Source of the DNA: Moniliella sp. 'wahieum'
Lineage: Eukaryota
Reading direction: 5' to 3'
Assembly (NCBI GenBank): GCA_003971905.1
Contig: RSEE01000022.1
Span: 496,001-560,000, forward strand
Length of the DNA: 64,000 nucleotides
The position numbers and the translations under genes were made by a program. A model generated the notes under the pieces. That model was given only the letters and a program-made list of their open reading frames with translations, did no database searches and had not been told where the DNA came from. Within the stretch, counting starts at the first letter, position 1; every line of letters begins with the position of its first letter. Positions 1-64,000 of this stretch are shown one piece after another.

Positions 1-3000
1 AACCAATATCGATCGCAGACGCAGGAGCATCCGAGCCCGTATCTTGCATCCAGAGGAGACTGGCCTGGGCAGGTGTGGGGCCCAACCCCCACAATGTTTC
101 CAGGTCGGCATTGCGTTCCGCAGCGACCGCCTGCCATGCAGCAGAAAAAATGCGCGACTCGTGCGAAGTCAAACCCGACGCCAATGCACTTGCGACAAAA
201 CTGCTCACGCACGGCGTCGTCATCACTTCTTCGGGGGAAGGGGGCGTACCCACTGGCCGCTGACGCGCCAAACGGGCACGCGAAATATACAACGCGTCCA
301 AAAGAATCAGCATACGCTGCTTCCTGCGCTGGATACCGAGTTGCGGAGTAATCCTAGAGTATAAAGTCAGTCAGTTTTCCATAGCACATCTCAAAAGATG
401 ACAACGTACACTTGCGCAGCCACCCATCCACGGAGCATATGTTGCACAGCACACCCGAACGTCAGGGCCGCTGGGAGAGCACGGAGGAGCAATTTGGCAT
501 CCTTCACGGGGGCAGGGGCAGGGGAAGGGCTGGGCGAAGCCGAAGTCGAAGTCGAGGAGGGAACCCCCGCCACTTGGGGTGCGACCGAGACAGAGTCAAG
601 CACACCATACATGCTCAAATCGTGCCAGTCATCCTTCTTCTTCCCTCCTAACACCTGCGACGGGAACCACGCCAACGGAGAGGATTGTCTTTGCCTCTCC
701 AACAGAGACGCAGCGATAGACCAGTCCCGACGGGTGATCTTGTGGAGGTAGATGCACACCACACTCTCAAGGAATTGCACCACCTCACTTGCCGATGCCG
801 TGTCCACGTCCAGCGTTTCCTCTCCACCCATAGAAGTTGGAGGAGGGAGGCTGGGCAGATCTGAGTCTCTCGAATGCACCAGCGTAGCCAGGGCGAAGGA
901 CTGCACCAGGTCCGCGTGCGCCGAAGCCACGTCCCCGCTTAGCTCACCAGGAGAACGCAAAAAGTCCGAAGCTAACCCCCATAGTTGAGGAGAGTCATAA
1001 AAGTCTTGTGCACACGTTCCACCCATAATCTGAGAATCGAGACGACAGCTAGTTGCACACTGGCTGGGGTGGGCGATGGCGCGGTCGTTGTCGCAGGCCG
1101 TGCAGGGGCTGCTGTCCAAAGCGGAAAGAAAGGAGGGGTGGTCGTCTCGGTAGCATGATGGGCATGTTGGAACCGAGCAACGAGCAATTGGAAAAATTGC
1201 ACCCCCGTGCAAAGGGAACGATATGTGTCGATAAAGATTTGTTGCAAAGCAAGGGTGTCGAGACGTAACTTAGCAGGCGATGTAGCGGGCATTCGGGATT
1301 CCTGGTTGGTCACCACGGCGGGTAAATGTGAAACTCCCAACACCATTAGATCGACTTCAAGCAGGTCAGTGACAATTGAACAATGGAAATGTGAGGTGAA
1401 CAGGGTCTTACGTACCAAGACGGTCGAGGGAAGCAAACTTGACCTCAACATGTACCGTCACCTGGTGGGAGATGGCAGAACGCGTAGGCTGGCGGAAGGA
1501 AGACGAGCGCGAGTGCCGCTTGACTCCAATCTCGAGGTCTTGCGAAACACGGCGCGCAGCCTTGGAGGATCGCGAACGAAGGGGGCTGGTCGGCGTAGTG
1601 GCGCCGAGTTGGGGTCCTCATCTTCGACCCCAATGGGGCGAAGTGTCAAGGATGAGTCCACCACCAAGTCACCCACATTACGCCGCAAAGTATCCCCAGG
1701 ACCAAAGAGGTCGCCCCATCCACTACCAAAAGAGAGAGAGGTGAGCGTGGCAATCGTCGCTCGGGGAATAGAAAGGGCCCCATCCAAAGATCCCTCCAGA
1801 TGCAAGCCGAGACCCGGTACAAGCGCAGGGATGGACTGGGTCCGTGGGATGGGCTGGGACATGTCCGCGACCGAAAGGAGCGGAACGGGCGACGTAGTAA
1901 GTAGAGGGAGGGTCGCATTCGCTTCCACATATGCGGGTAAAGTCGATTTTTCCAAAGGACCGGTAGAGGAAGGGGGTTCAACATCGAATGAGCGCTGGAG
2001 AAAGTGTGCCAACACCCCATCCGACACGGGCGGATCCGGGGTTTGCCCCCATGAGGCAAACAGAGCCCGATACTCTGGCCGGAGTGGGGCCACAGGAGTG
2101 TAAGGTGCTGTGGGACGTGCAGCGAGGATGGTAATTCTGTCGGCTTGCTTCGGGCTAAGAGACACTTTGGGGTCATCTGCCGCCTCAGTCGGGTGCAACA
2201 AAAGGGCGTCCCCAAAGAATGGGATCGGGGCAATTGCTGTTCCGCTGGGAAGGCGTGCATACGCGCGTACTTGCACCTCGGGAGGGCCGAGGGCGGGAAG
2301 TAAAGGCCGATCCAGTGCGAGCTCAGTGAATCCAAGACGCTCCAAGGCAGGAGCCCAACCACGCGTTACGCGATTCTGATCTCCGGGACTAATAAAGCGC
2401 CACGCCGAGTCCAAGCGCGCCACAGGCGAGAGCAGATGGCGGCTGCCACCGCTGCCCACCCGATGTGGTCCCCATACGTTTGAAGGTAGGTTGTCACGGC
2501 GATCCAATGACGCAGCACCTTGGCACGTACGCGAGCGTCAGATTCCCCACTGCCCAAGGGTGCAGGAGAAAGGAGTTGGTCCAAGCAGGCCTTGGTGAGG
2601 GGATGGACTTGCGTTGACGACCACGAAAGGAAACGTCTTCCAGCACGGGAGGTAAGCAGCGCGCCCACATCCGCATACGGAACCAGAAACTCCTGCCAAC
2701 TCCACATGCCAGGCTTGGACTTGTTCAGCTACCTCAGTCGGGTCAAGGATATAACGAGCTCGGGGGGGAAGTGCCCCTGCACAAGGGAGAGAGATCAGGG
2801 CGCTCTTGCACCTTGGGGGAAGTCATGGGGGAGGGCGCCCGCGAAGCGCTCCTGGATTGCAGCTCAGCTACCAATGCAGTGATGGTGTCAATAGGAGCGT
2901 TTGTCCCGGTAGCGCGTGCTGCGTGCACTCCCACATCTTGCAGGCTTTGTAGCATAGCAGATTGATACCGCTGCGGGATGAGCTCCGGGGTAAGGAGCGT

Positions 3001-4968
3001 GAGGAGAACCTGTACTCGATTTCCTGCCTTGAATGCAGTAGTGGAAGCAGATGATCCAGTTTCGACCATGGCTGAGTTGAGCACACTCAGATGTCCAGCC
3101 AACGAACCAAGCACCTGCAGGGACGCCTCCGGGCCCCGAGAAAGAGAAGCGACCCACAGGGCGCGGGCAAATTCGGCAACCTGAGACTCTTCATCAGTGG
3201 CGGAGACGGACTGAAGCTGGGTGGCAAACATAAACTCATGTGCGAGTGCAGTAAGAGTACCCTTCTCCACTCGTCCAGCCCAAGTGCCAGGGTCCTCTTG
3301 TGCACTGGAAAGGTCGAGATCACCATGCTTCCCTGGCTGGTGCCAACGCGGAGGGCCCTCAGGCAGTCGTACCGAAGAACTGGAAAGAGACGCATGCGAG
3401 TTGCTCCTCTCTCTTGTATCATGAGATAGCAAATGCACATTCCCCGTAGGGCTTTGGTTGCGCGAATTTGAAGTCAAGGCCAGGGTCTTGAGTGTGTCCG
3501 GAAGGGAGTGGGAAAGCAATGAACCAGTTGAGTCTTCTCGTTGCGGGGGAAGGGGGCGTGAGGAGCTGGATGAGGAGGAAATTGGAATCGGGATTGGGAG
3601 TGGAGTGGAGACGTTTGACCCCGCCTCAGATGGGGGAAAGAGGGCACGCACTTCGTCCGCAACACTCGAAGGCAGTTTGTACATGCACAAGTTTCCATCC
3701 GCAGCTGGACCTTATAAGGCTTCCACGGTTTCTTTTCTTTCGATCCCTTTTCAGGAGTATAAGATGTCTGGCTACTCTTGGATAAGAAGCCCTGCAGCTG
3801 CACCCCGGGGGGTAGCTCAGCTACTCCACCTAGAGATGAAGGGTAGACTGGTGTCGGAGAGCGTGTTCCCGCACTTCCGGGTCGTTGAGGTGGGAAAAAG
3901 CGCGGACGGCTGAGGGGAAGGGCAGGCGATAGCGGCCGTTTTGAAGGCGAGCCAGGTGAGGGGCCACCTTGCACCCCAGAAACAACAGCCGTAGCAGACG
4001 AAGAGGAAGGGAAAGCGCCTGCCGGGTAATGAGGGTGCGCTGAGGGCGCATCGAGGACAACTTGCGGGATACCCATGGCACTCGCAGCACCAAAAGGTCC
4101 GGATTGCCCCGATTGCGAGGGCGAGCCAAACGAGTCAGAGACGGAGAACGAGAATGACTCAGATGCCGTTCGCAGAGGCGAAGGTGCGCGTGCATACTCC
4201 GCCTCAGTGTCCTTGTCCTTCTCCTTGTCCCGCTTGCTCAACCCAAAAGGTAGGCGGGAAGGCTTGCGCGTGTGGCCAGTCTCCGTTGAGTCCCGCCGAG
4301 ACCTAAACTTGTGAGGTGAGAGTGATGAAGTTTTCCCACCAGGCAAGAGGCGAGGGAGGGGGCTGACCCTCCCTGTTGGCGTGGGCCCGGTTGGAGCCGA
4401 GGGCATTGAAGGCATACCCGGTAGCGAGCCCATTTGGGTGTCACTCGATGCCTGGCTGCTGGGACTGGGGGCTTGGATGGGAGAAGGGGAAGGACCGCGG
4501 GGAGGGACGGGTACCGTCATCCTTGTCGCCTGGAAAGGGCGAGCAGGCTGGGGTTGAAGAGAAGACCGTCCCACCCTGCGGGAGGAGGGGTGGGAGAAGC
4601 AAGGGGCAATTGGTCATCGCTGGGATGTGGGTTCAAAAGCGGGGGGTTGAGGTGGGCGCCCGGGACTGGGGACACGGCGGGGGAGGAAGCGGGCGAAGGG
4701 GAGGCGGCGCGCTGCACGAAGTAGTCGCGGTTGGAGCGCGGAGCAGGAGCCTCGCGCAGGTTGCTATGCGAGAGTGACTTGAAGGGAGCCAGGGCAGGGT
4801 GGCCACCGGCATGGGAGGAGGGGTGCTGGATGGGCTGGTCGGGGGCCGCGCTGGGCTGGTCGGAGTGCTGCTGCTCGGGGGAGGATGGCGGGGCGCTGAC
4901 TGGCTTGGCTTGCGTGGGCGGAGGAAGAAGCCGAAGGAGCGCGAGGACTCGGCGGGAGCGCTGGGCAT
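1..4968 (-). CDS. Bem2-like multidomain GTPase regulator (low-complexity N-term, PH-like, RasGEF_N/RasGEF twice); 3' end lies outside the window; frameshifted
   Basis: ATG at 4968 (MPSAPAESSRSFGFFLRP). PH-like GFLSK..KPWKPYKVQL..LCMYK. REM-like motifs GRVEKGTLTALAHEF and QQIFIDTYRSLCTGVQFFQLLVARF..VVSILRLWVE. RasGEF-like RAKVLRHWIAV..GWAAVAAAICS..VARLDSAW. Intron 354-409 (GTACGT..CTGAC..TAG). A RhoGAP domain is expected from the family but is not visible here. Confidence 0.7.
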
Positions 4969-5577
4969 GGCGGCGACGGAGAGGGGGGGGAGGGGAGGGG
5001 GGCGGGGACAGAGGAGCCGGAGACGAGACAGCGGCAGCAACGGGTGTGGCGTGGCGGAGCGTCGCGTCTGCGGGCGAGGAGGAGGGAGGAGGGGGCGGGC
5101 AGGTGGCGGTGGTGGTAGGCGTGGCGATGGGATGCTTCTGCTGGGCTGCGCTTGGTGCTGGTGCTGCTGGCCGCCTGCTGCCGCCTGCCGCGCCCTGCCG
5201 CACCTCGCTTCGGGCCAGCCAGGGCGCGCCGCACGCACAGCAGCGCAGTGTCCGCGGAGTGGCACCCGCTGCGCTGCCCTCGCACGGCGCCAGCCGCCTG
5301 CGCCGCGCGCTGCGCTGCAGGGGAGGCGCGTCGCTGCTGTCGCGGGCCGGCTGATCAGCAGGCACAGCCCCTGTGCCGCCCCTTGGCCCTGACGCAGACG
5401 TGGAACGTGGAAGCTGGGTAGGGTTGTGCCTGTCTCCGGCCGCCAGCGCAGCCCAGCGCAGGCCACGAGCCAGCCTGCCCAGAACCCTGCCCACCGGCAA
5501 CCCCAGATCATCCATTTCGATCAGCGCTCCATATCCAATGTGCCCTGGTCCTGCATCGGTGTGTGTGCAATGTTCAA

Positions 5578-5932
5578 ACTAGTCACGAGTCACCGGTCGC
5601 CGTACTAGTCACGCTAGTCACCGGGCATTACCTAACTGTGATAGTCACCTACTAGTTACTGTGGCCATGTGCCCATCATGGTCCCTTGACCAAGGCAGCC
5701 TGACCGGTGCCCACCTGCCCAACCTGCCCAACCTGCCCAACCTGCCCAACCTCGCGCCTGGCCCGCATACCTCTGTTCTTCCACCCCTGTAGTCATGTCC
5801 CCGTGACATTGACATGTGACAGATCGCCCAGGGTCATCCAGTCCCAGGGTCGCCACCTGTCATGCAGGTGATGTCACCACTCAGGCGGAGCTCAGCTGGC
5901 GCCTGTACCTCCCGGTCCTCGGTCATGCATGC
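5578..5932. repeat. Palindrome-rich intergenic cluster (CTAGTCAC, TCACCGGT, TGACATGTGA, TCATGCATG)
   Basis: Read directly; upstream of the Bem2-like gene. Confidence 0.7.
5714..5749. repeat. (CCTGCCCAA)4 tandem repeat
   Basis: Read directly. Confidence 0.9.
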
Positions 5933-6506
5933 AACGGGGACTTCCACTGTGGAGCCTGTGGGTGAAGCGCATATTATAGGGCAGTAGTAGCGTAAGCAAT
6001 CGATCGCAAGAAGGGCGTGGGGGGTAGAAAGCAGGGGGGATGTAGGTGAAGGCTATGAGTCGCTGGCTTACGTGCTAATAGCCACGTGTAAAACACGTCA
6101 ACAACAATCTTCCGAGTCGGATCATCGATCCTCGATCATCGGTCATCGATTAACGCAAGTGCTCCACCAGGCTCCACCCTGTGCCTCACCACACGTCTTC
6201 AAGTTTCAAGCTAGTCACCGTCACAACGATTACGGTGATGATGAGCTTTATATCTCTCTTCGGCATCCACATCTGGACCCAAATTCACAGCTTCCGCCGA
6301 TCCTATCTACGACTTCAACATTACTACCTGTATGACTCTCTGCACCATAATCGCTGTAAAATGCGAAGCGAATCAAAAGTTCCCTTGATGTATGGTCGTC
6401 TCCCACAGTGTAGATCAATCAGTCTCTACCCCGAAGGTGTCTCAATTCCGGATACAGAGACATTGGCTCTATTCGAGCAGTAATAGGACGCATGGCATGT
6501 GACAGC

Positions 6507-8806
6507 AACATACGGAGAGATGGGGAAAGGATGAGGATCATATTCATGGAGAACTAAGGAGGCGATGTAGATGTACCTTGGAGAAGATAATATGTGAGTT
6601 GTTGAGTCAAACGGAGAAAGGAGAGAGCGTAGATAAAGGGAAAACAGGGGGTTTTAGGACAAATCAGGTTCCAGCAAACCTGGTGACTATGTATGTGTGA
6701 TCAGATGGGTCTGATCCCTACTACTATAGACAGTATGCAGTGCTACACAAGAGGGACGCCTTGTGATGGGGCTGGGACGCCAACAGCAAGCTATCTCCCA
6801 CAGTGTCGCTGACAGCTATATAGAAGGGAAAGAGCATAGGTCAAACAGTCTCTAAGTATACTAGGCAGGATCTACAAGGAACATACTGTCAACACAAAGA
6901 AAGGAAACAAGTGAACGAACCCTGCAGCCCTCGCATCAACGAGGAAAACATCAGAGACCAGCGTGAAGAGGGATGAAGTCCCCCCTCAGGACCTTATCGC
7001 CAAGAGAGCCATGTGAGCAAGAAAAACAAGAAGAAGCGTATACAAAGGAAGAGGGGTTCTCCGCCCCCATCGTCATAGGAACGAGGAAGCATGGGAGGAG
7101 AGCCTCTTAGCGAAAATGGGACGCTCACATTATCACGAAGTCCATCTCAGAGGTCATTTGCTTACAAGACCTATTAGTAAGTATGAACCATTCAAAGCAG
7201 AATAAAGGCAGAAACTGGATGATGGATCGCCTGCGGGCCGTATACAAATGGGATGCAATCCAGGTCGCGCAGATCGAAGGAAACAAGCCCATTTTTGATA
7301 TATGAAGACGCACACAAATGCCAACGCTTACACGTGAACCCAGCCCGATCTTGAGGTAAACACAACCCAGGCAATAAGGGGAGGGAGGTTGTACAGTCAC
7401 GCCCGGATCGCCTATTATACTGCTCCCACAGTCCAGCGTGACAGTTGCGCTAGTTATCTTACGCTGAACTGATGACAACAGAGCCACAATTATGGCGTCC
7501 AACTCTATAGACATCGCGAATGAAACCACAACCAATGATTGGATCCCGAAATGATGAGGGACAGAAGACCACTACAGGCTTAAAAGTCCAAAGGTACGCC
7601 GGGCGCGTGGAGTAAGATCGAGAAGACGCAAATGTGCATCTTGCAACAATAATACGGCAGGCGATGAGGCCTGAGTCAGTCTGTGTACATGGTGATCTTT
7701 TATAGCCTCAAGAACATCCAAGGCACGCAGGTGTTCACATCTTGAACAGAAAATACAGAAAAGAGCATAAGATGATAACGCATGCGAAAAGGTATACCTT
7801 GTAAAAACAATAATGGAACTCTGTCAGCGACTTTGATTCAATAGACACATCAAACTGATGCACTCAACTTGAAGATAAAGGGCACCTGTACAGTACATGG
7901 TGCTTGTTACCCCGTTCCATACCGGCGATGGACCAAAGCACTTGTACAAGATGGTCAAGCAGGAAAAAGTAAATTCAAGTATAATAGCCAAGTAATATAT
8001 GGCACTGACGATCGCCTGTAAGCGACAGTACTATAACCATATGAAAACCGGCCGTCTGTTCAACGTTCCAGCCGTCCATTTTCTGTATATGTCGAGGGGG
8101 AATACTCAAACATCAAAAAGGAGACTAGTCGGGTCGGTTTACCAACAGCGAGTTGAAAACGGTGTAGCGGATGATGTGCAGGCCAGAAACGTCACAGGCA
8201 CAACAGTATTACCCACTGAGAGCGCGTTAATATCTTAACACAGTATGCTACGCATGTACCGTAGAACATCCACGAATCGTACAGGAAAGCGTATGCGGCT
8301 ATATATCAGTAGGTGGCCAACGATGTGATAGGGGAGGAGGGGAAGGCAATGCGCGGCCACCCCTCTAACCCCCACCTCTTAATAAATCTCAACTCACGGT
8401 GAAGTGCCGACTTGCCTAGAAATCTTCTCAGCAAGGCGCCACAGCACAACCTCTCATCCTTGCCCACTACAGCAGATCATGTCGCCAAAAAATATATCTT
8501 GTCATGGGGGGAGTCCCGAGGTGGGACCCAGCCCTGCATCACTTTAGGGGTACACACCCTTGGACAGCCAATCGGAGCCACGTTGTCGGGATCATATTCA
8601 CCTCTGATCACACTTCTACTAGTCGTCACCAGGTTGATTGATCCCTGATTTGATCTAGGAACTGTTTTCCCCCTTTGACTAGCTCCCCTTTCCTTCGCGG
8701 TGTGACTTAGCTCGCATGCTCTTCTTCTCCGAGGCATATATCCCTCGCCCTCTTTCCACTCGATGAATATAATCCTCATCCTTCCCCCATCTCCATCTCC
8801 TGTTAC
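6507..8806. repeat. Degenerate inverted pair of about 270-bp repeats (about 6507-6780 on +, about 8520-8806 on -) in an AT-richer, ORF-poor patch; probable TE or pseudogene relic
   Basis: Collinear shared blocks: GAGATGGGG.AAGGATGAGGAT.ATATTCAT.GAG; AAAGGG..AAAACAG; CAAATCAGG; AACCTGGTGAC; GTGTGATCAGA; TGATCCC; GTGATG..GGGCTGGG. Confidence 0.65.
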
Positions 8807-10689
8807 ACGTACCTTAGGTCCTTCTTCAGATCCTGGGTGAACCGACCGGGTGTAGAGACGAGGGAAAGGCCCTTTAGTTTGGGTGGCTGCCTGCATGCAA
8901 AAACTGCAGCTTAGACTCTCCGAGACAGGAGCCCCGTACGTAGGTCGTCAGACTAATAGAAAAGAGGTCCAGGAGCTCCGGGGTAACGCTGTTCCCGGTG
9001 GCGTTACCAATTCGACGCGCTGTGCAGTAAGCGGAATCAGACGGAGTCCTAAAGACGAGCCAGCGCTATAAGTGCCTCATGCCACAGGTATAGTACAAAA
9101 AAAACCCCGCCGGCCAGTCTTGGGCCCCACAGGGGTTTCTCTTCAGGGTTGGTCGCCCAAATGGACATCGCAGTATGAAACCGACACCCCTCCGGCCGTG
9201 TTATTGACCTTTCCCACAAAATCAAGAAAAAATGCTGCGTCCTTTTCTTTATTGGTTGCAGATTCATGCTGTTGTTGATGGCCAACGCGCCTTGACAAAA
9301 ACATCATTTTCCCTCTGGTTATTTAGTACTACTAGTTGCAATAACAATACTAGATAGCAGGGCCGCAGTAGTTGCAACTGGCTCCATCTTGGTTCTCTCA
9401 TCTCTCAGTTGTTTTCCGCGTCAAGATCTTGTCTTTAGCTCGGTGACACGACGAGCACCCACACCTTTTTTGGATGGTGTATGCCTACCCTTCCCTCCTT
9501 ATAGCATAGAAGATGAGCATGACAGGAGTCAGCAAAGCCGCTGCATGGCGTTTCGCCCCGTCCGCACAGCGGAGATGAAGGGGCAAAAAGAAACGCATGT
9601 TATAGAGACCAATGATACAAAACTGCCACACAGAGCCTCACGGCCCCGTAACAGAAGATGGATGTGTGGGAGCTACTAACTGCTATGGTGTGTCCGGCCC
9701 CACCTCCACCTCTCACCGCTGGGTTTGGTCTACGAAAGTACTAGAGCTCTCCCTCGTACTTTATCGTTGCTTGTTGTCTCGCTCGAGCCCCGGCCATCGT
9801 TAATAGGCAGGGTAGCTTGGCTTCGATAGTGGGTGTTAGTAGTGGCAAACCGAAGAAGGGAATACACACATCCTCCCCTCTGTATGTTGTACTATACTGG
9901 GCAATGGCATTTTCATGTTATTTTTTGTCATCTCACACCCCTATACCAATGGTACTACGTCATAGGAACACCTGACGAATAGGTTCAATGATTGGGCATC
10001 CTATGTAAAAGGGATTCTCAAAAATTTTGACTATACCGTTGGTTGATAATACAGTCTGCTGGAGTGTGCCGGTCTTCCTCTCAAATCGCATGTCCTCTCA
10101 TCGATCACCCCGTACGTCCCCTTCGTATATACAGCCTCTCTCCCGTTTCGCAATGTAACTCTCTTGCATTTGTCCAGGCTGGCTAGCACAACTTTCCCTT
10201 GCTCTCTATTATGATCTAAAACCTCTACTTGCTACCCCCCTTGCATTCCTTCCAACCCAGTTAGTATAAGTATGCTCCCTTTGTATCTGTTCCATACACA
10301 GCGCTACAACTATCCCCCGTGTATCCCTTCCCAACCCGAGGAAGCGCGTGTGGATACGGATGGACGTGGTAGACATCGGAGCGGTGACCTTCTCCATTGG
10401 GAGCCAGTAGTCAAATCCCGTCAGTGCCCAAGCATCTTGCCCGCTGCCTTGGTGGCATAATATCCTCGCGTCGTCAAAACCAAGGGGAAAACGGTTCTTG
10501 GGTGCACTCTTGGTACTTGACGTTCTTGTCGCGTTCTGCTTGCTCCAGCAGCCGAAGCAGTTCCTTTTCTCCCGGCGTTTCACAGGTCGCGCGGCGCTTC
10601 CGGTACCCTCAATAACCTTCACGTATGCCAATGACTTTTAGACCAAAAGATTTTGCCCAAAGGATGAAATACGCGCAGCTCGGCCTCTG

Positions 10690-12446
10690 TGTGAGATCTG
10701 AGATCTGAGATCTGATTGCATAGGGAGGATCTCAGATCTCACAGATCTCGCAGGAGACTTGATCGAATAGACGAATTTTAGGGGGGCAAAAAACATGTGG
10801 CTGCTTCTTCCCTGCTCTAGAGTGAAAAACTACTAGTCACTAATCACGCGAGAGTCACATAGAACGAAGTGCCAGCCACCTATGGCGCACAGTAGGTTTT
10901 AGATGCGGTACAATATATACACTGCCATGGTACATGGTACATGAGAAACACGGAGGATCGATGATCGATGGTACATGGTACCACAGCGACTAGTGACTGT
11001 TTAAGTGAACGTTATATACGAACGCTCGTTGCGAGGTTCAGGCGGAGCCAGCGCTCAGACGCTCAGGCTGAACGCGCCGAACGTTGGACCCTGCAGGTAC
11101 CAAGAACTGAGTTGAACGTGTTGAACCGTTGAACCCTGTTGAACGTTAAACGTTAAACGTTGAGCCACTACAAGGCCCAAGGCACGGGCGCCACATTTGC
11201 TTTCAAGGGGGGGAATGATTACCATGGCATGCATGATGCGTTATGCGTGATGCATGACTGACGGAAATGGCCGTGGGGTGATCTATGTGATTTGGGGATG
11301 ATGCTACCGCCGCATAGCGGAAGTGACGGGCAAATATCGGGATTTTAGCCGGTGTTGTCCCGGCCCGGCAGAACGGCAGTCCGCATATTCAGCGAACCAA
11401 CCTGCCAAGCCCGGTGGCCACGGGTCTTGTGTTTCACGGCAAATCGCGGTCGTTCGCTAGAACGTTAGGCGCTAGGCGCCGGGAAGAAAGTGTCACATGT
11501 CACATTCCGCCAATACACACCACAGGCGCGAAGCGGTGCTCCCTCAGGGGGGCTTCTGCAAGGAATATGGTTTGGAGAGGAACGAGCTATAGCAGGCTGT
11601 ATTAATAGCCGTGGGGGCTGTCTGTACTTATAGCCCCGAATAGGCCCTCCAGAGCTGTTTCCCCCCAAACTGCCTTCAAGCGTCAAGCTTCAAGCTAGTC
11701 AAGCTTCAAGTATCATGCAATCATGCATCATCATGCACATCATGTTTCATGCCACATTATGCACATGAGTATGATGCGTGACAGCGGTTACACTATAGCG
11801 GTTCGCTACCGAACATCAGACATATATTGAGCACTCCTGTGCTTTATGTGAAAGGCCACAGAGAAAAGAGCCGGTTGTATGGATGGCATCAGGAGGTATT
11901 GCATTAATTAGCACTCAACATGAGCATGAACGTTCAGTTGAACGACGTTGAACTATATATATCGCCGCGAGAGGCTAGGGAATATTCCAGCCCTCGCCAG
12001 CAGGAAAGCGGAAGGAATGCGCCGAAAGAACCCGCGCGCTCGGGCTCCCAACCGGCGCTACTAGCTACTACTCCAGGGTGGCACCACACTTGCTGTATCA
12101 TGCAACCGTCTAAAGCCATGCACCACGGGGCATGTGTGGGTTGCCAGACTTTTTTCGGGCAAGTTTAAATTTGTTGAAAAACAGGCCATCAACAGGGTGC
12201 AGCTAGCAAATCACCAGGTCACTGATCACCGATCACCGATCACCGACCACTAGTCACTAGTCACTGGATCACCATAGCCACTCGTACTGTGTCCTGATCA
12301 CCATTTGGACTCGTACTCACTGGTCAATCTCACGTCGACTGGTTTACTGCTTGTGACATGTGAGGTACCGGGTACTGAGTGTACTGGGTATAGGTCCGAC
12401 TGACTGAGTACTGGTGTACATGTCGCTTCTGTCACATATCACATGT
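10690..12446. repeat. Largest cluster of heptamer/palindrome micro-arrays, upstream of the permease
   Basis: (AGATCTG)3 10694-10714; (ATCGATG)2 10957-10970; AACGTT x3 11142-11162; TCAAGCT run 11676-11710; TCATGCA run about 11713-11737; (GATCACC)3 12224-12244; (CACTAGT)2 12248-12261. Confidence 0.9.
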
Positions 12447-12782
12447 GGGGGAGCAGTGCAGGGTCGAGGACAGTGTCTCAGGAACACGTCTCTTTCTCGC
12501 TGGGTTACGCAATATCGATTTTTCTTCCAACCTAGTTAAGCCGCTCAGGGGTTTGGGACTCTTTGCAACGGAGGAGAGCTAATTGGCTGCTCACGCGCTC
12601 ATGCGCTCGCTAGTCACTAATGAAAAACTGCAGCACGAAAAAGACTCGGAAGGTTTCCTTTTTGATTGCGTGGCGGGATGTGTCCACCTGGGAACCTGGG
12701 TGGGTATATATCTCTTACCCTTCCGAGTGAACGGTGGGAAGAGGGCTCTACCATCCCTTTTACCGCCTCCCCTCTGCTCCCC

Positions 12783-14723
12783 ATGGCTACAATCCGCAAT
12801 TTGCGGCGAGCTTCAAGCTGCAACGGTCGGATCCTGCAGGGAGCCATCCCCAAGCTATCACCCGTTCTTCGACGTCCATTGGCCATGACCTTGAGAAACT
12901 TGATTCGGCCGCCACGCCGTCGGAAAAGACCGATGGCGAACACGTGCAGGAGCGGGGCGAGGATGCCTCTGTCGACGGCAGCGATACAGGGCTGAAGCGC
13001 GACTTTAACCAGTTCCATCTACAAGTATGTTTTCCCTTTTTGGAACTTCCAGATGTTAGAAGGCTGGGACTAACGATTAAGATCTAGATGCTTGCCTTTG
13101 GTGGGAGTATCGGGACTGGTCCCTAATCGCATCGGGAGGAGTGTACTCCACGGGTGGAGCTGGATTCTTGATCCTTGATTATCTTCTCGTCGCTACCATG
13201 CTGTTCACTGTCATGATGTCCTTGGGTGAGCTGGCCTGCATGTTCCCCGTTGCGGGAACATTTTCTACCTTGGGCAGCCGCTTCGTGTCCAGCTCATGGG
13301 GGTTCGGAATGGGGTACATGTATGTGCTTCAATGGCTTGTTACCACCACCCCCCCAGATCGCCTCCTGCTCCATCGTGATTACCTATTGGGACCCGAACA
13401 AGACCATCTCCCCCGCAGTCTGGGTTACCATCATTTGGTGTTCATCTTCTTCCTTAACCTTTTCGGCGTGCGACTCTATGGCCACATGGAGATTTTCATG
13501 TCTACCATCAAGATTATTCTGCTTCTCGGGGTAATCATTTGCTTTTCTGTCGTCTCGGCAGGTGGGGGACCAACCCATCATCACATTGGCGCCGCTTACT
13601 GGAAGCCCGACCTGGCCTTCCTTAATGGGTTCAAAGGATTTGTACGTCATCCAGCGTTCGTCCCCCCAGTTTGTTCAGTCACTGACGTTTGATGATAGTG
13701 CTCTGTATTCGTTTCAGCTGCCTTCTCGGTGGCCGGCGTGGAGATGATCGCGCTAGCGGCGGCGGAGACGTCCACCCCTCGGAAGGCGGTTCCCAAGGCA
13801 GTCCGGCAAGTCTGGATGCGCGTTGTGTTGATCTATGTCGTCACTCTCTTTGTCATCACCCTTTGTGTTTCACCGAAGGACCCTCGTCTGACTGAGTACG
13901 GATCAAGCAATCCCCGTTCTTCTCCCATCGTTGTCGCTCTCATCGATGCCAAAATCAAGGTCCTTCCTTCGATCGTGAACGCTGTTATCCTGTTGGCCTG
14001 CATTTCGGTTGGCGTGACCAGTGTGTACGGCACCTCTCGCACGTTGCTTGGTCTCGCACAAAGTCAGCAGGCTCCCAAATCTTTGCTTACGTTGACCGTG
14101 AGGGCCGCCCCACCCCCGCGATTGTGCTCGCCATGCTATTTAGTCTGATTGGCTACGTCGCTGTTTCGGGAAGCGAGGGGGACGTATTTGCTTGGCTCTT
14201 GGCCATCTCGGGTCTGTCTACCCTTTTTACGTGGTTTTCCGTCTGTTTCTGCCACATCCGCTTCCGCCTTGCCTGGACTCACTCCGGTCGCTCGCTCGAC
14301 TTGATTCCCTGGCGTGCGCCTGGGGGATTTACGCTGCTGCTTACGGTGCTGGCTTTTGCATTCTTATCCTCATCTTGCAATTTATCATTGCCGCCGCCCC
14401 AATTGGCGCCAACTCAATGTCAGCAACGAGCGGACAATCACCTTCTTCCAGGCCTATCTCGCTTTCCCCATTCTCATCCTCTTTCTGGTTTATGCTGAAC
14501 TGGATTGGGCTGCGCTCAAGTCACGATGGGTTGTCAAGCGCATCGCTGGCGTTCCCGTGGGATGGGGCCCTACCCGCTGTGGGTTCGTTCTTGGGTGCGG
14601 ATTGAGGACATTGATATCGACCTGGGCCGGAGGAATCCCCCGTCGCTCGAGCAACTCATGGCCGAACGCCAAGAAGCTCGTGAAATGTCTCTCGGGAAGA
14701 AGATAGTCGAATTCTTCTTCTGA
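12783..14723 (+). CDS. Amino-acid permease (APC superfamily, yeast YAT family); frameshifted; start approximate
   Basis: LKRDFNQFHLQ^MLAFGGSIGTG; SLGELACMFPVAGTF; GFKGF^CSVFVSAAFS..GVEMIALAAAE; WLLAISGLS; CHIRFRLAW. Introns 13025-13087 and 13642-13698. Confidence 0.93.
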
Positions 14724-15609
14724 TCCGTTTGTCGTTTCTTCTTCTCTATACCCTTTCCGCACACTGGCCAAAGCATTCACTTTTACGGTTTGATTGTAAT
14801 GATGCGTCGAGATGTCATTTTGACTTTGACTTTGACACTTGATACTCTCTCTGTGCTGGGCTGCATTGATATAGCACTACGTACAGCAAAATACACTGAC
14901 CGCCCCAGCGTTTCTTTTTCTCTACTGCCATAACCTTTCCAAATGCTGTGTACGGCAGCGACATTATAAGAAGCGTTCTCCCCCCAGAAGCTCTCTATCC
15001 GGCGTAGTGCTGACAACTCGCGCTCACCCACGTAGGAGGCGAATGGTATTGTCAGGAGGTCACGCCGCCCAGGAGACCATTCAACTGTCGCCATTAGTTT
15101 CTCTATGTTGGCACATACGGCGAATAAGGAAAGCCGTCGACATGTGAGTCATAACATGAATGAACCACCATGTGTTTCAAGGATACTCTCTTGGGGTAGT
15201 TCCTTTTCCAGCGTTCATGCATGCTCCCCTCTCTCAAAAAGTATTGAATTTTGCTAGAATCTGTGCGGGGGACTGCGTTATTGTATCCTCTAGTTGTACG
15301 GAACAGTTATAGATTAAAGTATGATGTACCAAACTTTTGTTGGGCGTCTTCGTAACCAGCAATGTGTGTCGCCCGCCCATAACGGGTGTGGGGGTGGTGG
15401 CTGAAGCCACCCCTCAATGATGCTGCATTGTATGCCGCCAAAGCAAAGGCATTGCGGCGCCCAGGTATACGCTTCTTCTGCTTATTGCAACAGTGAGGCA
15501 GTCGGGTATTGTCTCTCCTGTATGGCACACACAGGCCAACAGCCATAGGGCTGAGAGGAGAGAGGTCGGGAGGCTCAGCCTAAGAGACCACGTGGGCGAG
15601 TCTGGGTGT

Positions 15610-15789
15610 CTACATTCTCACGAAGAAGGCGCCGCACAGACTACATTGCCACACGCCAGGCTTGATATCGAAGCATGGGGCCAGATGCGTGCATTCTGGA
15701 CACCTGAGAGCGAATCCCTGTTGTTTTTTCTGGTTAGGACCTGCCAGTGCGCAGCAAGATACAAGGGAAACACTTGCACGACGGGCCAT
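15610..15789 (-). CDS. Candidate 59-aa zinc-ribbon microprotein (CxxC-x15-CxxC)
   Basis: TATATAAG at 15882-15875, pyrimidine-rich leader, ATG at 15789; ..RCPECTHLAPCFDIKPGVWQCSLCGAFF. Confidence 0.4.
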   Translation of the reverse strand: MARRASVSLVSCCALAGPNQKKQQGFALRCPECTHLAPCFDIKPGVWQCSLCGAFFVRM

Positions 15790-16449
15790 ATTAGCTGAAG
15801 AGGCAGCGTTGCGTGATGCACGTGGTGTGGGAAAAAGACAGTAAGATAATTGATCGACCTCTCCGTTTGTCGTCCTTATATATGCACCCCCAAGTTGGAC
15901 GAGCTGCGTTGCCTGGGCGATGAGAGATGCGTGACGGTCGATTCCCTCTGTCCTCGCGCTGTGTAGCCGCCCATGTAACCCCTTTATGCTTGTGCACCCC
16001 ATGCAGGCGGCCTGCATGGGACACAGTCCTCCTCTGCCCCATAACCCTTTCGGGCCATCCGGAGCGCCCAATGGTCTCGGTCCATGATCGGGACCCGGTT
16101 CTCTGGTCCAATTGGCTGCGCCGGTCTAGGCGGTCACGTGCTTGACTTGACACCAGCCCGAACACCGATATTCCGCGCGTGGATTTCACCTTAATTGCCG
16201 TGTGGTTGAGTAGTTGGATACTTAAGAGTACTACGTTAGCTTCAAGCTCGCTTGAAGTTGCATGTGTGGGGATTCCGTACAGACCTCTCCACAGTGGTTA
16301 CGGTGGACGTTGTTGGACATAGTGATGGACGCACTCGGCCGACCAAGCGAACATCGGTTGACGTGCTGCCGAGTCCTTAGCGCGTCGAGCAGTATATTCC
16401 CTCTACATAAAAGGCGCGTGGAAGATAGTTTCTCTCAGCACCCTACTCT

Positions 16450-16553
16450 CATGAGACCAGAAGTCCGGATAGTCCTTGAGGGTAATGCAATCACACTGGT
16501 GGTGGTGGTGGTAGTGTAAGCCAACCAGCAACGTCTACAGAGGAACATCAAGA
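16450..16553 (+). repeat. Dispersed repeat copy 1 (others at about 35745-35990 and 48957-49180)
   Basis: TAAGCCAACCAGCAACG(T/C)CTACAGAGGAACATCAAG is shared with about 49017-49053; CTACAGAGGAACTTCAAG at about 35816. Confidence 0.8.
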
Positions 16554-16931
16554 ACCCACCCTCAGGCCTCACGCGTCACGAGGCAAGAGCTGCCGAGGAA
16601 AGTAAGAAGCTCAACTCCAACTCGGGCAGCTGGCAAAGGCAATAAATGAAGGGTACGGCATATTGTTTTGGTAGTGGCGATGCAGGCAATCGCTCGTTGT
16701 ACGGCAAAATAAGCATGCCCGCGTCCAGCCAAAGGCGTACAGTTGCTCTAGCATTCTCGAGTGCATAGCGTAGATCGAGAAGTACCTGATGTCCCGCATC
16801 GCGTGCAATACGTAGCAGGAGATGAACATGAGCAATGAAGCAATATGGGAAGCAGGCGTCAACATCGAGCGACCAAGTGAGCCGAAAGTTGGCTTCAAAA
16901 ACGTTCCAAGAAGCCATAGGGCCGAAGACGT

Positions 16932-17436
16932 TTAGTCAAACAGACCGAAGCCCATGTCGTCGTCCGACTCCTCTTCTCCTCCTCTTCTTCCTCAACAGGG
17001 GCGGCGGCCTCACCAGCACCAGCAGCGGCAGCGGAAGGCGCCGCACCTGCAGGGGCGGCACCAACGGCGCCAATACCAGCCAAAAGCTCCTTAACGTCCT
17101 TGCCCTCAAGCGCCTTAGCGAGGAGGGTGGCCCACACGGGCTCACCTCGACCTTAGCGGCCTTGGTAAGGGTGGTGATCTTCTCTGCCTGAGACCAAATA
17201 TAAGGTCAGTTGCCTCGATCTCATTCAGTATTCAAACTCCGCAGCACCACGCCCCCGGGGTCCCCAGCAAGTGCAAGGCAAATGCACACCGTCAGCCAAA
17301 GCGACTGTCATCCAGCAGCAGTCGAAATAAGGAGACGGAGGGAGCGGAAATGGAAAGAGAAAGGCGTGACGTACAGAAATTTCGACCCGCCGTCGGCGAG
17401 GATGAGAGTCGCGAGCGTAGCGGCGTTAGCAGACAT
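16932..17436 (-). CDS. RPP1: 60S acidic ribosomal protein P1
   Basis: [17 protein letters not shown]^[47 protein letters not shown]; one intron (about 17188-17374); small indels. Confidence 0.95.
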
Positions 17437-17574
17437 GGCGACGAACGGCTGGTGTACAGCGAGCTATGAGGGACTTAGACCTGGCGTCACGAGCATGGGA
17501 TGCGACAATCGTCTCGCGAAGCGTCGGTGAAATAGGGTTGAAACATGGGCGCAATAAATATATGGCGCCTCATG

Positions 17575-18033
17575 TTGATCATCGATCATTGATCACTTGA
17601 CCGGTGACCGCTGGTCGTGCATGCATCATGTTTGAACATTTGAACAAATGGAGCATTGAATGCATTCGTTCCAACGTGTTCACACTCACAGGCGGCCTCA
17701 CCGGCCTCATCTCCTGCCTCACCGCCGGCTGATGTTTGTTCCTTGTTATATACAAGTATCGATTTGGCCAGATTTGCGGCAAAATGTCCAAAGGTATACG
17801 CTGAATGTCGTCGCCGTTGGCACAGCAACGGCACGCGCGGATGAGCTGTGAACAACGCGTTCAACATCGATCACAACAGAGCTGATTGGAAATGCCCCGC
17901 GGTAATAAGCCCCCGAAGTAATAGCAATATACAAAGGGCGCGCTTACCGTCTAAAGGCTCGGTCAAGAGAACATTGTGTCACGTAATCACGTAGACCAGA
18001 CCACATGGTCACATGGCTAGCCCACGTACTCAC
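17575..18033. repeat. Heptamer/palindrome cluster upstream of RPP1
   Basis: TGATCATCGATCATTGATCA; TGACCGGTGACCG; TGCATGCATCATG; TCACGTAATCACGTA; CACATGGTCACATGG. Confidence 0.75.
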
Positions 18034-18806
18034 TCTGTTATCATCTCTCCCCTCCTATATCTACCAGAGCAGCGCTCAAGACTTCTCTGAGTGAACCACA
18101 CACCTCCATCTCCTCTCTCACTCCCTCAATAGTACAGTGACAATCACACAGAAAAACGTGGAGGAGAAAACAATGGGAGAAAGGTTATAGCCCCCCCTAG
18201 ACATTGTACTAATATATACGCGTTCGTCAGCCGCGAGACGAGCAAAGGGTATCATCAACAGGAGATGGAGAGGAAAAAGGAAAGGGGTAATAGGTGATCA
18301 TATTCATCGAGATGGAGAGGAACCGATGGATTGTGTATATCTCGACGGAGGAGCTTGGGACCGTTCGAGTTGGGAATCGCGTGAAAGGGCTTCAACAGCA
18401 TCGACGACGAATAAGAAGTGTGGTTTAGGCTCACCTGGTGAGTCGACTCAAAGTCCTTCCACTGGGTTAGTTACAATCAAAGTAAAGAGTCGTTCGTTAC
18501 GCTTTATTCATGTTGGTGAAGTTAAGAGACAGTATCATGGGGAGAAATGAAAGCATGCGCTATAGAGCGATCAGCATCGGAAAAGCCCACGCCGCAGAGG
18601 AGAGGGAAAAAAGATCACAGTCTTATTGCACAAAAAAGGGCTCCAGCCGAGGGGCATCGCCGAATGGTGGAGCAGATCTCAAAAGCCACTCTCATAGCGG
18701 ATGCCATTCCGTCAAAGCTTACTACGCGTGACTTGAAGACGGCATGTCCGGAATGAAGCCACTGGCAGCGCTGGCCAACGGCTGCTTCCCTCTGCGCTAG
18801 TCGAAA

Positions 18807-20894
18807 TCATGAGAGAGGGACAGGAAAATCCTCGTCGAGCTTGCCCACTTGAGAACGAAGCACATTCTTCTGTACTTTGCCTGTGGCACTTTGGGGAGGG
18901 AGGGAACCAACTCCACCCAGGCCGGCACAGCAAAGTGACTCATGCGTGAGCGACACCAGTCCCGTAGGTCCTTAGTCAAAGCCAGACGGAACTCAAGACT
19001 GGAGTTGAGTTCCTTGCAGACGGCGGCCAAGCGACTGTCGTGGCTGTCCGCATCCACATCGGGCACATCAGTCGGCTTAAGTGGTGAGCAGGGGGGACCA
19101 TTCGGCTTGCCCATGGCGTGCATTTTGCCCAAGTGCTCCGTAGGCCCGAGGGCGAAAGCACGACACATGCATGGCCTGCTTCCCCCCAGCGAGCATGGGG
19201 CCGCGCCACCAGGGCGCATTCCCGCACCATTCATGAGCTGAAAGTTCCTGCTCGACCATGAGTGAGGAGACATTCTCTCCCCCAGGAATGATATATCTTT
19301 GGACCGGTCCCGATCACAATCCCGCCGTTGGGCAAGCGGACGGCCAAATCACCACTGCACAAGTACCCTCTTTGGTGCATTTGGCCGTAGCCGCGGGGTC
19401 GTTAAAGTACTCGCGCATAACATGTTGCCCCCATCACCACTTCACCCCCACTTCTTCTCCATTCAGCTCAACGTCTTCGGCTGGTTCTTTCACTTTGCTC
19501 CAGTCGCCATCAAAGTTTTTGGGGATGCGGAAGACGCGAACCTCGTCTGCAGTCAAAAATCCATGACCTTGTTGGGCCATGAGTCGAGACCGTTCGTCCA
19601 ATGAGAGGTCCTTCCATGTTCCCCCCCCATTGCTCCTCCCTTCTCGTCATAGCGCCGAGTAAAGGGGCCGTAGGTTTCTGTCATCCCATAGATGGCAACC
19701 GGAAGAAGCCCAATGTCTCCAACCGACCGATGAGAGCCGAAGTGGGCGCTGATCCCGCCACTCCGAGCCGAATAAAGGGCGAGTGGAGTTCGCACTGCGT
19801 GCTTTGGGTGGACACGACGCCTACTTGAACCGTAGGGCTCCACATGAATGGGTCACCCCACCGTGGAGGTAGGCGTCCCAAATTGCATCATAGTCCACTC
19901 GCCGGATCGTATAGCTGCACGAGAGTGCTGCTGTTGTGGCCCAAGGGAAGGTCCAGCCACTGCAGTGAAACGCGGGCAGGATCCACAGATACACACTGTT
20001 GTGATCAAGGCGTAACTCGAATGCTGGTATTAGTAACAATAGTTAATCAGCATTCACACACGAGAAAGGGGAAGAGAGGGGATCAGTATTATGCCTCCAC
20101 AGCGAAAATGCAACGGCAACAAAACGGTACACACCATTGGCTAGCTGCAAGGTAGGACCCCGACAGTGGTCACGACCCCCTTAGGGCGACCCGTAGTGCC
20201 CGAGGTAGCGAGGGAGCTGGGGGTGCTCAGATGGGGGCAAGAGAATACTTCCCAGTCTCGCGGCGCTGTGGCCGGGTTTCTTCCTTGCATGCGGACAACC
20301 TCGGCAGACTTTTCGTTTGCCTGCTGCCACTGGAGCCAACCTTTGTCGAGAAACTGCTCGTAGGGATCCGCATCGATACCGTTATACCGCCGCTATCGTG
20401 GCTAACGACGACGGTGATTCCGCGTTGGGCATGCTTGGGCTCGATCAGATGGGCAAACTTGTGATCCACGATAATCACGCGTGCGCCGCTGTGCTCGAGG
20501 ACATACGAGATTTCCGCGGTGTGTTACGAATGTTGATCGGCTGTACGATGCCTCCTGCAGCCAGAACGGCATGATGGGCTTCGAGAATCATGGGCAATTG
20601 GGCGCAACGATAGCAACGGGGCCCCCTGTTGGAAAGAGGGATCCGTACGGAGTGCGTGGGCAAGGCTGAGGCAACGGGCGGCCCATTGGCCGTAATTGAA
20701 GCCGTAGTTGCGCTCAGGGTGGACAATGGCTTGCGCAGTGGTGCAATGAGGGCGGCACGAAGCAGGAAGGAGACCGGCGTCAGAGGGTGTGTGGTTCATT
20801 GGTGTGCCAGGGGGGACGGCAAGTCGAAGGATAAAGGGGCGCCCCTCGGGCGGCTGGGACGAGCGGGCGGGGTGTAGGAGACTGACAACGACAT
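18807..20894 (-). CDS. AMP-dependent acyl-CoA synthetase/ligase (ANL superfamily); heavily frameshifted
   Basis: TSGTTGRPKGVV; LWILPAFHCSGWTFPWA; YGMTETYGP; PHARWGE; MSHFAVPAWVELVPSLPK..TGKVQKNVLR. Confidence 0.92.
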
Positions 20895-21238
20895 GGGTGG
20901 GGGTTAGGGCAATGCAGACTGGTGGTGGCGAGGAGTAGAGGATAAAATATGAGAGGGATGAAGCAGCCGAGGTGCCACCACAGCAGTCCATGTCCAGTAG
21001 AGCGCGGAGACCGGATCTGTTCTTTCCGGTTGCGGCGGAGTGCTGTGTCAAAAGTAGAAGGGGTGCCCCAATCAATTGTCATATGGAGCAGGAGGTGTAT
21101 ACGCATCAATCTCGCACCAATATGTCAATCGCGGAGAGAGACCATTAACCATTCCCAACCCACTAATGGACTGCAAAATGCATCCACTGTCGTCCCGCCC
21201 GCTTACGAGTGCTGCCGAGCGCCGGTGGGCGGCCCGCG

Positions 21239-21622
21239 TGATGCATGATGCATGATGGGACACTACTATTGTTACGCTCGCTGCTAGACGCACTAGCCCT
21301 GCTGTGCGGTTCGAAACAATCCCCAAAGCAAAAGCACCCTTCCCCTCCCCCCGCACCCAACCACTGAATAATGTGGAGCCCCGCAATTCAGAAGGCTCCA
21401 CACGCAAGGTTGCCATTAGATTTGCGCAACGGATTACGTGGACCCTACACAGCCAGTCGCGGCCAAGCCAGACGAGAAATCACCGGTCACCGGTCACCGG
21501 TCACCCCCGATGTACTAGGGGACCACACCGGGCCTACGGCCCCCGGTCTGCTGGGGCTTCGCCCCAGTTTGGTGCCTGGTGCTTGGTGTTTTGTGCTTGG
21601 TGCCTGGTGCTTGGTGCTTGGT
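21239..21622. repeat. Heptamer arrays in a divergent promoter
   Basis: TG(ATGCATG)2ATG 21239-21257; T(CACCGGT)3CACC 21480-21505; about 7 degenerate TGGTGCY units 21570-21622. Confidence 0.9.
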
Positions 21623-22392
21623 CGCCACCTTGGAGTCCATGATATATGGAGATGCAAATAATACACCACTACCCTGTGTGCGACCAACAGGAAATGGGTC
21701 CTGGACCATGATGATGGGATGGTCAACATTCCATGTTGTGATGGTATATAGCGCGTTGGTTGTTGTGATAATGCGGACATTATTCACGAGGAAGTGCTAT
21801 CGGATGACATTCTTAGTGCCTTCCCACTGGTCTTCACTTGCTTCTGTTGGAGGGTAGTGCTGGGGTTCCCTTGCACGACTCTCGGTGGATCAGTGACGAT
21901 CACTTAACCGGGCGGAAGAGTTCCGCTCGCAGGGCGCGCGCGCCCTGCTCACTTCATCTCTCCCTTCTCTCTCTCCTGTCTCCTTCCCTTCAATTCAGAT
22001 GTTGCTTGAACTTTGCCTTTTCACGCCTTGTCTGAAGGCTGCACTGCACAGCTGATCTATAGGATCGCGAGTGCTCCCAAGTCGCACTCTATAGCAGCTT
22101 CGTCTGCTTCGCTGTGCGATGGGGCTTAGACAGAAGGGGTTACCAAATGGGGCCAACCAACAGTCAACATCCTCGATTGGTGGGGATCCTTTATCCCACC
22201 TTCCATTCTCGTTCCCTTCCCGCCTTTCCTGTCCAACTCCTGAACGTTTCCAGCCAATTGATTCAGTAATACAGGCAACCTCTCGTCTCCACTTGGCTGC
22301 ATCATCTTCATCATCCAACCTCCTCCTCCAGCTTTCCATCTGCCCAGTCGCGCGAGCCTTCCATCAGCCGCGTCGGTTCCCCGTACCACAGC

Positions 22393-22598
22393 ATGTCGCG
22401 TGGGTTCCTTTCAAGTCACTGCCATGCCTCAGCCCTGGCAGTGTCTGTCCGCTCCACTGCATCTACCCGTCTCTGAGCCCCGGAGGTTTCAGACACGTTA
22501 CTACCCTCCAGCCGGCGTATACGCGGCCTTGCCACGCGTGCAGCCGCCTCGGCTTCACGCCCAAAGGCTTCTCTTCCTCGCTCGGATCCACCAGGTAG
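22393..22598 (+). CDS. Candidate Cys/His-rich microprotein of about 68 aa (needs one 1-nt indel correction after the ATG)
   Basis: Long CT-rich leader from about 21945; ATG in context CCACAGCATG; ..WVPFKSLPCLSPGSVCPLHCIYPSLSPGGFRHVTTLQPAYTRPCHACSRLG.. Confidence 0.3.
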
Positions 22599-23395
22599 CC
22601 CGTGAGTCGCAATTGCTTGTTTCAACTTGCTACAAACGCTCCGCGGCAGCCTTGTGGCCAGGTCGACAGCAGTGGGGGCACAACCGTGGGCGTGGATTGA
22701 AGGGGCACCGTGTGCGAGTGTGAGCGTCGGTGTCGCAATGGGGCACCGGCGGGGAGTACGGGTAGGGGGCATTTAAGTGGGTGGAGGGACGCGTCGACGC
22801 GACTCTGTCATATGCCCGATGATTGGCGCAGCCAGCCCCCAGCCGTCACGTGCAGGTGGGGGGTTGCAGTAGGGTTGCACATTTTCTTTGCACCCTCCGA
22901 TATGGAACTTAGAGATGCATGGGAGGGGTACCCATCCTCTCGGTCTTGAAGATAATAGGCAACTTTTCTCGAAAGGGGAGGGAGCCATTATTGTCACCGA
23001 GATGGGAGTAATGCTGAAGGAGAGTACATACCATCATCCCAAAGTTACCGAGCACAGCCTGTCCTGAAATTGAAGCGCGAGCGATATCAGGGAAGATTGG
23101 GGACTGTGGGAACGGGGTTTTGTTAGCGACGGGAGTATTGCGCACAGGAGGGTATAATAGAGTAGCACATGCTTTGTTGCCGGTATAGTGGCCTGCCTTC
23201 AGCCTTCTTTTTTAGGGGGTCGGGGGCGTTGAGCGAGTGTATGGCCTTTGGGGTGGAAGTGACCGCACCCTGGCTCGACAGAGCAAAAAGTGGACAGGGC
23301 TGCCTCCCGCAGACCTGGAAACAAATGTGTATATTATCCTCGGCATATAGTCCTCGGCCAAGGTACGTTTATTGGATGCCAGTGATCATATGCAC

Positions 23396-23478
23396 GCCTC
23401 GCTATTTCAATCGGTAGAATTTGAGACTCTTAAAGAGTTGCCATCTCACGGTTGTGGGTTCGAGTCCCACGTGGGGCG
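23396..23478 (+). tRNA. tRNA-Lys (CTT) with 10-nt intron at 23433-23442
   Basis: Acceptor GCCTCGC/GTGGGGC; anticodon stem TGAGA/TCTCA with CTT at 23429-23431; T-arm GTGGG-TTCGAGT-CCCAC; intron AAGAG pairs with CTCTT. Confidence 0.95.
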
Positions 23479-23487
23479 TTTTTTTTT
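23479..23487 (+). terminator. RNA polymerase III oligo-T terminator
   Basis: T9 run immediately after the tRNA. Confidence 0.85.
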
Positions 23488-23524
23488 GTTTTTATCGCAC
23501 AACCTGTTGGCTAAATTAAGCAGG

Positions 23525-24080
23525 ATGAAGCCTCCTCAGAATCAACAACACCTTTTCTCTGATGACTTCTGCGGAGGAGGTGAAGATTCGGATGGCGATG
23601 CACTGCATCAAGAGAAACGGCAAACTGCCCCGACAACTACTAAAGCTATTAACGGTCCGGATGCCTCGGATGCTGCTCTCGGGCAATCAACTTTGTCCGA
23701 CATTTCTTCCCGCATTCCTTCCAAGCAAGATATACTAGATGACATGTGACATTTGGAAGTGTTCCATGTCCGAGCTATTTGAGGAGGAGTTCAACGTGAT
23801 TTGTGAGGTACGTTCCTGCGTCGCTCGGCAGTTTTGCTCGTTTTGTTCCTCGTGCTTAAGTGTCTCTTCCAGGCCGATGTGACTCCGGCATTAAACATTA
23901 AACCCAGAGCGGCTTCCCTTGCTCATCGACTCGCTGGATCCGATTCACTGGTCTCTACAAGTACAGTCCGAATTTGAGAGTCACAGTGTGTGAAGCACCA
24001 GCACGCCCCCAGCTGGCTTTTCATGGGACCAAGACTGACACGCCTGCCATTTACTACACATCATGGACATTGTCATATGG
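23525..24080 (+). CDS. Hypothetical small protein; end uncertain
   Basis: ATG at 23525, acidic protein-like sequence, canonical intron GTACGT..CAG at 23808-23872; no family recognised. Confidence 0.4.
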
Positions 24081-24242
24081 ACCTGTGAATGGAGCGGCCT
24101 TGCTCGAATGCTATGTATGATACATCCCTTTTCTTGCACACCCGTTCCGTGCCGTAGACCATATAACAGAACCATTAATAACGCTAATTCCACAACCACC
24201 CTACGAATGTTGACATGGGAAAACAACACCAGCACAAAGTTG

Positions 24243-25879
24243 TTACTGATGGACCTGAGCGGGTGGAGGAACGGGAACATCGATCTCCAGTCTGGCCCGA
24301 ACAGGGGCCAGCTTGAATTTGAGTCCTTGTACTCCCCGGCGCTTGATCGTACCGAAAAACCCACCTGGAATGGCCGTGCGGCAGACGGGACACGCTCCCA
24401 CCAGGGGGTCCAACTCGTGGGCAAAGAGGCGGACACCCGAATGCGAATGCGGGTCACGCCTCCGCTGCAGATCCGCCCTTTGGGTTTGAGCCGCAAGCAA
24501 AAGTGATCAAACGTTTGGCTCGTGTCCGTCAGGGCCCATAGGCAAGCAGACAAATGGTCCAGCACTTGGTCTACCGAGGAGGTAGCGGCTGAGGCCGACT
24601 CTAGAACTTGAATTGCCTGTTGGGCCTGGGCAACCTCCAGAACCGCTTCGATGCCATGAGGGTGAAGGGTTAGATCCAGATCCGGCGCGGCTCCCGTATT
24701 GATGATGGGTTCATGAAGCGACAGACGAGCGCCAGCCATCTTGAGCGCCTGGGAAAGAGTTGTTGCAGAAGCGAGGCGATCGTATATCTTGGCTAGCTCC
24801 GGGCTGGCGTCACGAAAACAGGCCTGGATCGGAGCCAGAGGTCCAGACGAGATGCTACCATCCCTTTCCGGGACTGGCAGCACTAGCTGAGTCGCTGTGG
24901 GGAGTTTGGCCAAGGCATCAACGATTGCCTCCTCAACGGGCCCACGGCAGATGGGACGCGAAGCACAGATCAAAGAAGCCAAATCAGACGGTGAGGTCAC
25001 AGTCAAGAAAATTGCTGTCTCTCGGGAAAAAGCGGAGAACAATGCACCGTCCACGTCCTCCGTGCACGCTACTCGAGTTCGAGCAGCCACGTCAATGAGA
25101 TGGCACATAAGACGAACCAAGGCTGATATGCACGCTCTCCTGGCTGGTTACGCGCACCGTCGATGAGAGTTGAAAGCGCTTGCTGAGTTGCCGAACGGAT
25201 TGCATCGTCCAGGATGGCAGCGACCTGACTTGGAGTCAGAGAGAACGAGATGCGGCTTTGGATTGGGGTGCTGGGCCCTGCTAGCTCTGCCCGAGACGCC
25301 GACTCGGGAACACCACGAGCCATGTTGCACAGCACTGCCAAGCGCTGTTCCCTCTGGCGCGTTTCTTGATTGCGCAGAGCCCCCATTCTAACAACAGAAA
25401 AGAGGCATTCCCCGCACATCAAGTGGCCGCACGGCGTAGCCACTGCATTTTGAGGGGCATCGAGGCAGATAGGGCAGACAAACGCAGCGAATAGCTGTGT
25501 GGCCTTTTGCTTCCCTTCAGGAAAGCTAGGAGGTACCTCGCTTTTTGTAGAAGCGTGATGGCCAGCATCCACCGTACTCGCCTTGGCCCTCTTCAGAGGG
25601 GGACCTGCATCGTGGTCCACGCAAGTCGCTAGCGAAGAGGCATCCGAGGGAGAACGGGGACGGACTATGCCAACCCGGCGAACGCCTGTCGGTCTGATTC
25701 GAGGCTGGGGCAAAGATCAGAGGCTGGCTGGAGCATTTCCACGGCAGCATTTTCTTTACAACAAAATCAGAACCAGACGTTTCCACCCCCTTGTCTTTTC
25801 CCTCCGTGTCTGCGTCCTGGCCCAAACTGTGATCCTGCCGTTCTGGCAAGAGGTGCATTGAGACGACAGGTTGACTCAT
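24243..25879 (-). CDS. RING-finger E3 ligase, Slx8/Rfp (STUbL)-like, with a split RING
   Basis: CPICLDAPQNAVATPCGHLMCGECLF near 25470-25400; CPVCRTAIPGG..GVQGLK near 24392-24320; probable 5'UTR intron from GTACGT at about 26028. Confidence 0.75.
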
Positions 25880-26319
25880 TGCGAGAAACTGCGTGAAATG
25901 GATGCGAGTTAGCAGTAGGCTCGGCTCGCAGGCAAGCAAGGGCCGAGGCAGTTGGGACGGTGCCCAACGCCCAAGTGAGGGAATGCGGGGTAGAGCTTAT
26001 TAGAGCCTGAAGCGCAAAAGGAGACGTACCTGCGCACAGCTTGGGTCAGCAGCGACGATCGGATGGTGGAGACGAGGGGCGGATGGCGATGAAGGCCGGC
26101 GGTAGACAGCCTGGGCGGAGGTGGTGGTTGGCGCCTAGGAGGAAACAGGGGGCGATGGTGGCAAACAGAAAGAGATGGAGGCCGGCGACCTGAGCAAGGG
26201 GCACGAGTCACCAGTGACGAGAACGACGAGTGGCCTAGTGGCTTGTGCGTGACTTGTGGCTGCATTCTGACTCGGCAGGCGAGGGAGGCACGACGCCACT
26301 GGGGCGGAGTTGCGGCCTG

Positions 26320-26442
26320 GGTGAGTCCGGTGGCCGGTGACCGGTGACCGTGAGTACGACTCACTGAGTATATTACCGTTGAATGTTGCAATTGATTTGA
26401 GGCCTCGGCCCCCTTAAGCTTTAAGCGCTAAGCGCGCTGAGC
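26320..26442. repeat. Heptamer/palindrome cluster upstream of the RING gene
   Basis: CCGGTGACCGGTGACCG 26334-26350; CTTAAGCTTTAAGCGCTAAGCGCGCTGAGC. Confidence 0.75.
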
Positions 26443-27565
26443 ATGCCGCAGCAATGTATCGTCGAAACAACAGCAGCCCCCCAACACAGTGGGATCGATG
26501 ATTGGTGACCAGTGATTAATGATTCATCCCAGTCAGTCATATATGTACCGAGAGCGAACCCATCGAGCTGCTGCATCCACGCCGCGGGGAAGAGCATCCT
26601 GGCATGCCCGGCGCCTGCCCTCTTGGTGGGAGAAGGGAGGATGGGAAAAGAGATATATGACTACAACAAACGCATGTGGGGACACATGTCTTCTCTCGCG
26701 GCATCGTAACAGCAGAAGAAACCGCGGAGGATTCACATCTGAATGGCTGTGCTGACGCGCTGACGCGCTGACGGCTCATACATCCAGCTGCATAATTCCC
26801 TCTATGATTGGGCGGGTGGGAACGCGTTCAGTGCCTGGGTGTCTTCCAGTTTTGCTCCAAGTAGCGGAGATGACGAGACCCCGAAGAAACAAGCCATCCA
26901 GTCAGCGAGTCAGCACGCGTGCGGCACAGCGATAACGGTAACTTGTGGCGGTAGTACGAGTTTTGTCTAAAGTGACGCTCACTCCCTATGCTCCACCGCT
27001 CAGAAGATTGTGTTATATGAAGCCCAGATCTGGTTCGATACATTGGTTCAAGCATAGCCAGTATCTTCTCAATACCCACTCCGTCAAGCCAGACGAATTC
27101 ATGCATCTGAACTCCATTGGTATCTGCTTGGGACCCAAACGACAGTCTGTTTACATCAACTGTTGCCGTGGCCACGCTGATTGTGGGTCTCTCTCTCGGA
27201 AGGGTGGAGGAGCAACTTCAAATTTACCAAAGATCGCATGCCACAGAGTCATCGACAACGAAGCAAATCCACATTACAGTTCCAAACACGGCCAAGAAGG
27301 AACTTAGCCTTGGGGCCAAGAAAGGAATGCGAGCATAAAGTGCAGCAGTGTTGCTGCTGCAGATAATACGATATCATTCCTGGTAATAGCAGGAGCAGGG
27401 TGGATAGGGAGATAACGGGAACCACATGTTCTGGATAGGCACTAGTGGGAAGGGGCGGTGTTGTGATGCAGCAGGTTTTTAATACCGTCGACAAGGGAGT
27501 GGTGCCCAGACGTGTCGGTGCTGGTCGTGCTACGATGGGTGTCGGTGGGGGCGAGAGAATTAGAC

Positions 27566-28730
27566 TTAGCACTTGCGTCGTCGCTCGTGGGTACATTTTT
27601 TCCCGCTGGAGGAGTGGAGGGGCGTCAAGGGCGTCAGTGGAGAATGGCGCGAGGTGGAAGAGGCAGCAGTGGATGCACTCGGGTTTCGCGCAGGATGTGA
27701 ACCGTCTTCCTCATCGGAGGAGACAAGCTCATGACAGGTAGTGCTGCGGCTGGAACATAAGCTGGGGGGGGGCATGGTTGGGGCGCGAGTCTTGGGGCGC
27801 GCCTGGTAGTTGTCCTTGAGCCCAGCCGCAATATTGGGTCGGCGATGGGATGGGGATGATGGGGCGTCGGCATTGTGCAGGATCCAAGGGTGCTCCAGGG
27901 CTTGCTTTGCCGTTAGACGCTTGTCGGCATCGATGTTCATAAGCTCGCGGATAAAGTCCATGCCTTCCTGAGAAATTTGAGACCAGTACTTGCCAGTAAA
28001 TTGGACGGGACCTGCGAGCATCTCGTCAAGCAAGTCATCCGGCCCTTGGCTCCGGTACGGCATGTGGCCCGAAAGCATTACATACGCCACTGCACCGAGA
28101 GACCACATGTCAACCTCCTTGCCGTATGGTTTGCGGGCCACTACCTCCGGTGCAGCGTACCCCAAACTACCGGCAAGTTCGCGCAGTTTCTCTCCGTCAG
28201 AGTTGAGGTGCTGGGCCACACCAAAGTCGACGAGGACAATTCGGGCTTCAGGGTCTTCATCAGGCGAGGTGAGGTACATGATGTTCTCGGGTTTGATGTC
28301 GCGGTGAACGAAACCATGAGAGTGGATGTACTCGAGGGCGTCGGCCACCGACTTGACTACATGGGCAGCCTCATGCTCGGTGAGATGACCGGTGTGGAGC
28401 ACGCGCTCAAAGACTTCGCCGCCGAGAGCAGTTGAAAGACGAGGTAAATTTGTCCTTGGACTCAAAATTGTCGTAGAGACGCACAATGTTGGGATGGCTC
28501 AACTCCTTGACGACGGCTGTCTCGGATTCGACGAGGTGCAGGTTGCCGTTAAGAATGCGTTTCGGAATGACTTTGATACAAACCTGCTTAGAAGGGGAAG
28601 GCACGGTCCACGTAGCGAGGCGGACAATGCCAAATGTGCCCTCGCCGAGGACGCGGCCAACTCTGTAGTCCTTGCGACGGACGTAGGAGGGCGGGTGTTT
28701 GGCGAGCGGGTTGGAGAGATGAACGTGCAT
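27566..28730 (-). CDS. Ca2+/calmodulin-dependent protein kinase (CAMK1/Cmk-like); frameshifted
   Basis: LGEGTFGIV; HPNIVRLYD; GGEVFER; HRDIKPEN; DFG; AGSLGYAAPE; YGKEVDMWSLG; RLTAKQALEHPW. Confidence 0.95.
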
Positions 28731-28999
28731 GGTGGGAGGGTCGGTAAGGTAGCGGGAGGATGGGTGCAAGGGGATACGGGTGCTTGGCAACCAAGGCAAG
28801 CCAGGTGGTTCGACTGAGATTGACGTAGCGGTGCACACTGACGCCCCGCGGTTCTGCAGGGGATTAAAGGGGGTTCGCAACGACACGGCCTATAACGTCA
28901 GCAATGCACAGGCCTGGTGCCTGACCCCGGCTTGTCGTGATCAATCGCAGTCGGCTCATCTGCAGCCTGATGCTCAGGGCCAGCTCTAAAACAAACTCG

Positions 29000-29440
29000 A
29001 TCTAACGTCCAATTCAAGTTCAACGTTCTAGACGTCCAAGACGTACGTGAGCGCGTCCAAGCTACTGCTTCAAAGCTTCATGAGTGCATGAGCGTAGTGA
29101 AACTAGTGAAACGAACTCCCCAATAAGAATGCCTCCCGCACTAGTCATTGTCTCTCCATCTCGGCTCCGCGCTCCCACCAGCTCCCAGCCCCAGCTCCCA
29201 ACCCCACAGCTCTCCTGGTCGCAAACAGAGCAGGGCACGTTCGCTATTAGGTAATCGCTGGCGGTCCGCGGTCCGCGGCCCCACGCCCCCGCTCCCGCGG
29301 GGTTTGACCTAATCGATAATAATCCCCACACGATTCGGATGTGCGATGGATGATCGATGACACATGCCACTGGGTGATTGGTTTGATGTTGAAACGTTCA
29401 ACGAACACTAGTGCCAACCAGTGCCAACCAGTGCCAGCCT
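29000..29440. repeat. Heptamer/palindrome cluster in the kinase/hydrolase divergent promoter
   Basis: TTCAAGTTCAACGTTC; AAGCTTCA; ACTAGTGA; TGATCGATGA; AACGTTCAACG; AGTGCCAACC repeats. Confidence 0.7.
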
Positions 29441-30204
29441 GTGCCGGCCCGGCCGGCCGGCAACGTCGGCGGCACGCACTGCGTCGCCTGGGTGGCCTCC
29501 ATAGAGAGACTGAGCAAGTGCCAGATCGCCCACCCAGCGATTTGCACTGCCGCTGTGCTGGCTGGCATGCATTCCGCTGTCGCCTCGTCGAGAGTGGGTT
29601 GATGCGGGGTGGGAGGGATGGGCGCAGGGTAAGTGTCCTCGGCTGCCGATCAATGTGGCATTGTCTGGCGGCAAACACGGGCCGTGTGCGGGGGTGGGCG
29701 CTCGAGATTGCGAGACTGGCAGTGTGGGGTGGGTGGCTGCAGTGGGTGCCGGTGCTGAGACGCACGCAGCGCTCAGGCGCCCACACGCTGCTAGGTACTA
29801 GCGGCGCATTGTCAGCACTGGCACTCGTGCTGAGCGCGCTGATTCCGATTAGGCTGTCGCATAGCTTGGGCTCGGCAGCTGGGACCTGCTGGGACAGGCA
29901 GGGCAGCGCAGGGCAGCACCGTACAGCGCAGCACAGGCCAGCCGGCAGGGCCATCTGAGCTTCTCCACGCTCCTCCCGGCCGCTTGCAATGCACCACGGC
30001 AGCAGCACCGGCATTTATGTCATCGGTCGTGCGTATGCATCAGGCACGCATCAGCACGATCGCATACTACTGCAGAAGACAGAACCCCAACCGCAACACC
30101 GCAACCACCACCACCACCACCACCTCCCTTCTCACCCTCACTCCCCCCCCCCCCCACCACACGTTCTGCTCCCCTCCCCACACACCGCTCTTTCAGCCTC
30201 TAGC

Positions 30205-31838
30205 GATGCTCTTCCGTCGCTCTCACCAGGGCGATCGTGCCGGGCCCGCCGCTCGTGCTTTGCGCTGCTCGCCCGCTCGCTGCTCTTGCTTTTTTGGTCA
30301 CAGCCGCCGCCGCTCAGGCTGCGGCCCCCCTCTCTCCGTTAGTTGTGCGCGACCCGGCTGCAGAGCACGCCGCTCAGGCTCATGCGCATGATCGTCGCCG
30401 TGCCCGCTCCTTTCACCATCTACCCCCGCGCGTCGTCCGTGGGCCCCGCTCTCCCTCCGACGCTTTCATTGATGCTGACGAATTGGCGCGTCGCGATGCC
30501 TCTACTCTCATGTCTGGAGGGAACAACCCCGAAGGGGAGCTGCATACTCCGCTCACTGTCCCCAAGGGCGCCAGTCTCACGACCCTACCCGTCTTGGGTT
30601 CGAACCAAAACCAGATTGTCGTCTACTGGTCCCAACGGTCCAACAACCAGCTTGCTGAGCAAGCCTTTGTCATGATTCATGGCCGTATCCGGAATGGAAA
30701 TGACTATTGGAAGACCATGGAGAGAGCCCTCGTTACGGCTGTCAAGGACAAATTCCCCGGCGCTAGCAGCAACTCGATTGTTACCGCCCCTGAATTCTTC
30801 TCAACCAAATACAACTCGGGGCAGTACAACTCCACCGAACTGGGTTGGGTGACGTGAATGCGTGGCAAGCCGGAGAGATTGCGACCCACCCTGCGGGACA
30901 AAGGCATCAGCGTTTGATGTCCTGGATGCGTTTGTCACCGAGTTTAGCAACAAGGCCAAGTACCCCAACCTCAAAAATATCACCCTCGTCGGCCACGGCG
31001 GCGGAGGACAATTGATGCAACGCTATGCCGTCGTTGGTCGCGACCCTCCCTCCGGTGTGCACGTACGCTACATCTATGGTGATCCTTCGAGCTGCGTTTA
31101 CTTTACCAAGAACCGACCGCAAGTTGATCCTTCCATTGCAGCCAAATCGAGCTGCCCCATGTACAATACATGGCGATACGGGTTTGACAACTTCACTGAT
31201 GTTATGCCCACAGGTGGCATGGCGCCTATTGATTACTTTGCTCGCTATGTCAAGCGGGATGTGGTTTCCATGATTGGGTATCAAGATGTTGACAACTCGG
31301 GCGACCAATATTGCATGGCTAAGCTTCAGGGGGGTGATAAGCGGCGGGACCGCAACTTGGCTTACTGGAAGTACATCAACACCCTTGCCCGGACCAACTT
31401 TGACCTTACTGGCTTCAACGCCACATACTCCAAACTTCCTGACTGGAGTAATGTAACCGGACACTCGATCGCACATCGTCTCATTGTCATTGAACAAGCT
31501 GACCACGACGCCAATTTGGTCTTTGGTTCGAGCGAAGGCCGAGCTGCTCTCTTTTTCGGGTGAACTCCCCACGGGGTGGCGCCCAGCCGGGTGGAATGCA
31601 GCTGGGACTGGAAGGTACCAGGTGGCTTCCCGTGGCGCTGCTGCGCCACCTTCCCCTGTGGCCGGTACCACATCTGCTCCGCTCCCTGCGTCTTCCGCAC
31701 CTGCCCCCCCTCCTGCCGCCTCCTCCGCCCCCGGAGCTTCATCAGCTGCCTCGTTGGCTCCGGCGGCACCGCCCTCCCACCCCCCCAGTCTATCTCGGCA
31801 TTTTCCTCTACGTTAGCCCCCAACTCGAGCTCAGATGA
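30205..31838 (+). CDS. Secreted alpha/beta-hydrolase-fold protein with Ser/Ala/Pro-rich tail; frameshifted
   Basis: Hydrophobic N-term (LAALAFLVTAAAAQA); MIHGRIRNG; VTAPEF; SAFDVLD; ITLVGHGGGGQLMQRYA; DPSS; WRYG; ADHDA. Confidence 0.75.
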
Positions 31839-32796
31839 AGACGATGGGATGTGGGTAGCTCTGACGATGATGATGACTCGTCCGGGTCGGGATCCAAGAC
31901 GGCTGGGCACATCATCAATCCAATGCAAACCACACCTCGGGCTCAGCGGGGATCCGCGTTCCCGTCAGTGTTTTTGCTCTGGTATTGCTGAGCGTTGGCC
32001 TGCTTTGATTGTCGCAAGGTGTACCCCTCCTCGTCGCACTGTCACCACCAGTTATCATGGACCTTCCCCCCTCGCGTTTCAGGTTTTTCAGGCTCAATCC
32101 CGTCACATGGTACGGCACCCCTCTCGTGTGTAACATTTTCTTTCCAACATTGGCCACAGCGGCTGGGTCCGTCTCTCGTCCAATGATCAAATCGTATTCA
32201 TTTCCCCAGGTTACAAATCAACTGAGCTGAAGGGAGACCAGTAGAAGTTCTCTATCTTACCGTGACCGCGCACCGAGCCCTTCAATGCCGTTGATACCAT
32301 GCAAGGCGTTGTCGAAGAAGGGTATAGGGGTATGGTGGATATCACCGCTTCATCCCGAAGAGAAGAGATTAATGCAGCCTGATAACACAGAGCCAAAGAG
32401 AAACGTATTCCTGATGAGGCACCACTTCCAGTACCGTCCACGAGATGTGATGCAGCCAAAAGCGTTATTATGGTTGCTCGTGGTAGCATAGCAAAAGCAG
32501 CAGCACTGATATACATGTTGGCTCTCTATGGGGAGATGCCTGCGCACGGAGTCGTCTGGTAGCGCCAGCAATGCACGCACGCACCCTGCCCCTTCCATCG
32601 AACAAAAGAGCCGTAAGCCGCAAGCCGCTCGTTTATTATTGTCGGGTAACCGACTTCCAAAACATCTCGACGACAACTCCCTTGCTATAAGTGCACCCTT
32701 CTCACCCCCATCCGTCAAGATGTGTGTGGTCATCCCGCACGTCTCCGTGGATTCATGTGGTATTAGTAATAAGGGTCCATGTAATTCGCCCGGGTT

Positions 32797-33772
32797 CTAA
32801 GTATCATAGGCCTGATTGCTTCCATGGGGGAACACGAAGCTTCCAACGAACATCAAGGGAGGAACTAAGCTGAAGAGAATGGAACGAACTCGCATCCGAT
32901 CTGCTTCAGATGCCAGGGAACAAAGCGCAAAGCGAGTCTGGAAAGCAGCCAATTCGGCACGGACGCACGCCAACTCAGATGCCATGGCCTCGTTGCTGGC
33001 TTGCAGCCGTGCGTTGTCCTCCTTCAACTTGGCCAGCTCCTCCGCCCTTCGTTTCCGCGAATGGCGAGCCGAGATGGTGTTCCTATGTCGCTTGGACAGA
33101 AGGGTCTCCACCTCCGGATCTGACGGGGAGAGTGGAACCCCACTTGCCCCATTCGCCTCATTGGCTAGATCCAAGTCCCGACGAGACGTCCGGGTCTTGC
33201 CAAAGTAGGTGCGCTTCTGGATTGGCGCATCAACTGGCAAAAGCTCATAGGCCTCACGAGTCCGACGCCTTCGTTTTTCCCTCCGCATGACGGGCACAGC
33301 AGTGGGAGAAATCGAAGTCCACTCGCTCCCTGTGATGGGCACTACCCCCATCTGTGATGGAGGGTCAACAGGAACAAGTGATGTCCAGGGCTCAGTGGGG
33401 CCCGTCACCAAAGGCGGTGCCGGGTCAAACGCAGCACTGAGCGTCGAGGGCGCCGCGAGGGGATCGTTCACCGCGGAAGGGCGGGGGGAGGAAGACTGCC
33501 GTCTGATACGGGCGCAACGGCAATGTCCACAAGGTTCATAGTCGCTGGAGCGTCTGCCATCTTAGGGCTTGGATCAAAAGAAAAGTCGGACAAACCAAGA
33601 AAAAGTCCTCCGCGTCAACCATCGTAGCATACCCAGCACCGTCATTCTCACGAATGGGACAGGTATATTGGGCGAGAACGGCGGAAGAAGGAGGGATCGG
33701 AATGACGTCAGGAATCGGTAACGACGGAAGCATAACCGAGTTCAGTAGCTCTTCAAGTTCGGTAATAGACAT
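32797..33772 (-). CDS. Gcn4/CpcA-type bZIP transcription factor (cross-pathway control); in-frame upstream ATG at 33985
   Basis: Basic region KRHRNTISARHSRKRRAE plus leucine zipper; LLPVDAPIQKRTY..TSRR resembles the basidiomycete CpcA pre-basic motif; probable intron 33496-33595. Confidence 0.8.
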
Positions 33773-33984
33773 GTTTGGGGAGGAGAGTTTGGTGGGTTGT
33801 GTGGAAGATAGTAGAGAAGACAAGGACAACGTCTTCGGTGACTGATCCAATGAATCGAATGAAAGCAAAGGAGCCAGTATAGTGGTGGGAAAAGTGTGAT
33901 TTGGTGCACGGTGTATGGTGTGCGGATAAAGAAGACAAGGGTAGTGTCTTCCGTGACGGTTCCGATGATCCCACGACGGATGCA

Positions 33985-34564
33985 TCAGAGAAAAATGAGT
34001 AGTGCAACGTTGGAAAGGAACGTGCGCTTGAGTGCAAAGTATACTGGTACTTGAACGCTGGGGACGTTACAGTACCTCGAATGGATGCGTACGAGAAGGG
34101 GGATAATTTCTCTAGTCATCGAGGACTGTTGTGGTTCTCGGAGCAAAGAAGTTGCTTGAGTTCCAATAACGTCGGTACCAAAGAATGGGTGGAATCGTTG
34201 CCCGTGATGAGCCGGACAGACTCGAAGGAGGACCCAGCAGTGGTAGGCATGCCGAACGAGGCTGTTGGGCAAACGAAGAGGTGTAAAAGAGAGGGTTCCA
34301 TGAACGGGAGACCGGCAGAGTCTCAGGAAGAGAAAGACCCACAAGGGGGCGACCTGACACATGTGGCCAGGATGCATAGATCTTACGGTGGAGACAACCA
34401 TGATGGAGCTGTCACCAATCAGCGAAGAAAATCATGTCGGGGCCACAGACTTGAAGGCCCCGGGGCAGAGAACGAGAGGGATCAGGAAGATCGAGATGGG
34501 CGAGGGAGGACGCAAAAGGCGACGAGCAGGTCGATAACTGAGACGAACCGACCTGCTCGTCGCC
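33985..34564 (-). promoter_or_regulatory. Putative 5' leader of the bZIP gene: 16-bp hairpin, short uORF1 and long uORF2
   Basis: Perfect inverted repeat 34518-34533/34549-34564; uORF1 34435-34412 (MIFFADW*); uORF2 34401-33985. Confidence 0.6.
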
Positions 34565-35203
34565 AATGCGAGAGAGTTGGGGGATGGAAAGCGGAAGGTG
34601 GTGGGGTGGTGAGAAGGTTCTTGCCGCCGCCGGATGTGGGCGTTGGCTTTTATGGAGAGCTCGAGGAAGGAATGGGGCGCACAGACAGACAGGCGTGGTG
34701 CCTAGAGGTGGGCGGGGGCGCTCGGAGGGAAAAGGTTAGGGACAGAGCAGTGTGTTTTGGTTGTGGGTGGCGACGGGTATCGGACACCAGCGAGGCCGCC
34801 TATTCAAGCTTCAACAAGTCCTAGGCCCCACAGGCAATAGATGACTCAACTGAGTATATACTGAGCGCAGAAAGGCTTATCTTCCCACCACATGTAATAG
34901 CACGCCACATAGAACCCTTTTACAGCACCCTTTTTCTGAACGTGCGGTCCCAAGCGTACACTGGTTAAGGAATTAAGTGCAGGCACACAGCGTGTGTATA
35001 GCCTGGGTAAGAAATATGTATCTGGACACTAAAATTTGCTCTACAACCCCCTCCACCGGATAGACGAAGATATAGGTACGGCGCCCTTGTTGACATTTTG
35101 CTCCCTACCCGAGTGTGTGCTGTGGTGGCTGAACGCATCATATATGCGGTACACAGTGAACATAATGCAGTTCTATACGAACGGGATATTGCGGCACATA
35201 CTT

Positions 35204-35415
35204 TTCAAGCTTTAAGCTTTACCATTTATTCCCACATGTAAGCACGCCCCTAGCCCCTCCTTGAGGGGCCTGAGGCGGCCTGAGGGCCTGAGGCGGCCTG
35301 AGGGCCTGAGGCGCTTACTGACGTACCGAAGACTCAAGCTTCAAGCTTCAAGCTTAGCGCTTCATGTTCACAAGTTGAACGTTCACGCGGTTCACAGCCA
35401 ATATATAAACGTTTA
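35204..35415. repeat. Heptamer/palindrome cluster upstream of the bZIP gene
   Basis: GGCCTGAG x5 at about 35267-35311; T(CAAGCTT)3 35334-35355; TGAACGTTCA. Confidence 0.9.
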
Positions 35416-36773
35416 ACAATCCTGAGCTGCCTACCTGGACCTGGATCGGCCTGAAAGCAAAATAACAGAGACTATATATATCAACACCATCTTGCGTGTT
35501 CCACAATCCATATTGTCCGCTTGCCTATCCCTTGGAGGCTGCTGAGGCTCAGCACTAGTAAGGCTCGGCGCTCTCATTAAAAGCTCTCATTCACCTTTCT
35601 AGCTTTCAGCTTCAAAAGCTTCAACGATGGCCATCTGGATGTCAGCATAGCTGCGTCATCATGATGCCGCATTCCATTCCCTCTGTTGGCTCTTCTCTCC
35701 CCCTCCTTCTGCCGGCCCGCTCTCACAGAACTGTTGGAATTCTGATGGTCCTCGGGCCTCGAGGGTGATGCAATCGCACTAGTGTGGCGATAGTGGACAA
35801 GTCAACCAAAAGCACCTACAGAGGAACTTCAAGCAGCCAGGCGCGGCCAGGGGCTAGTACTATAGGTTACGCGGTTACGGGACAAGAAGGAAAACAGAAG
35901 CGAGAAAACAACGGAACTGCTAGGCCTCAGTGAGGCCGACGGACTGAAGGGACGTTTTGGCCAAAACAAAGAAGCCACCCCCGCTGTGGATCAAGAAGTA
36001 GTACTCAGGCACCTGCCCGTCACCAAAACAATGAGAGCTCCTTATCTAACCACATTCAGATTTCCAGTCTTCAACCCTTCCATTTCTCATGCAGTTACGT
36101 CAACCTCCAAAAGCTAACACCTGACGGAGTGCTATGACTGTCATGACTCTTATTGAGTGTTCCCATTCTCAATACACTCGCCATTTCGCACAGAACTCCG
36201 CCCGTAGCAGATTCTAGTACCCCCCCCCCCCCCCCTCATCGACGCCATACGCGTCATCGATGTGACTATTGTGGCCATCTTCCCTATACCTAACGAGACG
36301 GCCGACTCGGATTAGCAGGTTCTTCCACACCAATGGACATAATTAGTACCAGCCACAGAAGGTGGGCTCAGCCCGTATTTTATGGACCCCATTTTCACAA
36401 CTCTGTGTATACACATCGGTTGCAGTCTACTAAGTTCCATGAATAAGCTTGCAGTGCACTTTGGAGGTGGTATATGGGATCGAGCGCCTCCATTGATGAA
36501 TGAAACCCCAAGACGGGTCAATTGAGGCTAGTCTTGCTTTCTTGCAACAGAAGAATCCTGTCAAGTGCCGTTAACGGCCCCTTCCCACAGATGGGCAGCC
36601 AAATAGTAGCGCGATAGTGACAACTACTTCATACATACTCCTGGACGGAGAGCTTTCCTTACAGGGAGCCTGGAGACTGAGTGAGCACATAGTCTTTTTC
36701 TACCGCCCGAAGAGCGGTGGGACATGGATGGAAGGATTGGAGCAACGCATGCTCGGAGAGAACCATCGGCGAA

Positions 36774-37177
36774 TCAATCAAATCGGTTATGAGCGGGCCT
36801 GTCTTGTTCGAATTCCTTTTGAACCATCTCTCGGCGAGCTGGTAGATCAAGCGTCCGGTGTCGTTCAGGGGTGTCCTTGGGGTCACGATGCGCTGCCAAG
36901 CCTTCAGGCTGAGGCGGTGGAGTCGGTTCCACATATTCTCCCTTATCAATCGCCTCTTGCAGTTTCACTTTGCGGAACTGAAGATCGAGAACGTCAGTTC
37001 GCTGAAGCATTGGAGCAAGCAGTGGGTGGCCATGAGAGACCCGAGACCGAACGAGCATACCTCGGACCTTTCCTTGGCGCTCCCGGCATACCAAATAAGA
37101 AGGCCAACACCTCCAACACTAGCACCGGCGAGGCCCGTAACCAACGCCCGGTGGACGTAGTCAAAGACGTTAGGCAT
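36774..37177 (-). CDS. COX14: Cox14-like cytochrome c oxidase assembly protein, 106 aa
   Basis: MPNVFDYVHRALVTGLAGASVGGVGLLIWY (single TM); intron 36978-37060 (GTATGC..CAG) restores the frame to FRKVKLQEAID.. Confidence 0.65.
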
Positions 37178-38967
37178 GTTGGTAGTGAAAGTGGTGGTGG
37201 TATGCAATCGTCAGCGCTCAGCCTGAGCGCCATTCGGCCGGCAACCGCAACCGTTCCACTTCCTACCCATTTTACGTAATGAACATCCGGTGCCGAATAA
37301 TTTACCCCGTTTCAGGCGTGTAGAAATAGCCGGGTGACCGGTGACCCGCCGGTGACATGTGACAGAAGAGTCCATTGGAGATACGACTCTCATCGACCTC
37401 ACGGCTCCACACCAGGGTCCATAACCACGTCTCCATTTGTATCCACCCGCGCTACATCCTTTTTGGAAACGAGTGACAGGAGCCAGAAGGCCTCCCGACA
37501 ACGTACAGTGACTCTCTGGGACCGCGCGTATACTAATGTTATGGGAGAGAACTTGATTAGCGTGTGTTATATGGAGAAGAAGGCCGTGAGAGACGATTTA
37601 TTGAGGACGCGGTATATTAAAACCCAGTAACAGGAGATGGAGATGGGGGAAAATGAGGATAGTAGATGGATTGGATACATATATGGACGGATTGGAGGTA
37701 TATGTACCTCAGAAGGAAGGGGGCACAGCCGAGAGGTGAACACAGGATCTCCCAACTGATAGAGGAATCACGCCATAGTGTCCATACGGGCCTAGTGGGC
37801 CAAGGTCCCCCTAGGAGGGTGTGTTTCTGACACCCAGGAAAAGCTACGCTATGTACTGTATAAGTTGTGCCACTTATGAAGACTTTGTCAGTATTCAGTA
37901 CACAGTCCAATGACCACATGTGGTCTCTGCCTTGGAACAACGCCTTTTTTTCTGGATCACCATATGGAGGGAGATACGCAAAAATGAGCTCTTGCATAGC
38001 TTGATAGCTTGATTACCCCCCCCCCCCCCCTTATACTCATTTACGGAGATGGATCTCCCCTTTACCGCTTGCTTTTCTCCCAACGGTGGTAAAGTAGAAA
38101 GCTCTTTTGCCTCGTACCAACGTCATTTGTGCGTACGTGTGTTTCCCACATCAAGACAGACAGCTATGGAAACAAAAGTGTGGTTTATTGACTGAGAGGC
38201 TTCTTGTTGATCGATCTGAACACAGCTATTCCGGTCCTGTGAACCATTATGAAGGAAAGGGAAGTTATATATACAGCGCTTTTCGAAAGCCGGTCATCCG
38301 CCCACCCCATTTTGGTCTTAAATCTCGGGAGAGCTAATCGTGACCCCCAAAAGGGAATCATTGCTTGCAGCTATGATTGTCTCCCTGCTGTGCTTTGGCT
38401 GATATCATCAGTCACATCGCTCAGTCTTTGATGAGCATGAAGAGTCATGCGAGAGGAACCAATGTCTAGATAATGGTGGGGAATATTAGCAACTGATTTT
38501 ATTGATGAAGAGATAAGGAAAAGCAAGATTGGAAACGAAACTTGGAAGAAGGCGGAAAAGGAGATATGCGACAGATATTGTTGGAAATGAAAGCGAGCTG
38601 AGGGCTCTCGGAGGGATGCCGATTCAGCGATGAGGCCGTCTTTTTCGTCTTTCTCAGAGAGGTTTCTGTGCCTGGGCGGGTTTTCTACTTCTCTATACTG
38701 CATCCATATCATTGACAGAGCTTAAGGCTGGGACAGGGAGAAACGCTACGCCTAACCGCGACCAGTTCATCTTGCGTGTGTTGCTACTTGTAGCGCCATC
38801 CTGCTAGGGAACCAGGGGAATCGCCAGGATATCAGGACCCTCTGGTGCTCGCCATCCGGTCCCGTACCCGAGGTAGCGCGTGTGGACACGGATGAACGTG
38901 GTAGACATCCGAGCGAGGAACCATTTCCATTGAGACTCAGTCATAAATCGCTTGATGCTATTATGCA

Positions 38968-39628
38968 CTCAGACTGAGTACTGAGGACCTGAGCCTCAGG
39001 CCTCAGGTCACGCGTCACGCGTCATGGTCGGCAGATCACCGGTAAGAGGTCAAATCTCAGACCCCTTAGCCTGAGGGTAACTGGTAACGTGGACCAGGCA
39101 AAAGGCGCTACTATAAATGGTGCTGGCTCTAGGGGGCGTGTGGCTTAGCAATACAAGACTAGGTACGACACGATGACATTGCGCAGGTGATGCATGATGT
39201 ATGACGCACCAATGATTCTCAGATCTCAGGCTGAGCCTCAACGCTGAGCCGCTGAGCCGCTGAGCGTTTAGTTGCTGAGGCGCCGTGGCCCAAAGCTGGG
39301 AAAAATTGGAGGGTGGACCCTGGCAGGCCTGGGCGGACTGTGCACCAGCCAGTTGTTTTCTCGGCAAGCCATCCTTTGCTCCGTTTCGCCGAATTATTCG
39401 CAGGGAACTGGACAGGGGGGCAGTGTCGGGCAAAAATCTGTCGGCCTGCTCTCTGCCTGCCGGCTGCCTGGAAAATTTTCTGGGTTTACATGTGGCAGCA
39501 AAAAAAGAGCGACAGAGGGTCGAATGGCGCTGTTCTGCAGGTGGCTGAAGCACTCACGACTCGTTGGCTGACAGCGCGACACTCGTTCAGTGCTTACAGC
39601 ATCTGGCCACTAGTGACTAACTAGTGAG
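38968..39628. repeat. Heptamer/palindrome cluster upstream of the CNT gene
   Basis: ACTGAGTACTGAG 38973-38985; GCCTCAGGCCTCAGG 38993-39007; T(CACGCGT)2CA 39008-39024; TGATGCATGATG; TCTCAGATCTCAG; CACTAGTGACTAACTAGTGA. Confidence 0.9.
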
Positions 39629-39759
39629 GGCGACCAACCCTACCAAGGCGAGCGACAGGTATACGTACGAGCAGAGAGCCAGCCCACAGGTTACCTTTCT
39701 TCTTTTCTCTTCCACCATTCGCTTAATTCAGGAACTGGTGGAACCGCCTTCTTCTGCCC

Positions 39760-41947
39760 ATGTCCGCTGACCTCGTCGAAAACACCCGCCGGTACGTCCC
39801 CCCTCTTGAAGGTGGAAGCTGGAAGCAATCCTGCTTCTGTTGCTCCCATACCCGCAGCATCGAGCCCACGCTCACGCGTTGTCTGCTGCTGCTGGGTAGG
39901 AAATTGCCGCGCTAACCAGCCAACGAGCACATCATTCATGCTCCGGGTGTCCACACCCCACACCACCACCATGGCCACACCCGATCCCATCCACAGATGC
40001 CGCCGTCCATTCGGGCGGCGTATCAGTTGAGCCATCTGACCTGGAAGTTCATCCCAAGGGCTTAGACGAAATTCAAGAGAAACCCAGTTCCGCTTCTGGG
40101 AATCTAGCTCCGCCCCCTGAGGATCAGATCTCGGATCCGGCACCCGCAGAGCCCCCGAGTTACAACATTGGCGAACCGGTGCACCGTCCCAATGTTTTGC
40201 TGGAGAAGATTGGTCACTTTTTCCACACACGCTACTTTATTATCCTGCGTGATTTCTCTCTTATTGGCCTCCTCCTGGGATTTGGATTCCTTCAGTCGTG
40301 CGCAAGCAGCATCGTCACAAGTGGTTATTACCACCATTCTCTCATGGTTCTTCATTGCCCTCATTCTCCTCCACAACTCCAAGTATATCCCCCAACGACC
40401 CTTCATCCGCCTAATGTCCTACACCTGGACGAAGTTTTCGCGAAGCCGTGGTTCCGGTTGCCTTACTATTTCCGTCTCGCCTTCGGCTGGCTCTGCCTCG
40501 CGGCCCTTTACTTTGGTACTGCTTTCGGTATCAAGGCTACGCACGATGCACCTTATCGCCCCCGCGGGATTGCCATCTTTGGTATTTGTGTCAACTACTC
40601 GATCTTATTCCTTTTGAGCAAGAATTGGCGGGCAGTGCGGGCTTCGACGACTATCATCGGCCTCGGCTTACAGATGATTCTAGGTCTTCTGGTGTACGAC
40701 TGGCTGGGTACAATCTTTTTGGTTGGATTTCACCGCATTGACCGACTGCTTGAGCAAGGCCAGATTGGTGGGGCCACGTTCTTCTGGAATGCGCAGTTCG
40801 TTTCATATGGTAAGTTGTACGTCACACCTATCGCCTGCAGCGTCTGACCCCTCGCTTTCTTTTAGGTTTCTTCTTTGTGAACACACTCAGTTTCCATTCT
40901 CTTCTTTGTTTCTTTGGCGACAATGCTTTTCTACGTGGGCGCCCTTGGATGGGCGATTTCCAAGTGTGCTTGGTTCTTTTACAAACTGTTTGGCATTTCG
41001 GCGCCGAAGCGGTTGTGGCAGCTGCTTCGCCCTTCATTGGTCAAGGTGAAAACTGTGTGCTGACCCGCCCATTTGTCCCCGAATTTACCGAGAGCGAATT
41101 CCACCAAGTGTTGACCTCAGGCTTTGGTATGTGCTTTCCTCGTTCTTCCCTGTAGATACGTTTTTGCTATGATGGCGTCTGACCTATTGATTCTCTTCTC
41201 TTTGCAGCTACGATTAGTGGCTCGGTGTTCATTGCATACGTCAATTTGGGCATGTCGGGCCGTGACCTGCTTCTTTCGTCAATGATGTCCATTCCTGGAT
41301 CGATTGCCGCCAGTAAGATTCTCGTACCCGAAACTCAACGTCCATGGACACTGGGTCGCGTTGTACTTTCGGTGGGTACGGAGGACTCGGAGGACGACGA
41401 GGAACGTTCGGCGAATGCACTGCACGCATTGTCGAACGGCGCAGCGTTTGGTGTCAGGGTCGTCTGGCTCATTTGGGCCAATGTACTTTGCATCCTTTCG
41501 CTTGTGTACACCATTAATGGTATCTTGGCCTGGATTGGCGAGTTTTGGGGGATGAACCGGACCGGGGAAGAGTCGCTGTCGCTCTATCTTATCGGAGGCT
41601 ACATCCTCTACCCCTATGTCTGGCTGCTGGGCGTGGAAGGAACAGACTTGCTCAAGGTGTCTCGCATGATCGCCCACAAGATTGTCGCCAATGAGTTTGT
41701 TGCCTACAAGACCTTGCACGATAAGTTGCAGCAGGATCCCAACTATCTTACCCCGCACAACCTTCGGGTTTGCACACTGGCGCTTTGTGGTTTTGCCAAC
41801 TTGGCCTCGATGGGCATTAGCATTGGCGTCATGTCCGCCATGGCACCCAAACGGGCTGACTCCATCATCCGTCTCACGCCGACTGCTTTGTTGACCGGCG
41901 CGGCGGTCACTTGCATGACCGCCGCCATTGGCGGTATGATCAACTAA
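39760..41947 (+). CDS. CNT1: Concentrative nucleoside transporter (CNT/SLC28 family); frameshifted
   Basis: GAEAVVAAASPFIGQGEN; TESEFHQVLTSGF^ATISGSV; MSIPGSIAASK; KIVANEFVAY; ALCGFAN. Introns about 40810-40865 and 41127-41207. Confidence 0.95.
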
Positions 41948-43402
41948 CCTCCTCCCCCTCCCCAATCCCCTCACATGCACACACTGCTCTCACAACCCCC
42001 TCAATCCCCTCACACACATACTGCTCTCTCTCTCTCTCACAAAAACTGCTCTTACGCAGAGCACATCGCATCCTCTTCATTTTTGGGTGATGATCCAGCG
42101 ATAACCTGCATGTAGCCCTACTGCGGACATCCTTGCATGTCTCCCATTCTATCACATCAAAAAGCATAAACCCCTCTCACGTTTAATGCACGCATCCTTA
42201 CTATACATCTCTCCATCCTCTCCTTCCTTATCGCTCAGGTCACTCGTAAATTCTCTCACCAAGGCCCCACTGCATCAGGCTTCAGGTTTACTAGTAGAAT
42301 TCACAGAGTTCAATGCCTTCTATCACATGCCATCCCATCGTCCTCTTTTCCTCCCGGCCCCTCCCTTTCCGGAAGGAAACTGGCTGATGCATCTGCGCGC
42401 TTGGCTGGTTTGGTCCGTCGCTAATCTTCATGACAGAACAGAAGCTTCAGTTCGAGCGGATTCTCGGATATCCCTCCCTTAATCGCTGAACGAGAGAACG
42501 TTCTAAGATGATGCTGCAGAGCCGGGAGAGCGTGTCGTGTCGCCCTGTATAACCTTCTTTTGGAACTTTTGCGACCAGAAGTACTAAGGCTTTACCGTGA
42601 CCCGGCATCCTCTCTCGAAGTACTAAGTAATCCCTCCACCTGTGCTACCGATGACACACCAATGTGAACCGGATCTCGGTGGTTCAAGTCAATCGGCCAA
42701 GCCTGGAGACCACTGGAGATCACGTGACAGACGCGCCCGGCTGTGGTCGTCGTCTCTCCTAACGCTTTTGGCAGGAACGACAAGGTCGGCCTACTAGAAG
42801 GCATAGCATGGTTATTGGCCCTCCACGCCACAGGTATATACTTATCGAAAGGAAGTTTGGTGGCATAATGGTAGACTAGAAGCAAAGGGCGCGGGGACCA
42901 GAAAGGCAGGTTTTTAAGCATAGGAACCTTACGCTTATTCAGGGTAACGTGGCGTTAGCAAGTACGGAAAGGTCATGCAAACAAAGGATGAAAGTCAAGG
43001 AAAATGTTTTGAGAAGAACAAGACAAACAATCCTTTTCCAGGACACTAGAGGGAAAACATGGGCGGTCAAGCGCTAAGGCCACACCGCTGCGATAAACCA
43101 CACCGCTCGAACCCAACCCATTCAAAAAACCATGCATGGCTCCCAAAAGGTTTTGGGAGAAACCAGACCAGTACAGATTGGGCTCGAGAAATGGGTTGAG
43201 AACGGACAAGGAGGTGGGATCAGAGTCAGACCCGGACTGAGAGCGAGGAAAGGGGCACTCGTCTTTCCCTCTTGGGGACAGGGGAAGTGGTCGGGGCTGT
43301 GGCTCGAAAGAGGGGGGTGAAAGAGGATCCTGGTGGAAGCCAAATGGCCCTTGAAAGGTTATTATCAAGTTGAGTCGTCCGCTCGCGTGGGGAGTAAGAG
43401 AA

Positions 43403-46400
43403 TTAGAGCGCCAAAGCTGGGTCAAAGGCGTCGTGGAGTAGGTTTTCCAATTCGCGCAGATGGTGCTTCTTGATACCCGTAGCGACCGAGGCCGAAGGAG
43501 GACGCGAGGCGCACCGTGGGAACGTGTCCCGGTGGTGCTTTGAGTGAACGGCGGCCGTACGCAGACGCGGGCCCACGTAGAACCAGCAACCATTGTTCAG
43601 CGGCTCCTCCTGTACCCAGGCCAGGTCCGCATTCGGGTACTTGTCCAGGTGAGGCGTCAACTCGTCATAAGGGAAGGGCGAAATTTGCTCCAGACGGCTG
43701 ATTGCCACGTCCTTGATGCCTTGCTCGCGACGACGCTTCAGGAGCTCGTAGTACACTTGGCCCGTGCAGATAATATGCCGGCGAATTTGGTCAGGCGCAA
43801 CCAGTGCGTCTTCACCTTCTGCTTCATGGGGCTCAGCAATGTACTTCTTGAACCCACCTGCACCAGGGAGGAAGTCTTTGAGCTCCGAACGGGCCATGGG
43901 ATGACGAAGAAGTGACTTGGACATAAAGTGGATCAAGGGCTTGCGGAAGTCACGGTGGACTTGGCGGCGGAGCACGTGGAAGTAGTTCGCCGGTGTGGTG
44001 GTGTAGACCAGTTGCATATTGCAGTCCTGGTGCTGACGGTTCATCTCGGCCGGGGTGGGGAAATGGAAGGGGGTGTCATCACAGAGCTGGAGGAAGCGTT
44101 CAATACGAGCCGATGAATGTTCGGGGCCCTGGCCGTCATACCCATGGGGCAAACTGAGCACCAAACCGGTACGTTGAAGCCACTTGCGCTCACCCGAGGC
44201 AATGAACTGATCGATGATGCACTGGGCGGTGTTAGCAAAGTCACCGAATTGTGCCTCCCACATTGTCAGGTTCTTGGGGTCGACGAGCGAGAAACCAAGC
44301 TCAAACCCGAGGGCACCGTACTCTGAAAGCGACGAGTTGCAAATCTTGAATGGCGCCTGGTGAGCATCAATATGTTCAATGGGGGTGTATGTCTCCTCCG
44401 TCTTTTGGTCATGGAGGACGGCATGACGCTGGGAGAACGTGCCACGCTCGACATCTTCACCGCTCACGCGGACATAGTACCTTCCTTGACGAGGGAACCA
44501 AACGCCATAGCCTCACCTGTCGACATGTCGATACCCTCACCCGTTTCAACCGTCTTCATGCGGTTACGGAGAATACGGCCAAGGTTGCTGTGCACGTTAA
44601 AGCCTTCAGGATAGGACGATACCGTCTTTCCGATGTGGAGCAAAAGGTCCTTGTCCACACCCGTTTCCTTGTGGTCAAGAATCTTCTCCTTAAGCTCCTT
44701 GGGCGATGGGAAGCCCTCCCAGGCGGACGAAAGCCATTCGCGCTCACCAGGGTTGTAGTCCTTGGCCTTGACAGCCGACTCTTCCAGCAAGCCCCATACC
44801 CACTTTTCGTGCTCGTCAACTTGCTGTTGGGTAAAGGTGCCTTCCTTGATCAGCTCTTCGGAGTAGAGCTTGAGCGTCGTAGGCTTCTTGGCAATCGCAG
44901 CATACATACGTGGTTGAGTGAACGAAGGTTGATCCGTCTCATTGTGTCCATAACGACGGTAGCACACCAAGTCAATCACGACATCCTTCTTGAACTTGTA
45001 CCGCCAGTCAGCCGCCAGTTGGCACACAAACGTGACCGCCTCGGCATCGTCACCGTTGACGTGGAAGATGGGTGCGTCAATGGCCTTGGCCAGGTCGGAG
45101 GGGTATGGGGTCGACCGGGAGAAGCGAGGGTCAGTGGTAAAGCCAATCTGGTTGTTAACAATGATGTGGATCGTGCCACCCGTCGAGTAGTTAGGCAAGT
45201 TGTACATGCCCATCGTCTCGTACACCACACCTTGGCCAGCAAAGGCCGCGTCACCGTGAAGCAAGAGAGCGACCGATGTCTTCTGGTCCTTGTCTCCGGC
45301 AAAGTCTTGCAGAGCACGAGTCTTGCCCGTCACGACGGGTCTTCGGCCTCAAGGTGCGAAGGATTGCCACCAGCGAGAGCAACCTTACGCCCACTGGGGG
45401 TGGGGCGAACATAGTTGGCACCCAAGTGGTACTTGACGTCTCCGCCTCCATCTGAGCCATCATCGGCACCCTTGAATTGGTTCAGAATACCTTCGACGGG
45501 ACGGCGAATGACATTGGCCAGCACATTCAGACGACCACGGTGGGGCATACCAATCGTCACGCTGCTAGCACCTTGGTCAACCAAACGGTCAATCAGAGCC
45601 TTGACACCGGGAATGAGCGATTCACCGCCCTCAAGACCAAACGCTTGTCGGTGGGGAACTTGCTGGCAATGAAACGCTCGAAGTTGTCCGACCAGATGAG
45701 ACGATCAAGGATGCGCTTCTTCTCCTCAGTCGAATACTTGTAGGGATCGGGGCGCTCGATCCGAGCACGGAGCCAGTCACAGCGCTCACGATCAGGGATG
45801 TGCATGTACTGGTAACCAATCGAACCACAGTAGATCTTCTTGCATGTGTCAATCAGCTCACCAATGGTCATCTCTGACTTGGCGCTGGTAAAGTTGGGCA
45901 GCAAGGCCTGGCTAACCTTGATCGTCTTGCCCAAATCGGCTTCGCTGAGGCCGTAGTACTCGAGTGTGAGTTCTTCTGGCACAGAGTTACGAGGGGTGAT
46001 GCCAAGGGGATCCAAATCAGCGAGCCGGTGACCGCGGACTTGGAACGCACGGACAAGCAGCTGGACCTGCAGTGCGGGGGCGGGGGGTGGAGGATAGAGT
46101 CAGCAGGGAAGAGGGGGAACCAGCAAGCAAACGCACCTTGAGCTGGGCGTCAACGCCCTGGACTTGAGCCGATGTGAGGGGCGCCTGGACAAGAGAGCTG
46201 TCACTGAGCGCTGGCGGCAGCACAACGGCGTCTTGGGAGCGGAGACCCTTGTTGAGGCCAGAAAAGTAGGCGTTCCAGCTGGCATGAACCGAGGACGGGT
46301 CCTGCTTCCACTGGCGGTGCATCTCCTCGACGTAGTAGGCATTGTTGGAGGTGAGGAACTTGTCGTTGGCCGACGGCGGGTCGGCGGGGGTGGCCTGGCG

Positions 46401-46526
46401 CGGAGCGGCGGATGTGGCGAGTTGGCGAGCAGCGGCCGGCGAGGCGAGGCGCGCAGCCAAGAGGGCGGCGGAGCGGGGGCGCACGGGCGTGCGCGTGGGC
46501 GCCGAGCGGAGGAGAGAGGCGAGCAT
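43403..46526 (-). CDS. KGD1: Mitochondrial 2-oxoglutarate dehydrogenase E1
   Basis: [75 protein letters not shown]. Intron about 46067-46135; Arg/Ala-rich presequence. Confidence 0.98.
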
Positions 46527-46755
46527 GGCCAGAGCAGAGCCCAGCGGGGGTGGTGGGCAGCAGCGAAGCGAAGAAGGCGCAAGGGGGAAGAGAAGCAGGC
46601 TGGCTCAGCGCGTGGGCGAGGCACGGGGTGACTGAAGCCATCACCGGCCAGTAGCAGTTCGGTGAAGATGTGCCCCGTGCGTCGCCAGCGCATGGCCGCC
46701 TGCAGGGGAAGGAGGGTAGGGTTGCGCTGTGGCTGTGGCTGCTGTGGCACCCGTG

Positions 46756-46841
46756 GGGGAGCTGCAGGGAGCTGCAGGGAGCTGCAGGGGAGCTGCAGGG
46801 GAGCTGCAGGGGAGCTGCAGGGGCTGCAGGGGGGCTGCAGG
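46756..46841. repeat. 8 x GCTGCAG units separated by G-runs, upstream of KGD1
   Basis: Read directly: GGGAGCTGCA(G) period 9-11. Confidence 0.9.
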
Positions 46842-47271
46842 CGCCACCACGCATCATGCATGCCTCCGCCCGATGGCTGACCCAGCATGCGCTTGGCGCT
46901 GCTTTCTCCCCGGCTGGTCAGCCGGGGTTACGTTTTGCTTGTCACATTGGCCGACTCTGCCCGCGGTGCTTGGAGCCAGTGTCTGGTGTTCCACCATGCT
47001 TGTTTGCATTGGCTGCGCTTCGTGGAGATTCGATGCAGCCCCAGAACCCAGCCCACACCAACGCCAGCGCGGGGAACAGCGGCGCTGGGGCAGCTGTGCC
47101 AATCAATATTCAATCCCCAACACACCCTGCGCCCGGATCAATGAATTGGCCGATCGCTGTGGCAGGCTGTGGTGCGGCAGGCACTGCTGTGGCTCAGCCC
47201 GCCACGTGGCCGCAAAGGCGGACATTTGTCCCAATTAATCAGCCGCCGTCTGTCACAACAGCTGCTACGCA

Positions 47272-47674
47272 GTCACGTGTGGCTGACTAGTGACTAGTGA
47301 CTAGTGACTACCGCACTTGCTCAGCCAGCGCCGCAGCTATGACCATGTCGGTTAGTTTTGGTGCAATTTATTGTGTCAGCCACAGAGAAAGCACTCTGGC
47401 AAAGAGCCAAGATGATGTCGATGATGCGTATTGCGGCCCTTGGGGCAAACTCCTTCCCACGGTTTCTTCCACATGCCAACGTGTTGACCAAAGGGCAATG
47501 TCAGGCCTCAGGAGGCGACGATTTTGACAAGTCGCCTTGTGACATGTGTCACTAAGGGCGAGCCACCTCCGAAGTCACTCTTACCCTCTTATACACATCC
47601 GGGCACCACACCAGTATCTCTATCGTCTAGTAGCCTTTTGTGTCACATGTCACATCCGATGTCACTAGCTTCAC
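47272..47674. repeat. Heptamer arrays upstream of KGD1
   Basis: TG(ACTAGTG)3ACTA 47284-47310; TCACATGTCACAT 47643-47655. Confidence 0.9.
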
Positions 47675-47681
47675 TCCTCTC

Positions 47682-47747
47682 CTCCTTCTCCTTCTCCTTC
47701 TCCTTCTCCTTCTCCTTCTCCTTCTCCTTCTCCTTCTCCTTCTCCTT
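47682..47747. repeat. (CTCCTT)11 microsatellite
   Basis: Read directly. Confidence 0.95.
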
Positions 47748-49515
47748 CCTCTTTCCTCAGTCCAACCCAGCTCCTGTCTTCTGCATAGTAACTGCACTTC
47801 GGGTTCCGCTGGGTAAAAGTCCATATTAGGGGTAATATAGAGCGAAGAGGGTGGCATGGTGAAGGGGCATAAACAAAACATACAATAAGAGGCACACGAA
47901 TATCATACCCCAAACAGAGAGAGGAAAACGGTGTGAGTAGAGGGAACAAAAAGTGGACTGCTGCGTTTGTATCCCGACGGGCAGAGTGTAACGCTGCGGC
48001 TGAAGAACGGCCCCCTGATGTGTTTTCAGTTAAGGTGCGTTCTTCCACAAAAATACGATAGTATAGACGCTCCCAACTTTTCACGTTCTGTTTTTGTTCC
48101 GGCGTCAGATCTCAGAGAGATCCATCAGTGGTGCCTATGCCCATACTAGGTGTGAATGGTTGCCCGGCTTCTGGACTATACTCCCAATATATAGTGTGGC
48201 ATGCGCCATGCTCATTTGACCCCAGGGCGATATATAATTGTCTTTTCATCTCGTCACGATGACGGACTCCAAGGGAGAGTCGAACCTTTCGAACAGCGCG
48301 AGCACATCATACACAGAAAAAAGCGACTCGATACCCCTATCACTCTCTTCTGATCAATTTGATCAACGTCATCGTCCCCTCTCCATCATCTCCCAGTGTT
48401 TCTTCGTCAGGTACTGGCTCAACAGTATTTGGTGCCAACCGCAAGAATTGCCTATCCACATTGCTCATTATGATCCCGTGTCACTACCTTATTCGAAATA
48501 TGGTATGTGGAGGAGCACCATTGGATGCCGTGGCGACAGCCATTTTGCCTGTGCATCCTTCAAGAGCGCCGACTTGCGTCTCGTCTCTGGTTATTGTTAC
48601 AGGAGATGGGCAACTGGAGATTTACGATGACAAAAATGAGACAGTCATGATGATGAAAGCTTTGGTGGCATTATCTCTTCAACAGTGGTCCCAGCAGTGC
48701 CGCCTGCTTCTCTACATCCGTAGTTACAATGACATATGAAATCCGATACGACATTCACTGTACTGCACAGATCAGAAAGGGCCCTCTGTGCACCATGAAG
48801 AAAATGGTATTCCCATCTTCCTCATATCCAGCTGCCTCCCCCTCGCGCTTGCCTCCGTTCTTCGGGCTCGTCTCCGTTCCCTGCTCACAAGAGGGCAATT
48901 ACGTATCGCAACTCTCCACGGAAGAATCTCAATGAGAGGTAATATGCTGATGATGATGAGACCTGGAGTCCGGAAGGTCCTCGAGGGTATCAATCGCACT
49001 GGTGATGGTGGCGGTCTAAGCCAACCAGCAACGCCTACAGAGGAACATCAAGCAGCGAGTCGCCACCAGAGGAGGGCTAAGCCGCGGAACAAAGAGAAAA
49101 GCAGGAGAGAGAAAACAACGGAACTCCCAGGCCTGAGGAGGAACGGAAGAGAAATTGGCCAAAGCATGAGCCACCCCATGGCTCAACAGATGAGCCAGGC
49201 TATGAAGTGTGGTGCGCCTAATCAGGTCGAAGGTGTAATACAGACTCCTATCATTGGCCACCTCTGGACAAAATGGTCTGTGTCTGGGTTGATCGCATAT
49301 GCAAATTGGACCTACAGCCCCATGCCATATGGGTTTGTCCCCTACACCCGAGGGAAAAAGGGGAGGAGGGATGTTTTGGATGCTCGTGTCCCAAACACGA
49401 GCTGGTGCTGGCCAAGGCCAGTGGGAGGCCCATAACGGATGTGGGCTAGACCAGGAGCAGAAACGGCACTTATGACGATCCTGTCCGCCGACATGGGAAA
49501 CGAGGAGGCGCATAT

Positions 49516-50097
49516 TTAGATGAGACCAATCTGGTTGGACACATCCAGCGCATCCTGGTCCTTGTGGAGACGGATGTAAGCCTTCTTCTTGCCATCAGGG
49601 CGGATGAGGGTGTTGATCTTGGCCGCCTCGACAGAGTAGGCCTTCTTGAGAGCAGCCTTGATCTGGTGCTTGTTGGCACGGCGGTCCACAATGAAGACGA
49701 GGGTGTTAAACTCCTCAATCTTCTTCATCGCCGACTCGGTGTTGAGAGGGAACTGCAGCACCTGGTAGGCGTCCATGCGGGGAGCCGAGGGAATGCTCTT
49801 CCGCAAGTACTTGGGCTTGCGGGGAAGCGCCAGGGTCTTGGGGCGATGGAAGGTGACATTGCGGCGCACCTTCTTGACGCGGGTGCCCTGTTGGCCCTTG
49901 AGGGCAGCCTTCTTGGCAGCAAGAGCCACCGACTTCTTCTCGGCTGTACAGACAGGGACAAGTTAGCATTCGTACTTCACGAGGTTGAAGAGGTGCAAAC
50001 GACCGATAACAGGAAATAACGGCGCCAAGGATCACAACAGGGCGCCGCAGTCTTCCCCTCGGCCAATGTTAGCGGACTCACTCTTGACGATCGCCAT
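49516..50097 (-). CDS. RPL25: 60S ribosomal protein L25 (uL23)
   Basis: [55 protein letters not shown]; intron 49944-50081. Confidence 0.97.
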
Positions 50098-50286
50098 TTT
50101 GTCCAGGTTGGTGTGGTGAAGGGCCTGGAGGAGAGCTGTACAGGTCGGCTTGCTCAACCACCGAAGGCGCAGATGGCGAACGGGCAGTGTTGTGATACTT
50201 CGCACTATACCGCTGTTGGCCGCAGCCTTGCGCCACCACTCAGCCAGGGGGGCAGTATAACATGGGATAATTTTAGACTAGGTCAG

Positions 50287-50308
50287 TAGGGTTAGTACGG
50301 CAACCCTA
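50287..50308. promoter_or_regulatory. Inverted TAGGGTT-N8-AACCCTA motif in the RPL25/RPL17 bidirectional promoter
   Basis: Read directly; the same heptamer occurs upstream of RPP1 and RPS24. Confidence 0.6.
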
Positions 50309-50392
50309 CTGCACCGTTGTTTCCCGCCCTCCACCCTGGGCGACATTGTCTGCTCTGCCGCCCACCTGACCGTCACCGCCAAGCCGTTCGCC

Positions 50393-51133
50393 ATGGTTGT
50401 GCGTATACACTCCCATCCCTGCGTTGTTGGATGCCCGCCCCTTTTTCCCACTATGGCTAAGGCTGGCATACTGCGCGACGTGTTTTCGGGCAGTGACTTC
50501 GCCTTGTGGGGAAATGGCCAGGGCTAATGCAATGCCGTGCGGACCTGCTAACCTTCCTTACTTTAGCAATACGCTATCCGTGACTCGGACCTTGCCGAAA
50601 AGAGCGCCAAGCCGTGGGGACTACCTGCGTGTTCACTACAAGAACACGCGCGAGACCGCGGCCACGATCCAGGGCATGAAGCTCTCGAAGGCCTACTCCT
50701 TCCTCGCCGACGTGCAGGAGAAGAAGCAGTGCGTGCCATTCCGGCGGCACACAAGCACGTTGGCCGCACGGCGCAGGCCAAGCAGTGGGGGTCTGTTACC
50801 CAGGGTCGCTGGCCCACCAAGAGCGCCAAGTTCCTCGTCGCCCTGCTTAAGAACGCCGAGTCGAACGCCGACCAGAAGGGCCTGGAGGTGGAGAACCTGC
50901 TGATCAAGCACATCGTCATCCACCGTGCCCCGCACACCTACCGGCGCACCTACCGTGCCCACGGCCGCATCAACCCCTACAAGGGCTCCCCTTGCCACGT
51001 TGAGATCCACCTCGTTGAGCAGGGCTCGGCTGTGCCCAAGACGGTTGAGGTGGCGGCCCCCCGCCTTAACAAGCGCCAACTCGCCATTCGCCGCAACGCC
51101 GCCGCCCAGACCAAGGCTGTCGCTTCCGCCTAA
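50393..51133 (+). CDS. RPL17: 60S ribosomal protein L17 (uL22)
   Basis: [49 protein letters not shown]; intron 50399-50567; indels. Confidence 0.97.
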
Positions 51134-51807
51134 TGTGCCGCGCTTGCGCTTGTTCCCTTGCAATATGGTGGTTTGCCATCGCCCTCCTTCCCCCTCGTGA
51201 CGATCGCCTTGGTGCTTGTGGTTTGGCCCCCTTTGACGGTGCGGGGCCACTGTCATGATTCCGATTGCCTGCTCTCATGGCGGCTTTCCCTTCTGCACGT
51301 GTACTTCTGTACACATTGCTCCCGTCCAGCAATATTGCTGGGCGGAAACAAAATGTACGCATGGCCATATGTCCTCATCATCGTCCCTTTGATAGAGTCT
51401 TAGCTGCCCTTTGTCTGGTTGTGTCAAACCGGCCACGATGCTATTCGTATAGCCAGAGCTGTGGGTACACACATCCCTGCAACAACCTCCTTGTGGCTGT
51501 GAGCCACAAGGATGGTGCCTACTAAATCAATGAAGAACAACCCTTTTACCTGTTACAACCCTTTTAGGAGCATCGCAAGTGACATCCTACTCAAAACCTC
51601 AAGTCCCGAGGCGATGCGCTGTTTGTTTCCACCGAGAAGCCCTTCAAGCTCAGGATGAGGCATTTGTTTGGTGTTGCTGCCACTCTACGCTACTGCTGTT
51701 TCCACAACCACTTGCATACGCCGTTCCCAGTCCCAGATCAGGCCGGCCGGTGAAGGTTAAATTGAAATCCAACGACGCGTCAAGGGTTGCATATTGCACG
51801 TTCCGGT

Positions 51808-52896
51808 GTTGAACACGTTGAACAGATGAACTTCAAGCTTCAAGAGAAGCTTCAACGTCTTCAACGTTGAAGTGAATATTGAATATTGACTGCCGATCTC
51901 TACCAGATCTTGCAGAATGGTTTCATCACCATCAGGCGCTGAGCGCTGAGAGATGTTGGGAAAACACGACTGGCGTTGGGTCATGGTATTGGGGGTTGGG
52001 GGCTCAGGCTCAGCGTGGCTGGAACCAAGACGTTGTGCTGAACTGGGCCGCTGTGTCCCACCAGCCCCTATCTCAGCTAGCAGCACGGCGGGAGCTGGAC
52101 ACACCGACGAGCGGAGGACGCAAGATGGCGAAAGGCCGAGTGGGCGGAGGCCAGTCAGTACCAGCGAGAGGCGCCGAGAGACGCAGCATCCGCAGGCCTC
52201 AGGCGCGGGTCGGCGCCACCGGGCCGCAATAGGCCCATCGGGCGTGGCAGGCAGGGCGTGGCGACGTGGTAACAACATGAACCCCCGCCCCGCAGGCCAA
52301 ACGCGCGCCGTCTCAGCACGGCGGTCTCTGTCTGGCGCCGTGCGCTGCGCTGCGCGGCAGGCAGCCTGCCAGCGCGCAGCCCAGTCGAGGCACTGCAGGG
52401 CAGGCCGGGCATTGCCTGAAGCAGCCGCCGCCACTGCACCGCCCAGTGACGCTGGTGACGCCGGCCACACAGGTGCTCGCGCTCGTCTCTCCACAGACGC
52501 GCGCCGTGCTGCCATGCGGCGCTGGCTGGTGGCTTGGTGCGCGCTGCATGATGTATGGGACGCATGAGGCCAGTGTCCATCGCCATCGACCATCCTGCAA
52601 CCTCTCTCTAAGCTCTATGCTCGGTATATGCCGTGTTTGTCAGAGGGGACGGGGGCAGTGTGCTGCTCGCCCACAGGCTCAGAGCCTGCAGGGGCTGCAA
52701 GCCTCACGCGTCATGGCCACCGCGAGGCAAGGCACAAGGCACTGGCCACACGATGGATGATGCATCAGCACGACCGATGACTGATGACATGCATGATCTG
52801 GCCATTGCCATCCGCATCATCGTCATCAATGAGATCATCGATCCCCATCCTCAGCCGCGTACCACGTTCAACGTTCAACGTTCAACTCAACGTTCA
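51808..52896. repeat. Heptamer arrays upstream of the DUF1769-like gene
   Basis: TTCAAGCTTCAAG; TG(AATATTG)2A 51873-51889; GCGCTGAGCGCTGAG 51936-51950; CAACGTT run 52864-52896. Confidence 0.9.
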
Positions 52897-52996
52897 GCCC
52901 ACCCCCACCACCTCCACTTCCCCCACCTCCCCCACCTCCCCCGCCTTCCCTACTACCCCCACCTCCGCCTTTCGGCCCCCTGCTCTGCTGCCCACC

Positions 52997-55900
52997 ATGC
53001 CCGAAAAACTCGTCGTCATGGTCGGGCCAGACCGCTTCAATATGGAGGTCGCCCGCCTCAACGACGTCGAGCACCCGCACGAGATCCGATCCGAACACTT
53101 TGTCGGTCGCGTCCTTGTCCGCATCTTGGATGCTCCCGGTGGCCACCCTGGCGAGCCCGGGTACGAGTACTTTCGCGATCGTTCCCGCCGATTCGCCATC
53201 CAGATCGAAGGCCGCTTCACCCGCCCCTGGAGGGGCTCTGAGATTATCTTTGGCACCGACCTTGATCGCCTGATCGACTTTCCCCGCCGCCCCTTCAATG
53301 CTGGCATGGCCGTGGCCACATGATCGACCCCTGTGTGTACTACGAGGAGCATCCGCCTTCCGGGCGCCCGTTCATCATGTCACCCTACTGTGCTTGTATG
53401 AACACACTGTGTGCGTGGCCTGCCGCCCGCCCGTGCCCACGATGCTGTCGTTGTCCTCCAAAGCGCTGATACAACCTCAGGATCAGCCTCTAACACCCCT
53501 CTCGCCGCACCAGCATCGATTCTACCCAACCTACTGGAAGCAGCGCCATTTCTCTCGCTCCTCATGGCGAGACAGAGGTGCGTCTCGTCCTCATCCCGAT
53601 GAAGTGGACGGTGATGTGGTGCCTCTTCAAGCCTTGGATAGGAACACCATCGATGTTCCCAAGAAGAAGCGCGGCTGGTTCTCTTTGGGGGGATCGAAGG
53701 ACGAGCGCAGGACAAAAAGCTACTGGCGCTTCTTGGGTTTCATGCAAGACCCACGCGTCCGTGCTTATCTATCCGCCCACCACACCTCCTCGACGCTTGG
53801 GCTCATCAACCCAGCCACCACCTGCATCCCCACCCATCCTCCCGCCAGAAAGTCATCCTAGTGCCAGTGTCGGATCCCTGCAGCCAACGCAATCTTCTCT
53901 CTCCCCCCGTCTCATCGGGCCAGGTTGGTGACCAGCAGCGGCGTGTGTCCAGCCTTGGCGACTCGGATTCCGGACCAGCTGTTAATGTTGTGTCGGCAGC
54001 AGCACCTTCGGATGGCTCTCAGCCACTCGTATCAGTTCCTTCCGAGGACGCCAACTCGTCTCGTCTTCTCCAACAGCTTGGTTGGGCGCACACGAGGCGG
54101 GCGGACAAACGCCGGACCCAGTCAAGATGCTTTCCCGGTCGCAGAGTGAGCTGTACCGGCGCTTGTCCGCCTCGATAGGAACGGGGGGCAACAACACCTG
54201 CACGAGATTGATGAGGAAGAGCTGGATGCCTTTTGATGACCACTGCACCATCTACTCCTTTCCAATCGTTCGAAGACGTATCCCACATCCCCATGAAGCA
54301 ACCCACTTTACCAGAGGAACCAGGGGAAACCCCTCAGCACGTCTTCAGCCGCCGCCACTCCTACACCAACACAATGGCATCCTCTGTCACTGGCAACCCT
54401 TCTATTGATATACCCAAAGTACGACGAACCGCCCATTCCCGACCCGCTTCGTCCTCTCGACCCAGTCCTGTTGTACATATCGAAGAGCCCGGTGACCACG
54501 AGAAGACGGCACAGGAGAAGCGCAGAAAGCGCGGGTCCAAGATGATGCGTCGGCTTAGCATGGGAGGCAAAGACAAGGACAAGGACAGGACAAGGCAAGG
54601 ACAAGGATCATGACATGAGAAGCTCCGATCGCCTTCACGTTCGCGCGATCGCATGGGTATGGGCCGATCGTTCGATCTATCGCGCGGCATTTGGACCCCA
54701 GGCACTCTCCCGTTGCCCCCGCTGATGATCATGGAGATGAATTGGCCCAGATCTTGGAGCAACGCGATGCGCCCAACCCGGCTCGCAAGTCGATCACCCA
54801 ATCCTTGTCTTCATCGTTAGGATTCTCGCGTGTGCGAGGTTCGATGGACCTCCCTCGGCAGCCTAGTTTACCTCCCGGACAGGGGGCGCCCGGCCACTGT
54901 GGAGCGTGGAGCCGGGAGCAAGTGAAGGACCAAGTTCGTCGGTGCTTGACACTCTTGCTGTTCCCTCTATGACCAAGATGGAGCAAGCATCTCAATCGAA
55001 CTCAAACAGTTTGGCATGTCGGAGCCTGCTTCTGGTAAGGATTCCAAGGACAAGCGGTCGTCCTACACCGGCAACATATTGAAGCGAATGAACCCGCTCA
55101 ATCTGTTGAGCGGCGACAAGGATGGCAAGGATGGGAACGCGCATGAAACTTGGGGTCTTCTATTTCGGAGGCCACCACCTCGATGCAGGGGGAGGGAGAA
55201 AAGTCCGACTCGGGGCTGGATCGGATGATGAAGAGCAAGAACCATTCCAAGCGGCATTCGAAGTCTGGGCATACGCACGGATACGGCCCGCGCTGTTCAG
55301 CCAAAGATCAAGACCCTGTATCATCTCATCATCATCATCATCATCACCATGGTGATGGAGAGACTGATGAGATGCCTGGTTCAGAAGGGGAGGCCAATCC
55401 GCACCTCCATGAGCTCAAGAAGAGCGTGGGAGAAAACGCATCACGGGTGAGTTCACTGGCCCACAAGGTCGTCTTGCCTGGTCGATTGTTGGTGGACGGA
55501 GTGTCTTCGATTCCTGCACTCCCTCTCCCGCGATCTCAGGGCACTTCTCCTCATCCCGAGTCTGAGGGAACCGGAGGCCGTACGGGTCAAGCCCAAAAAT
55601 CGTCTCTCGATGGTGTTACAGAGGGAGCCCAAGGAGGCTAAAGACGACGCCACCGCCGAGCCTAAACGCCGCTTTTCGACTCGCCTTGGCCGACCCTCGC
55701 GTTCCAGCACAAACCCCAGGCGGTCTTTGTCGGTCGATTTGCGATTTCGGAAGCAGAGCCCGCGGCCTCAGTCTCCTCAGCCGCTATCTACATATTTGGG
55801 CCCCCCCAACCGACCTGCGCCGTTGAGCACGTCCCCTCTGCCTTTGGTCTCTGACGAGGGCAAACCCGACTCTACTCCTGCCGGATCTGAGGCGAGATCA

Positions 55901-57110
55901 TCGACCCTTCCATCTCCCCCACCTCCCTCGTCGCGTGCGGTTGCTGCTCCAACACCTCTACTTGTTCATCCTAAGCCCCGGCAGGCCCCTCTCCAGCTCG
56001 GGATCCACTCTGATGACGAGGACGAAGATCACTTGAACCCCTCGACTCCAGCCAGCTCACGAGGACATACCTTGCCTGCCCCCGGCTCTGACCGAGGCAA
56101 TCCCAACCTGCTTCGTCCACTGCGGAGACCACTTCCTTCAGCGCCCCACGTCGCCGCCTCGCATCTCTACTGAGCCTCCTCGTTCGGGCTCGGCCGCAGA
56201 GATCTACCATACTCACCCCTGGCTAACAGGGGGAAGCGAATTGCAACCAGTCACGTCGGGCCTGGTTCAAACGATGAAAGACGAGGCAAGGGTGATGGGA
56301 AGGAAGTCTTCCGCCTGGCCGATCGGGTGCCTCGGATCTTCTCGCAAACGCCAGTGTTGATGCACCAGCGGGTTCGGCGAACAGGACCAACAGCCTGCGA
56401 CATCGAACCATCGCACGCAGTCCTTCTGCCCCACCCTTTCGGCTTCGCGCCGCGAGGCAGCACGGACCCGGTACCGTCGACCGTGACTGCGCCGAAGCAT
56501 CCAGGCGCATCGCAGATCTCGCTGGGTCCACAGGGGAGTACGAGGAAGGCGGACCTAGCTAAGAGGAAGCCGACACAGCCGCCCAAGCCTTCGGTCGCAG
56601 AGCGCTTGGCCCACGAGTCGGCGGAAAACTGGCGCCCGACGTTGGATGGCGAGCTGGGACCGTGGCGGTTCACCGATCCATCGGTGGACATGATTGAGGA
56701 CAACACATTTGTCCTCCTCAATAAGTCGATGACGTTCCCGAGCGGAGGAAGTACTTTGGTTCCTTGCAGCATCAGGAAGAGTTTGTCTACGACCCGACGT
56801 GTGTATTCACTGCCTTCTTCTCAACATGATGGATGTACGTTGGCTTCCTCCCTGTTGGCGATGCATACCATACTGACTTTCCTTCCCTCTCCGTCACCAG
56901 TTCAATACGTTTGACTTGGCCATCGGGATCGTGCGGATGAACCTGCGCCGGTTTTTTGGTGCCGGGATGCCTATCCGGTACACCCTCCGTGCCAAAGAAG
57001 ACGAGGACATCTGCATGGCTACCATCTCTTTCCAGATCGTCAAGAAGACGATTGATCCCCTTTTTGTGGCGGTACCCTTCTCCTCCCCCTCGCTTCTCTC
57101 ACGCATGTGA
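52997..57110 (+). CDS. DUF1769-like protein with a very long low-complexity insertion; frameshifted
   Basis: N-half SEHFVGRVLVRI..YFRDRSRRFAIQIEGRF..IIFGTDLD..IDP..RPFIMSPY; C-half ERRKYF..FVYD..DFNTFDL..PIRYTLR; intron about 56836-56900. Confidence 0.7.
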
Positions 57111-58124
57111 TACGGCGCTAGTATCTGTCCTGAATCCCCCCTCATACCCTACCACACTCTTTTATTTCCTTCCGTTATTTCCTATTGGGCACTAGCCGCA
57201 CTCGCTTTGCCATCCCCAACTCGCCCTCACATTGGCAGATAGCTGCATTCCCTGACTTGAACTCCCCCTTTTGTGGTCATGCTCAGCGGGCTCTCCCTGC
57301 TTCTTGGCGTTTTCACCTCGTTTCCCTGTTCCCGAACTAATGATGTTTCCCTTTTAATCTGCACTTGCCTTTGCTAGTCTACCTCCTATGTGGGGTCTTG
57401 TATTTCCATGTCATTGCGGAAGCGACAGCGCATGGCACAACATACATGGCAACTTGGGATGACATCAATTAGTTGTTACGCTCGGGGCGCTTATAGAAGT
57501 TACCATATCACTAGTGCAAAGGACGGATGCATATGGCGTTGCCCAGTGAAGCAGACATCTGTGGCAGCGGCACGCCCTCCCTGCTCGCTCAGCGCGGGAG
57601 CCTTGGTGTATTGTTCTTAGAGGCGGGAACAGTGCTCGCTTACAATGCTGCTGATCGCCAAAGCAAACTGCAGTGTCCAAAGAGAAACGAGACTGTCTGC
57701 CTGCCTGCCCTTACAACGCAAGTTCCAGTGGCTCCAACTTCACCGTCCCACTACGATCCCCGGCCCAGAACTCCATAAGATGGGGCTCACCGTGGCCAAT
57801 CAAGAAATCCAACTACAGCCATACCTACCCAAAGAAAAGCCTAAGCAGGGGCTGGTTTCATTGCCATGATGAGAGTGCTTGCAAAGCGGGGGCGAGGGGA
57901 AAGCCGAGCGTGGCCACATAATGGGCAATAGGGTGGAAGAGGAAAGTCCAGCAACGCTATCGGACAAACAGAGGTCGTCCCCGCATAACAGCGGATAGAT
58001 TTTGGTGCTTCGTGGCCCGAGAAAACCCCAGGGAAAGAAGCATGGGGGTGACAAACAAGCGGAACAAGGAGGGGGTCCCATGACATGCCAATCACGGTCA
58101 TGGCGACAAGCCACAGTATTCCAT

Positions 58125-58677
58125 TTACTTCTTCTTGTTGTCCGATGCCTTGTTCTTGGCGGTGCCGAAGAACTTCTTGGCGCGGTTCTTGCGCTCCTTC
58201 CTGAGCTTGCGACCGGCGCCCTCAACCTTCTCGGCGAGACCCGAGCGGACGAGGCGGAACTTGGGCTCGAACTTCTTCTGGGCCTCGGCCGAGTCGTAGA
58301 TCAGAGCAAAGCCAGTGGTGCGGCCGCCACCAAAGTGGGTGCGCAGGCCAAAGGTGACCACCTGCTCAGCGGGCGCCTTGTACAGCGCGCCAAGCTTCTC
58401 CGACAGCTCAGCACGGCTCACGTTCGGGCGAGCGGGGTGGATGACCTCGAGGACGCACTGGCGGCGCTGGAGGAGAGCGTTACGCATAAACTTGCGCGTG
58501 CGCAGCGTCACTGGAGAGTTGGGGTCCTGGGAGCCCAAATTGTCAGTCATCCAATCCATCCTGCTGTCTCTGTGCGGAGCCGGGCAACAGATGGTCCGGG
58601 AACACGAGAGCATCGCGCACGCGACGTTCCGACATGGGTGCCCTCGACACAGACCGACCGGGCATGCAACGTACCAT
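58125..58677 (-). CDS. RPS24: 40S ribosomal protein S24 (eS24)
   Basis: ATG, intron 58527-58674, then [54 protein letters not shown]. Confidence 0.97.
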
Positions 58678-59036
58678 CTTGAGTGCTTGGTGGAGACAGG
58701 CCGGTGCTACGAGAGGCCGAAGCGGTGGCCATGCCTGGGCAAGTCTAGGGTTCAACGCTTATTCTAAAAAACTCGCCGCAGCGGCGCCAGGTTAGGGTTA
58801 CCCTACCGCCTGCTGTCACATGTTAAGTTTCCCAATACGTCGTCTCGCGCATCAACCATCGGCTCACGTGATGCGTGCACGTGATCCAACGCTACAAATA
58901 CAGGATGCAGGCATGGTGGCAATGTCCTTGTCCCTGCCACAGCAATCTAGCTGCCGCCATTCACATCACTAGTCATTGCCCAGCCGCTCAACCTCGCGCT
59001 TTCATCCCGGTATGGTACAAATGGACCCACAAAGGG

Positions 59037-59837
59037 CTAGACAACTTGACACCTTCTCCGCCCGACAAGCCCTGATCGGTAAAAAATCTGCGCACGCCCC
59101 GTTTAGTCAAGTCGTTCAGTGCGGCGCGCAGCAGCGGCAGGGGAAGGTTGCGATGTTCTGTGAGCAGCCAAGCAGTCAGTACGGATGAGCCAGCAGATGA
59201 TGAGGGCACAACGGCGGCTTTGGACTTACCAGTGGTCTGGACATGTGGCCCCTCCGTGAGCTCAAAAGAGTCATGATCGACTTGTTTTGGCCAGTTTCCT
59301 TTACCTGCCAGAGCGAGACCAAGCGAAGCGGGTCAGCAACAAGGGTAGAAAATGGTAGCAGTGACAGAAGACGTACCCAGTTGTAGATGATCTCCCCCCA
59401 CTCTTCTGGTCGCGCCAGAAGATCCAGAAGCGGGTAGCATCGTCCTTGGCCTTCTTTCCGGTAAGTATCGGGCCGCGGCCGTCATCCCACGCCGCCCGAC
59501 CTGACTGAACCAGATGGGCAGCAATGACGCGGGCAAAGGCCGGGTTAATACGGCGGTTGATGGCCTGGTTGAAGAACAAGTCCGATCCAAGTGTCAGACC
59601 GCCTTGTCGTTGTTCGTTTTCAGCAGGAGGTGCCTCGGTCAAGTCCACGTAAAAGGCGCGGTGCTGTCGCGCATAACTCAAGATCAAGTTGGTCCAGGCA
59701 TCGAGTTGAGCGCTCGCCGTTTCAACGTGGGGCTGAGGAGTGAAGAAAGGAGGGAAAGAGTAGAGGCTGGGCCAGACAAAGCTCGGTGGGCCGGTGGGGG
59801 CGGCAACACGCGGAAAAGCAACAGATGGTTGGGACAT
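59037..59837 (-). CDS. VPS25: ESCRT-II subunit Vps25
   Basis: FVWPSLYSFPPFFTPQP..QLDAWTNLILSY; LFFNQAINRR; WIFWR; C-term GEGVK; two introns. Confidence 0.92.
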
Positions 59838-59919
59838 CCGAATCGTAAGCTGATCAGGGATGGGAGCAGGTGGGAACCCGAGTGCGGCTCTGCGACGGGG
59901 GATGAGAGTAGAGCAATGG

Positions 59920-62900
59920 TTACGCACGACACGACAAAGGTGACGAAGCGGAAGAAGGCACGGCGCGACACGGCACGTTCCTCCTCAAGCGTACGGGCTG
60001 CGCTGAATATGCGCCGCAAGTTGGGGAAGGCCATACGCTTGGCCCTGTGGGCGATCCAGACGATGTGCGAACGGCGGGCGATGGAGCAGCCGCAGAGCGA
60101 GTGGTAGGCGCAGGAGGCGCTTTGGCTACCTCGCTCTCCCCAAGATAAGGAGGCCTGCCAGGCCTACCTCCTAAGGCCCAAGGGCGCTCGCTGCCCATTC
60201 CGCCATTCCGCCCCGCGGCAGGCCAAGGGCTGGCTTTCTGAAATGGACGAACCAGGGGGAGGCCCTGAAGGGACATGGCCATATTCATTTCCTCTTTCTT
60301 CTATCGTCAGCTCTGGGAGAAACAACAGATGGCATTCGTCTCTACCTCTCGATGGGCCACCAACAGTAAAGGGAGACGTCATGGATGATGGGAAGATGGT
60401 TGGCAAACGCAGGGCTAAAACACGGAGAACATCACACGAGGCACGGCCAGACTGTTCTCGTCCATCAATGTTTGGAATGGAGGAAAATGCACTTGCGATG
60501 CCTGCTCTGTTCCTGCTCAAGCAAAAGCCGCCGGAGCGATTCAGAAGCGGTGGAAGATCGACTAGTTGGCACAGTCGGCGTAGGCCGCTTGAAGGCCAAT
60601 CCGCCCTGTGCCGCGGCAAGGTGGGAGGCCGATGAACGACACTGCTCTCCCCCCTCATTCGAAGGGCGATTTTCCTCGGCTTCCCACTGCGGCCCAAGCT
60701 CCTGTCCTTCTTGTGGGGTGGCCAAGCCGGGACCGGCAAAGGGGGTGCTGCTAGCCAGCCCATAGCTCTCTGCTGCAATCGACGATCCAGAGACCGATGT
60801 TGCCGGACCCGAGACGATGCCAAGGCCAATTGAGCAGCCGCTCTGGGACCCTTGGCAGAGATGGAAACTAAGCTGTGCGCCGCACTTGCCGTCGAACGTC
60901 CCGAATGGGAACGAGCGCCAAAGGAGCCTGGGGTACTCCCTGGGTTGGACAGCTTCCTTGCTCTGCTTCGACCGACTGTACGTGCACGACATGGGACGGG
61001 ACTGGGGACCCCGACGGCACACCTGCCGTTCCTGTCTCTGTTACTGCTGCCGCGCTTAGGGCCTCGCCTCCCAAGCGAGCACGCCAATTTGAGGGGAAGG
61101 CAGGGACCCGACTGTGGGGCCCGACCGAGGTTACCCATTTCAGCGATCTCGGCCTCGATCCCAAACCAAGAGGAGAGGCAGATACGCCCACATCCGACAC
61201 AGCTGGCGGCAGTGCTGAAGCTGGCGACGACGAGAAAGGGTTGGTGACATCAGCTGGGATGGAGCTCACCCTGGCGCGACGGGGGATCGGGACGGCTACT
61301 GCGGCGGTGGCGCCATCAGGTGCGAATCGCCCCACCGAGGGAGACCGGTTCTGGCGGGATCAAAAGCTGCTAGTGGGGCAGAGACAGGGCGCAAAGAAGG
61401 CGCGGCCTTACCGTGTCCAGAATCCCGCCACTGGAAGCGCCACCACCTTGGTTTGCCGCTATGGCTGCTCCCGGCGAGGTACCAGCGCTCCTCAAACCAG
61501 GCGAGGAGGCTCTCAAACCCCACTGCGCCCACTCCTGCAGGATTGGTGAGTCTTCTGGACAAGTTGGGATGCACCTCCGCGTGCGAGTCATCCATGGCGC
61601 ACTCGCCACGGGTGTAACAGGATCCGGGATTTTGGGTTCCAGTTCAGGTGTGGAGACATGGACAGTGACTGGGGGGAAGTAGCGGGCTGAGGAGGAGGAG
61701 CCACCTGGGATCCCAAAGGTGGTGTCGTTCGTGGTCGAGGCGGGGGCTTGCGCGTGTCGCCTGCCCCGGCGCTGAAGGATAGAGGGGGTAGACGGCAATG
61801 CAGTGGCTGGATTCGAGGGCGTGGTACTCCACCGCATCCAGAACATAGTATGTAAGCCCTATCGGGAGACGGAAGGGGTTCGTCATAACTGTCTCGAAGT
61901 CGTCAGGATGAGTGGGGGATGCATGGGATGCGGCCGAGTCGTCGTTGGCGGGTACCACCACCAGAGGCTCGGCCGAGCCAGCAGTATAGACTGCCACTCG
62001 GGTCACGCGCGCCACTAGCCAATGTTTCCCATGGACGAGGGAGGCCGTGTGCGCGGCACTTTCTTCCGGCCCAGCTGAGAAGGGGAGGCAGGTGTTCAAA
62101 AAGTGGTGCGGAGCGGAGACGTTAAACGCAGCCCAGGACGGAGCCGTGGAGGGCGTCCCGCCCGTGTTAGAGTCGCGTGTTTAGGAAGGAAGAGAGCCAA
62201 ATCACCGGGAAGAAACGAGGTAAAAGCTAGATGATCGCCATCAGGCCGGGTGAAAAACGGTCGAGCATGAGCAGGAAGCGCATGCGCAAGGGCCCGACTC
62301 GATGAGACGGGCTGGGGAATGGATGCCGTGGGAGGCGGTAGGGAAGTACCGGCGCCCGCGGCACCCAAGTTACCTAATGGCGTGGTAGCGGCTGCCCCAC
62401 TACGTGTGCGCACGCGGTCGAGATTGTCCTTGACCGAACGGTAGGCCTTCGTCCACTTCTTTACTACTCGCACCAGGCTCTCTAGCTTGACCTTTGCCTC
62501 AGAGGAGATAGTCGACGGAGTAAAGACAGCGTACACATGTCCCAGCGCCAACTCGAGATCGAGCAAATCTTGATCCATAGCGCCAAAGTCCAAGTGCCCG
62601 TCCCCTAACACACGGTCAGGGGCAGTCATCACGCTAGCCTTGTCCACTGATTCGGTTCCCACCGATCTTTTTCATATGTCCGTCCTCGAGATGGCGAAGA
62701 TAGGGGCTTGCGTTCATCCGAATGTGTGGCAGCCAAAGACTTTGCACCAACCGGCCTTCGGCCGGTTTCGGGGGAGTAGAGAGAACCCTGACCGGGGATG
62801 GCCGTCAACGTAGCAGAGGTAAACGGTTGGTGCGTCACTGGGACCGACCTCGGCGAGAATGCGGGAGAGCTATGTTTACCCAAGGAAGCAGGCCCACCAG

Positions 62901-64000
62901 TGTTGTGGTTCCGGCGAGAACATCCGCCGCCGATTTGGAGCGTGGGCGCACAACCAACGAGGTATCCTTCGCGGGCATAGTCTGAGCAGCAGCTGGCACG
63001 CCCATCTTGGGTGCAAGGGCCACCAAGGCTGTAATTAACTCCTGTGACGCCGCGTCCTGAGCGTGATCTAGCTTGGCGTCCTCTCCGCTTGAGGGCGCGC
63101 CAGATGTGGAAACCAGACCATCTCGCGATGGAGAGGTTGCTGTGGACGCTGGGGCCATAGAGGAATGCGCTGAGGCCCGACTCGCCAGCGCGGGCATGGC
63201 CAAGAGTGCTGCTCGGACAGCTAGGAGAGAATGTGCCCACTGAGCTGATGCTGATAGCAGCGCTATGTACCGTTCATTTGCCGTTGCCGCCGCCGTATCT
63301 GCAGCCTGCCTTGCCCGCTCGGCAGAGTCTACGCGGCGAGTTAACTGGACATGGTCTTCGTCGGCAGCCGAAAGTTGCGCCCTCAAAGCGGCCAATGCCT
63401 CTGTCAAGCATCAGCGTCTGCCGCGGCGCACGCTGCTCGGCGTGCCGAACCCAGGTCGCGCGTGGCCGAGTCCACATCCACCTGTAGTCTGGCAACCAAG
63501 GCAGCGTCAGCATCCGCCTCAGCCCGGGCTGACCGCTTGATCCGTTCTTTCTCATGCTCAGCATTCCTTGTAGCCTCTTGCTGCCGGTAAGTTGGGCCGG
63601 AGAGACACCACTTCTGCGCGGAGCTCGGCCGCCTCAGTCTGGGCGGCAACCAACTCAGCACGATGCAGAGGTGACTCTCGGGAACCTGCTTAGCCTTGGC
63701 TTCCGCCGCAGCTTGGGCGGCTGAGCGGCAGCGACCAGATCGACCTGATTTGCACCTTGCTGGGCTGCGGCGAGCGACTCTTCCAGTTCAGAAATGCGTA
63801 GCGCATCGTCTTCGGCGGCTTGATGGGCTCGCGATCGGCGCGGCGGAGTGACTCAAGCTCCTTCTGCTGAGCCTTCATGACATCGGACAAATTCAGATAA
63901 TGTTGCGCAGTGTCCGCTTGGGCACGAAGATGGCGCACGGTTGCTTGGAGCTCCTCCATCTCGGCCGCTTTGCGATGTGCTTCTCCTCGGTCGCGGGTTA
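59920..64000 (-). CDS. ATG11: Autophagy scaffold Atg11, C-terminal part (5' end outside the window); frameshifted; stop approximate
   Basis: Coiled coil; VKKWTKAYR; LAFTSFLPGDLALFLP..WAAFNV; WLVARVTRV; NPFRLPIGLTYYVLDA; followed by a Ser/Pro-rich tail. Confidence 0.88.

Follow-up and report, generated by a model that had tools for sequence, protein, structure and literature searches.

The window, by which we mean the whole 64-kb stretch of DNA analysed, carries numerous copies of a short composite motif, TSA-[4-bp palindrome]-TSA, where S is G or C and is the same on both sides. The motif occurs 57 times in the 64-kb window versus 2.0 +/- 1.3 times expected from 1-kb block shuffles, an excess that is genuine and well above chance. 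The two TSAs of each unit are direct repeats, resembling a target duplication, and the tetramer between them is an inverted copy of the two nucleotides adjoining one TSA; it is predictable from the local flank and is not a conserved core. From this anatomy and these statistics, which are direct observations, we infer a transposon, hairpins and joining steps: with a probability of roughly 0.55, the loci are footprints left by the excision of a cut-and-paste element that forms hairpins, duplicates a 7-bp target and prefers G-T-S-A-C.

TSA repeats around flank-copied palindromes

The 57 matches collapse into 45 loci (Table 1), 36 with single, 6 with double and 3 with triple units. When all 64 trimers are placed around a palindromic tetramer, TCA (31) and TGA (26) stand out, the next being ATG with 8, and the excess around TSA is restricted to a spacer of 4, spacers of 2, 6 and 8 being without comparable enrichment. 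The same-S pairs (31 + 26) are opposed by only 1 + 3 pairs with complementary S versus ~1 expected each, and perfect 10-bp palindromes (TGA..TCA) show no enrichment in the window (4 versus ~2 expected). Fifteen of the 16 palindromic tetramers are in use, roughly evenly, while non-palindromic TSA-N4-TSA is hardly above expectation (29 versus 17 and 17 versus 14). The initial annotation, which described intergenic tandem arrays of palindromes with a 7-bp period, predicted both a TCA/TGA peak at lag 7 and an enrichment of palindromic cores over shuffled sequence. Both are present, the latter in the counts above and the former as an autocorrelation of 129 versus 70.3 +/- 9.2 in 30 dinucleotide shuffles. 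Hexamer palindromes of the A....T class number 312 versus 179 +/- 14 expected, without any enrichment of the C..G, G..C or T..A classes in the window.

Table 1. Positions of the motif loci and of related repeats in the window
Position	Feature	Strand	Remarks
5810..58975	all 45 TSA-pal4-TSA loci	.	motif scan
	locus starts 1-15 of 45		5810, 7296, 7665, 10098, 10692, 10732, 11248, 11493, 11683, 11699, 11721, 12254, 12354, 16562, 17579
	locus starts 16-30 of 45		17598, 21239, 21480, 23740, 26338, 26513, 29351, 34804, 35334, 37211, 37335, 37353, 38975, 38996, 39008
	locus starts 31-45 of 45		39188, 39219, 44208, 47103, 47284, 47501, 47643, 48105, 51833, 51873, 51940, 52704, 52868, 52887, 58966
10692..10753	(TGAGATC)3.4	.	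12 nt on, same core in TCA sense: GATCTCA x2, then CAGATCTC
10956..10970	(GATCGAT)2.1, ATCGAT core	.	CATGGTA arrays either side: 10926-10943, 10968-10981
within 11111..11161	target GTTGAAC: [GTTGAAC][GT][GTTGAAC] and [GTTGAAC][C][GTTGAAC]	.	period-9 and period-8 joints, respectively
within 11111..11161	(AACGTTA)2.9	.	rare TAA centre; after the GTTGAAC joints
11491..11505	TGTCACA x2.1 (TCA-CATG-TCA)	.	repeat runs on into both flanks
11676..11744	cluster	.	TCA-AGCT-TCA at 11683 and 11699; TCA-TGCA-TCA at 11721
11729	[CATCATG][CA][CATCATG]	.	period-9 joint in cluster 11676..11744
12224..12265	(GATCACC)3.3 abutting (CACTAGT)2.6	.	
16560..16580	CC-TCA-GGCC-TCA-CGCG-TCA-CG	.	composite
17577..17646	TCA-TCGA-TCA at 17579; TGA-CCGG-TGA at 17598	.	
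within 17577..17646	[TTTGAAC][A][TTTGAAC] at 17631	.	period-8 joint
21239..21257	(TGATGCA)2.7	.	
21480..21505	(TCACCGG)3.7	.	begins exactly at TCA, ends exactly 2 nt beyond last TCA
26334..26350	(CCGGTGA)2.4	.	
26751..26773	(GCTGACGC)2.9	.	period 8 = [GCTGACG][C], 7-mer + one inverted nt
35207..35355	cluster	.	(AAGCTTT)2.1, TAA/TTA centre; (TCAAGCT)3.1
35262-35313	CCTGAGG period 8/9 joints	.	inside cluster 35207..35355
37211..37362	TCA-GCGC-TCA 37211; TGA-CCGG-TGA 37335; TGA-CATG-TGA 37353	.	
38973..39024	TGA-GTAC-TGA, (GCCTCAG)2.1, (GTCACGC)2.6	.	composite run; one TSA register, differing cores
39188..39265	TGA-TGCA-TGA 39188; TCA-GATC-TCA 39219	.	
within 39188..39265	(CGCTGAGC)3.0	.	period 8 = [GCTGAGC][C]
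47284..47310	(TGACTAG)3.9	.	~400 bp upstream of 2-oxoglutarate dehydrogenase gene
47411..47426	[GATGATG][TC][GATGATG]	.	period-9 joint
47641..47655	(TGTCACA)2.1	.	
51808..51889	cluster	.	[GTTGAAC][AC][GTTGAAC], TCA-AGCT-TCA, [CTTCAAC][GT][CTTCAAC], (TGAATAT)2.4
51936..51950	(GCGCTGA)2.1	.	
52864..52896	(ACGTTCA)3.3 + extra TCA-ACGT-TCA unit	.	upstream of Duc1 domain

Perfect arrays of at least 2 copies number 42 for period 7 and 10 for period 8, with ~3 expected by arithmetic (64000 x 0.75 x 4^-7). On a recount, 24 of the 42 period-7 units contain a 6-bp palindrome versus ~11% of 7-mers by arithmetic, and the class A-NNNN-T plus G/C accounts for 19 of the 42 versus ~1.4% expected. Of the remaining 18 units, which have no palindrome, 16 also lack TSA and are ordinary background, the TSA-bearing exceptions being TCTCTCA at 9394 and GATCACC at 12224. 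Decayed period-7 arrays are seen as well, for example at 12210-12250 and 6120-6150. All 13 palindromic cores of the initial annotation were located again at the positions given there, 12 of them with at least 2 units, the exception being AGTACT at 38973, which has only one (TGAGTACTGA at 38975). AAATTT is indeed absent, as had been noted, but ATATAT (7296) and ATTAAT (26513), likewise reported as not seen in arrays, occur as single units. Unlike the arrays of that description, most loci are single units, and the motif also has period-8 and period-9 relatives.

What decides the tetramer is its flank. The tetramer begins with the same dinucleotide that follows the last TSA in 24/45 loci and ends with the dinucleotide that precedes the first TSA in 16/45, each with a chance of 1 in 16, and both flanks match in 8/45. 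The run-on of the periodicity past the motif has its mode at exactly 2 nt (right 17/45, left 10/45 loci), and the form [TSApq][q'p'][TSApq] is found 36 times versus 0.23 expected, its mirror form 27 times versus 0.13. Such P nucleotides, copied at the joint from the end of the neighbouring flank, are what excision footprints with hairpins on the flank carry. Neither flank matches fully in 13/45 loci, and 8/45 show no run-on whatever, the 3-unit array at 10692 among them. Right-side-only events outnumber left-side-only ones on the + strand (16 versus 7), a difference that is not significant and that the footprint model does not predict.

The loci are mainly intergenic and mostly 5' of genes, as judged from Pfam scans of the window ORFs. 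The earlier statement that none lies in coding sequence does not hold to the letter, since one of the 45 (44208) falls in a Pfam-aligned coding stretch; Pfam-supported ORFs contain 3/45 loci versus 341/2040 TSA sites (Fisher p = 0.10), which suggests a depletion in coding sequence that a window of this size is too small to establish. The loci are clustered (variance/mean of 1-kb counts = 1.94) at a density of ~0.7 per kb over the whole window. The placement in Ustilaginomycotina that had been assumed is confirmed by the 2-oxoglutarate dehydrogenase of the window, whose nearest named relatives are those of Ceraceosorus guamensis (77%) and Tilletia horrida (73%).

Joints of period 8 and 9

The period-8 and period-9 relatives of the motif follow the pattern [7-mer][1-2 inverted nt][7-mer], the period-8 arrays being [W7][P1], and [W7][P2][W7] is matched 9 times versus 0.5 expected, with 6/9 centred on TSA. 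Of the 24 period-9 loci, 11 match the predicted left flank, 12 the right and 6 both. Since the two extra nucleotides match the outer flank at these 11/24 left and 12/24 right sides, the unit is 7 bp and not 5. The scars retain both copies of a fixed-length target duplication, as seen from the same-S direct repeats and from the 7-mers on either side of the period-8 and period-9 fillers. In (GATCACC)3.3 the filler GA is copied, inverted, from the opposite end of the duplicated 5-mer. By our own parsing, composites such as that at 16560-16580 resolve into two events at one original 7-mer, in this case probably one event per side on a single CCTCACG. The empty sites as reconstructed give a symmetric logo, with G before T or C after A in 29/64 symmetrised positions versus 26% in the background. 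Odd palindromic fillers are weak (oddpal5, 7 versus 2.1; oddpal3, 22 versus 9.5 expected).

Possible origins of the scars

The period-7, -8 and -9 classes are all compatible with one elementary event. Insertion of an element would duplicate a 7-bp xyTSApq, with T-(G/C)-A at its centre and a weaker symmetric G-T-S-A-C preference, and at excision the transposase would leave flush covalent hairpins on both flanks. Host enzymes would then nick each hairpin ~2 nt off its tip. The left flank would thereby acquire the 3' overhang pq-q'p' and the right flank y'x'-xy, both of 4 nt and self-complementary, and end joining would usually retain one and drop the other. The product would be xyTSA-pqq'p'-TSApq or xyTSA-y'x'xy-TSApq, in each case 7 bp longer than the empty site, whereas a hairpin opened at its tip or 1 nt off would give the period-9 [7-mer][2 nt][7-mer] or period-8 [7-mer][1 nt][7-mer] joint. 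Since both TSA targets in a scar have the same flank, a repeat hit on the same side would add an identical unit and build an array, and a hit on the opposite side would add another core without a change of register, producing mixed-core clusters. The initial annotation had already considered footprints of hairpin or template-switch repair at a defined target, and the direct TSA repeats, the inverted 2-nt flank filler and the three periods bear this out. No element accompanies the scars: two ORF scans (145 + 125 ORFs, 14 common to both) gave no transposase-related Pfam match, no element with inverted repeats and a TSA duplication lies within the 64-kb window, and of the 2074 pairs of identical 7-mers centred on TSA, the only one with TIR-like inner ends (11/14 nt) falls within the Duc1 exon and probably reflects chance. 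To reach this density of loci, the element would have to be highly active or to have been at work for a long time.

An alternative, which we consider unlikely, is that the same chemistry operates without a mobile element and that the scars are the ongoing output of a hairpin-forming nuclease kept by the host, for example a domesticated transposase, rather than relics of a selfish element. Such an enzyme would make 7-bp staggered breaks with hairpins at G-T-S-A-C in open promoter DNA, which would be broken repeatedly and resealed with +7 bp, error-prone rejoining writing the +7, +8 and +9 scars. This would explain the identical anatomy of the scars and agrees with their high density and with zero transposon or transposase remnants across 64 kb. 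However, a target duplication and hairpinned ends normally take two steps, insertion and then excision, a single enzyme has no evident route to both the 7-bp duplication and the flank hairpins, and a candidate gene was not seen in the window. If it were true, the fungal lineage would harbor an endogenous site-specific mutator that continually changes promoter spacing and motif content and that seeds its period-7 microsatellites.

It is less probable still that 7-mers bearing a palindrome simply expand by microsatellite slippage through hairpins of the nascent strand or flap. Arrays do reach 3.9 units, the decayed period-7 arrays mentioned above exist, and slippage may extend an array once two copies are present; indeed, slippage and repeated hits are inseparable as sources of array growth. 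However, the 36/45 single-unit loci have 1.4 to 1.7 copies, below the length at which slipping occurs, the signal is confined to TCA/TGA among 64 trimers and to spacer 4, the tetramer is templated by the flank and the periodicity runs on for exactly 2 nt, and C..G, G..C and T..A palindromes show no enrichment. Nor can slippage yield period-8 and period-9 forms with inverted filler. The whole-unit variation, tracts long enough to misalign and unconstrained unit sequence by which slippage is recognised are not what these loci display.

We regard it as improbable that the loci are selected cis-regulatory arrays, kept in promoters for a protein that reads TSA half-sites at 7-bp spacing. Their intergenic position, chiefly 5' of genes, and the TSA periodicity at lag 7 would fit, and scars could later be co-opted. 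However, an array of transcription factor sites has a common recognition core, and by sequence these loci appear to share TSA alone: most have only two TSAs, the 15/16 palindromic tetramers include no conserved core, TSA-N4-TSA without a palindrome is scarcely enriched, and selection for binding leaves a palindromic, flank-copied tetramer unexplained. The multimerised protein-binding or chromatin code offered in the initial annotation is not supported on the same grounds, the even use of tetramers set by the flank and the preponderance of single units. An assembly or sequencing artefact is very improbable, as the arrays (<=27 bp) are much shorter than reads, the pattern varies with flanking context and region, and we know of no artefact that would generate it.

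Comparison with known systems

A literature search returned no paper that describes the TSA-pal4-TSA pattern and nothing on the TCACGAA/TCACGAT runs in Ustilago maydis mentioned in the initial annotation. Metagenome contigs, probably bacterial, contain (GATCTGA)n arrays whose unit TGAGATC is identical to that of one fungal array, with 123 stretches matching (TGAGATC)3TGA. However, those arrays are long and single-core with variant units, and other cores occur there at 0.063/kb over 429 kb versus 0.80/kb in the window; they are a distinct phenomenon. Footprints of Tc1/mariner elements, TA plus terminal nucleotides plus TA, resemble the loci in having a direct target repeat around a short palindromic filler, but that filler comes from the element ends and is constant, whereas here 15 tetramers are copied from the local flank.

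The flank hairpins of RAG and Transib have the flush geometry, and their coding joints, like the loci here, show even palindromes of ~2 + 2 nt from off-tip hairpin opening. However, Transib and RAG transposition makes a 5-bp duplication, against the 7-bp unit supported by the outer flanks of the period-9 loci, and this candidate was rejected.

A TSA target is not known for any hAT element. Canonical hAT is not indicated, since the palindromes are even and lack a centre formed by the complement of a flanking base. According to the accessible parts of the sources, hAT, Transib, MULE and RAG all form hairpins on flanking DNA, and end joining then leaves footprints (PMC5499845), while Ac/Ds footprints in Candida albicans consist of short deletions and palindromic P-nucleotides, with two predominant forms (PMC5873905). 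Excision footprints of hAT elements (Ac/Ds, Hermes) resemble the loci here in that both copies of the target duplication are retained, short palindromic P-nucleotides from opened flank hairpins stand at the joint and few junction types dominate (PMC5873905, PMC5499845). However, the Ac/Ds palindrome has an odd centre, the complement of the element-adjacent base, and creates a transversion (PMC5873905, in part), whereas here it is even (pq|q'p') with no base changed; the offset-nick palindrome of the Ac/Ds type was accordingly set aside, odd fillers being weak. The 8-bp target duplication of canonical hAT does not agree with a 7-bp unit either, and only the hAT7 variant would be compatible (PMC12730594, in part). 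That source reports hAT7 from rust fungi only and makes no mention of Ustilaginomycotina, with 0 occurrences of 'ustilag', and names transposons with 7-bp duplications in Basidiomycota, hAT7 (Pucciniales) and Kyakuja (Laccaria). Kyakuja (KDZ), from Agaricomycotina, shares with the loci here both the 7-bp target duplication and a basidiomycete host (PMC12730594, in part).

Like TSA trimers around a palindromic tetramer

The pattern is genuine and strongly non-random. Many of the 7-bp arrays reported in the initial annotation were also listed at the same coordinates by Tandem Repeats Finder (TRF), and there are 42 perfect arrays with two or more copies at period 7 against 10 at period 8, where our own arithmetic gives an expectation of about 3. 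In a recount, a 6-bp palindrome lies inside 24 of the 42 period-7 units (chance about 11%) and 19 belong to the class A-NNNN-T plus G or C (chance about 1.4%), both chance values again being our own arithmetic. The trimer T-(G/C)-A, hereafter TSA, has an autocorrelation of 129 at lag 7 against 70.3 +/- 9.2 in dinucleotide shuffles, which is its sole strong peak at a non-multiple of three, and hexamer palindromes of the form A....T occur 312 times against 179 +/- 14. Hexamer palindromes of the other three outer-pair classes show no excess in the window, being at or under expectation.

The core of the motif is a palindromic tetramer between two TSAs with the same central base, of which there are 57 (31 with TCA, 26 with TGA), where shuffling the whole window gives about 1 each and shuffling within 1-kb blocks a total of 2.0 +/- 1.3. 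The form with complementary central bases, a perfect 10-bp palindrome, is not enriched (4 against about 2 expected), which shows that the trimers on either side are direct repeats and that a hairpin-forming palindrome is not the thing in excess; selection for perfect 10-bp palindromes or cruciforms was rejected on the same ground. Among all 64 trimers around a palindromic tetramer TCA and TGA stand apart, ATG following at 8. No comparable enrichment is seen for palindromic spacers of 2, 6 or 8 nt, and non-palindromic tetramers between like TSAs are in slight excess (29 against 17.0 and 17 against 13.9). The 57 matches, of which about 2 per window would be expected by chance, fall into 45 loci (36 single, 6 double and 3 triple units) and use 15 of the 16 palindromic tetramers, AATT alone being absent, with no preference beyond GC content.

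Templating of the tetramer by its flank

The tetramer's first half is repeated by the 2 nt 3' of the last TSA in 24 of the 45 loci, and its second half by the 2 nt 5' of the first TSA in 16, the chance being 1 in 16 in each case; neither flank fully matches in 13 loci. Both match in 8 only, on which count a plain 7-bp tandem duplication of palindromic targets was rejected. Past the motif the 7-bp periodicity runs on without geometric decay and with a maximum at exactly 2 nt (right run-on of 0, 1, 2 and 3 nt in 12, 8, 17 and 6 loci; left run-on of 0, 1 and 2 nt in 25, 4 and 10). The flank matches and this 2-nt peak make [TSApq][q'p'][TSApq] or, in mirror image, [xyTSA][y'x'][xyTSA] the elementary form, primes denoting complements. 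The two occur 36 times against 0.23 expected and 27 times against 0.13, respectively. The general form, a 5-mer repeated around its inverted last 2 nt, has 112 instances on both strands, 63 of which start with TSA; among the other 49, some are the same arrays in other registers, some have rare TAA, TTA or TAG centres and the rest are unsorted. A filler from the 5-mer's opposite end is rare (7 instances, mostly ambiguous, among them a GATCACC array at 12224). The rare non-TSA units suggest that the target is T-N-A, with a strong though not absolute preference for G or C at the centre.

On the + strand, events templated by the right flank only outnumber left-only ones by 16 to 7 among the 45 loci, which is not significant, and the right-only events split 8 and 8 by G or C at the centre, showing no link. 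Either chance or a polarity linked to replication or transcription could underlie the excess.

The duplicated unit is 7 bp long. Spacers of six nt between TSAs, in which 2 nt are added to a palindromic tetramer, are likewise in excess (18 against 1.8 and 13 against 2.5). In the 24 loci of this kind the two additional nucleotides match the 2 nt to the left of the first TSA in 11, the right flank in 12 and both in 6, thus giving the form [xyTSApq][2 inverted nt][xyTSApq]. Period-8 TRF arrays consist of a TSA-centred 7-mer plus one inverted nucleotide. Empty sites, inferred for the 32 loci where a flank matches fully, give a symmetric logo n-G-T-S-A-C-n, in which 29 of the 64 symmetrised positions before T hold G, against a background of 26% over all TSA sites.

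Genomic setting of the loci

The basis of all results is the 64-kb window alone, which is nuclear DNA of an intron-rich fungus, with exons in shifting frames by Pfam. These exons encode an amino-acid permease, a protein kinase, a nucleoside transporter, 2-oxoglutarate dehydrogenase, ribosomal proteins L23, L22/L17 and S24, an acidic 60S protein, Duc1, ESCRT-II, Emr1 and ATG11. Among named organisms, the 2-oxoglutarate dehydrogenase exon has its nearest relatives in Ceraceosorus guamensis (77%), Tilletia horrida (73%), Violaceomyces and Pseudozyma, which places the organism in Ustilaginomycotina, in agreement with the initial annotation. A crude codon-usage gene finder marked 30% of the window only and was too weak for use, and longest ORFs are an unreliable proxy for genes at the window's GC content.

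The loci are intergenic, mostly 5' of genes, and clustered (variance/mean 1.94 for 1-kb counts). The initial annotation saw none in coding sequence; only one of the 45, at 44208, lies in Pfam-aligned coding sequence, and the depletion from coding sequence is not significant at the present sample size (p = 0.10). Perfect motifs exceed expectation by about 55 and motifs with one violation by about 40 (85 against 45.4), which as a rough estimate under neutral decay suggests a mean age of about 0.07 substitutions per site, and an activity that is recent or continuing.

Features of the window and their positions (scar, proposed footprint of one insertion and excision)
Position	Feature	Remark
10.1-12.4 kb	Putative scars	Upstream of permease
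38.97-39.27 kb	Putative scars	Upstream of nucleoside transporter
47.1-47.7 kb	Putative scars	Upstream of 2-oxoglutarate dehydrogenase
52.7-52.9 kb	Putative scars	Upstream of Duc1
11111	GTTGAAC-GT-GTTGAAC	[xyTSApq][2 inverted nt][xyTSApq]
51850	CTTCAAC-GT-CTTCAAC	[xyTSApq][2 inverted nt][xyTSApq]
39242	Period-8 array CGCTGAGC	7-mer + one inverted nt
26751	Period-8 array GCTGACGC	7-mer + one inverted nt
12589	Period-8 array GCTCACGC	7-mer + one inverted nt, by our reading of the TRF unit
11142-11161, 26414-26435, 35207-35221	TAA/TTA/TAG units	AACGTTA x2.9, TTA-AGCT-TTA, TAA-GCGC-TAA, AAGCTTT x2.1
23396-23478	tRNA	Rfam match
16451-16558, 35754-35981, 48956-49177	Dispersed repeat, three copies	Conserved ~100-nt core, 72-85% identity
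10323-10417, 38854-38949	Common ~95-bp segment	80% identity
6517-6724, 8582-8793 (inverted)	~210-bp inverted repeats	70% identity, around ~1.9 kb
37627-37675	~210-bp inverted repeat	Third partial copy
46756-46841, 47669-47758	(GGGGAGCTGCA)8 and (CTCCTT)11-14	(GGGGAGCTGCA)8 in 5' region of 2-oxoglutarate dehydrogenase gene, (CTCCTT)11-14 upstream
52792-53325	CATGATC direct repeats	Flank 520-bp segment; inner ends complementary at 11/14 nt

Several other repeats lie nearby. The three-copy dispersed repeat, which has no Rfam match, ends in its first copy right beside a composite scar at 16560; candidates for its identity are a non-coding RNA, a short non-autonomous element and a regulatory block common to the copies. 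Copies of the ~95-bp segment sit shortly upstream of the scar clusters at 10692 and 38973, their homology stopping before the clusters. The ~210-bp inverted repeats lie in a gene-poor region of lower GC (47-50%, 6-10 kb); neither a target duplication nor a Pfam match was found for them, and they may be what remains of an old element, or members of a small gene family. The (GGGGAGCTGCA)8 and (CTCCTT)11-14 tracts are ordinary repeats outside the TSA grammar.

Arrays of (TGAGATC)n are common in metagenome contigs, with at least 123 stretches matching (TGAGATC)3TGA. Among the matches listed these are long, single-core and devoid of the multi-core grammar, other cores occurring at 0.063 per kb over 429 kb of listed metagenome contigs against 0.80 per kb in the window. 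They are probably bacterial and form a class separate from the window's motifs. The metagenome arrays (loci L001-L122, for example L037 at 3100-3400), whose unit also reads GATCTGA, contain variant units such as GATTTGA and GATTCTGA and, among the matches listed, often adjoin a TCAAATTTCA unit.

Proposed origin, rival accounts and known systems

The best explanation, to which we assign a probability of about 0.55, is that the loci are transposon excision scars with P-nucleotides, products of a process of known kind. A staggered insertion would duplicate the 7-bp target xyTSApq, and excision would leave both flanks as flush hairpins. Nicks 2 nt off each tip would then create the self-complementary 3' overhangs pqq'p' and y'x'xy, and retention of one with loss of the other would yield exactly the two period-7 products, just as opening of one hairpin at its tip or 1 nt off would yield the period-9 and period-8 products. 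Because a scar contains two TSAs that share a flank sequence, events that recur on one side would add identical units and so make arrays, and an event on the opposite side would place a different core in the same register. By our parsing, CC-TCA-GGCC-TCA-CGCG-TCA-CG at 16560 represents two events at one CCTCACG. A single mechanism, we infer, accommodates all scar classes.

Several findings stand against excision: 13 of 45 loci fully match neither flank, 8 of 45 show no run-on, including the three-unit GATC array at 10692, the scar density is high and the right-only excess is unexplained. No transposon was found in the window by inverted repeats with flanking duplications, by self-BLAST or by paired TSA-centred 7-mers with TIR-like inner ends, and two Pfam scans (145 and 125 ORFs, 14 in both) revealed neither a transposon nor a transposase remnant. 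The CATGATC pair, the best of 2074 tested, is probably a chance occurrence because it overlaps a Duc1 exon and Pfam domain.

Perhaps a host nuclease with the same chemistry acts without any mobile element, though we consider this improbable. A sequencing or assembly artefact is unlikely, as the arrays are context-dependent and at most 27 bp long. Slippage may contribute to array growth, but by itself it fails, as it accounts neither for single units, nor for the specificity to TSA and spacer length, nor for inverted fillers. The binding or chromatin code offered as one reading in the initial annotation fails as well, since the tetramer varies freely and is templated by its flank. A 3-bp TSA duplication with 2 + 2 nt from element ends would need about 15 different termini, and a 5-bp duplication with 2 P-nucleotides is contradicted by the period-9 flanks. 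Topoisomerase II type +4 duplications, FEN1-type flap duplications and deaminase or UV lesions targeted to TCA were dismissed by reasoning alone, as none provides an inverted filler or a 7-bp unit.

If excision scars are the true origin, a whole class of this genome's short repeats and A-NNNN-T palindromes would follow from one simple rule: T-S-A sites are duplicated over 7 bp and gain 0 to 2 nucleotides from hairpins. What a transposase prefers as target, how long a duplication it makes and how it treats the donor site would then be readable from scars with the element itself out of view, which is rare. The ancestral empty site would be predicted base by base at each locus, making scars polarised markers, and repeated insertion and excision could give rise to microsatellites and to novel promoter sequence. 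At their density, the scars would further suggest that indels in the intergenic DNA of this fungus have a large and so far unnoticed source; the genomes of its group, Ustilaginomycotina, are described as compact and repeat-poor (PMC5751038). As far as our searches reach, the pattern is undescribed: neither these arrays nor any excision footprint from Ustilaginomycotina turned up in the literature searched.

For hAT, Transib, MULE and RAG, the established route runs through hairpins on the flanking DNA and then end joining that leaves footprints (PMC5499845). Ac/Ds scars in Candida albicans combine short deletions with P-nucleotides in two main forms, as outlined in PMC5873905. The scars here are unusual in having a 7-bp unit and even palindromes, in being targeted to T-S-A, and in their very high density and their building of arrays. 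One mismatch with canonical hAT is that Ac/Ds palindromes centre on the complement of the neighbouring base (PMC5873905), whereas those here are even, and we therefore assign the proposed element to no superfamily. Elements with 7-bp duplications do occur in Basidiomycota, namely hAT7 in rusts and Kyakuja in Laccaria (PMC12730594).
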